Of a stretch of 64,000 nucleotides of DNA, positions 1 to 64,000 are shown in pieces. The DNA lies in assembly GCA_950097015.1 (NCBI GenBank), contig CATNEN010000001.1, positions 16,554,001-16,618,000 of the forward strand, given 5' to 3'. Both the position numbers and the translations under genes were made by a program. Source of the stretch: Macrostomum hystrix. Its lineage: Eukaryota > Animalia > Platyhelminthes. Within the stretch, counting starts at the first letter, position 1. Each line of letters opens with the position of its first letter. The notes under the pieces were generated by a model that worked only from the letters and a program-made list of their open reading frames with translations, made no database searches and had not been told where the DNA came from.

Positions 1-490
1 TCTCAGTTGGATAATCTCACCCCAGCATGGGAAAAATCTCAGTTGGATAATCTCACTTCAGCATGGTGAATATCTCAGTTGGATAATCTCACTTTAGCAT
101 GGGAAATATCTCAGTTGGATAATCTCACCCCAGCATGGGAAATATCTCAGTTGGATAATCTCACCCCAGCATGGGAAATATCTCAGTTGGATAATCTCAC
201 TTCAGCATGGTGAATATCTCAGTTGGATAATCTCACTTCAGCATGGTGAATATCTCAGTTGGATAATCTCACCTCAGCATGGTGAATATCTCAGTTGGAT
301 AATCTCACCTCAGCATGGGAAATATCTCAGTTGAATAATCTCTCCCCAGCATGGAATATATCTCAGTTGGATAATCTCACCCCAGCATGGAATATATCTC
401 AGTTGGATAATCTCACCCCAGCTTGGAATATATCTCAGTTGGATAATCTCACCCCAGCATGGAATATATCTCAGTTGGATTATCTAACCG
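1..490. repeat. Minisatellite, 36-37 bp unit (atatctcagttggataatctcaccccagcatgga), truncated by window start
   Basis: Direct tandem repetition; the ORF at 295-516 is a repeat translation. Confidence 0.95.
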
Positions 491-1396
491 ATTTTAGTGC
501 CAGAAATAGAGAATAAGGTAAAGTCCCGAGATATATATCTCAAAAATTTGTCTCAGACGAGTTACATACAGCTGGCAGTGAAACATCTCTAGGTCATTAG
601 AAAATCCACACTTATAATTAATTTCTAGACAAACTTTTGATACGTTTCACAAGTATCAGCATGAGAAGAATGATCAGCAATATTTTACAATATTCTTGGG
701 ATGCAAAGCACAATTTAAAGATAACACAGTGCTAAATTTAAAACCTAATAAGTGACATATTTGGCAAAAATTAACAACAACAACTAATGAAAAGGTAAAT
801 TCGCGCTCGTCATACTACTTAAAGTAAAGTGAATATATACCAGTGAAGGAAATCTATAATATTGGTAAAGCTAATGTCATAGATAACTGTTCAATCGATA
901 GCTTAATAATAGTACAAGTGTAAGCTAGCGTCGTAACAAAGGTATAAAAAAACTGCGTTAATATGTTTAATCAGCTAATAAAATAAACTTTAAAGGGCAC
1001 ATTTCGCACACTTTACTCGTATATGTAGTGTACAGCTGAAACATCACTTTAAGAAGAAAAAAGTAAGCTAATTGTGTAAGCCTCACGTACAAAGTTTATA
1101 AATTCTTTCAATAAAGTTGTTTATTAACAGAAAAATTTTTTTTCCTTAGTCACTGCTATTCGAAGGATGACGACGATAGGCAAGCTTCACGGGAATGTAG
1201 ATTGAGCACAAAATGTGTCTGAAGATAGATAGCTATTGTGGTGTCCTTCTAAAGACTGAGTACAAGACTTGTCCAGTCCGTGGACTGGTATTGGGCAGGA
1301 CGCCACATCCGCCCGAATTTCTAACCCAACTAATGCTAGTTACTGAAGCAATTGGGAATTAAGTATTTATTAGGATTCGAACTCCCGACCTCTCTC

Positions 1397-4300
1397 TCAA
1401 TTCGGATTGGCTTCGAACTCGCACAGAACCCGCAGGCCGTCGAGACAGCCGCAGGCAGTCAGGGCCTCGCCGAGTTGCCTGACAGTCAGCCGGTGCTTGT
1501 GAATGAAATTTAGCAGACCCTGCATCAGTACGTCTGCTGGATGCGAGTTCGATCGTAGCAGCTGGGCCAGTTCCACCTGGGAGATGCCCAGATTCATCAG
1601 GATGGGAGTGCTCTTGACGACCGCATCGGGAATGCGGCACAGACGGTTCGCCAGCTCTGAGGTGGCAGCAATTTCTGCGTATTTCCAGGTGAGGAGTTGA
1701 ACAGCATCAGGTGGCATCGGATTGACTCTTTGCGTGACTCGAACTGTGGACTGCAAGCTGGACTCGCCACTCGATGAGGAACCCGGAGCTTTGAAGACAG
1801 TCACATTACCAACTGTGGCAATGTTCACCATGAAAACTGGCTTGGGCTGTGGAGGATGGGACAAAACAGTTGACAGCATGCTAAGTATTCATGCTTACTT
1901 CTCATTTAACTTTTTGTGCTAGCTAGCCCTGAGCCTTTGAAAAGCTATCAATTCTGGCTCTGGTTCTTTTGAAGGAAGAACCCGCAGGCCGTCGGGTTAG
2001 TTCTTTAGTTATTTTATAGATATAGAACCACTTTAGTTACTTTAGTTGGGTTAGTTCTAGTACTAGTACTTCCCATCAGAACCACTTCTAGTTCTGGCCC
2101 TTAAACAGAACCACTTCTAGTCATGATCCTTCAACAGAACCACTTCTAGTTCTGGCCCTTAAACAGAACCACTTCTAGTCATGATCCTTCAACAGAACCA
2201 CTTCTAGTTCTGGCCCTTAAACAGAACCACTTCTAGTTCCGGTCCTTCAACAGAACCACTTCTAGTTCTGGCCCTTAAACAGAACCACTTCTAGTCATGA
2301 TCCTTCAACAGAACCACTTCTAGTTCTGGCCCTTAAACAGAACCACTTCTAGTCATGATCCTTCAACAGAACCACTTCTAGTTCTGGCCCTTAAACAGAA
2401 CCACTTCTAGTTCCGGTCCTTCAACAGAACCACTTCTAGTCATGATCCTTCAACAGAACCACATCTAGTTCTGGCCCTTAAACAGAACCACTTCTAGCCA
2501 TGATCCTTCAACAGAACCACTCCAAGTTCTGGTCCTTCAACAGAACCACTTCTAGTTCCGGTCCTTCAACAGAACCACTCCAAGTTCTGGTCCTTCAACA
2601 GAACCACTCCAAGTTCTGGTCCTTCAACAGAACCACTCCAAGTTCTGGTCCTTCAACAGAACCACTTCTAGTTCCGGTCCTTCAACAGAACCACTCCAAG
2701 TCTGGTCCTTCAATAGAACCACTTCTAGTTCCTGTCCTTCAACAGAACCACTTCTAGTTCCTGTCCTTCAACAGAACCACTCCAAGTCTGGTCCTTCAAT
2801 AGAACCACTTCTAGTTCCTGTCCTTCAACAGAACCACTTCTAGTTCCTGTCCTTCAACAGAACCACTTCTAGTTCCTGTCCTTCAAAAGAACCACTTCTA
2901 GTTCCGGTCCTTCAACAGAACCACTCCAAGTCTGGTCCTTCAATAGAACCACTTCTAGTTCCTGTCCTTCAACAGAACCACTTCTAGTTCCTGTCCTTCA
3001 ACAGAACCACTCCAAGTCTGGTCCTTCAATAGAACCACTCCAAGTCTGGTCCTTCAATAGAACCACTTCTAGTTCCGGTCCTTCAACAGAACCACTCCAA
3101 GTCTGGTCCTTCAATAGAACCACTTCTAGTTCCTGTCCTTCAACAGAACCACTTCTAGTTCCTGTCCTTCAACAGAACCACTCCAAGTCTGGTCCTTCAA
3201 TAGAACCACTTCTAGTTCCGGTCCTTCAACAGAACCACTTCTAGTTCCGGTCCTTCAACAGAACCACTCCAAGTCTGGTCCTTCAATAGAACCACTTCTA
3301 GTTCCTGTCCTTCAACAGAACCACTTCTAGTTCCTGTCCTTCAACAGAACCACTTCTAGTTCCTGTCCTTCAACAGAACCACTTCTAGTTCCGGTCCTTC
3401 AACAGAACCACTCCAAGTCTGGTCCTTCAATAGAACCACTTCTAGTTCCTGTCCTTCAACAGAACCACTTCTAGTTCCTGTCCTTCAACAGAACCACTCC
3501 AAGTCTGGTCCTTCAATAGAACCACTTCTAGTTCCTGTCCTTCAACAGAACCACTTCTAGTTCCGGTCCTTCAACAGAACCACTTCTAGTCATGATCCTT
3601 CAACAGAACCACATCTAGTTCCTGTCCTTCAACAGAACCACTTCTAGTTCCTGTCCTTCAACAGAACCACTCCAAGTCTGGTCCTTCAATAGAACCACTT
3701 CTAGTTCCTGTCCTTCAACAGAACCACTTCTAGTTCCTGTCCTTCAACAGAACCACTTCTAGTTCCTGTCCTTCAACAGAACCACTTCTAGTTCCTGTCC
3801 TTCAACAGAACCACTCCAAGTTCTGGTCCTTTAATAGAACCACTTCTAGTTCCTGTCCTTCAACAGAACCACTCCAAGTTCTGGTCCTTTAATAGAACCA
3901 CTTCTAGTTCCTGTCCTTCAACAGAACCACTCCAAGTTCTGGTCCTTTAATAGAACCACTTCTAGTTCCTGTCCTTCAACAGAACCACTCCAAGTTCTGG
4001 TCCTTTAATAGAACCACTTCTAGTTCCGGTCCTTCAACAGAACCACTCCAAGTTCTGGTCCTTTAATAGAACCACTTCTAGTTCTGGTACCTTCAACATA
4101 ACTACGAGCGTATTTATTTTTCTGGTCCTGCAACAGAACCAGTCCAGGATCTTTGAAAAAAAACAATCTTTACCGGATCAGATACTAAGGTCAAATCGTT
4201 TAACGATTGTTAACTGCACGAATTTTAGCTTTTCAGAATTTTAACAACAAAAACTAATAACACTCACATTTGGCTGTACCGACGCTGACATCTGTGAATG

Positions 4301-7300
4301 GGCGGCAGCTGCTTCACTAGCAGTGGCAGAAGCAGCAGCCAAAGAGCTATCAGGGGTTAGGTTTGATGCCGGCTAAAAATTGTTGGTAATAAAATTATTT
4401 ATCTACTGTAAAAATGTCTTTTAATCTGGAACTAGATAAGAAACTTATGAAATTTATGGAATAAATCTAAAAAAAATCAACAGGAGCTCTCACAATGGGC
4501 TGAATCTCAGGCTGCGGCGTTCTGGTTTGAGTAGGACTCGCTGCACTGCGCTCTGAGTCGGCAGTTGGACTTTCCACCTATATAAATTTTGGCGAATAAG
4601 TTGTTTGAGCTAGGAGAGTAGTACAGTCTATATTGTATTTGTAATAACATTTTATTACACCTGCCCCAATCGGTAATTGGCAGATGTGCAGTCGACAGCA
4701 CAGCCGCAGCTATTGCACGGCGCATCTGAAGGCTGCGTACGGCTGTTCAGTACATGGACTGGGGAGACGCCACTCCCACCTTCAGCTACCTCACCTGATG
4801 CTGGTACCCATTTAACCTAGGCTAGCCACTGGGCAGCAACCCATAGACAGATGGTTTCTTGCGCACCTGCATGTTCGCAAGGTCCTCTCGGACCTCCTCG
4901 ATCGGGCCAAGCGACACGGTGCGGGCTTGGTCCTCAGCAGAAGTGATGGTCTCATTGGGTGACAGGTCTCCCAGCTCGTTCAGCACGCGCCTTCGCTCTA
5001 GATCCATTCGACCAACATCGCACAGCTGCCACTGTTGGTTGACCTCGGCGAAAGTGGCCCTCCTTTCAGGGGTCTGGTGGACCATCATCTGTACGACCGC
5101 CTTGGTGGTCTTTTGCAGCTGTTCTAGAGGCTCATCTTTTTCGCCAAGCGAAATCTTTTCGAAGCAGCTATCGTCGAGCAAGCGTTGAAAATCAGTAACA
5201 TGCAGGCCATTCCGGACTCGACTCTTGAACTCCTCGATCCGATCGCCAATCACTTGCCGAATGGACAGCGAGCAGAACGCTTCGACAACGAACACGCCAT
5301 ACAGATACCTGTCGCCAAAGATGTCAGGCTGACGCAGAGGATCATCGTAGGACTCGGGCAGGCGTCTTTCGATACCACGCAGCCGGTCAAAGGAGAGCGT
5401 GTTCTGGGTGGCTATCGAGTCAACGCTTCGCTTTGATAGACCAAAGTCGGCAATCTGAATTATTGATGTGAGGCCTCGAAATCGGTCCAGCATATTTGAG
5501 CATTTTCTACTGCTAGAGGTACATAAACAAAAGTTCAAAAAGCATGCGAAGGACGCGCATAACCTTGGCATTTATCTGGTTATCTATGAGCACATTGTCA
5601 ACGGCCAAGTCCCGGTGCAGAATGCCCCCCTCGAGCCGGTTCTGCAGGAAGTCGAAACCGTCGGACACCTGCAGCATCCAGTTGGCAACCAACCAAGCGC
5701 TGCGTGCCTTGGTCGGAGCAATGATTTTCTAAAAGTGGATGAAGTCAAGGCAACCCCGTTAGGTTGATATAGTTTTATATCTGAGTATCAACCCTGCGTC
5801 TTGAAGTGTGAAACAAAAATACGATGATATCTGGCGCAGAGTCCATCCTCACCATTTTTGACAACCGCTTTGAGAACAATCGGAGACTGCCGTGCTTGCA
5901 GAACTCCATAGCGTAGCCAATCAGCTTCTGGACTTCGTGAAAATAGGCGTACCGAATTTTAACGAAAGAGCTGTGCTGCTCGCTAATGTCGTGCATGTAT
6001 TTGATCTCATTGACCAGGTGCTTCATATGCCTGCAATATTTTTCAAACCAGTCATAAATAATCGAACTAATTAATTCGTATATTAAAAGTGTTCCAATCG
6101 GACTCGATGTACAGGCACAGTGAGAGTGCAAGCGGACACTGTCTGACGATAACAGAGTCAGTGCAGATGTACACAGCTGTGTGCGTGTGTGCTCAGGAGT
6201 CAGTGGAATGGGCAGAATTGCATCCTCGCTGGCTGGGGGGGGTCGGTGGCAGAGCGGTTATCGCGTTTGCCTCTCGCACCACGGTCCCTAAGTTCGATTC
6301 CACGGCGAGGCCACATTCATTTGGGGCGCAGCCGCGGAGAGAAGTCTTTGGGGCTTGTCGTGAAATTTTCGCCCTTGAGGGCCAACCTCCAAGGCACAGT
6401 GGAATATACACTGCCTGATGATGAGAAAGTCAGGGCAGATGTTCCACCTGTGTGAGCGTTTGCCTGCGTACAGTATCTGTGTGCGTGTGTGCTCAGGAGT
6501 CAGCGAAATGGGCAGAATTGCCTCCTCGCTGGTTGCGGGTCTAGTGTCACTAAATGATGTGCCATTGCCCGCAGCCCTCCTGCAATTATTAATTATTATT
6601 ATTATTAATATTATTATTATCCTCGCTGGCTGCGTGCAAGAAGCTAGTAAAAAATGACAGTTAAAAAATGTATTACACTGTCGATGTGCAGCCGACAGCA
6701 CAGCCGCAGCTATTGCGCGGCGCATCTGAAGGCTTTGTACAGTCCTTTAGTCTATGGACTGGGGAGACGCCACACCCAACCCTAATTACCCCAGCGCAAT
6801 GCTAGTAGCAATTTTACAGCTGGATGAACTGAAGTAATGCAAAGCTAAATCGTTCGAGTGGAGTCGGGAATCGAACCCCTGACATTTAAGTCGTGAGTAC
6901 TTAAGCATACTACTCACTAACGAAGTTCAACAAGACAGAAAATCTTCAAAATTTGTTAAAAGCATGAGCGGCTCACCAATCCTTTTTGCCAATTTCCGAC
7001 TCCTCAAGCTTAAATATCTTCAAAGCCAGCGGACGGTTAAACGGATCATTTTTAAGGCTGCAGCGGTGACAAATTGCAAAAGAACCTTTGCCTGTTCAAT
7101 GATTTGATACTTTACATAAGATTTGCATTGCCGCGAGTATTTTTTAAGACAAAGTCACTGAGGCACAGTTTACCGATCAAGTTTTCTTCAGGAAAGTTCA
7201 CTTCGAAATTCCACAACTGAGGGAGGGAACTCCAGTCGAATTCTAAGTCCATCTGAAAATAATTGACATCGAGTTGTCAATTGCCAAGCAACAATAGGCA

Positions 7301-8886
7301 GGTGAGACAACTTTTGACAGAATTAGTTGCAATGTGACCCACCGATTGGTTGCGTAACTTTTTAGCAAGTCCAACAGCAGCTTTTCGCTCGTCTTCCATC
7401 CGGTCAACTCTGCATAGGCGCCACAGCGAGCTGATTTCTGAGAACTCAGGCCTCTGGTCTGGCACCTGATGAGCCATCAGACTCACTACCTGCTTGGTAA
7501 TATCTCGCAGCTGCTCCAGGTAAGCGTCCTGCTTGCCAGCCAGTAGCTCTTCAAAGCACTGCTCTTCCAACAGGCGTTGAAAGTGTTCCAGATGAGCGCC
7601 TGTTCTGACTCGTTCCTTGAAAGTGTCCAAATCGTTGCCAATTCTCTTGCCGATAGACACCAGGGTAAAGGCCTCTAACACCAGCAGGCCGTAGAGATAC
7701 CTATCGCCGTAAATGTCCGCCGGTCTAAGCACATTATCGAAGGTTTCTGGCAAGTGCATTTCGATTCGGCGATGCATTTCAACCTCGGCGGTCTGCTGAG
7801 AAACAGCCAGGTTTGTCGTCTTGGACAGACCAAAGTCGGATATCTGAGAGTTTAGAAAGCGAATACGAGGTCGTTTTTCGATCATGAAAGTAAAAATCCT
7901 TTTCTAGAGTTGATTGAGCAATCAAAAATAACTGAAACTCACCCTGACACGGAGGTTGTCATCGGTGAAAACGCAGTCCATTGAGAGATCTCTGTGCAAA
8001 ACAGTGGTCTTTGTGCGAGTCTGCAGGTAGTCAAACGCGTCGGAAATTTCCAGCATCCACCACGCTGTCAGCCAAGGATAGCGGCCTCGAGTCTGCGTTA
8101 ACGAAAATCGTAATCAAGAATTACTATCGAGGCTAATAGATCAGCACAATTTGATGCTACCAACCATGTTTGCAAGGCGTCGACTAAACTTGCGGAGACT
8201 TCCGTGGCCGCAGTACTCCATAGTGAAGCCGCATAACTTGGTGTCCTGGCTGTACAGATGGAAAACACTTATGAACCATTGTTCACGCTCCTGGCCTAAT
8301 TCGTGCAGCAGTGAGACTTCTTGAACCAGATGTTGAAGTAGCCTGTAATTAACATTTTAGAGTGTCCCTGAGCTCGATTCCGCGGTGAGAAGGCTTGGGG
8401 CATGTCGTGCGATTTAAGCCCGTACAAGGACTAACCCCCAAGGCACAGCGAGTGTACACTGCCTGACGATGAGAAAGTCAGTGTGGATGTACACACCTGC
8501 TTGAGTGTGTCAGTGTTACGGTATCTGTTGCGGGTCTATTGTAACCAAATGAGCTACCCATGCCTTGCTTACAGCCCTGAAAATATTTCATTAAAACATA
8601 TAATAACAGCGATTTCCATACCAAATAGTCACAAAAATCACTAACCATTTTGAGCCTCCTGTGCTTTCAAAATTGAATAACTTCAGGGCCAAAATCTTCT
8701 TAGAGACGTCCTTCTGAATCCAGCAGCGATGGATGCTAGAGAACTGACCCTTGCCTGAAATACCACGGATAATCGTCATACCACTAAAAATTAATATAAA
8801 CTATAAAAGTGATGCTGTTACCTACCCAGGGGGCGATCATCAGGAAAGCAGACGTCAGTGTTGGATATATTTTTTAGCTTAGCCAT
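1397..8886 (-). CDS. Tandem kinase-kinase-death domain protein (RIPK-like), predicted 892 aa, 12 exons
   Basis: Exons 8886-8826, 8754-8646, 8342-8165, 8092-7943, 7843-7343, 7252-7174, 7091-6977, 6030-5853, 5728-5564, 5454-4867, 4372-4268, 1846-1397, all GT-AG and frame-compatible. Kinase 1: LGKGQFS, LALK, HRDLSMDC, DFG, LPE. Kinase 2: IGKGSFA, LALK, HRDLAVDN, DFG, LPE. C-terminal death-domain pattern (LMNLGISQVEL...LMQGLLNF...LTVRQLGEALTACG). Confidence 0.75.
1400..1700 (-). other. Death domain-coding region of the tandem kinase gene
   Basis: Helical motifs resembling the death-domain consensus LGLSxxEI and ATVxxLxxALxxxG; paralogous to 20709-21010. Confidence 0.75.
2078..4090. repeat. Intronic minisatellite, ~29 bp unit (cagaaccacttctagttcctgtccttcaa)
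   Basis: About 2 kb of tandem repeats in the last intron of the tandem kinase gene. Confidence 0.95.
4655..4820 (-). mobile_element. SINE family B, partial copy
   Basis: Matches 9095-9350 and 41090-41325 (gatgtgcagccgacagcacagccgcagctattgc...catggactggggag). Confidence 0.8.
6236..6618 (+). mobile_element. tRNA-derived SINE family A, full-length copy with 14-bp TSD
   Basis: A-box-like tggcagagcggt, B-box-like agttcgattcc, (ATT)n tail, flanked by direct repeat atcctcgctggctg (6222-6235 and 6619-6632). Confidence 0.85.
6680..6910 (-). mobile_element. SINE family B copy
   Basis: B box (gggaatcgaacccc on +) and family B body. Confidence 0.8.
8360..8580 (+). mobile_element. SINE family A, 5'-truncated copy
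   Basis: gtccctgagctcgattccgcgg...actgcctgacgatgagaaagtcag shared with 6236-6618. Confidence 0.8.
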
Positions 8887-9094
8887 GATCCCATGCGTAC
8901 AGGGCTTTAACTTTCTTTCTGAAAAAATGTATAATATTTTATTTAGACAGACAAATCCCCATTTTAAATAAAGTACGAAGCTAAGACTCCTTACTACCCA
9001 GAAGAAATTTTAAATGAAGACATTGTTTAACAAAATCGATGAAAATATCGCAGGAATCTAGGAACCGAAATTGACCAGCAATAAACCTCACCTG

Positions 9095-9350
9095 AATAAT
9101 AATAATAATAACTGATTACACCTGCCCCAATCGGGCCAGATGTGCAGCCGACAGCAAAGCCGCAGCCGACAGTTCAGTCAATGGACTGGGGGGGGCGCCA
9201 GACCCACCTTCAATTACCAATTTAACAGCTGGGTGAACTGAAGCAATACAAAGCTAAGTGTCTTGCTAAAGGACACAAATTTTTCCAGAGGAGTCGGGAA
9301 TCGAACCCCCAACCTTCAAGCCGTAAATCCGACGCTCTAACCACTAGGCT
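9095..9350 (-). mobile_element. tRNA-derived SINE family B, near full-length
   Basis: Minus strand reads tagcctagtggttagagcgtc (A box), ggttcgattccc (B box), core tgtgtcctttagcaagacact...cacccagctg, and a (TTA)n tail. Confidence 0.85.
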
Positions 9351-9794
9351 ACAACCTACAACCTATGTAATTTAAAAAGCAAATAGAAAAAACAGTAAAG
9401 ACGTAAAAATGTAGGAGTATGCAATGCAAATGTATGCAAATAGGTATGGTACCAATACACGTGTATACAGTAAATGTATTGCATTTCTTTCTAGAAAGAA
9501 CAAAAACAGATTTTTGAAATAGTGAAATAAACAAAGAGTGATCTAATGAGGCTAAAAATATCAAAAGAAAGAGAAAAAAACGGCCAGAAGTAATTGAAGC
9601 TGTGAAACAACCAGAAACGGATACTTCAAGTAGTTCAAACCTTTAAAACATTTTCCCTGATAACAATCGAATAAAACTAGATTCACAGAGTGGATCATGT
9701 GGATAAGGTACTATGCATTGCACAAAGCATTAGTACAAAGTATCCCCGAAGTAAAAAACACTGCAGAACATTTAGTATGTAAGTTTAAAAAGCG

Positions 9795-11669
9795 TCAGAA
9801 GTCATGAAGGTAGTCACGCGGGTCGTACTGACAGTCGCCATCGTCCAGCAAGTCCGGTGGATCTCGGGTGAAATCGTTGGTGTCAAGATTAGGAGGTACA
9901 GCGCAGTTGAAGTCGATGTCACGAAAATCCCCAAATGACAAGGCTTCGTCGTGTGAGATGGGCTCGGCACTGCTGCTCCGGATCTCTGAACTGTGCGGGC
10001 CTACAGAGCTTGCTCCGTTGGAACCAGCGGTTCCAGAGTCATAATCTGCACTGACAGTTTGGTCACTGAGTGAGTGCACTACCGACTCCTCCTCATCGTC
10101 AGTGCCCAGCATCTCCAGCACTCGAAATCGCTCATTCTCCATCCGCTTGGTGTCGCACTGTCGCCAGCAGCTGCACAGCTCAGCAAACTCTGCTCGCTTT
10201 TCTGGTACCTGCTGAGCGGTCAGTCGGATAACTTTATTCACTGTCGACTGCAACTTACGCAGCTGCTCGTCCTTAGCACTTGCTTGAATCAAACCGAAGC
10301 ATCTTCGATCCACCAGACGCTCAAAGTGGTCAAAGTGCCGCCCATCGCAGACCATTCTTTTGTACTCTTCGATTTGGTCTCCAATTTCGAAGCGCAGCGA
10401 CAGTCTAGTGAAGGCCTCAACGACGCAAATGCCGTACAGATATCGGTCGACGAACACGTCAGGCTGTCGGAACAGATCTTCATACTTTTCTGGAACTCGT
10501 CGCTCGATCGTGCGCTTAGAGTCTAACTCAAACGTATTTTGTGAAGCTATTGAGTCTGTGATACTTTTTGCTAAGCCGAAATCAGCAATCTGAAAAATCA
10601 GAGCATGAATTAGTTGCCTTAAAGCTTCTTTAATGATTCACTAGCATGAAATGATCAATTAGCAACACCTTGACTAGCAGACTGCTTGTGACTAGAATAT
10701 TATCAACAGCCAGATCAAGATGAAGCAATGCTCCGGATTGTCTTGTTTGCAGATGGTCAAAACCACAGGCCACCTGCAGCATCCACCTGGCCGTAAGAAA
10801 TGGAAATATTTCTGGAGTGCCGGACTGACTTGTCTGCAACGATTCAGACAGACTTTCGTTTCTAGTTTTTATGTAAGATTTTTTTGAAGTCATTAGCAGT
10901 AGAAATAGCACGCAATTTTTACCACTCGTGAAATACCACGGGTATTTCAAATACCCACTGCCTATTTCGCAATAGCTCCCAAACCGAATGACCGATTATC
11001 GTGAAATTCCTCCATCTAAATCTAATTTTCCAACCTTTACAATGAGTTAATGTGGGTATTTGAAATACTCCCCTCTGGTCTTTATACTCTTACTAGTAAA
11101 TAAATATTTTAGAGGATCAGCAAGGACTCACTAGTTTGCACTCTAAGCGTTTAATAAACTGCCTCAGGCTTCCATTGGCGCAGAATTCCATGCCGTAGCC
11201 GCTGAACCTGCCATTGTTGATGTACAACCACAGCACCTTCACGAACTCCTCTCGCTCGCTACCCAGACAATGCATTAGTTGAATTTCACGTTGTAATCGC
11301 TTTGTGATCCTAAGGGTTTCGGCAGTCGAGTATGTACACATTTTTGTTGAGAAACATCATTTGTGACATCAAAAGCTGTACGCCGCTTACCATTCCTTGG
11401 CAACTCCATTCAAAATGTCTTTAGTGTTCGAATGAAGCTCTTTTAAAACATACTTTTTGCTGCTTACATCCGACTTAATGGAGAACAGATGACAGGTTGC
11501 GAAGGCACCTCTGCCTGCCAGTTTAAGAAATGGCAGGTTAATTATCCCTGGAAACAGTTTAAGCGCTACGTACGAGCTAAGAATATAAAGAACACAACGT
11601 ACCTAAAAAACTTTTGTCATGAAGAACAATATCAGTGTCTGTTAGGCAATCTAGCTTGCCGGAACTCAT
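9795..11669 (-). CDS. Single-domain non-RD protein kinase (TKL/RIPK-like) with acidic C-terminal tail
   Basis: Exons 11669-11603, 11514-11391, 11309-11132, 10833-10669, 10589-9795. Motifs LGRGAFA, YVLKE, REI, MEFCANGSL, HLDLAVDNIL, IADFGLAK, VPE, DRYLYG; Asp-rich tail ending HDF*. Confidence 0.88.
10895..11098. mobile_element. Short inverted-repeat element (repeat family C, MITE-like)
   Basis: gggtatttcaaatacccac ... gtgggtatttgaaatac inverted repeat; related segments near 22681-22847, 29943-30055, 37005-37500, 39570-39640 and 58977-59050. Confidence 0.55.
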
Positions 11670-12404
11670 GTTTTCAAAGCTGAAATATTAATGTTATCGA
11701 GCAAGAATAAATTACTTTCGGTTTAGTGAAGACAAAATGAAAATAATATAATGTTGCCTAAAGTAATCTGGTTTGCTGCAACCTTTTTTAATGCTAGTTT
11801 TAGGTTTCTTGTGGCAGTGAAACTTAGTAGTATCGGTTACGAGAAAAAGTATCATAAATTTCTTTATTTGGCACTCATTTACTGAACGAGGGACAATAGA
11901 AAGGTTGTGTTTTGGGCTTAGTTTGAATGAGGTTGCAAAAAATGACCAAAAGAAACAATACAGAAATGCTTTACGAAATTTCCTACAATACATAAAATAT
12001 TGTAACCGCACAGCACGTTTTATTTAGTAGTTAAGAAAACAACTTTTGAATGTCATTGACAAAAATATGACAAAAATATACGCAAAAAAGTATATTAAAG
12101 TAAAAAATCCCCCCCAAAAACATAGATATATTTTATATGTTAAGAGAAAAGACATCAACACATTCTTATAACTAGAAGGGAAACAAACAATTATTAAAAT
12201 CTCATTGTGATAGCGATTATTGTGATTACAGGACATTCTGGTCTTCCACAATGCTATATTAACTAGATAGTCCATGACACAAAATTGTTGCTGCACACAA
12301 CAAAACAAAAGCAAACATAGAAGAAATACTAGGATTAAAAATGCCTGTAAACTTTTTATCTTGTCATAGTTTATAAGCAAACTGGATATTGTCTCCTCAA
12401 AAAT

Positions 12405-15355
12405 CGACGTCATCATGATCATTACCATGCGGGCTCCAGTCGACGTCATCGTCATCAATATCATGCGGGCTCCAGTCGGCGTCATCGTCATCAATACCAT
12501 GCGGGCTCCAGTCGACGTCATCGTCATCAATACCATGCAGGCTACAGCCGACGTCATCGTCATCAATATCATGCGGGCTCCAGTCGGCGTCATCGTCATC
12601 AATACCATGCAGGCTACAGCCGACGTCATCGTCATCAATATCATGCGGGCTCCAGTCGGAGTCATCGTCATCAATACCATGCGGGCTCCAGTCGGCGTCA
12701 TCGTCATCAATACCCTGCGGGCTCCAGTCGGAGTCATCGTCATCAATACCATGCAGGCTACAGCCGACGTCATCGTCATCAATACCATGCGGGCTACAGC
12801 CGACGTCATCGTCATCAATACCATGCGGGCTACAGCCGACGTCATCGTCATCAATACCATGCGGGCTCCAGTCGACGTCATCGTCATCAATACCCTGCGG
12901 GCTACAGCCGACGCCATCGTCATCAATACCATGCGGGCTCCAGTCGACGTCATCGTCATCAATACCCTGCAGGCTCCAGTCGGAGTCATCGTCATCAACA
13001 CCATGCGGGCTCCAGTCGGCGTCATCGTCATCAACACCATGCGGGCTCCAGTCGACGTCATCGTCATCAATACCCTGCGGGCTACAGCCGACGTCATCGT
13101 CATCAATACCATGCGGGCTCCAGTCGACGTCATCGTCATCAACACCATGCGGGCTCCAGTCGACGTCATCATCATCAATACCATGCGGGCTCCAGTCGGA
13201 GTCATCGTCATCAACACCATGCGGGCTCCAGTCGGAGTCATCGTCATCAACACCATGCAGGCTACAGCCGACGTCATCGTCATCAATACCATGCAGGCTA
13301 CAGCCGACGTCATCGTCATCAATACCATGCGGGCTCCAGCGACGTCATCGTCATCAATACCATGCGGGCTCCAGTCGGAGTCATCGTCATCAACACCATG
13401 CAGGCTACAGCCGACGTCATCGTCATCAATACCATGCAGGCTACAGCCGACGTCATCGTCATCAATACCATGCGGGCTCCAGCGACGTCATCGTCATCAA
13501 TACCATGCGGGCTCCAGTCGGAGTCATCGTCATCAACACCATGCGGGCTCCAGTCGGCGTCATCGTCATCAATATCATGCGGGCTCCAGTCGGCGTCATC
13601 GTCATCAATACCCTGCGGGCTCCAGTCGGAGTCATCGTCATCAATACCATGCGGGCTCCAGTCGACGTCATCGTCATCAACACCATGCGGGCTCCAGTCG
13701 GAGTCATCGTCATCAATATCATGCGGGCTCCAGTCGGCGTCATCGTCATCAATACCCTGCGGGCTCCAGCGACGTCATCGTCATCAATACCATGCGGGCT
13801 CCAGTCGGAGTCATCGTCATCAACACCATGCAGGCTACAGCCGACGTCATCGTCATCAATACCATGCGGGCTCCAGCGACGTCATCGTCATCAATACCAT
13901 GCGGGCTCCAGTCGGAGTCATCGTCATCAACACCATGCAGGCTACAGCCGACGTCATCGTCATCAATACCATGCAGGCTACAGCCGACGTCATCGTCATC
14001 AATACCATGCGGGCTCCAGCGACGTCATCGTCATCAATACCATGCGGGCTCCAGTCGGAGTCATCGTCATCAACACCATGCGGGCTCCAGTCGGCGTCAT
14101 CGTCATCAATATCATGCGGGCTCCAGTCGGCGTCATCGTCATCAATACCCTGCGGGCTCCAGTCGGAGTCATCGTCATCAATACCATGCGGGCTCCAGTC
14201 GACGTCATCGTCATCAACACCATGCGGGCTCCAGTCGGAGTCATCGTCATCAATATCATGCGGGCTCCAGTCGGCGTCATCGTCATCAATACCCTGCGGG
14301 CTCCAGTCGGAGTCATCGTCATCAATACCATGCAGGCTACAGCCGACGTCATCGTCATCAATACCATGCGGGCTACAGCCGACGTCATCGTCATCAATAC
14401 CATGCGGGCTACAGCCGACGTCATCGTCATCAATACCATGCGGGCTCCAGTCGACGTCATCGTCATCAATACCCTGCGGGCTACAGCCGACGCCATCGTC
14501 ATCAATACCATGCGGGCTCCAGTCGACGTCATCGTCATCAATACCCTGCAGGCTCCAGTCGGAGTCATCGTCATCAACACCATGCGGGCTCCAGTCGGCG
14601 TCATCGTCATCAACACCATGCGGGCTCCAGTCGACGTCATCGTCATCAATACCCTGCGGGCTACAGCCGACGTCATCGTCATCAATACCATGCGGGCTCC
14701 AGTCGACGTCATCATCATCAATACCATGCGGGCTCTAGGCGACGTCATCGTCATCAATACCCTGCGGGCTCCAGTCGGAGTCATCGTCATCAACACCATG
14801 CGGGCTACAGCCGACGTCATCGTCATCAACACCATGCGGGCTCCAGTCGGAGTCATCGTCATCAACACCATGCAGGCTACAGCCGACGTCATCGTCATCA
14901 ATACCATGCAGGCTACAGCCGACGTCATCGTCATCAATACCATGCGGGCTCCAGCGACGTCATCGTCATCAATACCATGCGGGCTCCAGTCGGAGTCATC
15001 GTCATCAACACCATGCAGGCTACAGCCGACGTCATCGTCATCAATACCATGCAGGCTACAGCCGACGTCATCGTCATCAATACCATGCGGGCTCCAGCGA
15101 CGTCATCGTCATCAATACCATGCGGGCTCCAGTCGGAGTCATCGTCATCAACACCATGCGGGCTCCAGTCGGCGTCATCGTCATCAATACCATGCAGGCT
15201 ACAGCCGACGTCATCGTCATCAATACCATGCGGGCTCCAGTCGGAGTCATCGTCATCAACACCATGCGGGCTCCAGTCGGCGTCATCGTCATCAATACCA
15301 TGCAGGCTACAGCCGACGTCATCGTCATCAATACCATGCGGGCTCCAGTCGACGT
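12405..15355. repeat. 36-bp minisatellite (~3 kb); one minus-strand frame encodes DWSPHGIDDDDV-type acidic repeats
   Basis: Tandem units cgtcatcgtcatcaataccatgcgggctccagtcga, with occasional 35-bp units (ccagcgacg). Confidence 0.95.
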
Positions 15356-15637
15356 TGTTCGACTTTATTGTGAGAATCCGACGAACTCCGAACTCGATCG
15401 ATACGATTTTTTGGACCACGTCCGTTGCATTACGGACACGCTGTAGACCAGAAAGCTGCCCTTGTTTATCTGTGACGCTTTTCGAAGAATAAATCACTTA
15501 GGCATCAACAGGCACATAAGCTTGACCTGACGAAGAATTTATTGAATTTTGAAAACCAGTAGCTTCTTCGCTTGAGCCAGCAGTGTCACGGGAATGATCT
15601 GCGCTAGCACTGACTGTTTGGTCACTGAGTGAGTGCA

Positions 15638-17852
15638 CTACTCCTCCTCATCGTCAGTACCCAGCATCTCCAGCACTCGAGATCGCTCATTCTCCATCCG
15701 CTTGGTGTCGCACTGTCGCCAGCAGCTGCACAACTCAGCAAATTCTGCTCGCTTTTCTGGTACCTGCTGAGCGGTCAGTCCGATAACTTTATTCACAGTC
15801 GACTGCAACTTACGCAGCTGCTCGTCCTTAGCACTTGCTTGAATCAAACCGAAGCATCTTCGATCCACCAGACGCTCAAAGTGGTCAAAGTGCCGTCCAT
15901 CGCAAACCATTCTTTTGTACTCTTCGATTTGGTCTCTAATTTGGAAGCGCAGCGATAGTCTAGTGAAGGCCTCAACGACGCAAATGCCGTACAGATATCG
16001 GTCGACAAACACGTCAGGCTGTCGAAACAGGTCTTCATACTTTTCTGGAACTCGCCGCTCAATCGCGCGCTTAGATTCTAATTGTAGCGAACACGTGGTG
16101 GCGATAGAATCTGCTACGTTTTTTGCTAAACCAAAATCTGCTATCTGCAAAGTTAAAAGAAAAAGCTCTTTTTGCTGCGAAATTCAGGACAAAGGCTAAA
16201 GGGAACACACCTTTACATCAAGTCGCTCAGTAACAAGAATATTATCGAGGGCCAGATCCAAATGCAGCATCCCAGATGCTGAAGTCTGTAAGTAGTCAAA
16301 ACAGTCAGCAACTTGCAACATCCATTTGGCCGTTAGAAAGGCAGGTGGTACTAGCGATGGCACCTATGGAAAGATTTGACTAGTAAGTCCATGCTCACGT
16401 TTGTTTTAAGGATTAAGTTTTATAAAATATCAAGATAGGCAAAGACACTACCTACAGTGCACTCTAAGCGTTTAATAAACAGTCTCAGGCTTCCATTGGC
16501 GCAGAATTCCATGCCGTAGCCGCAGAATCTGCCATTGTTGATGTACAACCACAGCACCTTCACGATTTCGTCTCGCTCGCTACCAAGGCGATGCAGTAGT
16601 TGAATTTCACGCTTCAATCGCTTTACAATCCTAAAACAATAGGTAAATAGTTGCTTAGGACTAAAAGACCTGCTAAGCTTCCTTAACAGTTAATATCCAA
16701 TGTTTCCCGCCCTATCATGGAAGGCTCGTGTACATATTTCATTGCTCTGAGGACCAGGTCGAGCATATTTTAGTTTACTAGCACGAAAAACTAAACGGCA
16801 TTTGTAAACAACAGTTAAAGAGCACTAAGTAAAAAACTCTTCCAGACGTTGGTCCACGACAAGCATCAGACTATTAAGGCTATAGACTTCAGCAACATCA
16901 CATGAGCGATTATAGGTGCTGCACTCTCGCACCTCTGGCACCAAGGTCCCTGAGCTAGATATCGCGGTGACGCAACATTGAAGCACAGCCGTAGAGAGAA
17001 GGCTTGAGGGCTTGTCATGCAATTTAATCCCTTAAGGGCCAACCTCCATGGCACAATGAGAGTGTACACTGCCTGACGATGAGAAAGTCAGGGCAGATGT
17101 ACACAACTGTGTGAGTGTGTGTTCACACTTAAAACTTCAAATTAGCAATTTTCCGCAGAACTCCTGCAATACTTTATTTTTTTCATTAGGGTTGGGCTAT
17201 TACTATTATATCTTATCCTCTAATGCCGTGCGGCTAGTCCCTCACGTTTTTATCTTATGTGGCAGCAACCGCAAGTATCTAGTAGGAATTAGCAAGCATG
17301 AGCGTAGCCAGGCACTGCAACTTGCTGAACTTCCTAACTTCTAAAATCGGCCCTTTTATATTTGTAAATTGACAGCATATGCCAAAATTGCCAACTCCAA
17401 ATGGAACAAAACAAATGGGATTCACATGTCTACACTGTTTGCCCTGCCTTTTGGTTTGAATATTCTAATAAAAAAATCACCTAAATCACTCAAAAATCGA
17501 AACCCAAAATGAGTAACAGTCACGAGTTGGAGTTGAGGTTTCACTAATGACATATTTTACAACATATAAAGTATAACCTCTTGCTTACCATTTAATCTGC
17601 ATGCCATTTATACTGTCTCTCATCTCCGGGTTAAGTTCCTTAAGCACATGCTTAAATTTTGCTTGGTCAGACTTCAATAGGCACAACTTGCAGGTTGCAA
17701 ATGAACCTTTGCCTACAGTTTAAATAAAAGTAAAATAAATGAATATACTACAATGAGACACATTTATTACTCAAATAAGACGTACCAAGAAAACCATCCT
17801 CAAAAATATTGATGTCTTTCTCAGTGACACTAGGTAGCTTGTTAGAACTCAT
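15638..17852 (-). CDS. Single-domain non-RD protein kinase, paralog of 9795-11669, with C-terminal tail truncated
   Basis: Exons 17852-17786, 17712-17589, 16630-16456, 16363-16211, 16144-15638. Motifs LGKGSFA, HVLKE, HLDLALDNIL, IADFGLAK, VPE, DRYLYG. A 4-bp deletion relative to the paralog creates the TAG at 15640-15638. Confidence 0.82.
16905..17120 (+). mobile_element. SINE family A, partial copy
   Basis: caccaaggtccctgagct...ggccaacctcc...actgcctgacgatgagaaagtcagggcagatgtacac. Confidence 0.8.
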
Positions 17853-18555
17853 CAACTGTAAAGATAATTTTTACAGAAACAATGATAGACACTGCTGCAA
17901 GCAAACATAATGCACAGTTAGTTTTATCTGCTTAACATTTAAGTAAAAAGAAAAGGAAAATTATTTTTGAGTCATTTAACAAGTTTATAAGCCAAAGCTA
18001 TAAAAAATTGTCTTTAGAGGGTTTCTGCTGCCCTGTTCAATAATGCTATTTATTTTTTAATACATTTAGGTTTTTCATTCTTTCACATTGCTTCTTAACT
18101 ATATGACAAGCTCCATAAGCAAGAACGTATTTATGATTTACCAATGGGGCATATCTTCCTTGTTTAAATTAGGTTTAGTTGAGCAGAAAATATAAAGTAA
18201 AGATAAATAAAAAGCCACAAACTTTTTGCATTCCGCTATACATAAATTATTTTTTTTATAAATTAACACATCAATAGAGCTCAAGGCCTAACTGCAAAAG
18301 ATTAGAGCTTAAACTAGACTTCTTATTGAGATAAGAGGTTGTTCATTTAAATTTCAGCCTCAGAATCAACACAGAATTGATCTGTATTCATGATCAAGAC
18401 ACTTAATCCTCATTGATTTGGTTCACCCTGTTCTGAAATAGGAACCAGCACCTGTTGTGGAAAAATTTGTGATAGGTGGTGGCCTATAGAGTCCATTGAA
18501 TGAACAAAAATCAAGGCTTTGGATACACTGATCAATAGCTGTTGCCGTGTTGGCA

Positions 18556-19102
18556 CGGTCCACGGTCATTTCGTCTGCCGCCTTTTCGTCTGCTAAAGTA
18601 TTTTGGCAGACAAAATGACTATTTTATTTCTTTATTTCTTAATTTTTTAATGTAAAGAATAAAAATAAATTGGTTTGAGCAAGTTTTACAAATATAATTT
18701 TATTAATATTAATACATTTTGTTTTTCTTCTATTTTCTACGAAACCTAACTAACCTATATAGGCCTAATACTTTCGACTAGGCGCCAGGAAGCGCGGAGG
18801 CAATCTACTGATCTCTTTGCAAGGTTTCGTCCTCGGACGCAATGGAGGAAAAGGAGGTTTGATATACTGGAAGTGCGTGACTTCAGTAAAATCCTAGCAT
18901 TATAATAAATTGTAAATAATAATTTACATTACATTTCAAAGCTTGATGACCTAATTAGTTATTCTGACTAGTGCATATGTTAGCAGATGAATGGACCATA
19001 TTATATATTATATAAATATTGGCAGATGAAACGACTATATCGTATATTAGCAGACAAAAAGGCAGCAGATGAAAGGGCGGCAGACGAAATGACCGTCAAC
19101 CA
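18556..19102. mobile_element. MITE / non-autonomous DNA transposon with TIRs and 6-bp TSD
   Basis: acggtcatttcgtctgccgcc (from 18562) is the reverse complement of ggcggcagacgaaatgaccgt (ending 19096); TSD ttggca at 18550-18555 and 19103-19108. Confidence 0.8.
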
Positions 19103-20705
19103 TTGGCACATCATGTTGCTATAAACCTGGCACAAGCAGGCTAAATTTAATTAATATATATAACTTGGCTACTTTAAAACAATTTTCAATATGCTATTGC
19201 ACTGCTCCTAAATAAAGTTGTAGAGTCAGTTGTATTGGATTCTCAGAAGCATTCATCCATACACATTTATATTTACATTAGTGGTCACAGGGTGCTATCT
19301 TAGGCAACAAACAATCTTCCAAATGGTTAGGTTTCCTTATATATCAGTTTAGCTGCTTCTTTCTCTAGAATATCATTAGATAATATTTTATTGTGTACTT
19401 TTTGTATTTCTGAAAAATATTGTATTAAGGCATCGGCCTTAGGTTAAGGTTAAGGTATATTATTCTGAGCAGAACTATGAACAATACAGTTTTATAATCT
19501 GTGATTTCATTTCATTCTCTAAATATTTGAGTAAACACATATAGAAAATAAAAGAAAATTGAATAAGCTAAGCAAAAGAATCGTCTTCCTTTCTTTTAAT
19601 AATGTTTAATTATGGTATAATTGAAGGTGCAGAGTAGTTCCTTGTTTTGTGAAATATTTATAAATATTTAACGCAAAAGTAACGTTCCTAGAATTAGGAG
19701 GCCTTAAAAAGCGCTGCTAAGACTTTAAGGATAAAACAAAGCTTTTAGTAGAATGAAGTTATGAAATAGCGTATTTTTACTAATAAAAACGATTTAATTC
19801 TTTATAAATTTACCCTTATTAAAAATAACGATCATTTTGTTTTTCTTTTTTGAACTTTTTTCCTCAATTATTCGTATTTAACCAAGTAGAGGACTTTTTT
19901 CATAGCTTGTTTACTTTCTTTTATGTTTATCGAAGCCCTTTGTTTCCTTTGCACTAAATCCGTTTGAATACCATTTGTAAACTTTCAGCTATTCTTCAGC
20001 GATTGTCAAACTAAGGCTATGCTCGTTGCGACTGGGAATCGCTCTTTAAGCCTACATGAAGTCAATGGTATAGACGTAAAAATTTGCATTGATGGGCATG
20101 GGCCCTACTTGATGGGCTTTTAGCCTTCGATCGATGCAGCCGGTGTGAACCACGCCCGTGAATTTTTCTCCAAGCGAGATCCTCTGCGATCCTCGGAGCT
20201 GAGCGTGTATTAAATAATTTTTGTGCACACATAAAGTGTCGAAAATAAGGACACGGCGGGTGGTTTAAACACAAGCGAAACAAGAAAGCATATTTTCAGA
20301 CGCTTAGCTCGTTTTATACGCTCGTAAAAGCTTTAAGTTGATACGTTTATCCATTCAAAAGATATAAAAAATATTTTTTAAATCCTTCGTACGAATACAT
20401 TAGAGAAGTTGAGGAATTGGTATACACTCAATGCTTAATAAAGGGGCAAAGTAAATTTCATTTTCAATGACATAGTCTCCATTTCAGGTGCATATACGAC
20501 GTTAACAGCTGTCACAATACTTGATTATAGCAGTTCTTAAGGCTGATGTACAGAAATGAATTTGAAAAGCAGAAAAGGTTATATAACCTTTTCCAGATTC
20601 CAAACAAACCATTAAACAATTCTTGATAAATAGTTACCAACTTTTATGAGTAGGATCCCTTATCTCGTTCCTACTTGCAGCATTCCAAAGCAGCTCGGGA
20701 TTTGA

Positions 20706-23700
20706 TCAGTTTTCAAACCTACTCAGAAGTCTGAGGCCCGCCAAGCAGCCACAGCGTTTGAATGCCTCAGCCAGGCTATTCGCCGACAAATTCAACGTCA
20801 CACGATGTCTGCTCAGCACTTTCAGCAGCCTGTCAGCGCGGCTAGCTGGTGAGCTTGCTTCCAGCTCGAAGTCAGCGATAGTAGGGCAGCCGAGCTCGCG
20901 TAGAATAAACTTATCGCGCTCGACCACCTCACGGCTGGCGCAAAGACATTTCAGTAGAGCTTCGCATGCGGCAGAGTCTGAGTAGCCTCGGCTGAGCAAC
21001 TGAACTTCATCTCCCTGCACTGGCGGAATAGTCTGATGCACTGACACACGACGAAAGCCGGCGACTTGTGCCGATGGCGGTTGAAGCGAGTACACGTCTC
21101 CCATGATGGACGAAATTCTGACCGTCACTCCGCCGATGCATTTGACGGCTTCATGAAATTGCGGGTTTGAATAGGATTATTTGATATGCATGATTTTCTT
21201 ACTTACCAAACAGAACAAGAAACTTACAGATCCACCGATCGTCTGGCTGATCAGTCACAGTCTCCGGGCGCCGGTCGAGAGCTGACAAGAGGGCTGAAGC
21301 CACCTGGTTATCGCTGTGCTCTGGCAGTGTTCTGTTAGCATCTGGCCGTACTGAAATTCTCGATTCTGAAGGGACTTCTCTGTCTTCGAATGTCATCTGG
21401 TGGAACAATGTCAGTACCTTTTGACGATCGAAACTCTCTAGGCGAAAATGGTGTTGTCTTTGCCAAATATCGCTTATTTCCGACATTGTATGTAGCTTTC
21501 CAGCTGGTTGACTTTCGATCAGCTGTAAAATCTGAGAAACTGTGGATTTCAGCCGAACCAGATCAGCAGATCGAAAATGTTTCCAGATGACCTTCAGAAT
21601 GCGTTCACTGTCATGCAGGATCCGCAATTTTCCTACACAGCTTGCGAACAGACCCACCACCTCAGAATTGTCCGACTGCAGGTGAGCGAAAGCTTCTAAA
21701 ATAATTAACCCATAGTGATATCGGTCGTTAAGCTGGTCCTGAATTCCGAGATAGCTGTTTTGCTTCAGGTCGATGATGCTGCTCTCCTTTGGTCTCTGGT
21801 ACATGATCTGTAGGAAGTAAATTTTGAATGACCTAATGCAAAATTTAAATGGAAATGTGGTACATGCATTTTCCCAAAATCTTTCCAAGAAGACTCAAAC
21901 TGAAGTCTTTTTAATATCAGGTACCACTAGGAATGGAAATACGGAAAACGACGTTTCTTAGAAAACGTTTAGAAGGCTCGCTTTCACGCCGAAAGATTTC
22001 ACTACGGAGTAAGGAAATTCGCACTTTTTTTATAAGTAAGTATAACTTACTTCGCATGTTGCTCCAGTGAATGTTACAAAGCTATATTGGCAAAAGTAAT
22101 TAGTCATAAGGCTAGACTCCATGGAGTAGTTCAAGTCCATGATTCCATGATTATGGACCAGAGAAAGGAGGATTTTGTTGTTTCAGGAGCCTAATTTATT
22201 TTTAATGTCTAATGCACCCTTCTGCTCCTAGTGGTCATTGGTTTTGCGTTTTGTCGCTAGCCCAGCAATTACCTTGGCATTCAGGCGCTCATCAATGAGC
22301 ACACTATCCAGACTGAGGTCTCCAATCCGAGTGCAGCACACGCCAGCGGAATCCTTCAGCGTGTGGAGGTGGCTGAGGGCCTGAGCCACCTGGTCCACCC
22401 AAGCTGCGGTCAGCCAGGGCAGCTCGAAATGATGCGGCTCCTGAAAGACGTGACGCGCATTGTTTCATCGCTCAGAAAGCTAGTAGTCAGTTATGGCAAA
22501 TGAAACAGGACTGTGTCACTGGCTGCATACCTGGTCCGACTAGCTCACGAATAACTCTTCTCCTATCCAGCAAACTATTTATTTATATAGGAAGCCGCAA
22601 TAGAACGAACAGGAAGCTTTCGTTTTATTAAGAACACTTTTGAATTGGGTCAGTCTTTGATATCAATTAGGGTTAGCAGTACTAGTAGAGCGACCACGTG
22701 GGTATTTCAAATAGCCACATTTTTCATTTTCGGTATCAACCAGAATATTCAACCTATCGCCACGAAAATCCTGAACACAGCCTAAAATTTGCCGCCCTAT
22801 CTGATAAGACAACCTCCAGTATCACAAAACATCGGTATCGTCTAGATCAGGGGTCGGCAAACTTATTAGCTAGTGGGCCAAAAAGAGAACCTAAAAGACG
22901 GCAGCGGGCCGCATTGACTGTAGAAAGATGAGATAGGGGAGCGATGAGGCACGGGAGAGACGCGACTGAGGAGAGATGAGACAGCGGAGAGATGAAACAC
23001 GGGAGAGACGCGACTGAGGAGAGATGAGGCATGGGAGAGATGAGACATGGGAGAGACGAGACTGAGGAGAGATGAGACAGCGGAGAGATGAAACACGGGA
23101 GAGACGACATGGGAGAGAGGAGACAGCGGAGAGATGAAACACGGAAGAGACGAGACAGGGAAAAGATGAAACAGGGGAAAGATGAAACAGGGGAAAGATG
23201 AAACAGGGGAAAGATGAAACAGGGGAAAGATGAAACAGGGGAAAGATGAAACAGGGGAAAGACGAGACAGGGAAAAGATGAAACAGGGGAAAGATGAAAC
23301 AGGGGAAAGATGAAACAGGGGAAAGATGAAACAGGGGAGAGATGAAACAGGGGAAAGATGAAACAGGGGAAAGATGAAACAGGATACTGTAGGTGTCAGA
23401 AGGGGCAACGGGCCGGATTTGGGAGCTTCGAGGGCCGCATCTGGCCCGCGGGCCGGAGTTTGCCGACCCCTAGTCGAATTGTTCATTGCAGTTGCGCAAG
23501 TATAAACGATGTACCAGTGTCAGTGTTACTATTGTTAAACCTAATCTTACCAGCACCGTAATGAGCTGGCGAATGGTCCCCAATCGCAGATCGCTGATCA
23601 CCATGCAGACAGTTGGTGTCTGTAGTGAGTCGTGAGCGTGATTGCTCAGCAGTAGACTCAGTAACTTTCTGCCACGGAAGTTGCAACGCATTGCGCCCAG

Positions 23701-23885
23701 TGCGTCGATCGTGTGTGTCAACTGCCTGAATTAAAGCGAAACATATCATGAAGGTTTCTTTTAAAAAAAACACTCACTCAGTGGCTTTTTGAGTGCGAGT
23801 TCACAACGACGCCAAGACTTACAATCTGCCACGGACTTTGAGTAGATTTTTCATAGTCAAAGTTCTTCTGATTGAGTTGATAAAT
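20706..23885 (-). CDS. Pseudokinase-death domain protein, paralog of the kinase cluster; 5' end unresolved
   Basis: Exons ~23720-23551 (LGTIRQLITVL, aligns to GSLRQFIKRL), 22440-22273 (PWLTAAWVDQVAQALSHLH...IGDLSLDSVLIDERLNAK), 21807-21228 (DRYHYGLIILEAF), 21148-20706 (death domain LRELGCPT...LSANSLAEAFKRCGCLAGLRLL). HRD and DFG absent. Confidence 0.72.
22848..23472. mobile_element. hAT (Charlie/Buster-like) non-autonomous element with internal GA-rich tandem repeats
   Basis: TIR caggggtcggcaaac / gtttgccgaccccta; left flank gtctagat fits the NTCTAGAN target preference, right flank degenerate (gtcgaatt). Confidence 0.8.
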
Positions 23886-24607
23886 CTGCAGACGCAGGTA
23901 GAGAAAGTTTCGGAAACTGTTGTATCAATTTCTCTGAAATTTACTGGCATTATGATCATAAGATCAGGCTTAGATTTGGAGAGGTCACAAACTAAGAGAA
24001 GGAGAAGACACAGGCATACATGTCAGCCACGAATTATATTTAACCTAACTCAAAACGCGGCGCCTCCACAGTTGTTCCATGGACAATCCGTGGAAAATAT
24101 GCTGCAACATTTTTTCGCCGGGCAATGCCACGGAAAACCCGCAGAGTTTTCGTGGAGCAATTTGTCAATATGCAAAGCGTTTCTGTGTACTGTCTACGTT
24201 CTCGAATTTCATATGAAATCTTCGCTATAGTTCAGACTGATGCCAAGCTATATAAACTTTTTGTATTTCTTCTAATGAAGTTCCTACTTTTGCGCATGAA
24301 GTTTCCGCGGCAAAGCCTTGGAAATTCCGAAGAAAATGTTCATTTCTCGCGTTAAGCTTCAAATATTATAAACTTGTGACTTGGGCACTAAACGGGATGT
24401 GAAGAAATTCCGTACATTTTCCGTGGCCGAGCCGAGGAAACTACGTCCGGGAAAAAAGCTTGAATGATAAAGTACAAGTCTTAATGTGCACAACACTAAA
24501 ATGTCGATAAGAAGCGAAAGATGTACTGTAGTAAGTAAATCAGTGAACAAAAACATGATGCCACGAGGAGCGTAATTAAGGTCAGCATAAAAAAGTACAA
24601 TGAGTAC

Positions 24608-24730
24608 CTGAAGGCTGCGTACGACTGTTCAGTCCATGGACTGGGTGGGAGGGGCGCCACACCCACCCCTCAATTATCCCAGCAGCTGCTGGTGGTACGC
24701 ATTCAACAGCTGGGTGAACTGAAGCAATGC
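24608..24730 (-). mobile_element. SINE family B fragment
   Basis: ctgaaggctgcgtacg...cagtccatggactggg...cagctgggtgaactgaagcaatgc. Confidence 0.75.
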
Positions 24731-25419
24731 ATTATTGTAGTGTCACTAACACAACCTTTGACTGAACTCTACAAATTAGATGACAAAAATACAGATTTTG
24801 AGTAAGTTTCTTAATCAAAGTTTTTGAGAGTTTAGGCAGAACAACTAGCTTAGTGATTATGCAAGCGGAAATAAATTGGGAAACCACATTTGCTTTCTTC
24901 TTAACTTCCTTCCGAGCTTATGGGACTTAGTTCGGTTTCACCCCCTAATAAATATTACCTTTTGTAGGCCGGAGTTTATTGGACTTTAATTAGGCAAACA
25001 CCGGGATATTATAGCAAGGCGAATAGAAGTAGTAAATAATTCAACAGCTGTTGCCTCTCGCGCCAATGACCCTGAGCCCGATTCTGAAGCCACATTAATT
25101 TTGGGTGCAGTCGCGGAGAGAAGGATTGGTGGCTTGTTGTACACATTGAGAGTGCAGTACACTGCCTAAAATAGTCGGGTCAGATGTACACAGCTGTTTG
25201 AGTTTGAGACGAGAACGTCCAAAATGAGGTCCTGTACGAGAGGTACGAGACGTATCCGGGCCGAGAGCTACTGTCCTGCTACCGACCCGCTTCCGCTCAG
25301 GAGTCAGCTGAAATAAGCAGATTGGCAGCGGGTCTATTGTCACTAAATGACAGATCTACTGATCACTGTGATGATGCAACTGATGTGTCATGTGTGTAGG
25401 GCTTGTTCTGTAATAATAG

Positions 25420-25720
25420 TAATAATAATAATGGCAGGAGGGCTGCAGGCAATGACATATTATTTGGTGACACTAGACCCGCAGCCAGCGAGGAGGCAAT
25501 TCTGCCCATTTCGCTGACTCCTGAGCACAAACGTACACAAATACCGTACGCAGGCACACGCTCACACAGGTGTGTACATCTGCCCTGACTTTCTCATCGT
25601 CAGGCAGTGTACACTCTCACTGTGCTTTGGAGGTTGGCCCTCAAGGGCGTAAATCAAATGTGGCCTCGCCGCGGAATCAAACTCAGGGACATTGGTGCGA
25701 GGGGCAAACGCTCTAACACT
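25420..25720 (-). mobile_element. SINE family A copy, with a degraded + copy at ~25050-25345
   Basis: Reverse complement of the family A body and tail. Confidence 0.8.
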
Positions 25721-26003
25721 GCGACCTAGATGTAGATTTGGCAAGATCAGTCGAAAGTTTGCTGATTCAGTCGGCTGGCTGTCAGATTTCCTATCTTCAA
25801 TGTGATGAATTTTACGCAAATACGCAGTTCTGGCAATATTTACACACCTCAAGGTTAAATCAAAGCTTTTGCCCATATATGGAACCCCTGTTTACGCTTC
25901 TCTGATAGATATCGGGCAATTTATATACGAGTTTACAAACCGATCTTAAAGTTTTCATTTATTTTTTTTCTGGCCGTCAAAAAGCTGTTTGAATCGCTAC
26001 AGC

Positions 26004-27497
26004 ATGGTTGAATTGCTGGAACAGTTAAGCAGCATCAGCTTAACATGCAGCGACAATGAAGCCCTTAGGGCCGAGCTTCAAGCACTCGCCTCTGAAATTC
26101 AGGAGACGAATGCCATGTTTGAAGCAGTACAGAGCAAATTGTGCGAGTGGAAGTCGAAGATAGCTTTCCGACTGCACACCATCCACGACTCGGTTGCTAA
26201 GAGAATTGACGACGCCAACGAAGCTGCAGAACGCCGAAAAGAAGTCCTAGCTGCCAGGGGTATCGGCGACTCGAAGGCCTTCAAAGAGCTGCTCGAATCA
26301 CTTGCGCCGTGGCTTCAAGAGGCGAGCCGCAGAGTAGTTGAGTTCAACCAGAAAAAATGCGAGTTGCGAGACCGGCAGAGAGCGGGCGGTTTGGGCATTG
26401 ATCTTCGATCTGTCGGCGATGTGGCCGCAGGAGTGCAGCAGCTTCTAGTGATGACTGACCTCCACATCAGCAGCGTGATGCGTCAGTGCTGGCTCGACGC
26501 CGCTGACAACAAGACGAGCCAACTCTGCCTTCCGGTTGCATCGATCGACAAGCTGGAGAGTGTTCCCTATCACGTGACCTGCTGTACAAACTCTACTGGC
26601 TTCTTCAGCGACGCGTCGGGTAAAGTGATTCGCGAAAGCTCTGTGGGCGCAGAATTCGTGAGCTCGCCTTTGCCAGAGCCGTGTGTCTTTGTGTCGTTCG
26701 GACCTCAACGAACTAAGCATCTTTTAGTGACGCCGATACATGCCGATGCGTGCAAGACTGTTGAGAACAACCGATTGCGGTGTCAATGTCAGCTGGACTG
26801 GTCTGCATGGATAACTGGCCTGCATTGCGACAATGTGCGCCAGTTGCTGTTTGTGGCACAGAGAGCCTTGGTGACGGTCGCAGATCTCAGCGGGCAGTTA
26901 GTGCTCTCGATCGAAGGAGCCTGTTTGAGCCCCCCAACCATGCTGAGATTTAGCGATATGGCTTGGGACTCCAATCGGCTGTTCATCTTGGACAGTCTAC
27001 ATCGACAGATTTTTGTCATCGACAAGGACACTGGCCGCCTTGAGAGGGTCATCGACCTCGCGAGCTTCAATGTAGGTGGGCTCGACGGCCTGGCGCTGCA
27101 GGGATCAAAGCTACTGTTGTTGGACTTGGAGAACGATCGAGTGCACAAGGTGTGCGGCATCAGTCGGCAGCTCATCGCCACGTATCCTGCGGAGGGTCAA
27201 GCCGAGTTCCAGCATCCCTGGCGGCTTGTCGTTGACGAGGGTCTCGCCTTCCTTTCTGAGAAAGACGCGGACAGGGTTCTCGCTCTGAATGTTGGCGATT
27301 TTCAGGCCCTGCAAACTCTGACTGAGGGGCTGCATTCAAGCGAATCGAGTACCGGTTCAACCGGTGCTGCGAAAGCCAAAATGTGCAGCTTCAAACACCC
27401 CACAGGCTTGGCTGTAGTGCGCTGGGAGCAAGCCAAGGCACTGGTGGTGTGCGATTGGGGACGAAAGCGACTGTGCGTCTACCGGCTGCTGATTTGA
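26004..27497 (+). CDS. Coiled-coil plus NHL-repeat (beta-propeller) protein, TRIM-NHL-like without evident RING/B-box
   Basis: Uninterrupted ~497-aa ORF from ATG 26004; helical N-terminus; NHL-like motifs FQHPWRLVVD, FKHPTGLAV, LVVCDWGRKRLCVY, LFILDSLHRQIFVID. Confidence 0.78.
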   Translation: MVELLEQLSSISLTCSDNEALRAELQALASEIQETNAMFEAVQSKLCEWKSKIAFRLHTIHDSVAKRIDDANEAAERRKEVLAARGIGDSKAFKELLESLAPWLQEASRRVVEFNQKKCELRDRQRAGGLGIDLRSVGDVAAGVQQLLVMTDLHISSVMRQCWLDAADNKTSQLCLPVASIDKLESVPYHVTCCTNSTGFFSDASGKVIRESSVGAEFVSSPLPEPCVFVSFGPQRTKHLLVTPIHADACKTVENNRLRCQCQLDWSAWITGLHCDNVRQLLFVAQRALVTVADLSGQLVLSIEGACLSPPTMLRFSDMAWDSNRLFILDSLHRQIFVIDKDTGRLERVIDLASFNVGGLDGLALQGSKLLLLDLENDRVHKVCGISRQLIATYPAEGQAEFQHPWRLVVDEGLAFLSEKDADRVLALNVGDFQALQTLTEGLHSSESSTGSTGAAKAKMCSFKHPTGLAVVRWEQAKALVVCDWGRKRLCVYRLLI

Positions 27498-28485
27498 ACC
27501 GGGGGCAGCCGACCTCGAATTCGAATTTCGAATTCCCGGAATCTTTGCCCTATTCGTGTATTTTGCGATCCTGCATGAAAAAAACATTGTTGCGGGTATT
27601 TTAGATTATATTAGACTTCCGATTTAAGAAACCCTACGTATCGCGCATTACCCGATCTCAAATCAACCAGGGCTTCGTTAAAGCAGAAAAAATATATCAG
27701 TTCGCACCTGGCAGGCTTGGGCTGCTTTCGTCACATTTCGGAGGGACTTTAGGGGCGTGACGGGCGCAGAGCACGTTCAAGTGCACTTGCACGGATCAAG
27801 CCGGCAGCATCGCGTGCTGCAAGCGCTCTAGGCGAATTCACTGGAAAAAAAGTACGCAGAGTCTTGGTAAGGAGAAAATCCGACTCAGACTAGACTCTGC
27901 GGGTAATTGACACGAGCAGAAATCTGTTTTCTTGAACAGGAAAGTTTCTGTCTCATGGGTCTGTTTAAAGTTCTAACAGTTATTTGATAGCTTGTGACAG
28001 GGAGGAAGTTATGCAGCAAGTGTTGCTGCCCTGGGTCGAATATACCATTCGTTTGTCAAGTCAACTCTGGCTCGTGAATGCAGAGCTCAAGTAATGAGTA
28101 CTATGGCTTGATTTTTTACTTTTATCCAGTGGTACTTGCTGTGAAGTCTTCAAGTCACGTTTAACCATCATGGTCTTTTTAGAAACAAGAGCCTTATGAG
28201 TCCATTTCATATTCAGCCAGCTTGTCTTCCAATGATGCCAAAGTCTCTTTCCTTCGTGTTATTTTTTCTCGTCTGCTGTCCCTATCTGAAACTTGTTAGG
28301 ACCGGTCTGCGTTCCTATTGGTTGGCTCTAGTCTGTTCGAAATTCACACCGACTCAATTATTTTCCTTTAAGTCTAATATTAAGAGCTGGTAGACAGCAA
28401 TACTGAGACATTGCTAGGATTTGACTTTTCAGTCGATGTGAAGAAAATAGTCTTAAAAATCAAAAGACATCGATTCAGCAAACAG

Positions 28486-29910
28486 ATGGGTAAGCGAATA
28501 TAAGATTTACCTATCCATACATTTTACGTCTAACTAGTTATGGTATCTGTCAGAATAGGTGAATTCTGAGACAATCAAAGCTTCAATTCCGCAGCATTCG
28601 ATTTGAGCTCATCTGTTCTCAGCTACTCATCGATAGCCGTCTGCTGTCTGAGTGTACTGCTTAACGCCTGGATTTTCTACGTTTTGCACGGAATAAGGAT
28701 CAGCAGCAATGCATCCATCTACAACTTGCTCCTAATTAGGCACCTTCTCGTCATGGACGCCGTCACCGCCCTATTAGTCATTGTTGACCTGAGCTTAAAA
28801 AAGGACCAGGAAGTGCGCGAGCGAATCGGCCTGATTTCTTTCGAGCCGTTGCTACTGAATTTCACAATTCTGACGCTGCCGTTTGAGAACGCTACTCAAC
28901 GGGTCTCCCGCAAGTCGCACGGATTCTGCTTGAGCTACGCAGCCCAGGAGAGCCTGCGCTGGTCGCACAGCCTCACATTGTGCTCTCTGACGCTAATCGC
29001 TGTCGACCTGTACCTGTTCATGAATCGAGCGGCCTCCCATAGAAGCACAGTCGTTGCCCGCTACGTGCGCAGGCTTCTAGCAGTCAGCTGGGCTGCCTCC
29101 GCAGTGCTTGCCCTGCTGCCTATTGGCTACCATGGCTACCTGTCGTTGCTACTGACTCGCGGACAAAGTAACGCCACAATCGAGGATGGCGAGCTGTCAA
29201 ACGTGCAAAGAATCTGCCATGACAAGCTCAAAGCTGGATTCGGTACCATCTTCTGCTGCGTTGGACGCAACACTACGAAGTTTAATAGCCTTCAGGTATT
29301 GCTCAGCGTGTTTGCAGGATCTTGCGTCGCCATGACTTACTGCTACAGCAGCATCATAGCCAGGATCTATCGGGTGATGCGGCTCAACCGTGGCAACCGG
29401 GCGCTGAGCTCGCAACGTCACAATCAGCGTGGAGTTCTCACAGCTCTGGTCATTCTGCTGCAATTCTATGTGCTATTTTTGCCATTCTTCATAGCCCAGT
29501 TCTCCACAAACATCAGCATGAGCCGATCAGCTGATAGTCTCGACTGGCGTCACTTTGAAAGCCTTTTAGATAGCATACTGACACTTGAAAGGCTAGACCG
29601 CTACCTGGAGCTGCTCATGGTCGCGTACACCGTACTCAATCCGCTGCTCTACGCCTGTCGGTTAAGTGCGGTGCGACGTCGCTCGACGAGAACTCTCTCC
29701 GATCTGCAGCAGAGAACTCGCTTCTCAGCTCGCCAGCTCAACCTGCGCCTCCTTGGCCGGGGCGTCGTAGCTAGACCGGTCATAAGAACCGCCAGGCCCT
29801 CGCATCGCGGCGCCGTCTATGGTCTCGGCTGCGAGCCTGTTCGGAGCGTTGAATCCAATGGCGACCTACCAAGGGGCACATTAACGGCGGTGAGCCTAAA
29901 TCAGGTGTAA
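28486..29910 (+). CDS. Class A (rhodopsin-like) orphan GPCR
   Basis: Hydrophobic segments consistent with 7TM; TM3 LIAVDLY (DRY variant), TM7 LNPLLYA (NPxxY). Likely start ATG G at 28486-28489 spliced in frame to 28595-29910. Confidence 0.85.
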
Positions 29911-31222
29911 TACAGTGTACAGTGTCTAATACAGTTTCAAGCCTAGTAGAAAAACCTCGGGGGTATTTCAAAGCGGTATTCCCGCTCTATCCGATGAAGC
30001 AACTTCCAGAATCACAATAAAATCGGCATCGTCGAGATGTTCAACGATTCTCGTCGGATAATACGGCCCGCGCTCTCTGACTATCGTTTTGCACAGACAC
30101 AACATTTTTAGCCGATATAAATTTTTAAAAATACTATAAACTATGAGAAAAGAGAAAGTGTTGCGGGCTGTGGGCTGATTGGCAAAATAGCCGTTACTTT
30201 GGTGGCGAGTCCGCCTGCTAATTCGTCATTGTCTATGATAGCCACCCGATTATTTATCACTCGGATTAAAGGATATGAATAATGTTAAGCTCAGTACAAA
30301 TCAATATTTTATGTTTTCAGGGCCCAGCTTCATGCAGGCAGCACTATGTTTCACAGAGGCAGTCAAGATGTACGAAGAGCTGCCCGTGACTGCAAAACTA
30401 GAAGATTGTTCAACTGCCTCATGCTTACCTGAGGACTGCTTACAATAATTAACGCAACTTATTTTGTGTTCTGTTCTGCAAAGTATTTTGACAAGCTCGT
30501 TAAAATAAATAAATTTGCTTTTCGCCATCACACAATGGCTGCAAAACTTCGAGCTTTAATTGACGCTTTAGCTGTTTGCATATTTTTTTGCTTAATTGAG
30601 ACATTTATCGTAATCACATTCATTATATTATTACACACTCATACTTCTTTCGTCCACGAATAACAAATATGACATACAATTGAACGTCAAAACATAAAAA
30701 ATTAAATACAATTTTAAGAAATTAAAAGAAAATGTTTGTAACAAATATTTGGCACTCGTGAAATTTACTAGCGTACATATAGTTGCATAAAAAATCTTAA
30801 TTTAGAAAGTATTTTACACGACGCGCTTAACTCGTAGCTGTCTTGATTTAAGTCAAGTTTGAAGGAAAGCAGGAACATACAGATAATTTCTGCAGTATTT
30901 AGTTTGAAAAAGTTTAGTAAAATTGTAATAAAACCGGAAATTTTAAAGTAATTTTGATCTTTTAAATATTTCTAAAAGTGCATTTAAACAAATTTAAACA
31001 TTTAAACATTTTCTGATTAACAAACGGTGTTAGAATTTTATCATTGAGATTCCAATATCCCATATTTAAATATTCTATCAAATTAAAAAGGTTTTATGCA
31101 AATGCATTTTACTCTGTATGAACTTCTAATAAGTATTTAAATTTCAGCTTGTGAATTTAACGCGCACCAATTTAAATTGTTGATCAAGCAATTTCATCGG
31201 CGAGACGATCAAGTAAGGGAAA

Positions 31223-34200
31223 ATGAACTCCAAGCTTCTGCGCGGCTTCGGCAAAGAAAACGGGCAGGTTGTTGACAGCTCCTCCGTGTGGAATGTTGAC
31301 AGCAGTGTACCTAGCGAGAATCCGTCTGGCGCGCAGGTCAGTTTTAGTACAATATAAAAATATTCATTCCTAGAATTGCTTTGGACGAACTAAATATTCC
31401 AAATTTTTTCTTTGTAGCGAAAAGGCCTCATTCCGTCGACATTTTTGACAAAGAAAGGCAACCTGGTTCTGTTTACTCACCCGGACGAGCTCACACAGCC
31501 CGATGAGAAGCCAAAACAGGAGGGGCCCGCCTCTGTGACCCGAGGTGTCACTACTCTGGGAGATTTGTTTAACTCGGCTACTCATATTTCAGAGGTAACC
31601 ATTTTCATTAAAAAATGTTACTTAAATATATTTTGTACGTTTAAAAATATAAAACTTTTAAACAGTAAAGAAGAAATAAGTAACTTTTAATTCGATCCTA
31701 AAAATCATAAATTTATTTGTTTTGAGAAAAAGAATACGTTTTTAATCAATCGACACCTAGATTATTTAATTATAATACTTTTGAAATGAAAAAAGCAGAT
31801 TATTAAAAAATATATTTTTATTATTATTTTTATCGTATCATCTTTTTTCTTTAAGTATTGTAATATTTCTATTGACTTTTTTACGTAGAAGAACGCACAG
31901 TTAATCCTTATGACTAATTTCTGGGTCAAATCTGTCTCAATATTTTCTATTAGCAATGTCAATGGCAATTGAGAGGGTATAAGCATTGTGCCCAGCCTTC
32001 TATTTGGCTGTCTTTGTTATACTGGAGCGGTTTGACGTCCGGTTTGCCAAGCGCTTCATCAATTGAGTTTCTGTGCCTTCTTCTTCTCATTCTTCATATT
32101 TTTTCCTGACCCGATCTTGACTTAGATTATCGCTTCAGTTGCGCTGGTAGGGGCTTCGCATTGTTAAGAAGAAATTGTTCCCCTAAAGCATGCCTCATTT
32201 CATTCTAGGCCCCATTAAGTTTCTAGCTGAGTATTGGCAACTATTCATTGATTGTGCGACCTATGTGGACTTTTAATGTTTAGATGAACATAAATGCAAT
32301 AGGCGTGATGGACTCTTAGGCTGAGATTCATTTGATTAGATCATAATTGATTGGCCCGATTGTGCCAGATGTGCAGCCGACTGCACAGTCACAGCTATTG
32401 CACTGCGTTTCTGAAGGCTGCGTACGGCTGTTCAGTCCATGGACTGGGGAGATGTCACCCCGAACCTCAGTAACCCCAGCTAATGCATGTACCCATTTAA
32501 CAGCTGGGTAAACTGAAGCCATGCTCTCGCTAAAATTTACCTGTGGAGTCGACCTTAAAGTCACGGGTCCGGCTATAATTCCCCGTTATGATTAGGTGAG
32601 AATAATTGCGAATGCGTGATTCTATTTGTTAGATTTCGCACAGGTTAAAAGCAGGTTTGTTGCAGTGTCAATCTCTTAGCCTGTGGATTGCGGGGACTTT
32701 TAGCCAGACTGGACTGCCAATTGTTGCCTGTCTGTGTGCTACCTCAGCTGCGGATGCGACACAGTGTTAGGTGAAAAAAATTCCATTCAGATTAGGAGTC
32801 ACCGTAACCATTGGCAACCAAAGCCAGGCTGGCTAGGGATGGGATCTAGACGAGGGGATTGAAGAGAAAAAAAACTGCCAGTTTAGTGGAGAATTCCTGC
32901 CCTGCTGTCGATGATTGTCGATTCCTATTTTTTTCGTTCCCTCATCCGCCAACCCCACCTCTGAACAATGCGCAACAAGCAGCAGGAGCAGCAGCAGCAG
33001 CAGGGGAGTTTTCAGGAAAATTTAATCGGCCCAAGTCAATATTAGTTTGTGTACATTGGTGATGCGCTCATCTGTGGGAGGTGCTGGAGAAGTGGAAGCT
33101 AAACATCCAGCTGTTTGTCAAAATCTCCTGTTTGTTTCTGTGTACTCAAAGATGTGTGGACACTCGCTATTGTTCATTCGTCTTCTTTAGCAGATAAAAT
33201 GCATTGTTTTGCAGCCATTTTTTTCTTACAATGCAACACTTGAGAGCTTCTCTCAGTTGGAGTGGAGTCCAGTTTTCAGCTACTCAACCGGATGGGAGAC
33301 TTGGCTTGGAATTCAATTCTAGGAGATTTCTCCCAAACACAGGCTAACTTGCTGTCCCAAGGCGAAAATTCTGTACACAGCGCTTTAGCTTGTGAAAATG
33401 GGGGATCTTTAGTTTGTATGCTGGAATTGTGGGTATAATTCAGGCTCTTAAATTGTCAGACTGTAATATTACCTGTTAGACAGTAACATCACCTGTTAGA
33501 CAGTAGTTTCACCTGTTACACACGGAGTTTTACCTGTTAGACATTAGTACCACCTGTTAGACGGGAGTGTCACCTGTTAGACGGGAGTGTAACCTGTTAG
33601 ACGGGAGAGTCACCTGTTAGACAGGAGTGTCACCTGTTAGACGGGAGTGTCACCTGTTAGACAGTAACATCACCTGTTAGACAGTAGTTTCACCTGTTAC
33701 ACACGGAGTTTTACCTGTTAGACATTAGTACCACCTGTTAGACGGGAGTGTCACCTGTTAGACGGGAGTGTCACCTGTTAGACGGGAGTGTCACCTGTTA
33801 GACGGGAGTGTCACCTGTTAGACGGGAGTGTCACCTGTTAGACGGGAGTGTCACCTGTTAGACGGGAGTGTCACCTGTTAGACGGGAGTGTCACCTGTTA
33901 GACAGGTTAATATGCGCTAAATCAAAATAACTAAAAGGGTCGCTTTAAACAATTGAATAAAGTTTACCTTCTTTAATTAAATGTTTTTCAGCCAACTCGA
34001 GAGAATCGTCAGCGCTACAAAGACCTCCAGTCTCAGCCGGGTCGTGAGCTCACAGGTTACCTGGGACAGTTGCGCTACAATTTAGAGTAAGGATCTTGTC
34101 CACGTAACAATTATAGTTCAAAGAATAACTTTGTACTTCTGTTCCGAAATAAAACTACCTTAATAAATTCGTACAGGTGCGACCCCTCGGTCAAGGCTTT

Positions 34201-35599
34201 GTTAGGAGTTCTCGCTTCTGAGCACGGCGGCTACAGAGGATCTGCGGCTGCTGGGTGAGCTGAGTGTCACCTGTTAGACAGTAGAGTCACCTGTTAGACA
34301 GGAATGTCACATGTTAGACAGGAATGTCACATGTTAGACAGGAATGTCCCATGTTAGACAGGAATGTCCCATGTTAGACAGGAATGTCACATGTTAGCCA
34401 TAAATTTCACCTGTTAGACAGGAATGTCACCTGTTAGACAGGAGTGTCACTTGTTAGACAGGAGTGTCACATGTTAGCCATAAATTTCACCTGTTAGACA
34501 GGAATGTCCCATGTTAGACAGGAATGTCCCATGTTAGACAGGAATGTCACATGTTAGACAGGAATGTCCCATGTTAGACAGGAATGTCACCTGTTAGACA
34601 GGAATGTCACCTGTTAGACAGGAGTGTCACTTGTTAGACAGGAGTGTCACTTGTTAGACAGGAGTGTCACTTGTCAGACAGTAGTGTCACCTGTTAGACG
34701 GGAGTGTCACCTGATAGACATAAACCTGTTAGTGTCACCTGTTAGCACAACCCGATTCCCCACTATCCACAATGAACCGCTGAAACTGTCAGTTCGCTCG
34801 GTGGAGACTTCGATCTGCGCGCTTTCCTGCAAGGCCAGGGCCGCGGGCCATTGCCGCCGCTGCTGTCAGCGCTGTACCAGGAGGTGCGGGCAGAGGAGGC
34901 TAGAAAATCAGCAGCGGCAGCAGCAGCGGCAGCAGCGGCGGCAGCATCGGCAGCGGCTGCGGGATCAGCTGCCGGAGCTTCGACAGCTGCAGCATCCAAG
35001 CAGCGCCGCTACCTGCCGTACCATCATCCACCGACATTGGGCAGTCGGCCGGCCTTCGCTCCCAGACGCTGGGACTCCGCGGTTGACGAGGACGACGATG
35101 CAGGCGATGACGAAATGAGGTAGGGATGTCCGGCATGGAATATTGGATTGAATTGTTGGCTTAGCCTAATTCAAGATAGCTCCCTTCCAAACCGAATGAC
35201 TGATTTTCTTACAGACACTGACGAGAATCGTTGTATATCTGGAAGATGCCAATGTTTTGTGATTCCGGATTTAGTTTTCGAATTAGCAAATTACCTGAAA
35301 CAATTGAATGCTAAATTTTTATTTCATTTATGCTTTTTGTCTTTATTACATGATATAACAATCGACGTTTTGAAGAAACTCGTGTTAGTTTGTGTTGGTG
35401 TGATATACCATACCATATATTTCATAGAGCAACTTTAATTTCACCCTACTTACCAGTAGCTGAGAGCGGTCATTTTTCCATTTTTTTGGCAAATTAACAA
35501 AAGTGCAAATTCATTTTCTAACAAACAACTAATTAAAAATGGTGCAATGATAGACTCGAGGCTACAAGCTGCTTGCCTCCCGGTATGTCGGCAGCAATG

Positions 35600-35640
<41 letters not shown>

Positions 35641-38600
35641 ACAGCAGCAATATTTTGTTTACTCACCATCTTTGTAAGATTAGAAAAAGTGTTCTTTGAA
35701 GCTGTTTGATTAAATTGCTTTCGCTTTTCTATAGATTGTTACTGTGACTTGTGCTTTTGCACTTTTTCATTGCCTGCTTTGCTGCACCAACTAACTACAT
35801 AATTGAATTGGACAGTCCAATCTACAATCCCCACGGATAGTTCCATTGTTTCATAATCACACTCATTATTCTATCGCAGTGTATTACAATTCATATTGGA
35901 AGTGGATCAGAACTTTATGATTGTTAAATGACAGATAGAATTGGGAGTACCTCTAGAGATGAGGGTATGGCAAGGGGTCTGCGCCTTGCACTGACCAATG
36001 GGGTGAGTTTCTATCATCGCGAGGACAGACAGGAGTTTGTTTTAAATTCAGCGCAATAAATTTTCTCTGCCTTGAGTTGTGGCTTGTCTAATTTATCTGC
36101 TTTCCCTTTAAGTTGTTATTTTACGTGTTTTAAACATTTGCAAGCAGACCTTCAGTAACCTGACTAACTGTTTTACCTCATCAGAGACGGACGACCTCAC
36201 GATCGCGGTGGACAGTTCTTGGACATTGTGGATCACGAGTACAGTCGGCGAATCATGACCCTGCCTTCCCTAAGCGGCAGCGGCGGAGGCGGAGGCCCCG
36301 GTCGCGGTGGCAGGCATCGACGTCGGACACCAGACGATGTGGCTGCTGGCGGCGGCTCAGGCGATGGTCCTGTTCAATGTCCGCGACTTGACCGAACAAT
36401 GACCAGGTCGGCGTCTTACATGCCCGCCAGAGCTGCCAGAGGTGAGGAGGAATGTGTAATACTGCAGCTGTGTAATACTGCAGCTGTGTAATACTGCAGC
36501 TGTGTAATACTGCAGCTGTGTAATACTGCAGCTGTGTAATACTGCAGCTGTGTAATACTGCAGCTGTGTAATACTGCAGCTGTGTACTGCAGCTGTGTAA
36601 TACTGCAGCTGCGTAATACTGCAGCTGTGTAATACTGCAGCTGTGTAAAACTGCAGCTGTGTAATACTGCAGCTGTGTAATACTGCAGCTGTGTACTGTA
36701 AGCTGCCGTGAATTCACTATTTACTCCTCAGGCAGCAGTCTGCCTTCATCGCCAAGCTACGGACCGCAGCGGAATTCTTATTCGGCGATCAATTTAAAGG
36801 GCCAGCCAACAGATCTGGAGTTTGTCGACCTTCTGGCCCCCGACGGTGGCGGCGGCGGTGGCCACAGGCATCGAATGCTCAGCTCAGCGGAGGCTGAAGC
36901 AGCCGCGTTTCGATCCTGGGTGGCTGGCGTGGCTGCCGGAGCCGCCGAGAGAAACGGAGGCGTCATTGACGATCAAAGTGAGAGAGAGGCCTCTTAAACA
37001 GGAGAAAAACCTCGGGTGGTATTTCAAAAACTAGCATTTTTCTTGTTTCTGTATCTCCTAAAATATTCAACCAATCGCCATTCAACCAATCGCCATTCAA
37101 CCAATCGCCATTCAACCAATCGCCATTCAACCAATCGCCATTCAACCAATCGCCATTCAACCAATCGCCATTCAACCAATCGCCATTCAACCAATCGCCA
37201 TTCAACCAATCGCCATTCAACAAATCGCCATTCAACCAATCGCCATTCAACCAATCGCCATTCAACCAATCGCCATTCAACCAATCGCCATTCAACCAAT
37301 CGCCATTCAACCAATCGCCATTCAACCAATCGCCATTCAACCAATCGCCATTCAACCAATCGCCATTCAACCAATCGCCATGAAGAATCCAGAACACGGG
37401 CCAGTCCAGAACAATCCAGAACAAATTTATCGCTCTATCCGATTAAAAGACTTCCAGAATCACAAAACATCGCATCGTCGAGATATTCAACGATTCTGGT
37501 CACAGGGTCTGGTGGCAAGAACCACCAACATGAAATTTTTTTTCTGTTCACAAAATTTCATGATGTAACTATGTCTGTTATCATTGTTGACTATTTCGGA
37601 TTGATTAAATTGTACATTGTACATTGTACATTGAGAATAGGTATTTTCCACGCTGTTCGGGTTATACCTAAGGTAGCGCTAATGCCCGAGCGGCAAGACA
37701 CTAGCTACTAACAATGGGAGAAGAATCGACTGCTGCTGGCACGAGGGCTTAGGTCACTGATCTGGGGCACACAGTCCGTGGGGCGTATCAGGATGGATCG
37801 AAGTTGCCTGGTGAACGTCCTTCGCACTCTCACTTACTTTCCTCTATGGGGTCCGGAATTAGTACAGTTTCATTAGGGGGATAAAGGCGGAGTTTTGGGA
37901 CTTCAGGGGGGGTATTTAGGGAACCTTAGGTGGACTTCAGATAGACTTCAGGTGGACTTCAGAAGGTAAACTTTTAGCGATAAAGAATTTACAACAAAAT
38001 CATCTTCGCCATCGGAAGGCATCCTGGAAGAGGCACTGAGCGAATATCGCCGACGATCGGCTTCTGTGAGCTCTCTGAAGGGCAGTCAGATGTGTAACAC
38101 TCCGGAACCGCCAGTTCAGGAGGACGACCAGCTGAATTTGCAATTAGAGCAGCAGCAGCAGCAGCAGCAACAGCAGATAACCGACGATCAGTCCGAGCAG
38201 CTAAACAAAGACCAGGCGTTGCTAACTGACGAACAACCAATGACAAATAGCAACAGCCAGGCAGCAGAGAAAGACTACGAAAAGAAACAAGAATCAAGCA
38301 GCGAATCGGTTTTGATGGACGCGACAAAGACTGCCATTCAGCTGCCCGAAGTTCCCAGCATCGATAGATCCGCTGACGAGACAGTCAATAATCCTGCAGA
38401 AAATGTGCTTGCTGATCAAATTCATGAGCAGGATGAGCAGGATAAATTGCAGACAGTGGCTGACGATAGCAAAGTGGAAATGAACCTGCAAGCGAAGCAG
38501 AAGGAACAGCAGCAGCAGCAGCAGCAAGAGCCAACGAAACCTTCTGCAGCGCAAACTTCTAGCAGATTATCGTCCTCGCGACAGGGACAAGCTGCTGCTG

Positions 38601-41600
38601 TTGCACATGAACCCGAAGCCTCATCTGCTGCACCTAAGACAGGTATTTTATAACAAACTTTGTTTTCAAAACTTCGACACAATTTATCCATAAAAATATC
38701 AACACATGAAAACTATTTCAGGTGAAAAGATGCTAGACAGTGTCAGTCTCGAGATCGATCTGGTAAAGAGCATTCTTAATCAGAAAGGTGAGGTTAAGTT
38801 AACAAATTTTAACGCTACGATTTATTTACTAAGAGCTAACTATAAAGACCTAAGATGATGTAAATCATACTGACTATGCAATGACTTTATTTTTTAGATG
38901 AATTAACAAAGACTGGTCAGTTAGTTTCAGTTTCTGAGGACCCTAACGAAGGTCACGCCAATGGACGGAACACCGCAATGTCTGTTGGGACAGTCGAAGT
39001 TCCGATTGAGAGGTACAAATTTCGTTATTTCTGATAAGCTTAAGTCTAGCAAACGTTTAGAAAAAAATGAAACTTCAGGGAAGTGAAACTCCAGGGAAGT
39101 GAAACTTCAGGGAAGTGAAACTTCAGGGAAGTGAAACTTCAGGGAAGTGAAACTTCAGGGAAGTGAAACTTCAGGGAAGTGAAACTTCAGGGAAGTGAAA
39201 CTTCAGGGAAGTGAAACTTCAGGGAAGTGAAACTTCAGGGAAGTGAAACTTCAGGGAAGTGAAACTTCAGGGAAGTGAAACTTCAGGGAAGTGAAACTTC
39301 AGGGAAGTGAAACTTCAGGGAAGTGAAACTTCAGGGAAGTAAATAGACATCTGATGATCATGAGCACGCAAATTAATTCGCAAAATACCGCCGCTTGTTG
39401 CCAGGCAAGGCGCCGAGATGACTTTGTTAAGCCGGACGCAGACATCTGTAAGCAAGAAATCAGTTAGCTTTGTTGAGCACGAGACTTCGGAACAGAAAAA
39501 ACATTTTTCAGCCGCTCCAGTGGAGATTCAGGAAACTCAGGTGAGACAACAAAATGCTTTTAGGGTAGAAAGATCACGCTATTTAAAATGCCCACTGCCT
39601 ACTCGACGATAGCTTCCAAACCTGAAATATCCCCGTCTCTTTCTACAGTAAACTTATAAGCGCAGAAGTAAGTACAGAATTAAAGGCAAAAATGAACCAA
39701 TTTGCAGCCAACGCAGCCGCAGCAGCCAAAACCAACCGGCAGGCCGATAGTAAAGAAAACTAAGCCGCAGCAGCAGCAACAGCAGCAGCAACAGCAGCAG
39801 CTGCAGAAGAGGGCTGAGGCCGCTGAGAAGCGAGCGGCGAATGCCAAGCAGCGTCAGCAGAAGCCATCACCTGCTGAGCAACCCGGAGAATCTGAAGCTG
39901 AGGCTGCGGCCGCCGCGGCAGCTGAACAAGCCGAGCTCGACCGCCTGACAGCAGAAGCAGCCGCCGCAGCAGCTGCCGCGGAAGAAGCGAACAACAATCT
40001 TCATCAACAGCAGAAGCTTCTAGAAGATTTAGACAGCTTGCTTGACGAAGCCGACCTAGCTGAATTGAGAGCCGTCGAAGAAGACGACGAGGAGGACGAA
40101 GAGGACGATGGAGATGACAGCGAGGAGGCGCAGCTTCGCCGACGTCAGCGGCGAGAGGAGCGGGAACGGCGCCGCAAGGCGGAGCAGGAACTGCGCAAGG
40201 CGGAGCTGCGGCAGCGCAAGGAGGCGGCTCTCAAACGTCGCGAAGCCGAGGCGCAGCGAGAGCGCGAGGAAGCCGACCGGCTGGGCGACATCGAGGCCGC
40301 CAGACGGGCGCGCGAGGAGCAGCGACGGAGGCGAGAAGCCGAACTGGCGGCTGCAGAGGCAGCGGCCGCTGCAGCTGAGCGAGAAGCCGCCCGGGCCGCT
40401 GCTGAAGCCGCCGCTCGAGAGGCGGCCGAAGCGGCCGCGGCAGCCGACGCTGAAAGGCTTCGCGAGCTTCAGGAGCGCGCCAGGCAGCTTGAAGCCCTGG
40501 CAGCCGAGGCGGCTGAAACTGAGCGCCTCAGGCTAGCCGAAGTCGAACGACTTCGCCTGGAAGCGGAGGCGGCGGCTGCGGCTGCCGCCGCGGCGATGGC
40601 AGAGCGACAGGCCGCCGAGGCAGCGGCTGCGGAAGCGGCGCGGCTTCGAGCGGCCGAAGCGGCGGCCGCAGCAGCCGAAGCCGACAGGCTGCGCCGGGCC
40701 GCCGAGCAGCGACTTGATGAGGCCAGGAGGCGACGAGCAGCCAACGCAGAGATGCGACGGGAGAGCAGCCAGCTGGGCTGGGGTCAGAGCATCACGAAGC
40801 CGTTCGTGTTCTCCTATTTCACCAACTGGCCCAGGGAGCTGTGGGAGACGTGAGTGATTTCCTGGAAAATTGTGATTTCCCCGAGGACCACTAGTAGTAA
40901 GTAGAAGGACGTGAATACACTACAACTATGGCAATTTTGTCACTTTTTCTGGCAATTTAGCGACTTTAATTGATTGTAGGCGTATTCCTCTTATATGCGA
41001 TTGGCTCATTTAATAGCTTTTCTATTTTTATCAAACTTTATTTGTGAAAACATCGATTTTCAATTTTTCAATGTTCAAATCAAAAAACAATTTGTGTCCT
41101 TTAGCAAGACCCTTAACTCTGCATTGCTTCAGTTCACCCAGCTGTTAAATGGGTACCAGCATCAGCTGGGATAATTGAAGGTGGGTGTGGCCTCCCCCCA
41201 GTCCATGGACTGAACAGCCGTACGCAGCCTTCAGATTCGCCGCGCAATAGCTGCGGCTGTGCCGTTGGCTGCACATCTGGCCCGATTGGGGCAGGTGTAA
41301 TCAGTTATTATTTATTATTAATTATTGTTTAAGTTTTCTTATCTTTTTCATTTGGCTCATTGCTAATAGAATATTTTAACGCCAACGATCTATAATAGAT
41401 TGTCCTAGTAAATAAAACAGTCCTAAACGTTTTCTAAGAAACGTCTTCCCGTCCAAGATAAGTCAAGCGTATTTATGCCAGACTTGCCAATTTGTCAAAT
41501 CGTTGCTCCTTTCTTTCAGCAACAAAGAACAACAATACTCGATTGCTGCTGATGCGTTTGGGTAACGGAGATTGTTCAATTAAGGCTAAAAACGATTTGA

Positions 41601-42079
41601 TTTTCAGAAAAATTCCCTGAATATAATTTGACTGCTGTTTGATTCTATACTCAAACTCAAACCTACTCTACTCAAACCTGCAATCAGACCATGTTAGAGC
41701 AATCAAATCTACTCAAACTCTCAATTCCAGAGCAGGACAGCTGTAAAGAATTCTTAACATTTTTAGGTTTCGATAAGCCTTCAAATTCTTACTGACCAAT
41801 CGGAGTTGAGTTGCTGCTATTTTTAGCACTGCCGAGGGAATTCCTCCAACTAAACGCAACCACACTATAAACCCAACTGAGCTAAGCTTATCCAATCAAA
41901 TTTGGTTAAACCTCAACCTCAACCCCATCAACATCCACAGGCCTATCGGTGGCGGAGTCGCTCGACAGAAAGTGTACAAATTTCCGAAGAAGGCAGCCGC
42001 CGCAGCGCCAGATGAGACATCGGGAGCTGCTCCCGTAGAGCAATCCAAGGCACAGGCTGCTGGTGGAAAGTCTGCTTAA
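31223..42079 (+). CDS. KIAA2012: KIAA2012-like protein (DUF4670-like C-terminus), multi-exon
   Basis: Exon 1 31223-31336 (LLRGFGK) and exon 2 31418-31594 (IPSTFLTKKGNLVLF...TTLGDL) resemble the KIAA2012 N-terminus as recalled. Large E/R/A-rich coiled-coil exon ~39708-40849 ending QSITKPFVFSYF; last exon 41941-42079 in frame. Internal exons near 33992, 34177, 34770, 36185, 36732, 38070, 38722, 38898 and 39406 are approximate. Confidence 0.7.
32340..32570 (-). mobile_element. SINE family B copy (intronic)
   Basis: gatgtgcagccgac...cagtccatggactggggga...cagctggg. Confidence 0.75.
33465..33905. repeat. 20-bp minisatellite (cacctgttagacgggagtgt)
   Basis: Tandem repetition. Confidence 0.95.
34262..34745. 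repeat. 20-bp minisatellite (cacctgttagacaggaatgt)
   Basis: Tandem repetition. Confidence 0.95.
36453..36697. repeat. 16-bp minisatellite (gtgtaatactgcagct)
   Basis: Tandem repetition. Confidence 0.95.
37065..37381. repeat. 15-bp minisatellite (ttcaaccaatcgcca) inside a family C repeat copy
   Basis: Near-perfect tandem repetition. Confidence 0.95.
39069..39340. repeat. 16-bp minisatellite (gaaacttcagggaagt)
   Basis: Tandem repetition. Confidence 0.95.
41090..41325 (+). mobile_element. SINE family B copy, tRNA head missing
   Basis: tgtgtcctttagcaagac...cacccagctgttaaatgggtacc...ggcaggtgtaatcagttattatt. Confidence 0.85.
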
Positions 42080-44439
42080 TGGGTCTCAGATTTAACAAAT
42101 TTACGTTTTTGTACGCAATCTAATATTTTACTAAAAACTTCTCAAAAATATTTTCGAAAATGAACATATTCAATTTACAAAAATTTTGCGAGCACATAAG
42201 AAGCATAGCCATGTGTAATATTTCCTCTATCTTCTATTTTCTTGCCTTGATGGTTTTTGGCCCTTATGAACTGATTTCTGAATATTACAGAGCACAAACT
42301 TAAAAAATAATAAATGCTTGTAGTAGGCCGATTTTAAATTCGTACCTAAATTGTTTTAATATACAATATATTTTCGTAAAGTTCCTGTTTTGACACGATA
42401 AATTTATTCTTATTTTTAATTTGTTATACTACGCAAAATATCTTTAAATGTAAATGTAAGTTTTAACATGCGAAATAGTTTCAATATAATTAGTTTTCTG
42501 TATCTGTAAAGAATAATAATTTGTTTAAAATGTAAAAATATAAAAAAATAAAACTGTCCAAATGAGTATAAATACAAGCTAATTAAGACATAGAGCAAGA
42601 TTTAAATCGTTAATTATTTTATAAGGTTAAAATAATATGGGAGAATTTGTGATACAGTGAGAATTTGAGAGACTGAATTGCTGTGACTCTCTGAGTCATT
42701 GGAACACCTTATTGGACTGGGTGCCTATAAGTGCATGTATACAGTGCCTGAAACCCGCTCGTGCCGAGTGTAATAAACGCTACAGTGAACTACATAAACA
42801 CAAGGTTTATGAAAAAAACGCTGCCGCGAAATAAACATACTCGTAAACTATAATTTAATTCAATAAACACCCTTATTAGTAAAATTTCACAAAGCCTAGA
42901 AGCAAAGTGTCAATAAAGCACTGCGATTATTATCGCAATGAATTAACTGAAATGAAAGAGGCCAATTTTAGTGACAGTACATTGGAAATTCATAAAAGCC
43001 TTAGAACAACTTCGGTAAGATTTTACATAAAAGTTTGGCCAGCAACATAAGAATTCACTAAGTAATTATAAGAAAAAGAAGCCGCGGAACATATTTGATA
43101 CAATTATTACAACGCGACAACGCGACAACCTTATTATTTTGGCTTTTTGGCACGATATCTCGATAATATAATGTTTTGTTAACTTCTGGTTTCGCGGTAA
43201 ATTTAATGTAAGTATTTGGCGTGCCTTGTTTTTTTAGACGTTAATATGTGCTTTAAGTCGATCATTTTAGTATATTTCTTCCAAGAATGGTACTTTTTGT
43301 TTAACCTAGAAGGTGTGTCTATTACGACTTTCAACTTTTTACGTGCAAAATGTTTTTTATTTGGCTTTCGTCTTAGTGGGACTTGCGATGCAGTATTTTT
43401 GTCTTAGTGTCGCGTGCATGTATCGCTGAACAATTAGTAAGTAGTTTTATTGAATAATGATTTTAGTATTCCTTTGTTTTTGTGTTTCCGTTTTTGTACT
43501 GAAAGTTATTTTATGGATACAGAGAAATAAACGAACTATCTCTTCTACTTTTTGCTTTTACTCTAACTTTCTTCGTTAGCAAATAGCAACTACTAAAACT
43601 ATACTGTGCAAAAAAGCATAAATTTGTATTTTGTAATTTTTTTTGGCTTTATGCTGAGCTTTTGGATTCTTAGCTTATAATAGTAATGTTAAAATATCAA
43701 AATAAAAAAGAATAAAATTAGTGCTGTCTCTGATATATTTATTCATTTTAGTTTTCAGTTTTCGTTTTCATTTTTTCTAATATAGCATTAAATATTTATT
43801 TGTAGCTGTTATTTTTTATTTTCCGATTTTACTGATAGGTAATTTTTCACTTGTCAGGCAACAAGAATGAATATACCTCACATAAAATATGTGGACAAAT
43901 AATGTTTTTTTCACAAACTTTTGTTTAGATATTAAAAAATCATTGTATTTGAGTAAGTAAATATGTGATAAATGAATAAAAAATATTATCATTAGAAACT
44001 TTAACAGCACTGTGTTAATTAACTATTTGCAATCAAGTTTTTTTAGCTGCATAAAAGAACAAAGTCATAAATAGAGTTTAGTAGACATCATATTCTAATT
44101 CAACAGTTTTCTTAGTCACTATTCTAGTGGTTCCTTTTATGCATTAGTGGTTAGTTACGAAATTCGAAAGTAATTTAGGGCAATCTGGGGTATGCTTGAT
44201 ACATTGAATATATGATTAAAATATTAGTTTCCAGTGTAATTTTTTTCTGTTTCAAAGACAAGCACATCAAACTAGTATTTATGTTCATTAGGATTTCATG
44301 AAGACTTGAATAATGAAGAGAAAATATATAAATTACAGCCAGTTGCTGCCTGTCGATTCCATAAGTAGCCCATCTCCTGTGTCCCAGAAGCTGTGAGAAT
44401 TCTGCAGCAGGGCGTCTCACCTCATCGAACACATTCGCC

Positions 44440-47400
44440 ATGCTTCGTGACTCCTCATCTGAGGACGAAGATGACGGCTGGGACTACTCGAAGGGTCCAC
44501 CACCGGGCGCAATTTTCGCTCCGCCCAGCGTGGCAGCTGCAACTCGCGGCGGTCTCGGAGCTGCCACAGCCGCAGCAGTCGCCGTCGCGGCAGCGTCAGG
44601 CAGCTCCTCGCCCGGCGGTGGCATCGGGCTGAGCACACACCGGCCCATCGTAAATGCGCCACCCTCTGTCAATGTGGAGCCTCCGATCTCGCCAATTTCC
44701 GCCACCCTGGCTCACGCGTCGGGTTCAGCGATTCCACCGCAACCGTCTGGAACGTCGCTATCGTCGGCGTCGGCTGCGTTGGCTTGTGTTGATCAGCAAC
44801 AGCAGCAGCAGCAGAGGCGTCGACAGACGAGTCCGTCACCCAGCATGCAATCGGTGCACGTTGTCAATAATGCGGCCAAGTCTGGCGCCTCAGCCGCTAC
44901 CGTCGCCAGCGACGATCCCGATCGACAGTCGATTGACGAGGAGGCAGACAGACGTCAGCGGCTTCTGCTCTACGTGTTCGTCATGCGCTGCATCGCCTAC
45001 CCGTTCAATGCCAAACAGCCAACTGATTTGGCTAGGAGGCAGCTGAAGGTTTGTCTTTGCTCTGAGTTCTGTAGCTTGTAGCTTCACAACTCCGTAGCGT
45101 GACAACTCCGTAGCCTCACAAATCCGTAGAGTCACAACTCCGTAGCCTGACAACTCCGTAGCGACACAACTCAGTAGCGTCACAACTCCGTAGCCTCACA
45201 ACTCCGTAGAGTCACAACTCCGTAGCCTGACAACTCCGTAGCGACACAACTCAGTAGCGACACAACTCAGTAGCGATACAACTTCGTAGCGACACAACTC
45301 CGTAGCGACACATCTCCGTAGCGACACAACTCAGTAGCGATACAACTTCGTAGCCTCACAACTACGTAGCATCTCAAACCCATTGCTCCTCAAGTGCACA
45401 CATTCCTGCAAACTTTTGCAGGTGACCCAGTTGCAGTTAAAGCAGGTGAAGGAGCGCTTTCAAAACTTTCTCTGCGGCGACACCGGCATAGTTGCCGACG
45501 AAGCATTCAACAATGCCGTCCAGAGCTATTTCGAGGTGTTCCTGAAGTCTGACCGCGTGGCAAACATGGTCCGCGGCGGCGGCTGCTCCATCAGAGACTT
45601 TCGCGAAGTGTTCAAAAACAACATTGAGAAGCGGGTCCGTTGCCTACCTGAAATTGATGGCCTGAGCAAGGAAACGGTGCTGAGCTCCTGGATGGCCAAG
45701 TTTGACCAGATCTACCGGGGCGACGAGGATCCTAGACGGATCCAGAAGATGAACGCCAGCCAGAGTGAGCTGGTGCTCAGCAAAGAGCAGCTTTATGAAA
45801 TGTTTCAGAATATTTTATCAGTTCGCAAGTACGAGCATCAGATCATGTACAATGCCTGCCAGGTAAGACTTGCTGTCTGGTTTTGATTTCATTTCAAGAC
45901 GCGATAGATATCAGTTAGCAAAACAGATAATTATTATAATTGGATCGCGTGCTAGAGTCGCGGAAATGAGATCAACGAAACAAGACTTTGCTGGAAATTC
46001 TACGCTCGCGCATGGCCTAGTTTTCTCTGCTTCTCTGTGTTAGGCACGATTCCTCTCTCTCTCGTTTTTTTTGCCGTCCTTGTAAAATCTCGAGAAAACT
46101 TTAGAAATCACGTTTAAAATCTTGAGTTTTTCTTCAAAGCTTTCAGAATTGGATTGATTGCTATTAAGCTTATTCCGCAGATGACAGTTGTGATGCCTCG
46201 ATCAGATTTTCTTTTAAAGATTGAGCTTAACTCATCTCAACTGTCTGTCTCTCTCCCTTCTAATCCGCTTGCAAAGAGGCGTAGAAAAACTTTTCTTCCT
46301 TCTTGACTAACATTTTAAATTATTGTTTTATTTGTTAGGGAATTTAAAATCTAATACATGAATCCTTAAGAGGATTTCTAGTCAGAAAAAATATATCTAA
46401 AAAAATTTTTCTACTCGTCTTTTTTGGATAGTAGAAAATTGGTATCGACATTTGGGAGAATCACAGGGAGAAAGTTAGAAAATCAGAGGGAAGAAAGGGA
46501 GAGAATCAAAAGGAAGAAAGGGGAGAATCAGAGGAAAGAAAGGGGGAGAATCAGAGGGAAGAAAGGGGGAGAATCAGTGGGAAGAAATGGTGGGAAAGGG
46601 AGATAATTAAAGGGGATAAAGGGGGAGAATCAGAAGGGAGAAACAGGCAATCAGAGGGAAGAAAGGGAGAATTAGAGGGGATAAATGGGGGGTGAAAGGG
46701 GGAGAATCAGAGGGAAGAAAGGGAGGAATCAGAGGGAAGAAAGGGAGAGAATCAGAGGGAAGAAAGGGAGAGAATCAGAGGGAAGAAACGGAGAGAATCA
46801 GAGGGAAGAAAGGGGGAGAATCAGAGGAAAGAAAGGGAGAGAATCAGAGGAAAGAAAGGGAGAGAATCAGAGGAAAGAAAGGGAGAGAATCATAGGGAAG
46901 AAAGGGAGAGAATCAGAGGGAAGAAAGGGAGAGAATCAGAGGGAAGAAAGGGAGAGAATCAGAGGAAAGAAAGGGAGAGAATCAGAGGAAAGAAAGGGAG
47001 AGAATCAGAGGAAAGAAAGGGAGAGAATCAGAGGAAAGAAAGGGAGAGAATCAGAGGAAAGAAAGGGAGAGAATCAGAGGAAAGAAAGGGAGAGAATCAG
47101 TGGGAAGAAAGGGGGAGAATCAGTGGGAAGAAAGGGATTGAATTAGAGGGGAGAAATGGTGGGAAAGGGAGATAATTAAAGGGGATAAAGGGGGAGAATC
47201 AGAAGGGAGAAACAGGCAATCAGAGGGAAGAAAGGGAGAATTAGAGGGGATAAATGGGGGGTGAAAGGGGGAGAATCAGAGGGAAGAAAGGGAGGAATCA
47301 GAGGGAAGAAAGGGAGAGAATCAGAGGGAAGAAAGGGAGAGAATCAGAGGGAAGAAAGGGAGAGAATCAGAGGGAAGAAACGGAGAGAATCAGAGGGAAG

Positions 47401-48433
47401 AAAGGGGGAGAATCAGAGGAAAGAAAGAGAGAGAATCAGAGGAAAGAAAGAGAGAGAATCAGAGGAAAGAAAGGGAGAGAATCAGAGGAAAGAAAGGGAG
47501 AGAATCAGAGGAAAGAAAGGGGGAGAATCAGAGGAAAGAAAGGGAGAGAATCAGAGGGAAGAAAGGGAGAGAATCAGAGGGAAGAAAGGGGGAGAATCAG
47601 AGGAAAGAAAGGGAGAGAATCAGAGGGAAGAAAGGGGGAGAATCAGAGGAAAGAAAGAGAGAGAATCAGAGGAAAGAAAGAGAGAGAATCAGAGGAAAGA
47701 AAGGGAGAGAATCAGAGGAAAGAAAGGGAGACAATCAGAGGGAAGAAAGGGGGAGAATCAGAGGAAAGAAAGGGAGAGAATCAGAGGAAAGAAAGGGAGA
47801 GAATCAGAGGAAAGAAAGGGAGAGAATCAGAGGAAAGAAAGGGAGAGAATCAGAGGGAAGAAAGGGGGAGAATCAGAGGAAAGAAAGAGAGAGAATTAGA
47901 GGAAAGAAAGGGAGAGAATCAGAGGAAAGAAAGGGAGAGAATCAGAGGGAAGAAAGGGGGAGAATCAGAGGAAAGAAAGGGAGAGAATCAGAGGGAAGAA
48001 AGGGAGGAATCAGAGGAAAGAAAGGGAGACAATCAGAGGGAAGAAACAGGCAATCAGAGGGAAGAAAGGGAGAATTAGAGGGGAGAAAGGGAGAAACTGA
48101 GGGGTGAAAGGGGAGAGTTTAAGGGCGAACGATAAGGTGGGAGAAAGAAAGGGAGAAAGAGAAAGTTGAAGATGAATAGGAAGATGTGGTTGATGGGCAA
48201 TTAGAGTAAGGATTAAGAGCACGCACAGATTAAGTGAGTTCTGAGGCATACGGTAGATGAGCATGCGGAAAGATGAGCTGTGAGCACACTATAGTCAAAG
48301 GACTGAGCAGTGGGGCAGCCCTCGCTGGGTCTATTGAAGTGAGGAACCTAAAAAATAGCTATGGGAGAAAGATTTTTTTAGGGATTTCAGGATTTACAAC
48401 GGCCGCTAAAGTGGCAGTAAAGAATGAAAGAAA

Positions 48434-48478
<45 letters not shown>

Positions 48479-51400
48479 TGTGTAGAGAAAATGTCAAATC
48501 CCGTAATTTCAAATAAATATAGTCGTAAATTATTATTTCTAGGAGTATAAACTGACTTCGCTGTGAACATTATTCAATGAATTCAACAAAAAGTGTTAAT
48601 AGCATTTCAACGTTAGAGATAATCGAATTGTCTACGTGAGTAGACTGAAAAAATTCTCTCTTTCTCGTTTAATGAAATGCATTAACATAATAATATATTT
48701 GAGGATGCCTGCAATTCGCTTGACTGCTTACTATTGAGCTCTACTGATTGCATTTTCTGTCGTAAATATGTTTGCCTCGGCAAATAAATGACTATGTTTG
48801 TACATCAATAACTCCTAGCTATACATCAGAACCAGACCAGTCCTCTTTTAACATACCAATTTTCTTGTTAGACTACGATTTACGTCTCTAAGTATTATGA
48901 AAGACAGGGGAGTGTTCTGTTAGACAGGGGAGTGTTCTGTTAGACAGGGGAGTGTTCTGTTAGACAGGGGAGTGTTCTGTTAGATAGGGGAGTGTCCTGT
49001 TAGACAGGGGAGTGTCCTGTTAGACAGGGGAGTGTTCTGTTAGACAGGGGAGTGTCCTGTTAGATAGGGGAGTGTCCTGTTAGACAGGGGAGTGTTCTGT
49101 TAGACAGGGGAGTGTTCTGTTACACAGGGGAGTGTTCTGTTAGACAGGGGAGTGTTCTGTTAGATTGGGGAGTGTTCTGTTAGATTGGGCAGTGTTCTGT
49201 TAGACAGGGGAGTGTTCTGTTAGACAGGGCAGTGTTCTGTTAGACAGGGGAGTGTTCTGTTAGACAGGGGAGTGTTCTGTTAGACAGGGGAGTGTTCTGT
49301 TAGACAGGTGGTAGGATGTTACAAAGTTCTGCAGTTGTAGAGTCTGTCTAGGCTCTAGATTCGGGTCGCAACAGAGAATAGGACAGGGAATAAATATCCC
49401 TAACAAGCCCACGTCCTTTTCGAGATCTTCTTTATTGAGTTTTACTGATCTGGGAACGGGGAAAATAGGATCCCGCTCGCCACAACCTTCTGTCCCAAAT
49501 CCCCATCATTCCTCCCACCTTTATTTATGATCATTCCTTTCCGTGGCTTTCTATCACATTGTAGGCTTTGCATTCGAATTTGAAGCGAGTTTCTGAGATC
49601 AACTGTGTATACTCGTATTTAACTGACTAACTAACTAGATTGATAAACTGAGATCAGGTGCTGACTCTCTGATCCTCAGGCATTGTGGTTTGGGTCGTTG
49701 GCCTTCGATGGCTTCGAAGCACCCTGTGTCGCAAAATGAATGTGAAACTTTTCAGAGACAAAGATAACTGCTGCATGCCTGTCCTATCTTCGATGTTGGT
49801 TTTCGCAGATTCTAAAACTTACAATCAACCCACATGCTGCTCGAAAGCTCAACTAAAAATAGAAGCCCGGGTCTTTGCATAGCGACTCAAAGCCTGAGCA
49901 CAAGAGCAGCCAACATGAGTAGAGTCGCCCCTACTGACTGCTCTTTGACCTTTCTCTCCATCCCTTATGATACCCCCCCCGAGTCCCCACAGCTATAGCG
50001 GCTCTAGGGGATTATTCGCTTGAGTCCGCCCCGGGGATGAGACTGGGAAATGAGACTAACAACCGACAGCCCGATTTTCTTCCCCCCTTTCTCTCCCTCT
50101 CGAATTCCCCAGTCCTCTTTCCGCATGGATTTCTGCCCCGGCGTCTCTCAGATTTATCCTGACCAGTTTTTGTGCCTCTCAAGTGTCGCACAATGTCTGC
50201 CCAGTTCCCCCCCCCCACTGTAGCTATGGCGCCTCTCCTTCTCTATAGCTGCTGTTGTTCGCTCTGCAATCTCATTAACTCCAGGTGCTTTGCATGCGCA
50301 TATCCTATGGCCTGTTTATAGGGCCTGATCAATATATGAACCTTATAGTGATGCAGATCTGCAGTTGCATCTCTATTCTGCTTTCCGCTTGCTTTTTAAT
50401 TCATTGAGGGATCAAGCCTTTTTCTGACTTTATGCAGTTTTATATTGCGCAGCTGAGTGGATTGTAGTCTGCCAGATTACTCTCTTGGCGCTGGCTGTTC
50501 TCTGAACTTGCTCAAACACCGTCCTGTCTCCTGTCTCACTTATCTCCCTTTGTGAAATTATCCCCTCTCATCCCTCTACCAACCCCGCTCCCACCTCACG
50601 TCTCATCGCTCGCCTCTCCATTTCTCTCGATCTCCCCTTTTCCCTCTCACCTCTCATCTCTCCTCTCTCATCTCTTACCTCTCGTCTCTAAACTCTCACT
50701 TCTCTCTTCTCACCTCTCTTTTTCCTCTCCCCTTTCGTCTCCCCCTCTCTCCTCTCCCCTGTCCCCTCCTCGCTCTTCCCTCTCCTCTACCCGCTCTGCC
50801 CTCACTCAAGTCTCATCTCCCTCATCCTCTCTCATCTCTGATTGCTACCTTCTTACCTCTCCCCTCTCACCTCTCCCCTCTCACCTCTCCCCTCTCACCT
50901 CTCCCCTCTCACCTCTCCCCTCTCACCTCTCCCCTCTCTTCTCTTCTTTCAATACTTTCTGTCTTTAACAGTTGATCAACGTCTATGCGTCCCGTTCCCA
51001 GATTCATTTGGTCAGTGCAGCTATATTTAGCAGGGACACCTGCGGGTTATTACGTACCTGATTAATTTTTAACGAGAACTTCTATTCATGAGCAAGAATC
51101 CGTCGACAAATATTTTCTAGCTCTGTAATTTTATCCTCTCGGCAACTGCCATTATTGTAATTCCTGTATGCTCGACAGTAATTTATTTTTCTGTACCATG
51201 AATATATTTTGATACTTACGCGCTCGTACATTTTTCTGTTGCCAATAATTTTTTTGCCACTAATTTTCCTTTTTTTACAAAACCCGCCTTGGTTACAGCT
51301 TGACAACATGGACGAGCAAGCGGCTCAGGTTCGGAGAGAACTCGATGGCCGACTCACCTTGTACGAAGATATGGTCAAGGTGAGGAACAGTAGTTTATTC

Positions 51401-54400
51401 ACCCTATTCCACTAACACTAGTATATCTACCCTATTCTATCTACTCTATTCTATCTACCCTATTCTATCTACTTTATTATATCTACTCTATTCCATCTAC
51501 CCTATTCTATCTACCCTATTATATCTATCCTATTCTAACTTATTCTATCTACCATATTCTATCTAGCCTATTTTATCTACTCTATTCTATCTACCCTATT
51601 CTATCTACCCTTTTCTATCTACCCTATAATATCTACCCTATTATATCTACCCTATTATATCTACCCTATTCCATCTAACCAATTCTATCCACCCCATTCC
51701 ATCCACCCCATTCCATCCCCCCATTCCATCCACCCCATTCCATCCACCCCATTCCATCCACCCCATTCCATCCACTCATTCCATCCACCCCATTCCATCC
51801 ACTCATTCCATCCACCCCATTCCATCCACCCATTCCATCCACCCCATTCCATCCACCCCATTCCATCCACCCATTCCATCCACCCCATTCCATCCACCCA
51901 TTCCATCCACCCATTCCATCCACCCCATTCCATCCACCCATTCCATCCACCCCATTCCATCCACCCATTCCATCCACCCCATTCCATCCACCCCATTCCA
52001 TCCACCCCATTCCATCCACCCCATTCCATCCACCCATTCCATGCACCCCATTCCATCCACCCATTCCATCCACCCCATTCCATCCACCCATTGCATCCAC
52101 CCCATTCCATCCACCCATTCCATCCACCCCATTCCATCCACCCCATTCTATCCACCCATTCCATCCACCCCATTCTATCCACCCCATTCCATCCACCCCA
52201 TTCCATCCACCCCATTCCATCTGCCATTTCAGAACCGCAAGTTCCCCAAGTTCGTGGTGAAAGACATGGAGCCGCTCTACTACGAAGAGGTAAAATCCGC
52301 CATCAATTTGCTCATGACAAATTTGGAAAGCGTCCCTGTAACCAAGGGCAACCAGGACACCAAGCTGATCGGCCAGAAACCCAAAAAGCAGCAGAAAGGC
52401 AACAATTCGACTAGTCAGGGCGATGCGGATGTTGAAATGACCTTCTCTAGAAGCAGCATTCACCTGAATTTCTCCATTGAGGTAAGCCGAACAGGGCATG
52501 TGCGGGCATTTAGCTTGCTGGTTAGGTTATCGTTTATAATGGAAGTGTACTGTCTTTGGCAGTGAACATTCTGACTGCTTAAACTACTTTTCTATACTGC
52601 TAAAAGTACCCCTAAACTGAGCCTCTTTAAAAAGAAAAGAGAAAGACTTGGCTATAGGAAAGTTTGGGTGTGGCTTAAAATCATTCTTTTTCAGTCTATA
52701 GAATTAATTAGTCACTTTCCCCCCTAAGTAAAAAGCTTCCTCTATCCAATTCGCCTTTGCACTTTTACCTAGAAGCTGCGAGATTAAAGGGTAATTACCT
52801 AGCTAATCTGCTGGTAGATTGGAAGGTAATGACCTGGCTGAACTGCTGGTAGATTTAAGGGTAATGACCTGGTTGAACTGCTGGTAGATTTGAGGGTAAT
52901 GACCTGGCTGAACTGCTGGTAGATTTGAGGGTAATGACGTGGCTGAACTGCTGGTAGATTTGAGGGTAATGACCTGGCTAATCTGTTGGTAGATTTGAGG
53001 GTAATGACCTGGCTGAACTGCTGGTAGATTTGAGGGTAATGACCTGGCTAATCTGCTGGTAGATTTGAGGGTAATGACCTGGCTAATCTGCTGGTAGATT
53101 TGAGGGTAATGACCTGGCTAATCTGTTGGTAGATTTGAGGGTAATGACCTGGCTGAACTGCTGGTAGATTTGAGGGTAATGACCTGGCTAATCTGCTGGT
53201 AGATTTGAGGGTAATGACCTGGCTGAACTGCTGGTAGATTTGAGGGTAATGACCTGGCTGAACTGCTGGTAGATTTGAGGGTAATGACCTGGCTAATCTG
53301 TTGGTAGATTTGAGGGTAATGACCTGGCTGAACTGCTGGTAGATTTGAGGGTAATGACCTGGCTGAACTGCTGGTAGATTTGAGGGTAATGACCTGGCTA
53401 AACTGCTGGTAGATTTGAGGGTAATGACCTGGCTGAACTGCTGGTAGATTTGAGTGTAATGACCTGGCTAATCTGCTGGTAGATTTGAGGGTAATGACCT
53501 GGCTAAACTGCTGGTAGATTTGAGGGTAATGATCACGCTAGGGTAATAGATTGGAAAATGTAGTAACAAGTAATAAAATAGGATTGGTAAACTAGCAGGT
53601 TAATAGTGCAGTTAGTGTGAAACGTGTTTGTAAAATATGCAAATGAAATAGCGACCAGTTTAGTAGATGCAAATCAAATATTTGGGCTGTTATTACGACT
53701 CGTAAAATGGGGTTGAAATTTCATTTCGTTCCCAATAAACCGATCCCTAGAGACGAATTATTGCGGCAACATCTGCATCGCGTGTTTGACTAAGAGATGT
53801 GACGATAAAATTTAAAATAAATTTTCGTGCTGAAACGCTCTTGAAATAGTGAATAATTGAGGTTGTAGACTCCAACGATCATTGTTTCTTTACTTTTTTC
53901 TCTAATAATGGGAAATCGAAAGCATTCTTAATATTACTATTTATGCTGAGTAAAGAACTTATCTATATTTTCTGATTTAACATTAAGAAGACCTGTAAAA
54001 CAAAAACAGTTAAGACTGTTAGACTGAGAAACCAGTTAGACAGCAGGAAATCCTGTTAGACATTTGGGATACCTGTTAGACAGTTGGGAACCTGTTAGAC
54101 AGCAGGAAATACTGTTAGACAGTTGTGAAGCCTGTTAGACAGTTGGGAAGCCTGTTAGACAGTTGGGAAACCTGTTAGACAGTTGGGAAACCTGTTAGAC
54201 AGTTGGGAAACCTGTTAGACAGTTTGGAAACCTGTTAGACAGTTGGGAAGCCTGTTAGACAGCAGGATATCCTATTAGACAGTTGGGAAACCTGTTAGAC
54301 ACTTGGTAAACCTGTTAGACAGTTGAGAATCCTGTTAAACAGTTGGTAAACATTTTAGACAGTTGAGAAACCTGTTAGACAGTTCGGAAACCTGTTAGAC

Positions 54401-57400
54401 AGTTCGGAAACCTGTTAGACAGTTCGGAAACCTGTTAGATAGTTGGGATACCTGTTGGACAGTTGGGATACATTTCAGACAGTAGGAAACCTGTTAGACA
54501 TTCGGAAAGCGTGTTAGACAGCATGGAAACCTGTTAGACAGCATGGAAACCTGTTAGACAGTTGGGAGAAATATCTACTATCTTTATTGACAGTAGGGAG
54601 AAGCGATCTTTAGTATTGAAACCAGTTTTACAAAGAATGTAAACTTGTTAGATACAATGTAAACCTGGAAGACAAAAGGGAAAACGTTTGTAGTAATTAA
54701 AGTTGTTAAATGGGCAACCTTTTACTTGGACAAATAGTTTTTCCTCTTCGCCCCGCCTCCCAGGTTGTGGTCTCGGAGGTGAAGAACTTGAAGTGCGTAC
54801 CTGGCAACCGCATAGTCTACTGCACCATGGAGGTGGAGGGCGGTGAGAAGCTGCAAACTGATCAAGCTGAAGCCTCGCGTCCAATGTGGGACACGCAGGG
54901 AGATTTCTCCACCTCGCACCCGCTGCCCATTGTTAAAGTGAAGCTGTTCGCCGAGAACGCCAGGATGCTCAGCTTTGAAGATCGCGAACTGGGAAAGGTG
55001 AGTTCGGATGCTACTGATAGTACCGGCTGTGTCACCTGTTAGAAGTCTTTGGCACCTTGTAGAGTCAATTTCACCTGGTAGACAGTCTTTATGACCTGTT
55101 AGACAGGCTTTGACACCTGTTAGACAGGATTTGACACCTGTAAGACAGGATTTGACACCTGTTAGATTGTATTCATCACCTGTTAGACAGGCTTTGACAC
55201 ATCTTAGACAGTCTTCATCACCTGTTTGACAGGCTTTGACACCTGTTAGATAGTCTTCATCATCTGTTTGACAGGCTTTGACACCTGTTATATAGGCTGT
55301 CACCTGTTAGACAGGTTTTGTCACCTGTAAACAGTGTTTGCTAGACAAATCTGTTTAATTGACTAGACATTATAAAACTGTACTCACAGGTGCTAATCAG
55401 ACCCACCTGCACGACAGCAAAAGGCCCGGACTGGTACCGGATGACCACCAGCAAAGGCTGTGCTGACGATTTGCGCATAAAAATTCTTGTCCGAATGGAG
55501 AAGCCATCCAATTTGAAGCACTGCGGCTTCCTGTGGACCGTGGGGAAATCGGTGTTTAAGAAGTGGAAGAAGCGCTACATGTGCCTAATCCAGGTGAGTT
55601 CAATGCGACCTTTTTTTTGCCTGTGTCTTCTGTGGTAATTAAAGTCTGTCTTTAGTCGCCTACTCATGTGTACAGGGTTTGCTTTGACTTTGTGTCGAAA
55701 AATTCTTCCCAGTTTTGTTATTCTACTCGGAGTACAATGTTCGGAAAATGAACTACTCTACTTTTGAGTCCATCAAACTCCCGCACCAAGGTCCCTGAGC
55801 TCGATTCCGCAATTTGGGGCGCAGCCGCGTAGAGAAGGCTTGAGTGCCGATCCCCAAGGCAAAGTACAATGTCTGACGATGAGAAAGTCAGGGCAGTTCT
55901 ACACACCTGTGTGAGCGCTAGCTCAGCGTCAGTGAAATAAGCGAAGTTCGGGTCTAATGTTATAAAATAATTTGTGAGTTCCTACGGGCAATCTTGAAAT
56001 ACATAAATGAGATGGCATCAAACAGTCGGGTCGGATAACAAACAACCGTTTAAGAGCATAAGTTGTTGGATGATTGCGAGATAAGAAAATAAGTTATAGC
56101 TAATTATCTTAATTAGCAATTAGCAGAGCAACTCAAAATGGACACGATAAGGTAATTGCCTTGGGGCTGTGGCGGTGGCGGCACAATTAAAGGCCGAACA
56201 AAGGACGCCGCCCCTGAAGTTGAATTTTACAACCTGACACATTTTTCTAATCAATAGAGGATTGTATAGGAAACAGATTGCAGAAAGTTTAATTTCAATA
56301 AACTGTGTGCATTATTTGCCTTGACTAGCTATGAAAAAAAATTACATTAGTTACAGCAATTGCGCAGCGCGTCCGAAGGCTGTGTACAGCTGTTCAGTCC
56401 ATAGACTGGAGAGCCGCCAAACTTACCCTAATTTCTACTACCCATTTCACAGCTGGGTGAAGTCATAAGGCATAAATTTCCGACCTTTTGGTCAAGATTA
56501 GAGCTCTTAACCTCTTAGTTAAAACTCACGGAACCAAGTACTCCTCAAGTTTACAAAAAGTCTTTGTAATAGGAACTTTTACCTTCTTCGCCAATAAAAA
56601 TAATAATTGTATCAATTTCGACAGAATAATTAGCGCATTGCACAGACTGGCTGGCAGCTCGGTGAGATAAAAAATTTGTAGAGTTTCATTCGCAATCCAG
56701 TTTGTTCATGACAAACTGAGAGAATTTTAATTCTCTAATCTTATTTATTTCTTCATTTTGCTTTCCTCCAAATTTAGATGGCATTTTTTCATTACATTGC
56801 ACTTTCAGTAGTACGCAATGAAAACGATTATTTTTTCTAACAAAAAAGTATTTGAAATTACTTAGCAAATATTTATGAACACTCAACTTAGGGCCGGTCA
56901 GTGCATTGGCTCTCACAGACTCGCCGTGCATGCAGTATCTTGAGTTACATTTTCCAATCACCCAACTGAAATTGTAGTTATGCACGAATGCAATAAACTT
57001 CTGCTTTACTATATTAAGTACTCAAGCTTGATATTCAATGACGTGTCTCATTGGAGTCAACTGAAGTTCGAAGTTAAAAGTACAGAAGCATGTAAAGTCA
57101 CTATTTATTATCAAGTTATGAATGTCCGACGACCACAAGATATTCGACTTAAATTTAATGTATTACACCCTACATGTATGCATTACGCAAGTTAATAAAA
57201 AAATTATTACAAACGTTTTGTTATATTCTTGTCTGCAAGTTTTGAATTACATTTAATCATTGCATTTCTAGTATATGGCTCCAGCACGTTCACCAAGTGA
57301 AAAAAAGGTTAGAGATTTGGAGTTTTACAGACAGAATTGAAACTTGTTAGACAGAATTAAAATCTGTTAGACAGTAGGAAAACGTGTTAGACGGTATGGA

Positions 57401-60400
57401 AACCTGTTAGATAGTATGGAAGCCTGTTAGATAGTAGGGAAGCCTGTTAGATAGTAGGGAAACCTGTTAGACAGAAGAGAGACCTGTTAGATAGTAGGGA
57501 AGCCTGTTAGACAGTAGGGAAACCTGTTAGACAGAAGAGAGACCTGTTAGACAGAATTAAAGCCTGTTAGACAGTACGGAAACCTGTTAGACAGAATCTG
57601 CAAGACAGCAGGGAACCATCATGTTATGTTATTTTTGCTCGAATTTTTTAAACTTAAACTTTAGTTCCAGGCTGTTGAAGGACCAAAAATGACTAACACA
57701 GGTAAGCCGCGCTCTGTAACAAATTGGCAGGTGAGCCAGTACAACTTTGTGATGGCGTCGTTTCGCGAAAAGAAATCGGAGCCGATGGAGGTGATGTCCC
57801 TCGGTGACTACACCGTTGACTATCTCATCGAGACTCCGCCAGAGCTACTGAACGAAGTGACCACCGGCAAGTACTGCTTCTTCAATACGGTTCGAGAGGG
57901 TGACTGCGTCACCTACGCAGCCGAGGATGACACGGAGCGCCAGCTGTGGGTGCAGGCCATCTACCGGGCCACCGGCCAGACGCACAAGCCGGTGCCGCCG
58001 TCTCAGCCGGCAGCTCAGAGGATCTCCAGCACCCAGATGCACAAGATGGCTGGCGAGGCTGACAAAGCTAAGCGCGCAGGCCTAGAGGAGTTCTTGCACG
58101 CCGATCCTTGCCTGTGCGACCACGTGGCCCTGTTCCGTCGCCTGCAGGTGCTAACACTGGATTATCGGCTGAATGATCCCTACACCAGTCTGGGCTGGTT
58201 TAGCCCCGGCCAGGTGTTTGTCCTGGACGAATATTGCGCAAGATACGGCGTCAGGGGCTGTCAGAGGCACGTGTTCTACATGGAGGACCTGCTGAACGCG
58301 GCGGACAAAGGCTTCATGATTGATCCGACCCTCATTCATTATAGCTTCGCGTTCTGCGCATCGCATGTGCACGGCAATCGGTGCGAGCTGATTTTCGATT
58401 CTGTTACCTTTTGTGTACTATGAGTAGCTAGATTCGAATTTTTTAGTATTTTTTAAGACCATAAGCAATGCGTCGATATAAAAAATAAAATAACCAAACA
58501 AATTTTTGTTTATCCAGAACCATAATTTGCAAGTGAAAAGTAAACTTTCGTAAAAAATTCATAAGCCGATATGTATCGAAAAAATAATGAATTTCATGAA
58601 AAAAATTAGGCGAGAAAGTATATCCGCCACAGAAATCGAGAGGTTACTGTGGTGGATAGCCCTAAGAGCCCTCATATTCCTGATTTGTATAAAAACTTTC
58701 TCCTAAACTTTCAGACCAGATGGCATTGGAACAGTGCTCTACGACGAGAGAATCCGCTTCGAAGACGTCAAGAAGCGCCTGAAAGAGCTGCTAATGCGCC
58801 AGATCACCGAGTTCAGATATTACTTTCCGTTCGGACGACCCGAGGGCGCGCTAAAAGGCACCCTGTCCCTACTTGAAAGGGTTCGCACCTGATTGCCGAT
58901 ATGTTTCGAAAAAATAAATTTCACCAACTTCGAGCGCAATAACAGCGAAAAGACCAGGCTATCCCCCCAATGGATAAGACCCACTGCCGCCTACTTCACT
59001 CTACCTTCCAAACCGAATGACCGATTTTCGTGAAAGTCCACCATCTAAAATTTGCTTATTGTTAAATTTGCTGCACACTACTTTCCAGGTACTGATGAAG
59101 GACATTGTCACGCCGGTTGACGCAGACGAGGTGCGGAAGGTGGTGCGCAGCTGCCTGGAGGAAGCGGCCAGGCTCAACTACAGCCGCATCGCCGAGTTTT
59201 CCAACATCGAAGGTGCGGCCTGCCTGCGTATTGAAATTCTCACTAGCCGTAGCATAATTATATTTTCCTACTAGCCATCGTTTGCTGAACCTTGTTTTAT
59301 AACCAGTTGACCGAGAACTTCTAGGAGTAGAAGGACGAGAAAATCTGTTTCTTCGAAAAAGTTTAGGAGGCCGGTTTTGGCTCAGATGTGCAGCCGACAG
59401 CACAGCCGCAGCTATTGCGCGGCGCATCTGAAAGCTGCGTACATGGCTGTTCAGTCCATGGACTGGGGGACGCCACACCCACCCTTAATTACCCAGCTGA
59501 TGCTGGTACCCATTGAACAGCTGGATGAACCTGAATGCAATATTGACCTAAGTGCCTTGCTTAGGTTAGGCAATCGAACCTCCACCCTCAAGTCGTGTGT
59601 CCTGACGCTCTAAGCACTTTTCAGCAGAAACCGGCCTTCTAAACTTTTTCTAAAGCGTATTTTCGGCTCATAGTAGTCCTTGCATTACACGTATTTTTGC
59701 TACTAGAAGATAAATCCCGATCTCCCATATCTGATCGCATTCGCGCAGAACCAGAAGAGTGCAACTGTATTAAGACGCAGCAAAGAACACTAAAGGAGCT
59801 GTTTTTGATTAATCCGACAAATTTTCCTGACGGTATCACAGTTTCAAATGTTATAGATATTTTTCATGCGTTTGCAGTGAATTTTGGTTCCCAGTCTTGT
59901 CTCACCAGTACGCTGTCACGATGAAAGGTTGAGTGCAGTTTTTTTCAATCTGTTACTGTTTGCTGTCTTTGTGAAGATTTGTATTTTTTTATAATAATAC
60001 TTGTTATAATTAATAATATATGCTGAATGGCTGCAGGATAATGATTCATCATTTGGTGACAGTAGACCCGCAGCCAGCGTGTAGGCAATTCGGCACATTA
60101 CGAGTACACTGACTCTTGAGCATACACTCACACACACACAGGTTTGAACATATGCTCTGACTTTCTCATTGTGTCAGATTGTGTAGGAGTTCTACAGTGT
60201 CGAGGTTGGGTGCTAAGACCTTATGCATTGATTTCGTGTTCTATTTATTAGATATTTTATTTGTGAGAGGAATCGAACACAGGACCTCCTCAGCGAGAGT
60301 CGGACACGTTACCGCTCTGCTACCTAGCTCGCCGGGATTTCAAGTTCCCAATGTTACATATATACTTTTATGTATAACTGGCGTTTCAAATCACTCATTA

Positions 60401-63400
60401 TTCAATTTTTCACGTCTCAGAAATCGTCCAATCAGATCATCCTACTGAGAAGAAATTGGAGAGCATCGTTCACCTCGCCGAGATGTGCATAGAGGTGCTC
60501 CAGCAGAATGAAGAGCATCATTCTGAGGTGAGTCCGACACACGCAAGCACACAGCACTTGTTCTAATGCATGCCTCATTTCTAGATATTCATGTCTGCCC
60601 TGGCTCTAATATATTATTCGCTCAATTTTAGGAATGCAGGGAGGTAAATGTGACGCCATTTTATTCTAAAATATGAGAATAAACAAACTATTTGTTAATC
60701 GGCGCACAGTCTTAGCAAAATCTCTAAAAACTAACCAATTCTGCTCTAATCAGTTTAGTTTTTTCATCAAATTGCATATCGTTTTCCTTCTTTTTAGTTT
60801 TTTTAAATAGCCATTTTCTTAACTATTTGTACATATTTATGTGTACGCGATTGCATGCGGACATTGTGACACGGAGTTCGAGTACACACGGCAGCCTCTG
60901 CTATTGGCTGCGGTGCATGCATTCTGATTATGTCATCTTAACATTTTCTAGTCTGTATGTCTGTTCTAGGTGTCTGTATGTCTGTTCTAGGTGTCTGTAT
61001 GTCTGTTCTAGGTGTCTGTATGTCTGTTCTAGGAGTCTGTATGTCTGTTCTAGGAGTCTGTATGTCTGTTCTAGGTGTCTGTATGTCTGTTCTAGGTGTC
61101 TGTATGTCTGTTCTAGGAGTCTGTATGTCTGTTCTAGGAGTCTGTATGTCTGTTCTAGGAGTCTGTATGTCTGTTCTAGGTGTCTGTATGTCTGTTCTAG
61201 GTGTCTGTATGTCTGTTCTAGGTGTCTGTATGTCTGTTCTAGGTGTCTGTATGTCTGTTCTAGGAGTCTGTATGTCTGTTCTAGGAGTCTGTATGTCTGT
61301 TCTAGGTGTCTGTATGTCTGTTCTAGGTGTCTGTATGTCTGTTCTAGGTGTCTGTATGTCTGTTCTAGGTGTCTGTATGTCTGTTCTAGGAGTCTGTATG
61401 TCTGTTCTAGGTGTCTGTATGTCTGTTCTAGGTGTCTGTATGTCTGTTCTAGGTGTCTGTATGTCTGTTCTAGGTGTCTGTATGTCTGTTCTAGGTGTCT
61501 GTATGTCTGTTCTAGGTGTCTGTATGTCTGTTCTAGGTGTCTGTATGTCTGTTCTAGGTGTTTGTATGTCTGTTCTAGGTGTCTGTATGTCTGTTCTAGG
61601 TGTCTGTATGTCTGTTCTAGGTGTCTGTATGTCTGTTCTAGGAGTCTGTATGTCTGTTCTAGGTGTCTGTATGTCTGTTCTAGGTGTCTGTATGTCTGTT
61701 CTAGGTGTCTGTATGTCTGTTCTAGGTGTCTGTATGTCTGTTCTAGGTGTCTGTATGTCTGTTCTAGGTGTCTGTATGTCTGTTCTAGGTGTCTGTATGT
61801 CTGTTCTAGGTGTCTGTATGTCTGTTCTAGGTGTTTGTATGTCTGTTCTAGGTGTCTGTATGTCTGTTCTAGGTGTCTGTATGTCTGTTCTAGGTGTCTG
61901 CATGTCTGATCTAGGAGTCTGTATGTCTGTTCTAGGTGTCTGTATGTCTGTTCTAGGTGTCTGTATGTCTGTTCTATGTGTTTGTATGTCTGATCTAGGA
62001 GTCTGTATGTCTGTTCTGTGTCTGTATGTCTGTTCTAGGTGTCTGTATGTCTGTTCTAGGTGTCTGTATGTCTGTTCTAGGTGTCTGTATGTCTGATCTA
62101 GGAGTCTGTATGTCTCTTCTTGGTGTCTGTATGTCTGTTCTAGGTGTCTGTATGTCTGTTCTAGGTGTCTGTATGTCTGATCTAGGAGTCTGTATGTCTG
62201 TTCTAGGTGTCTGTATGTCTCTTCTTGGTGTCTGTATGTCTGTTCTAGGTGTCTGTATGTCTGTTCTAGGTGTCTGTATGTCTGTTCTAGGTGTCTGTAT
62301 GTCTGTTCTAGGTGTCTGTATGTCTAAAACATAATCTAAAGCAGGTGCTGAAAAATCTGTGCATTATTTACTGCTCATTTCACGTTTTACCGCGCTCCGC
62401 AAACGCGCTCTCGCATCACACTACTCACTTGAACTGCGCCAGTAATAAGGAATGATCACCGTTATATTTTCTAAACTGCTTTTCTTATTTCTCAGTAGGA
62501 CATTGTTTTAAATATTTTTTCACTACTTCAAAGATTTTTGGAATATTCTGAACACTCTACTAATAGTAATTAGCGTTTGGCCGTCGCATGCCCTAATGTG
62601 CAGCGTTGCAAAAACATAAGAAACTCGTTTCTACTAGCACAAGTTGTTTTCTTATTAAATTTCTTTCAAAACACAAAAATATTTTTACTACTGAATTGTT
62701 TAACTTAATATCTGTGTGACCCAATCAGTTTGAAGCTAAAGTATGTATTCAAGCAGTTATAACGGACAGTTTCAAAAAATCCAAATTTGTATTCAGATCG
62801 TCCTCATCACAAATTTCTATTTGTCTTTATATAGGCCTTCGCCTGGTTCTCCGACCTGCTAGTTGAGCACGCCGAGATTTTCTGGTCCAAATTCGCCGTG
62901 GACATGCTGACGGTGCTGGAGAACCAGCCGCCAGATGTTTGGGACTCGTTTCCGCTGTTCCAGCTGCTCAACGACTATTTGAGATCTGACGGTGAGCAGG
63001 TGTTTGAGTGTGCTCAAACTTCTAGTGGGCGTGTCGGCCTCGCCAGTCCATGGACAGAATAGCTGTACAAAAAAATAGCTGCGACTTTGCCACTGGCCGT
63101 GCATGTGGCCCAACTGGGCTAGCTGTTCATATCTATTTTTATTATCTATATAGGTGTGCTTCACAATTTCTTCTCCTCGACTCCACTACACTCCACTCCA
63201 CTCCACTCCACTCCATTCCACTCCAATCCACTCCACTCCCCTCCACTCTACTCCACTTCAATTCACTCCACTCTAATCAACTCCATTCCTCTCCACTCCT
63301 CTCCACTCCACTCCTCTCCACTCCACTTCACTTCACTCCACTTCACTTCACTCCACTTCACTCCACTCCACTCTTATCTACTCTACCCCACTCCACTCCA

Positions 63401-63985
63401 CTCTAAGCTACTCTATTAAAATCTACTCCACTGGACTAGCATCACTCTACTCATCTTTTTTCCACTCCACTCTACTCCGATTACTGTGCTCATGCGCCAC
63501 TGAACAATGCTCCAACCCACCCCACTCCACCCGCAGCCAATCTGCGCAGCGGCAAGTTCCATCAGCAGCTGCGGGACATATTCGCGCCGCAGGTGGTTCG
63601 CTACGTGGACCTGATGGAGTCCTCAATAGCCCAGTCCATTCACAAGGGCTTCGAGAAGGAGCGCTGGGCTCTCAAAGGCGCCGGCTGCGCCAGCAGCGAG
63701 GACCTTCTGTGGAAACTCGAGGCGCTGCAGTCCTTCATCTCCGACCTGCACTGGCCGGACCCCGTGTTCGCCGAGCACTTGGACAATCGCCTGAAGCTCA
63801 TGGCTGCCGACATGCTGGAGGCTGCTGGCAAGCGCACGGTGTCAGCCTTCGAGTTGGCGATGAAGCGCACTAGCAAGGGTACCGATTTCATTCTGCCAAT
63901 TGAGGTGTGCGTTATGCTCAACACCTGCGTCAGTTTGAAGGCCAGCGTGTTTAAGTTGTGCACAATGAGCGCCGGCGAGAATATG
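44440..63985 (+). CDS. CADPS: Calcium-dependent secretion activator (CAPS/UNC-31), 5' part; continues past the window
   Basis: Exons 44440-45048, 45422-45862, 51299-51379, 52233-52481, 54764-54997, 55390-55593, 57731-58380, 58715-58880, 59089-59212, 60421-60527, 62835-62991, 63537-63985. Hallmark sequences [21 protein letters not shown]2-like [32 protein letters not shown] domain [30 protein letters not shown]. Confidence 0.96.
45075..45370. repeat. ~19-bp minisatellite (cacaactccgtagcga-like)
   Basis: Tandem repetition in CADPS intron 1. Confidence 0.9.
46455..48170. repeat. Purine-rich minisatellite, ~22-23 bp (gagaatcagaggaaagaaaggga)
   Basis: Tandem repetition with a higher-order duplication. 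Confidence 0.93.
48900..49310. repeat. 20-bp minisatellite (ctgttagacaggggagtgtt)
   Basis: Tandem repetition. Confidence 0.95.
50520..50950. repeat. Pyrimidine-rich low-complexity tract (ctctcccctctcac)
   Basis: Composition and short tandem units. Confidence 0.85.
51425..52220. repeat. 14-15 bp minisatellite grading from ctattctatctaccc to ccattccatccaccc
   Basis: Tandem repetition filling nearly the whole CADPS intron. Confidence 0.93.
52790..53532. repeat. 35-bp minisatellite (gacctggctgaactgctggtagatttgagggtaat)
   Basis: Tandem repetition. Confidence 0.95.
54010..54565. repeat. 20-bp minisatellite (cctgttagacagttgggaaa)
   Basis: Tandem repetition. Confidence 0.9.
55030..55335. repeat. 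~21-bp minisatellite (cacctgttagacaggctttga)
   Basis: Degenerate tandem repetition. Confidence 0.85.
55780..55960 (+). mobile_element. SINE family A, partial copy
   Basis: cgcaccaaggtccctgagctcgattccgc...ctgacgatgagaaagtcagggcag. Confidence 0.8.
57340..57600. repeat. 20-bp minisatellite (cctgttagatagtagggaag)
   Basis: Tandem repetition. Confidence 0.88.
59380..59615 (-). mobile_element. SINE family B copy
   Basis: Family B body plus degenerate B box (aatcgaacc on +). Confidence 0.8.
60632..60643 (+). CDS. CADPS: Candidate 12-nt in-frame CADPS microexon (ECRE)
   Basis: ttttag|gaatgcagggag|gtaaat, between the exons ending EHHSE and beginning AFAWFSD. Confidence 0.6.
60950..62325. repeat. 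21-bp minisatellite (gtctgtatgtctgttctaggt)
   Basis: About 1.4 kb of tandem repetition. Confidence 0.97.
63180..63480. repeat. (CTCCA)n degenerate microsatellite
   Basis: Pentamer repeats. Confidence 0.9.
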
Positions 63986-64000
63986 GTGAGTTTGATTTCT

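What the first reader, a model, noticed from the sequence alone, without database searches (positions are those of the whole stretch)
1397..23885. Four-gene cluster of a divergent RIPK-like kinase family: candidate lineage-specific cell-death/immune signalosome
Seen: five related kinase-like domains lie in four co-oriented genes. The four complete domains share one exon/phase layout (introns in the Gly loop, before alphaC, after GSL, before DFG), and the pseudokinase matches it over its resolved exons. They show a division of labour: a tandem kinase plus death domain, two stand-alone non-RD kinases, and a pseudokinase plus death domain. Established: kinase plus C-terminal death domain is the RIPK1 architecture, and active-kinase/pseudokinase pairs joined by death-fold domains build necrosome- and myddosome-type complexes. 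Inference: these paralogs assemble into one signalling complex, with the death domains as scaffold, the pseudokinase as regulator or decoy, and the non-RD kinases as effectors.
Basis: partly seen in the sequence, partly recalled or inferred. Interest (0 to 1): 0.85.

Follow-up and report, generated by a model that had tools for sequence, protein, structure and literature searches.

The report
Flatworm kinase plus death-domain gene cluster
A Macrostomum-type flatworm carries four neighbouring genes of a kinase family known only from this genus; two of them end in a hidden death domain, giving the domain layout of human RIPK1, but the kinases are not detectably RIPK relatives and no joint complex has been shown.

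Summary
Four minus-strand genes carry five related kinase-like domains with the same intron positions and phases.

- **Gene A** is kinase K1, kinase K2, a linker and a C-terminal domain. One 3.4-kb spliced RNA contig confirms every joint seen.
- **Genes B and C** are DD-less HLD (non-RD) kinases. Both are expressed, and dN/dS between them is 0.28.
- **Gene D** keeps only a C-lobe remnant without DFG, plus the C-terminal domain. I found no N-lobe.

The C-terminal domain of A folds with confidence as a death domain. Its best match is the human RIPK1 DD (Z 12.9), tied with FADD and TRADD. Pfam misses it (E 0.044).

The kinase is an orphan. A profile search of 1.84 billion proteins found relatives only in Macrostomum lignano. 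Solved-structure searches put tyrosine kinases first and no RIPK or IRAK in the top 60.

So the layout resembles RIPK1 but RIPK membership is not shown. The signalosome idea is untested: the DD-DD complex prediction gave no verdict, and expression of D is unknown. A conserved V-S-I-G-type motif sits where RIPK1 has its RHIM; this is a lead only. The scan noted gene A once before, on this same stretch.

The parts
1397..8918 (-). Gene A: 13 coding exons, 920 aa. Layout is K1, K2, Ser/Ala/Pro-rich linker, conserved motif, death domain. ATG at 8886; stop at 1397-1399.
   Evidence: Exon ends have AG/GT and consistent phases. A 3427-nt spliced RNA contig in X4 and a 3418-nt one in X5 carry all joints down to 4372. 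The model is 52% identical end to end to M. lignano P0013.
7343..8886 (-). Gene A kinase domain K1. Exons 8826-8886, 8646-8754, 8165-8342, 7943-8092, 7343-7843. HRD and DFG are present; the catalytic-loop Asn is replaced by Cys (HRDLSMDC).
   Evidence: Joints are seen in RNA. The M. lignano orthologue has Ser at the same place.
4867..7252 (-). Gene A kinase domain K2. Exons 7174-7252, 6977-7091, 5853-6030, 5564-5728, 4867-5454. It has the full catalytic set: GKGSF, ALK, E, HRDLAVDN, DFG.
   Evidence: Joints are seen in RNA. Pfam PK_Tyr_Ser-Thr hits per exon.
4268..4577 (-). Two short linker exons of gene A, 4494-4577 and 4268-4372. Both are phase 0 and low-complexity Ser/Ala/Pro/Thr.
   Evidence: Joints 4867|4577 and 4494|4372 in RNA contigs. 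Frames are open.
1793..1837 (-). Conserved beta-prone motif of gene A (VFMVNIATVGNVTVF), about 30 residues before the death domain.
   Evidence: It is an island of conservation in an otherwise unalignable linker. The equivalents are VSIGTVGGEM (P0013), VSIGRVLGDV (L007), VSIGKVLGNV (P0003) and VRISSIMGDV (gene D). It is disordered in the models. There is no Pfam RHIM hit.
1400..1717 (-). Death domain of gene A (last 106 residues).
   Evidence: AF2 block-mean pLDDT is 86-94. VIA-align gives Z 12.9, rmsd 1.9 A over 92 of 97 residues to the human RIPK1 DD. FADD, TRADD, ankyrin-G and RAIDD DDs score Z 11.9-12.3, and CARDs 8.4 or less. Pfam Death reaches only E 0.044.
9795..11669 (-). Gene B: 5 exons (11603-11669, 11391-11514, 11132-11309, 10669-10833, 9798-10589), 442 aa. 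A stand-alone HLD (non-RD) kinase with an acidic C-terminal tail and no DD.
   Evidence: RNA contigs cover 9551-10299.
15638..17852 (-). Gene C: 5 exons (17786-17852, 17589-17712, 16456-16630, 16211-16363, 15641-16144), 341 aa. An HLD kinase 76% identical to B. A 4-bp deletion relative to B gives an early stop.
   Evidence: An RNA contig carries C's 4-bp deletion and two C-specific bases. dN/dS of B against C is 0.28.
20706..22440 (-). Gene D core. It holds an exon-4-like piece 22273-22440 (degenerate catalytic loop), an exon-5-like piece 21228-21807 (no DFG, short activation segment), and a last exon 20709-21148 with the motif (about 21087-21143) and the death domain (20709-21029).
   Evidence: A family HMM hits the exon-4-like piece at E 2.6e-10. 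Exon 5 aligns with the others at 26% identity. Its DD matches A's DD at BLASTP 1e-16. Expression was not tested.
23551..23885 (-). Candidate upstream exons of gene D. One ends '...GTIRQLITVL|GT' at 23551 and one ends at 23823. They resemble the GSL and beta3 exons by eye only.
   Evidence: They are not significant against the family N-lobe HMM.
2077..4102 (.). 29-bp minisatellite, 70 copies, inside the last intron of gene A.
   Evidence: It blocked read laying across the intron.
12404..15355 (.). 36-bp minisatellite, 82 copies, between genes C and B. It is the source of the long spurious ORFs on both strands.

Best explanation
**What it is.** The window holds a tandem-duplicated cluster of a kinase family found so far only in Macrostomum flatworms. 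The family's ground plan has three parts: a very divergent TK/TKL-type kinase domain, a disordered linker with one conserved beta-prone motif, and a cryptic C-terminal death domain. This plan is seen in gene A, in two unlinked genes of the same genome, and in their M. lignano orthologues.

**How the four genes differ.**
- Gene A has duplicated the kinase internally. K1 has lost the catalytic-loop Asn in both species. K2 keeps every catalytic residue.
- B and C have lost the linker and DD. They keep an intact non-RD (HLD) kinase under purifying selection.
- D has lost the N-lobe and the DFG. It keeps a C-lobe remnant, the motif and the DD.

**Most likely working (inferred).** The DD recruits gene A into death-domain oligomers with DD-bearing receptors or adaptors; the genome has at least 24 canonical DD loci. 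Proximity there activates K2, with K1 as an intramolecular regulator, as in pseudokinase-kinase tandems. D is a kinase-dead DD subunit that co-assembles or competes. B and C work outside DD assemblies.

**Shown and not shown.** Shown: the gene structures, expression of A, B and C, the DD fold, the restricted distribution and the conserved synteny. Inferred: every interaction, catalytic activity, and the pathway (immune, stress or cell death).
For: - **Genes and splicing:**. RNA joints and expression.
- **Orthology and architecture:** gene A is 52% identical end to end to M. lignano P0013, which is K1-K2-motif-DD. P0012 is a read-through model of a B-like plus an A-like gene, so the B-A order is conserved.
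- **Ground plan elsewhere:** L006 has C-lobe, linker and DD in one exon. L007 and P0003 also carry it.
- **DD fold:**; A and D are homologous.
- **Restricted family:** 4 hits among 1.84 billion representatives, and every true relative is from M. lignano. The genome has 7 copies.
- **Constraint:** dN/dS of B against C is 0.28.
- **Possible partners:** 24 canonical Death loci in the genome.
- **Published context:** platyhelminth TNF receptors may carry DDs, and Macrostomum has TNF ligands (PMC7519573). FADD and CRADD were not found in platyhelminths (PMC11463336).
Against: - There is no evidence of any DD-DD or kinase-kinase contact. The complex prediction gave no verdict.
- D's expression is untested, no N-lobe was found, and no D-like protein turned up in M. 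lignano. D may be decaying.
- The DD is invisible to sequence methods: Pfam E 0.044, and no DD in a profile search of PDB sequences.
- The kinase N-lobe could not be modelled.
- No functional or condition-specific expression data exist.
Confidence: 0.6

Rival explanations
1. This is a birth-and-death cluster with no joint function. The four genes are simply tandem duplicates at different stages. A is the working DD-kinase. B and C are neo-functionalised or redundant DD-less kinases that act on their own. D is a truncated copy on its way to becoming a pseudogene. There is no common complex.
For: - D lacks an N-lobe and DFG and has no detectable M. lignano counterpart.
- C carries a 4-bp deletion that truncates its tail.
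- dS in exon 5 of B and C is far lower than in exons 1-4 (0.27 against 0.94). This points to recent conversion or duplication.
- Minisatellites and SINE-like repeats fill the cluster.
- There is no support for DD-DD binding (no evidence either way).
Against: - D keeps three open, correctly phased exons (about 395 codons), an intact-looking DD and the motif.
- B and C are under purifying selection and expressed.
- The B-A adjacency is conserved between species whose orthologues are only 52% identical.
Confidence: 0.3
2. These are true, very divergent RIPK1 homologues. On this reading the family descends from an ancestral bilaterian kinase-RHIM-DD protein, and the V-S-I-G motif is a working RHIM that forms amyloid-type assemblies.
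For: - The domain order is the same: kinase, disordered linker with a short hydrophobic (V/I)xxG-type motif about 30-35 residues before the DD, then a C-terminal DD.
- The best structural match of the DD is the RIPK1 DD.
- The unlinked paralogue has an HKD catalytic loop and B and C have HLD. From memory, human RIPK1 has HKD and RIPK4 has HLD.
- RHIM cores are described as VxxG or IxxG with only the Gly invariant (PMC9387487).
- The motif is the only conserved island in the linker.
Against: - No RIPK appears among the best 60 solved-structure hits, either for P0003 or for the family profile.
- The catalytic loop HRDLAxDN is of the tyrosine-kinase type.
- The RIPK1 DD match is tied with FADD, TRADD and ankyrin DDs, all within one Z unit.
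- Pfam RHIM is not matched, and the spacing after the Gly differs from IQIGxxNxM.
- A published survey found no invertebrate members of the RIPK1-5 clade except in amphioxus, and found RHIM only in vertebrates (PMC9573974).
Confidence: 0.12
3. This is a DD-kinase family working outside immunity and cell death. Death domains also occur in ankyrins, UNC5, p75NTR and NF-kB precursors. The family may serve a Macrostomum-specific process such as regeneration, stem-cell control or reproduction.
For: - The ankyrin-G DD scores as well as RIPK1 and FADD (Z 12.1 against 12.9).
- The kinase resembles tyrosine kinases more than immune TKL kinases.
- Transcripts are found in ordinary, apparently unchallenged transcriptome runs from two studies.
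Against: Nothing direct. Kinase-plus-DD proteins with known function (RIPK1, IRAK, Pelle) are immune or cell-death signalling proteins. Lineage-specific tandem expansion is typical of immune genes (my knowledge).
Confidence: 0.2

Closest known systems
RIPK1 (receptor-interacting serine/threonine kinase 1, vertebrates)
   Same: N-terminal kinase, a long disordered intermediate region with a short hydrophobic motif about 30-35 residues before the DD, and a C-terminal death domain. The modelled DD superposes best on the human RIPK1 DD (Z 12.9, rmsd 1.9 A, 92 of 97 residues). Non-RD catalytic loops occur in the family.
   Different: The kinase domain shows no specific sequence affinity to RIPKs. 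Its catalytic loop is HRDLAxDN, not HKDLKPEN (the latter from memory). There is no Pfam RHIM. Gene A has two kinase domains. The family is known only from Macrostomum.
IRAK / Pelle / plant RLK-Pelle kinases
   Same: Death domain and kinase in one chain. Kinase-dead paralogues (IRAK2, IRAK-M, Tube) co-assemble with active ones through their DDs. Plant RLK/Pelle kinases are among the nearest named non-family hits.
   Different: In IRAK and Pelle the DD is N-terminal; here it is C-terminal. IRAK4 DDs score lower than RIPK1 and FADD DDs (Z 8.7-8.9). IRAK4 is not in the top 60 kinase hits.
JAK-type pseudokinase-kinase tandem
   Same: In gene A, a first domain with a degraded catalytic loop (Asn to Cys, or Ser in M. 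lignano) precedes a fully equipped second domain in one chain. JAK2 JH1 is among the best sequence matches.
   Different: K1 still has Lys, Glu, HRD and DFG. There is no FERM or SH2 domain. The tandem arose by internal duplication within this family (K1 and K2 are 43% identical).
Drosophila IMD (DD adaptor with a cryptic RHIM)
   Same: A protostome protein that combines a RIPK1-like DD with a loosely conserved (V/I)xxG amyloid motif (PMC9387487).
   Different: IMD has no kinase domain. No sequence similarity to it was tested or found here.
M. lignano proteins A0A1I8JDI5 (P0001), PAA BOX15_Mlig005512g2 (P0013), A0A1I8I6A2 (P0003)
   Same: True orthologues and paralogues with the same domains, motif and gene order.
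   Different: They are deposited only as 'protein kinase domain-containing' or 'hypothetical' proteins. No death domain is recognised in them by Pfam, and I found no paper that names them.

Membership tests
Eukaryotic protein kinase superfamily (TK/TKL-like) | Kinase-domain profile match | tested here: met
   Exon pieces hit PF07714 at matching profile positions. Full-length relatives score well: P0003 gives PF07714 E 3.6e-29 and P0001 gives 7.2e-39.
Eukaryotic protein kinase superfamily (TK/TKL-like) | Complete catalytic set (Gly loop, beta3 Lys, alphaC Glu, HxD Asp, catalytic-loop Asn, DFG) | tested here: met
   Met for K2, B and C. Not met for K1, where Asn is Cys, or for D, which has no DFG, a degenerate loop and no N-lobe. 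Activity itself is untested.
RIP kinase family (RIPK1-5) | Kinase domain closest to RIPK kinase domains | tested here: not met
   phmmer of P0003 and hmmsearch of the family profile against all PDB sequences put EGFR, FGFR3, CSF1R, JAK2, CTR1 and BIKE in the best 60, and no RIPK, IRAK or MLKL. The nearest named non-family proteins are plant RLKs, FAK and Mer. Foldseek put RIPK1 first, but on a low-confidence model with flat E-values (0.055 to 0.2), so it does not discriminate. A proper phylogeny with RIPK references could not be run.
RIP kinase family (RIPK1 type) | C-terminal death domain | tested here: met
   for gene A. D is covered by homology.
RIP kinase family (RIPK1/3 type) | RHIM between the kinase and the C-terminus | tested here: inconclusive
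   No Pfam RHIM match at E up to 10. A conserved V-S-I-G-x-V-x-G-(N/D)-V island sits at the equivalent place. It fits the loose (V/I)xxG core quoted in PMC9387487 but not the IQIGxxNxM spacing.
Death domain (DD subfamily of the death-fold superfamily) | Six-helix bundle superposable on solved DDs and ranking above CARD, DED and PYD | tested here: met
   The top 26 VIA-align rows are DDs with Z 8.6-12.9. The first CARD is at Z 8.4. Rmsd is 1.7-2.6 A over 84-95 residues. Foldseek gives probability 0.99-1.00 and TM(target) about 0.70-0.74.
Death domain (Pfam PF00531) | Score above the curated cut-off | tested here: not met
   Gene A scores 14.3 bits against a cut-off of 22.6 (E 0.044). D, P0003 and P0013 give no hit. 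A profile of four family DDs finds no DD among PDB sequences. The protein-language-model neighbours are DD clusters, but at 0.84 this is a lead only.
IRAK/Pelle family | N-terminal DD followed by the kinase | tested here: not met
   The DD is C-terminal in A, D, L006, L007, P0003 and P0013.

The most novel reading that the evidence does not exclude
The family is a protostome counterpart of RIPK1 in mechanism. The conserved V-S-I-G-x-V-x-G-(N/D)-V island before the DD would be a RHIM-type amyloid-forming motif. Gene A (pseudokinase-like K1, active K2, motif, DD) and the kinase-dead gene D (motif, DD) would then co-polymerise through both DD and amyloid contacts. That would be a necrosome- or IMD-like switch in a phylum reported to lack FADD and CRADD.
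Probability: 0.15. Interest if true: 0.8.

Novelty: new variant of a known kind. Interest (0 to 1): 0.55.

Why it matters
Kinase-plus-death-domain proteins (RIPK1, IRAK, Pelle) are hubs of innate immune and cell-death signalling. The RIPK1-5 clade has been reported to lack invertebrate members apart from amphioxus (PMC9573974). Platyhelminths are reported to have lost FADD and CRADD (PMC11463336), while their TNF receptors may carry DDs and Macrostomum has TNF ligands (PMC7519573).

This cluster shows that a free-living flatworm lineage has a RIPK1-like layout on a different kinase scaffold, most simply built independently. The family also includes a kinase-kinase-DD tandem and a kinase-dead DD paralogue. 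That gives a concrete candidate for what sits under DD receptors in these animals, and Macrostomum lignano is a model with RNAi and transgenesis.

It also shows that these death domains are invisible to Pfam, so DD repertoires of flatworms are probably under-counted.

Tried and rejected
- **Read laying across the last intron of gene A (1450-7449).** The single call allowed was then spent on 4300-10299, so the join to the DD exon and gene D's expression were not seen in reads.
- **Complex prediction of A-DD with D-DD.** No verdict (score 0.00). This is evidence neither for nor against binding.
- **Profile of four family DDs against PDB sequences.** No DD came up, only chance hits at E 0.2 or more.
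- **Pfam RHIM on the motif peptides.** Nothing.
- **Full-length AF2 model of P0003.** The N-lobe has pLDDT below 50 and the wrong secondary structure. Its Foldseek list (RIPK1, SOBIR1, MLKL, JAK2, all E 0.05-0.2) was judged not to discriminate.
- **Protein-atlas neighbours of the kinase.** Generic clusters such as PBK/TOPK and PDIK1L; no help.
- **Candidate N-lobe exons of gene D (23551-23885).** They were picked by eye and rejected as unsupported by the family HMM.
- **Long ORFs on both strands at 12.0-15.5 kb.** These are minisatellite artefacts.
- **Literature searches** for the M. lignano gene ids and for flatworm RIPK found nothing specific.
- **Joined models.** Searches used exons by reference, or the M. 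lignano proteins the tools returned. Joined translations were built only inside scripts, for local comparison.
Full report
**What is in the sequence.**

Reading the three frames through each region gave complete models with AG/GT ends and consistent phases.

Gene A runs from the ATG at 8886 to the stop at 1397-1399. It has 13 coding exons and encodes 920 residues. Its parts are:
- kinase domain K1 (7343-8886);
- kinase domain K2 (4867-7252);
- two short low-complexity linker exons (4494-4577 and 4268-4372);
- a last exon (1400-1846).

Gene B (9798-11669, 442 aa) and gene C (15641-17852, 341 aa) each have five exons and encode a kinase domain only. Gene D has an exon-4-like piece (22273-22440), an exon-5-like piece (21228-21807) and a last exon (20709-21148).

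In K1, K2, B and C the introns fall at the same places:
- inside the Gly loop, phase 1;
- before alphaC, phase 2;
- after the GSL motif, phase 0;
- before DFG, phase 0.

D shares the last of these boundaries.

**RNA evidence.**

Seven public runs hold part of the stretch.

In runs X4 and X5 (one study, 2020), a single spliced contig of 3427 or 3418 nt carries every predicted joint of gene A. These include the K1-to-K2 joint 7343|7252 and two joints I had not predicted (4867|4577 and 4494|4372). Runs X1 and X2 from a second study (2024) carry some of the same joints with no mismatches.

About 1245 nt of the contig lie beyond 4867. After the two linker exons, about 1056 nt remain, which is enough for the 447-nt last coding exon plus a 3' UTR. 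All three boundaries are phase 0.

The join to the last exon itself was not seen in reads. It is supported independently: the joined model, built only inside a script, aligns end to end with the M. lignano protein P0013 (residues 1-919 against 7-893, 52% identity).

Gene B's last exon and 3' UTR are covered by contigs. One contig carries a 4-bp deletion and two base differences that are exactly those of gene C. So A, B and C are expressed. D was not tested.

**Catalytic motifs.**

| Domain | Gly loop, beta3 Lys, alphaC Glu | HxD | Catalytic-loop Asn | DFG |
|---|---|---|---|---|
| K1 | present | HRD | Cys (HRDLSMDC); Ser in M. lignano | present |
| K2 | present | HRD (HRDLAVDN) | present | present |
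| B, C | present | HLD (non-RD) | present | present |
| D | no N-lobe found | 'TRIGDLSLDS' | Ser | absent; short activation segment |

A family HMM of the N-lobe finds D's exon-4-like piece at E 2.6e-10. It finds nothing significant in the 3.5 kb upstream. D is therefore a C-lobe remnant rather than a whole pseudokinase domain.

B and C are 76% identical, with dN/dS 0.28. dS is 0.27 in exon 5 and 0.94 in exons 1-4, which suggests conversion or a mosaic duplication.

**The C-terminal domain.**

Pfam gives only a sub-threshold Death hit for gene A (E 0.044) and none for D. The two last exons are homologous (BLASTP 1e-16).

I modelled gene A's last exon with AlphaFold2, using a six-row alignment. 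Residues 50-149 came out as a helical bundle with block-mean pLDDT of 86-94. The first 38 residues are disordered.

Foldseek's list is almost entirely death domains, at probability 0.99-1.00. VIA-align gives:
- human RIPK1 DD: Z 12.9, rmsd 1.9 A, 92 of 97 residues;
- FADD, TRADD, ankyrin-G and RAIDD DDs: Z 11.9-12.3;
- IRAK4 DD: about Z 9;
- CARDs: Z 8.4 or less.

Rows within one Z unit are tied. The result therefore says 'death domain of the DD subfamily', not 'RIPK1 DD'. The tool's own note warns that helical bundles need about Z 13 to be safe on Z alone. Here the argument rests on the uniformity of the hit list and the near-complete coverage.

A profile of four family DDs finds no DD among PDB sequences. 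These domains are cryptic at the sequence level.

**Distribution and ground plan.**

I built a profile of the five exon-5 translations and searched it against 1.84 billion representative proteins. It found four proteins. Three are from Macrostomum lignano and the fourth is a marginal fungal hit.

Word-indexed searches found only further M. lignano models:
- P0013 (894 aa) is the K1-K2-motif-DD orthologue of gene A.
- P0012 is a read-through model that joins a B-like gene to the A-like gene, so the B-A order is conserved.
- P0003 (504 aa) is a single kinase with motif and DD.

In the window's own genome (220 Mb, 42 contigs), the profile hits the five window copies and two other loci. L006 has the C-lobe, linker and DD in a single 407-codon exon. 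L007 is the orthologue of P0003.

So kinase, linker and C-terminal DD is the ancestral layout of the family. B and C are DD-less derivatives, and D is a kinase-truncated derivative. The genome has at least 24 canonical Pfam Death loci elsewhere.

**What kind of kinase.**

Pfam scores PK_Tyr_Ser-Thr above Pkinase. Both P0003 and the family profile were searched against all PDB sequences. They rank EGFR, FGFR3, CSF1R, JAK2, KIT, CTR1, BIKE and PLK4 first, with matches that stop at or just past the DFG. No RIPK, IRAK or MLKL is in the best 60.

The best non-family hit is an MLKL_N-kinase-kinase-ankyrin protein of unknown origin. Its similarity is generic to the TKL group. The HRDLAxDN loop is of the kind seen in tyrosine kinases (my knowledge). 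The C-lobe after DFG is unique to the family.

I could not run a phylogeny with RIPK references, because no such sequences were available through the tools. So RIPK membership is not met on the evidence available. The resemblance to RIPK1 lies in the architecture.

**The motif.**

Between the kinase and the DD the linkers are unalignable, apart from one island 125-138 residues from the C-terminus:
- gene A: VNIATVGNV;
- P0013: VSIGTVGGEM;
- L007: VSIGRVLGDV;
- P0003: VSIGKVLGNV;
- gene D: VRISSIMGDV.

It occupies the position of the RHIM in RIPK1. It also fits the loose (V/I)xxG core described for RHIM and cRHIM motifs (PMC9387487). It does not match Pfam RHIM, and its spacing differs from IQIGxxNxM. 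I treat it as a lead.

**Interpretation.**

The structural and evolutionary reading is well supported: a Macrostomum-restricted DD-kinase family, with a tandem cluster holding one kinase-kinase-DD gene, two DD-less kinases and one kinase-dead DD gene.

The functional reading is inference by analogy with RIPK1 and IRAK. It supposes DD-mediated recruitment, K2 as the active domain, K1 as regulator and D as a decoy or co-subunit. The only direct test available, a DD-DD complex prediction, returned no verdict.

Published context makes the family interesting:
- FADD and CRADD were not found in platyhelminths (PMC11463336).
- Their TNF receptors may carry DDs, and Macrostomum has TNF ligands (PMC7519573).
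- The RIPK1-5 clade is reported to lack invertebrate members except in amphioxus (PMC9573974).

Earlier notes of this scan, which are unchecked AI notes, report other DD-kinase and pseudokinase-caspase fusions in the same genome. They also report this same gene A once before.

**Limits.**

Noticed in passing
window 8826-8941 (minus strand): Only about 95 nt of the 5' end of gene A's RNA contig fit the genome upstream of the first joint, although about 117 nt of contig lie there. A strong pyrimidine tract with an AG acceptor sits at 8919-8920. This would fit spliced-leader trans-splicing, which is known in Macrostomum (my knowledge), and raises the question whether the closely spaced, co-oriented B-A pair is co-transcribed.
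   Followed up: partly
window 4700-4899, 6100-6899, 8300-8499, 9100-9499: Intronic and intergenic repeats, some with tRNA-like ends, have RNA contig depths in the thousands against about 25-37 for the exons of gene A. They show many variant contigs and chimeric joints. This is an abundant, transcribed SINE-like element family.
   Followed up: no
window 1-489, 2077-4102, 12404-15355, 22926-23383: Four minisatellites with periods of 36, 29, 36 and 16 bp and up to 82 copies lie in and between the cluster genes. The one at 12.4-15.4 kb creates ORFs of up to 1040 codons on both strands that are not genes.
   Followed up: yes
window 10081-10084 against 15638-15700: Gene C differs from gene B by a 4-bp deletion just after the shared 'DDEEE'. 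This creates a stop and removes the roughly 100-residue acidic tail that B keeps. Homology continues in the DNA beyond the stop.
   Followed up: yes
window 28603-29907 (+): An intron-less 435-codon ORF with a rhodopsin-family GPCR domain (Pfam 7tm_1, E 3.2e-12).
   Followed up: no
window 25950-27494 (+): A 515-codon open frame next to gene D with a coiled-coil-like N-terminus and only faint Pfam hits (PBC at E 0.0017, NHL at E 0.83). Its function is unknown.
   Followed up: no
M. lignano P0005 / P0014 (relatives, not in the window): A further family member in M. lignano joins the family-type kinase to helical and ankyrin repeats and a second, canonical kinase domain. I looked for no counterpart in this genome beyond the seven profile hits.
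   Followed up: partly
P0017 (unknown organism): The best non-family match is a 1427-aa protein with an MLKL N-terminal domain, two TKL kinase domains and ankyrin repeats. It is an unusual cell-death-type architecture in its own right.
   Followed up: partly
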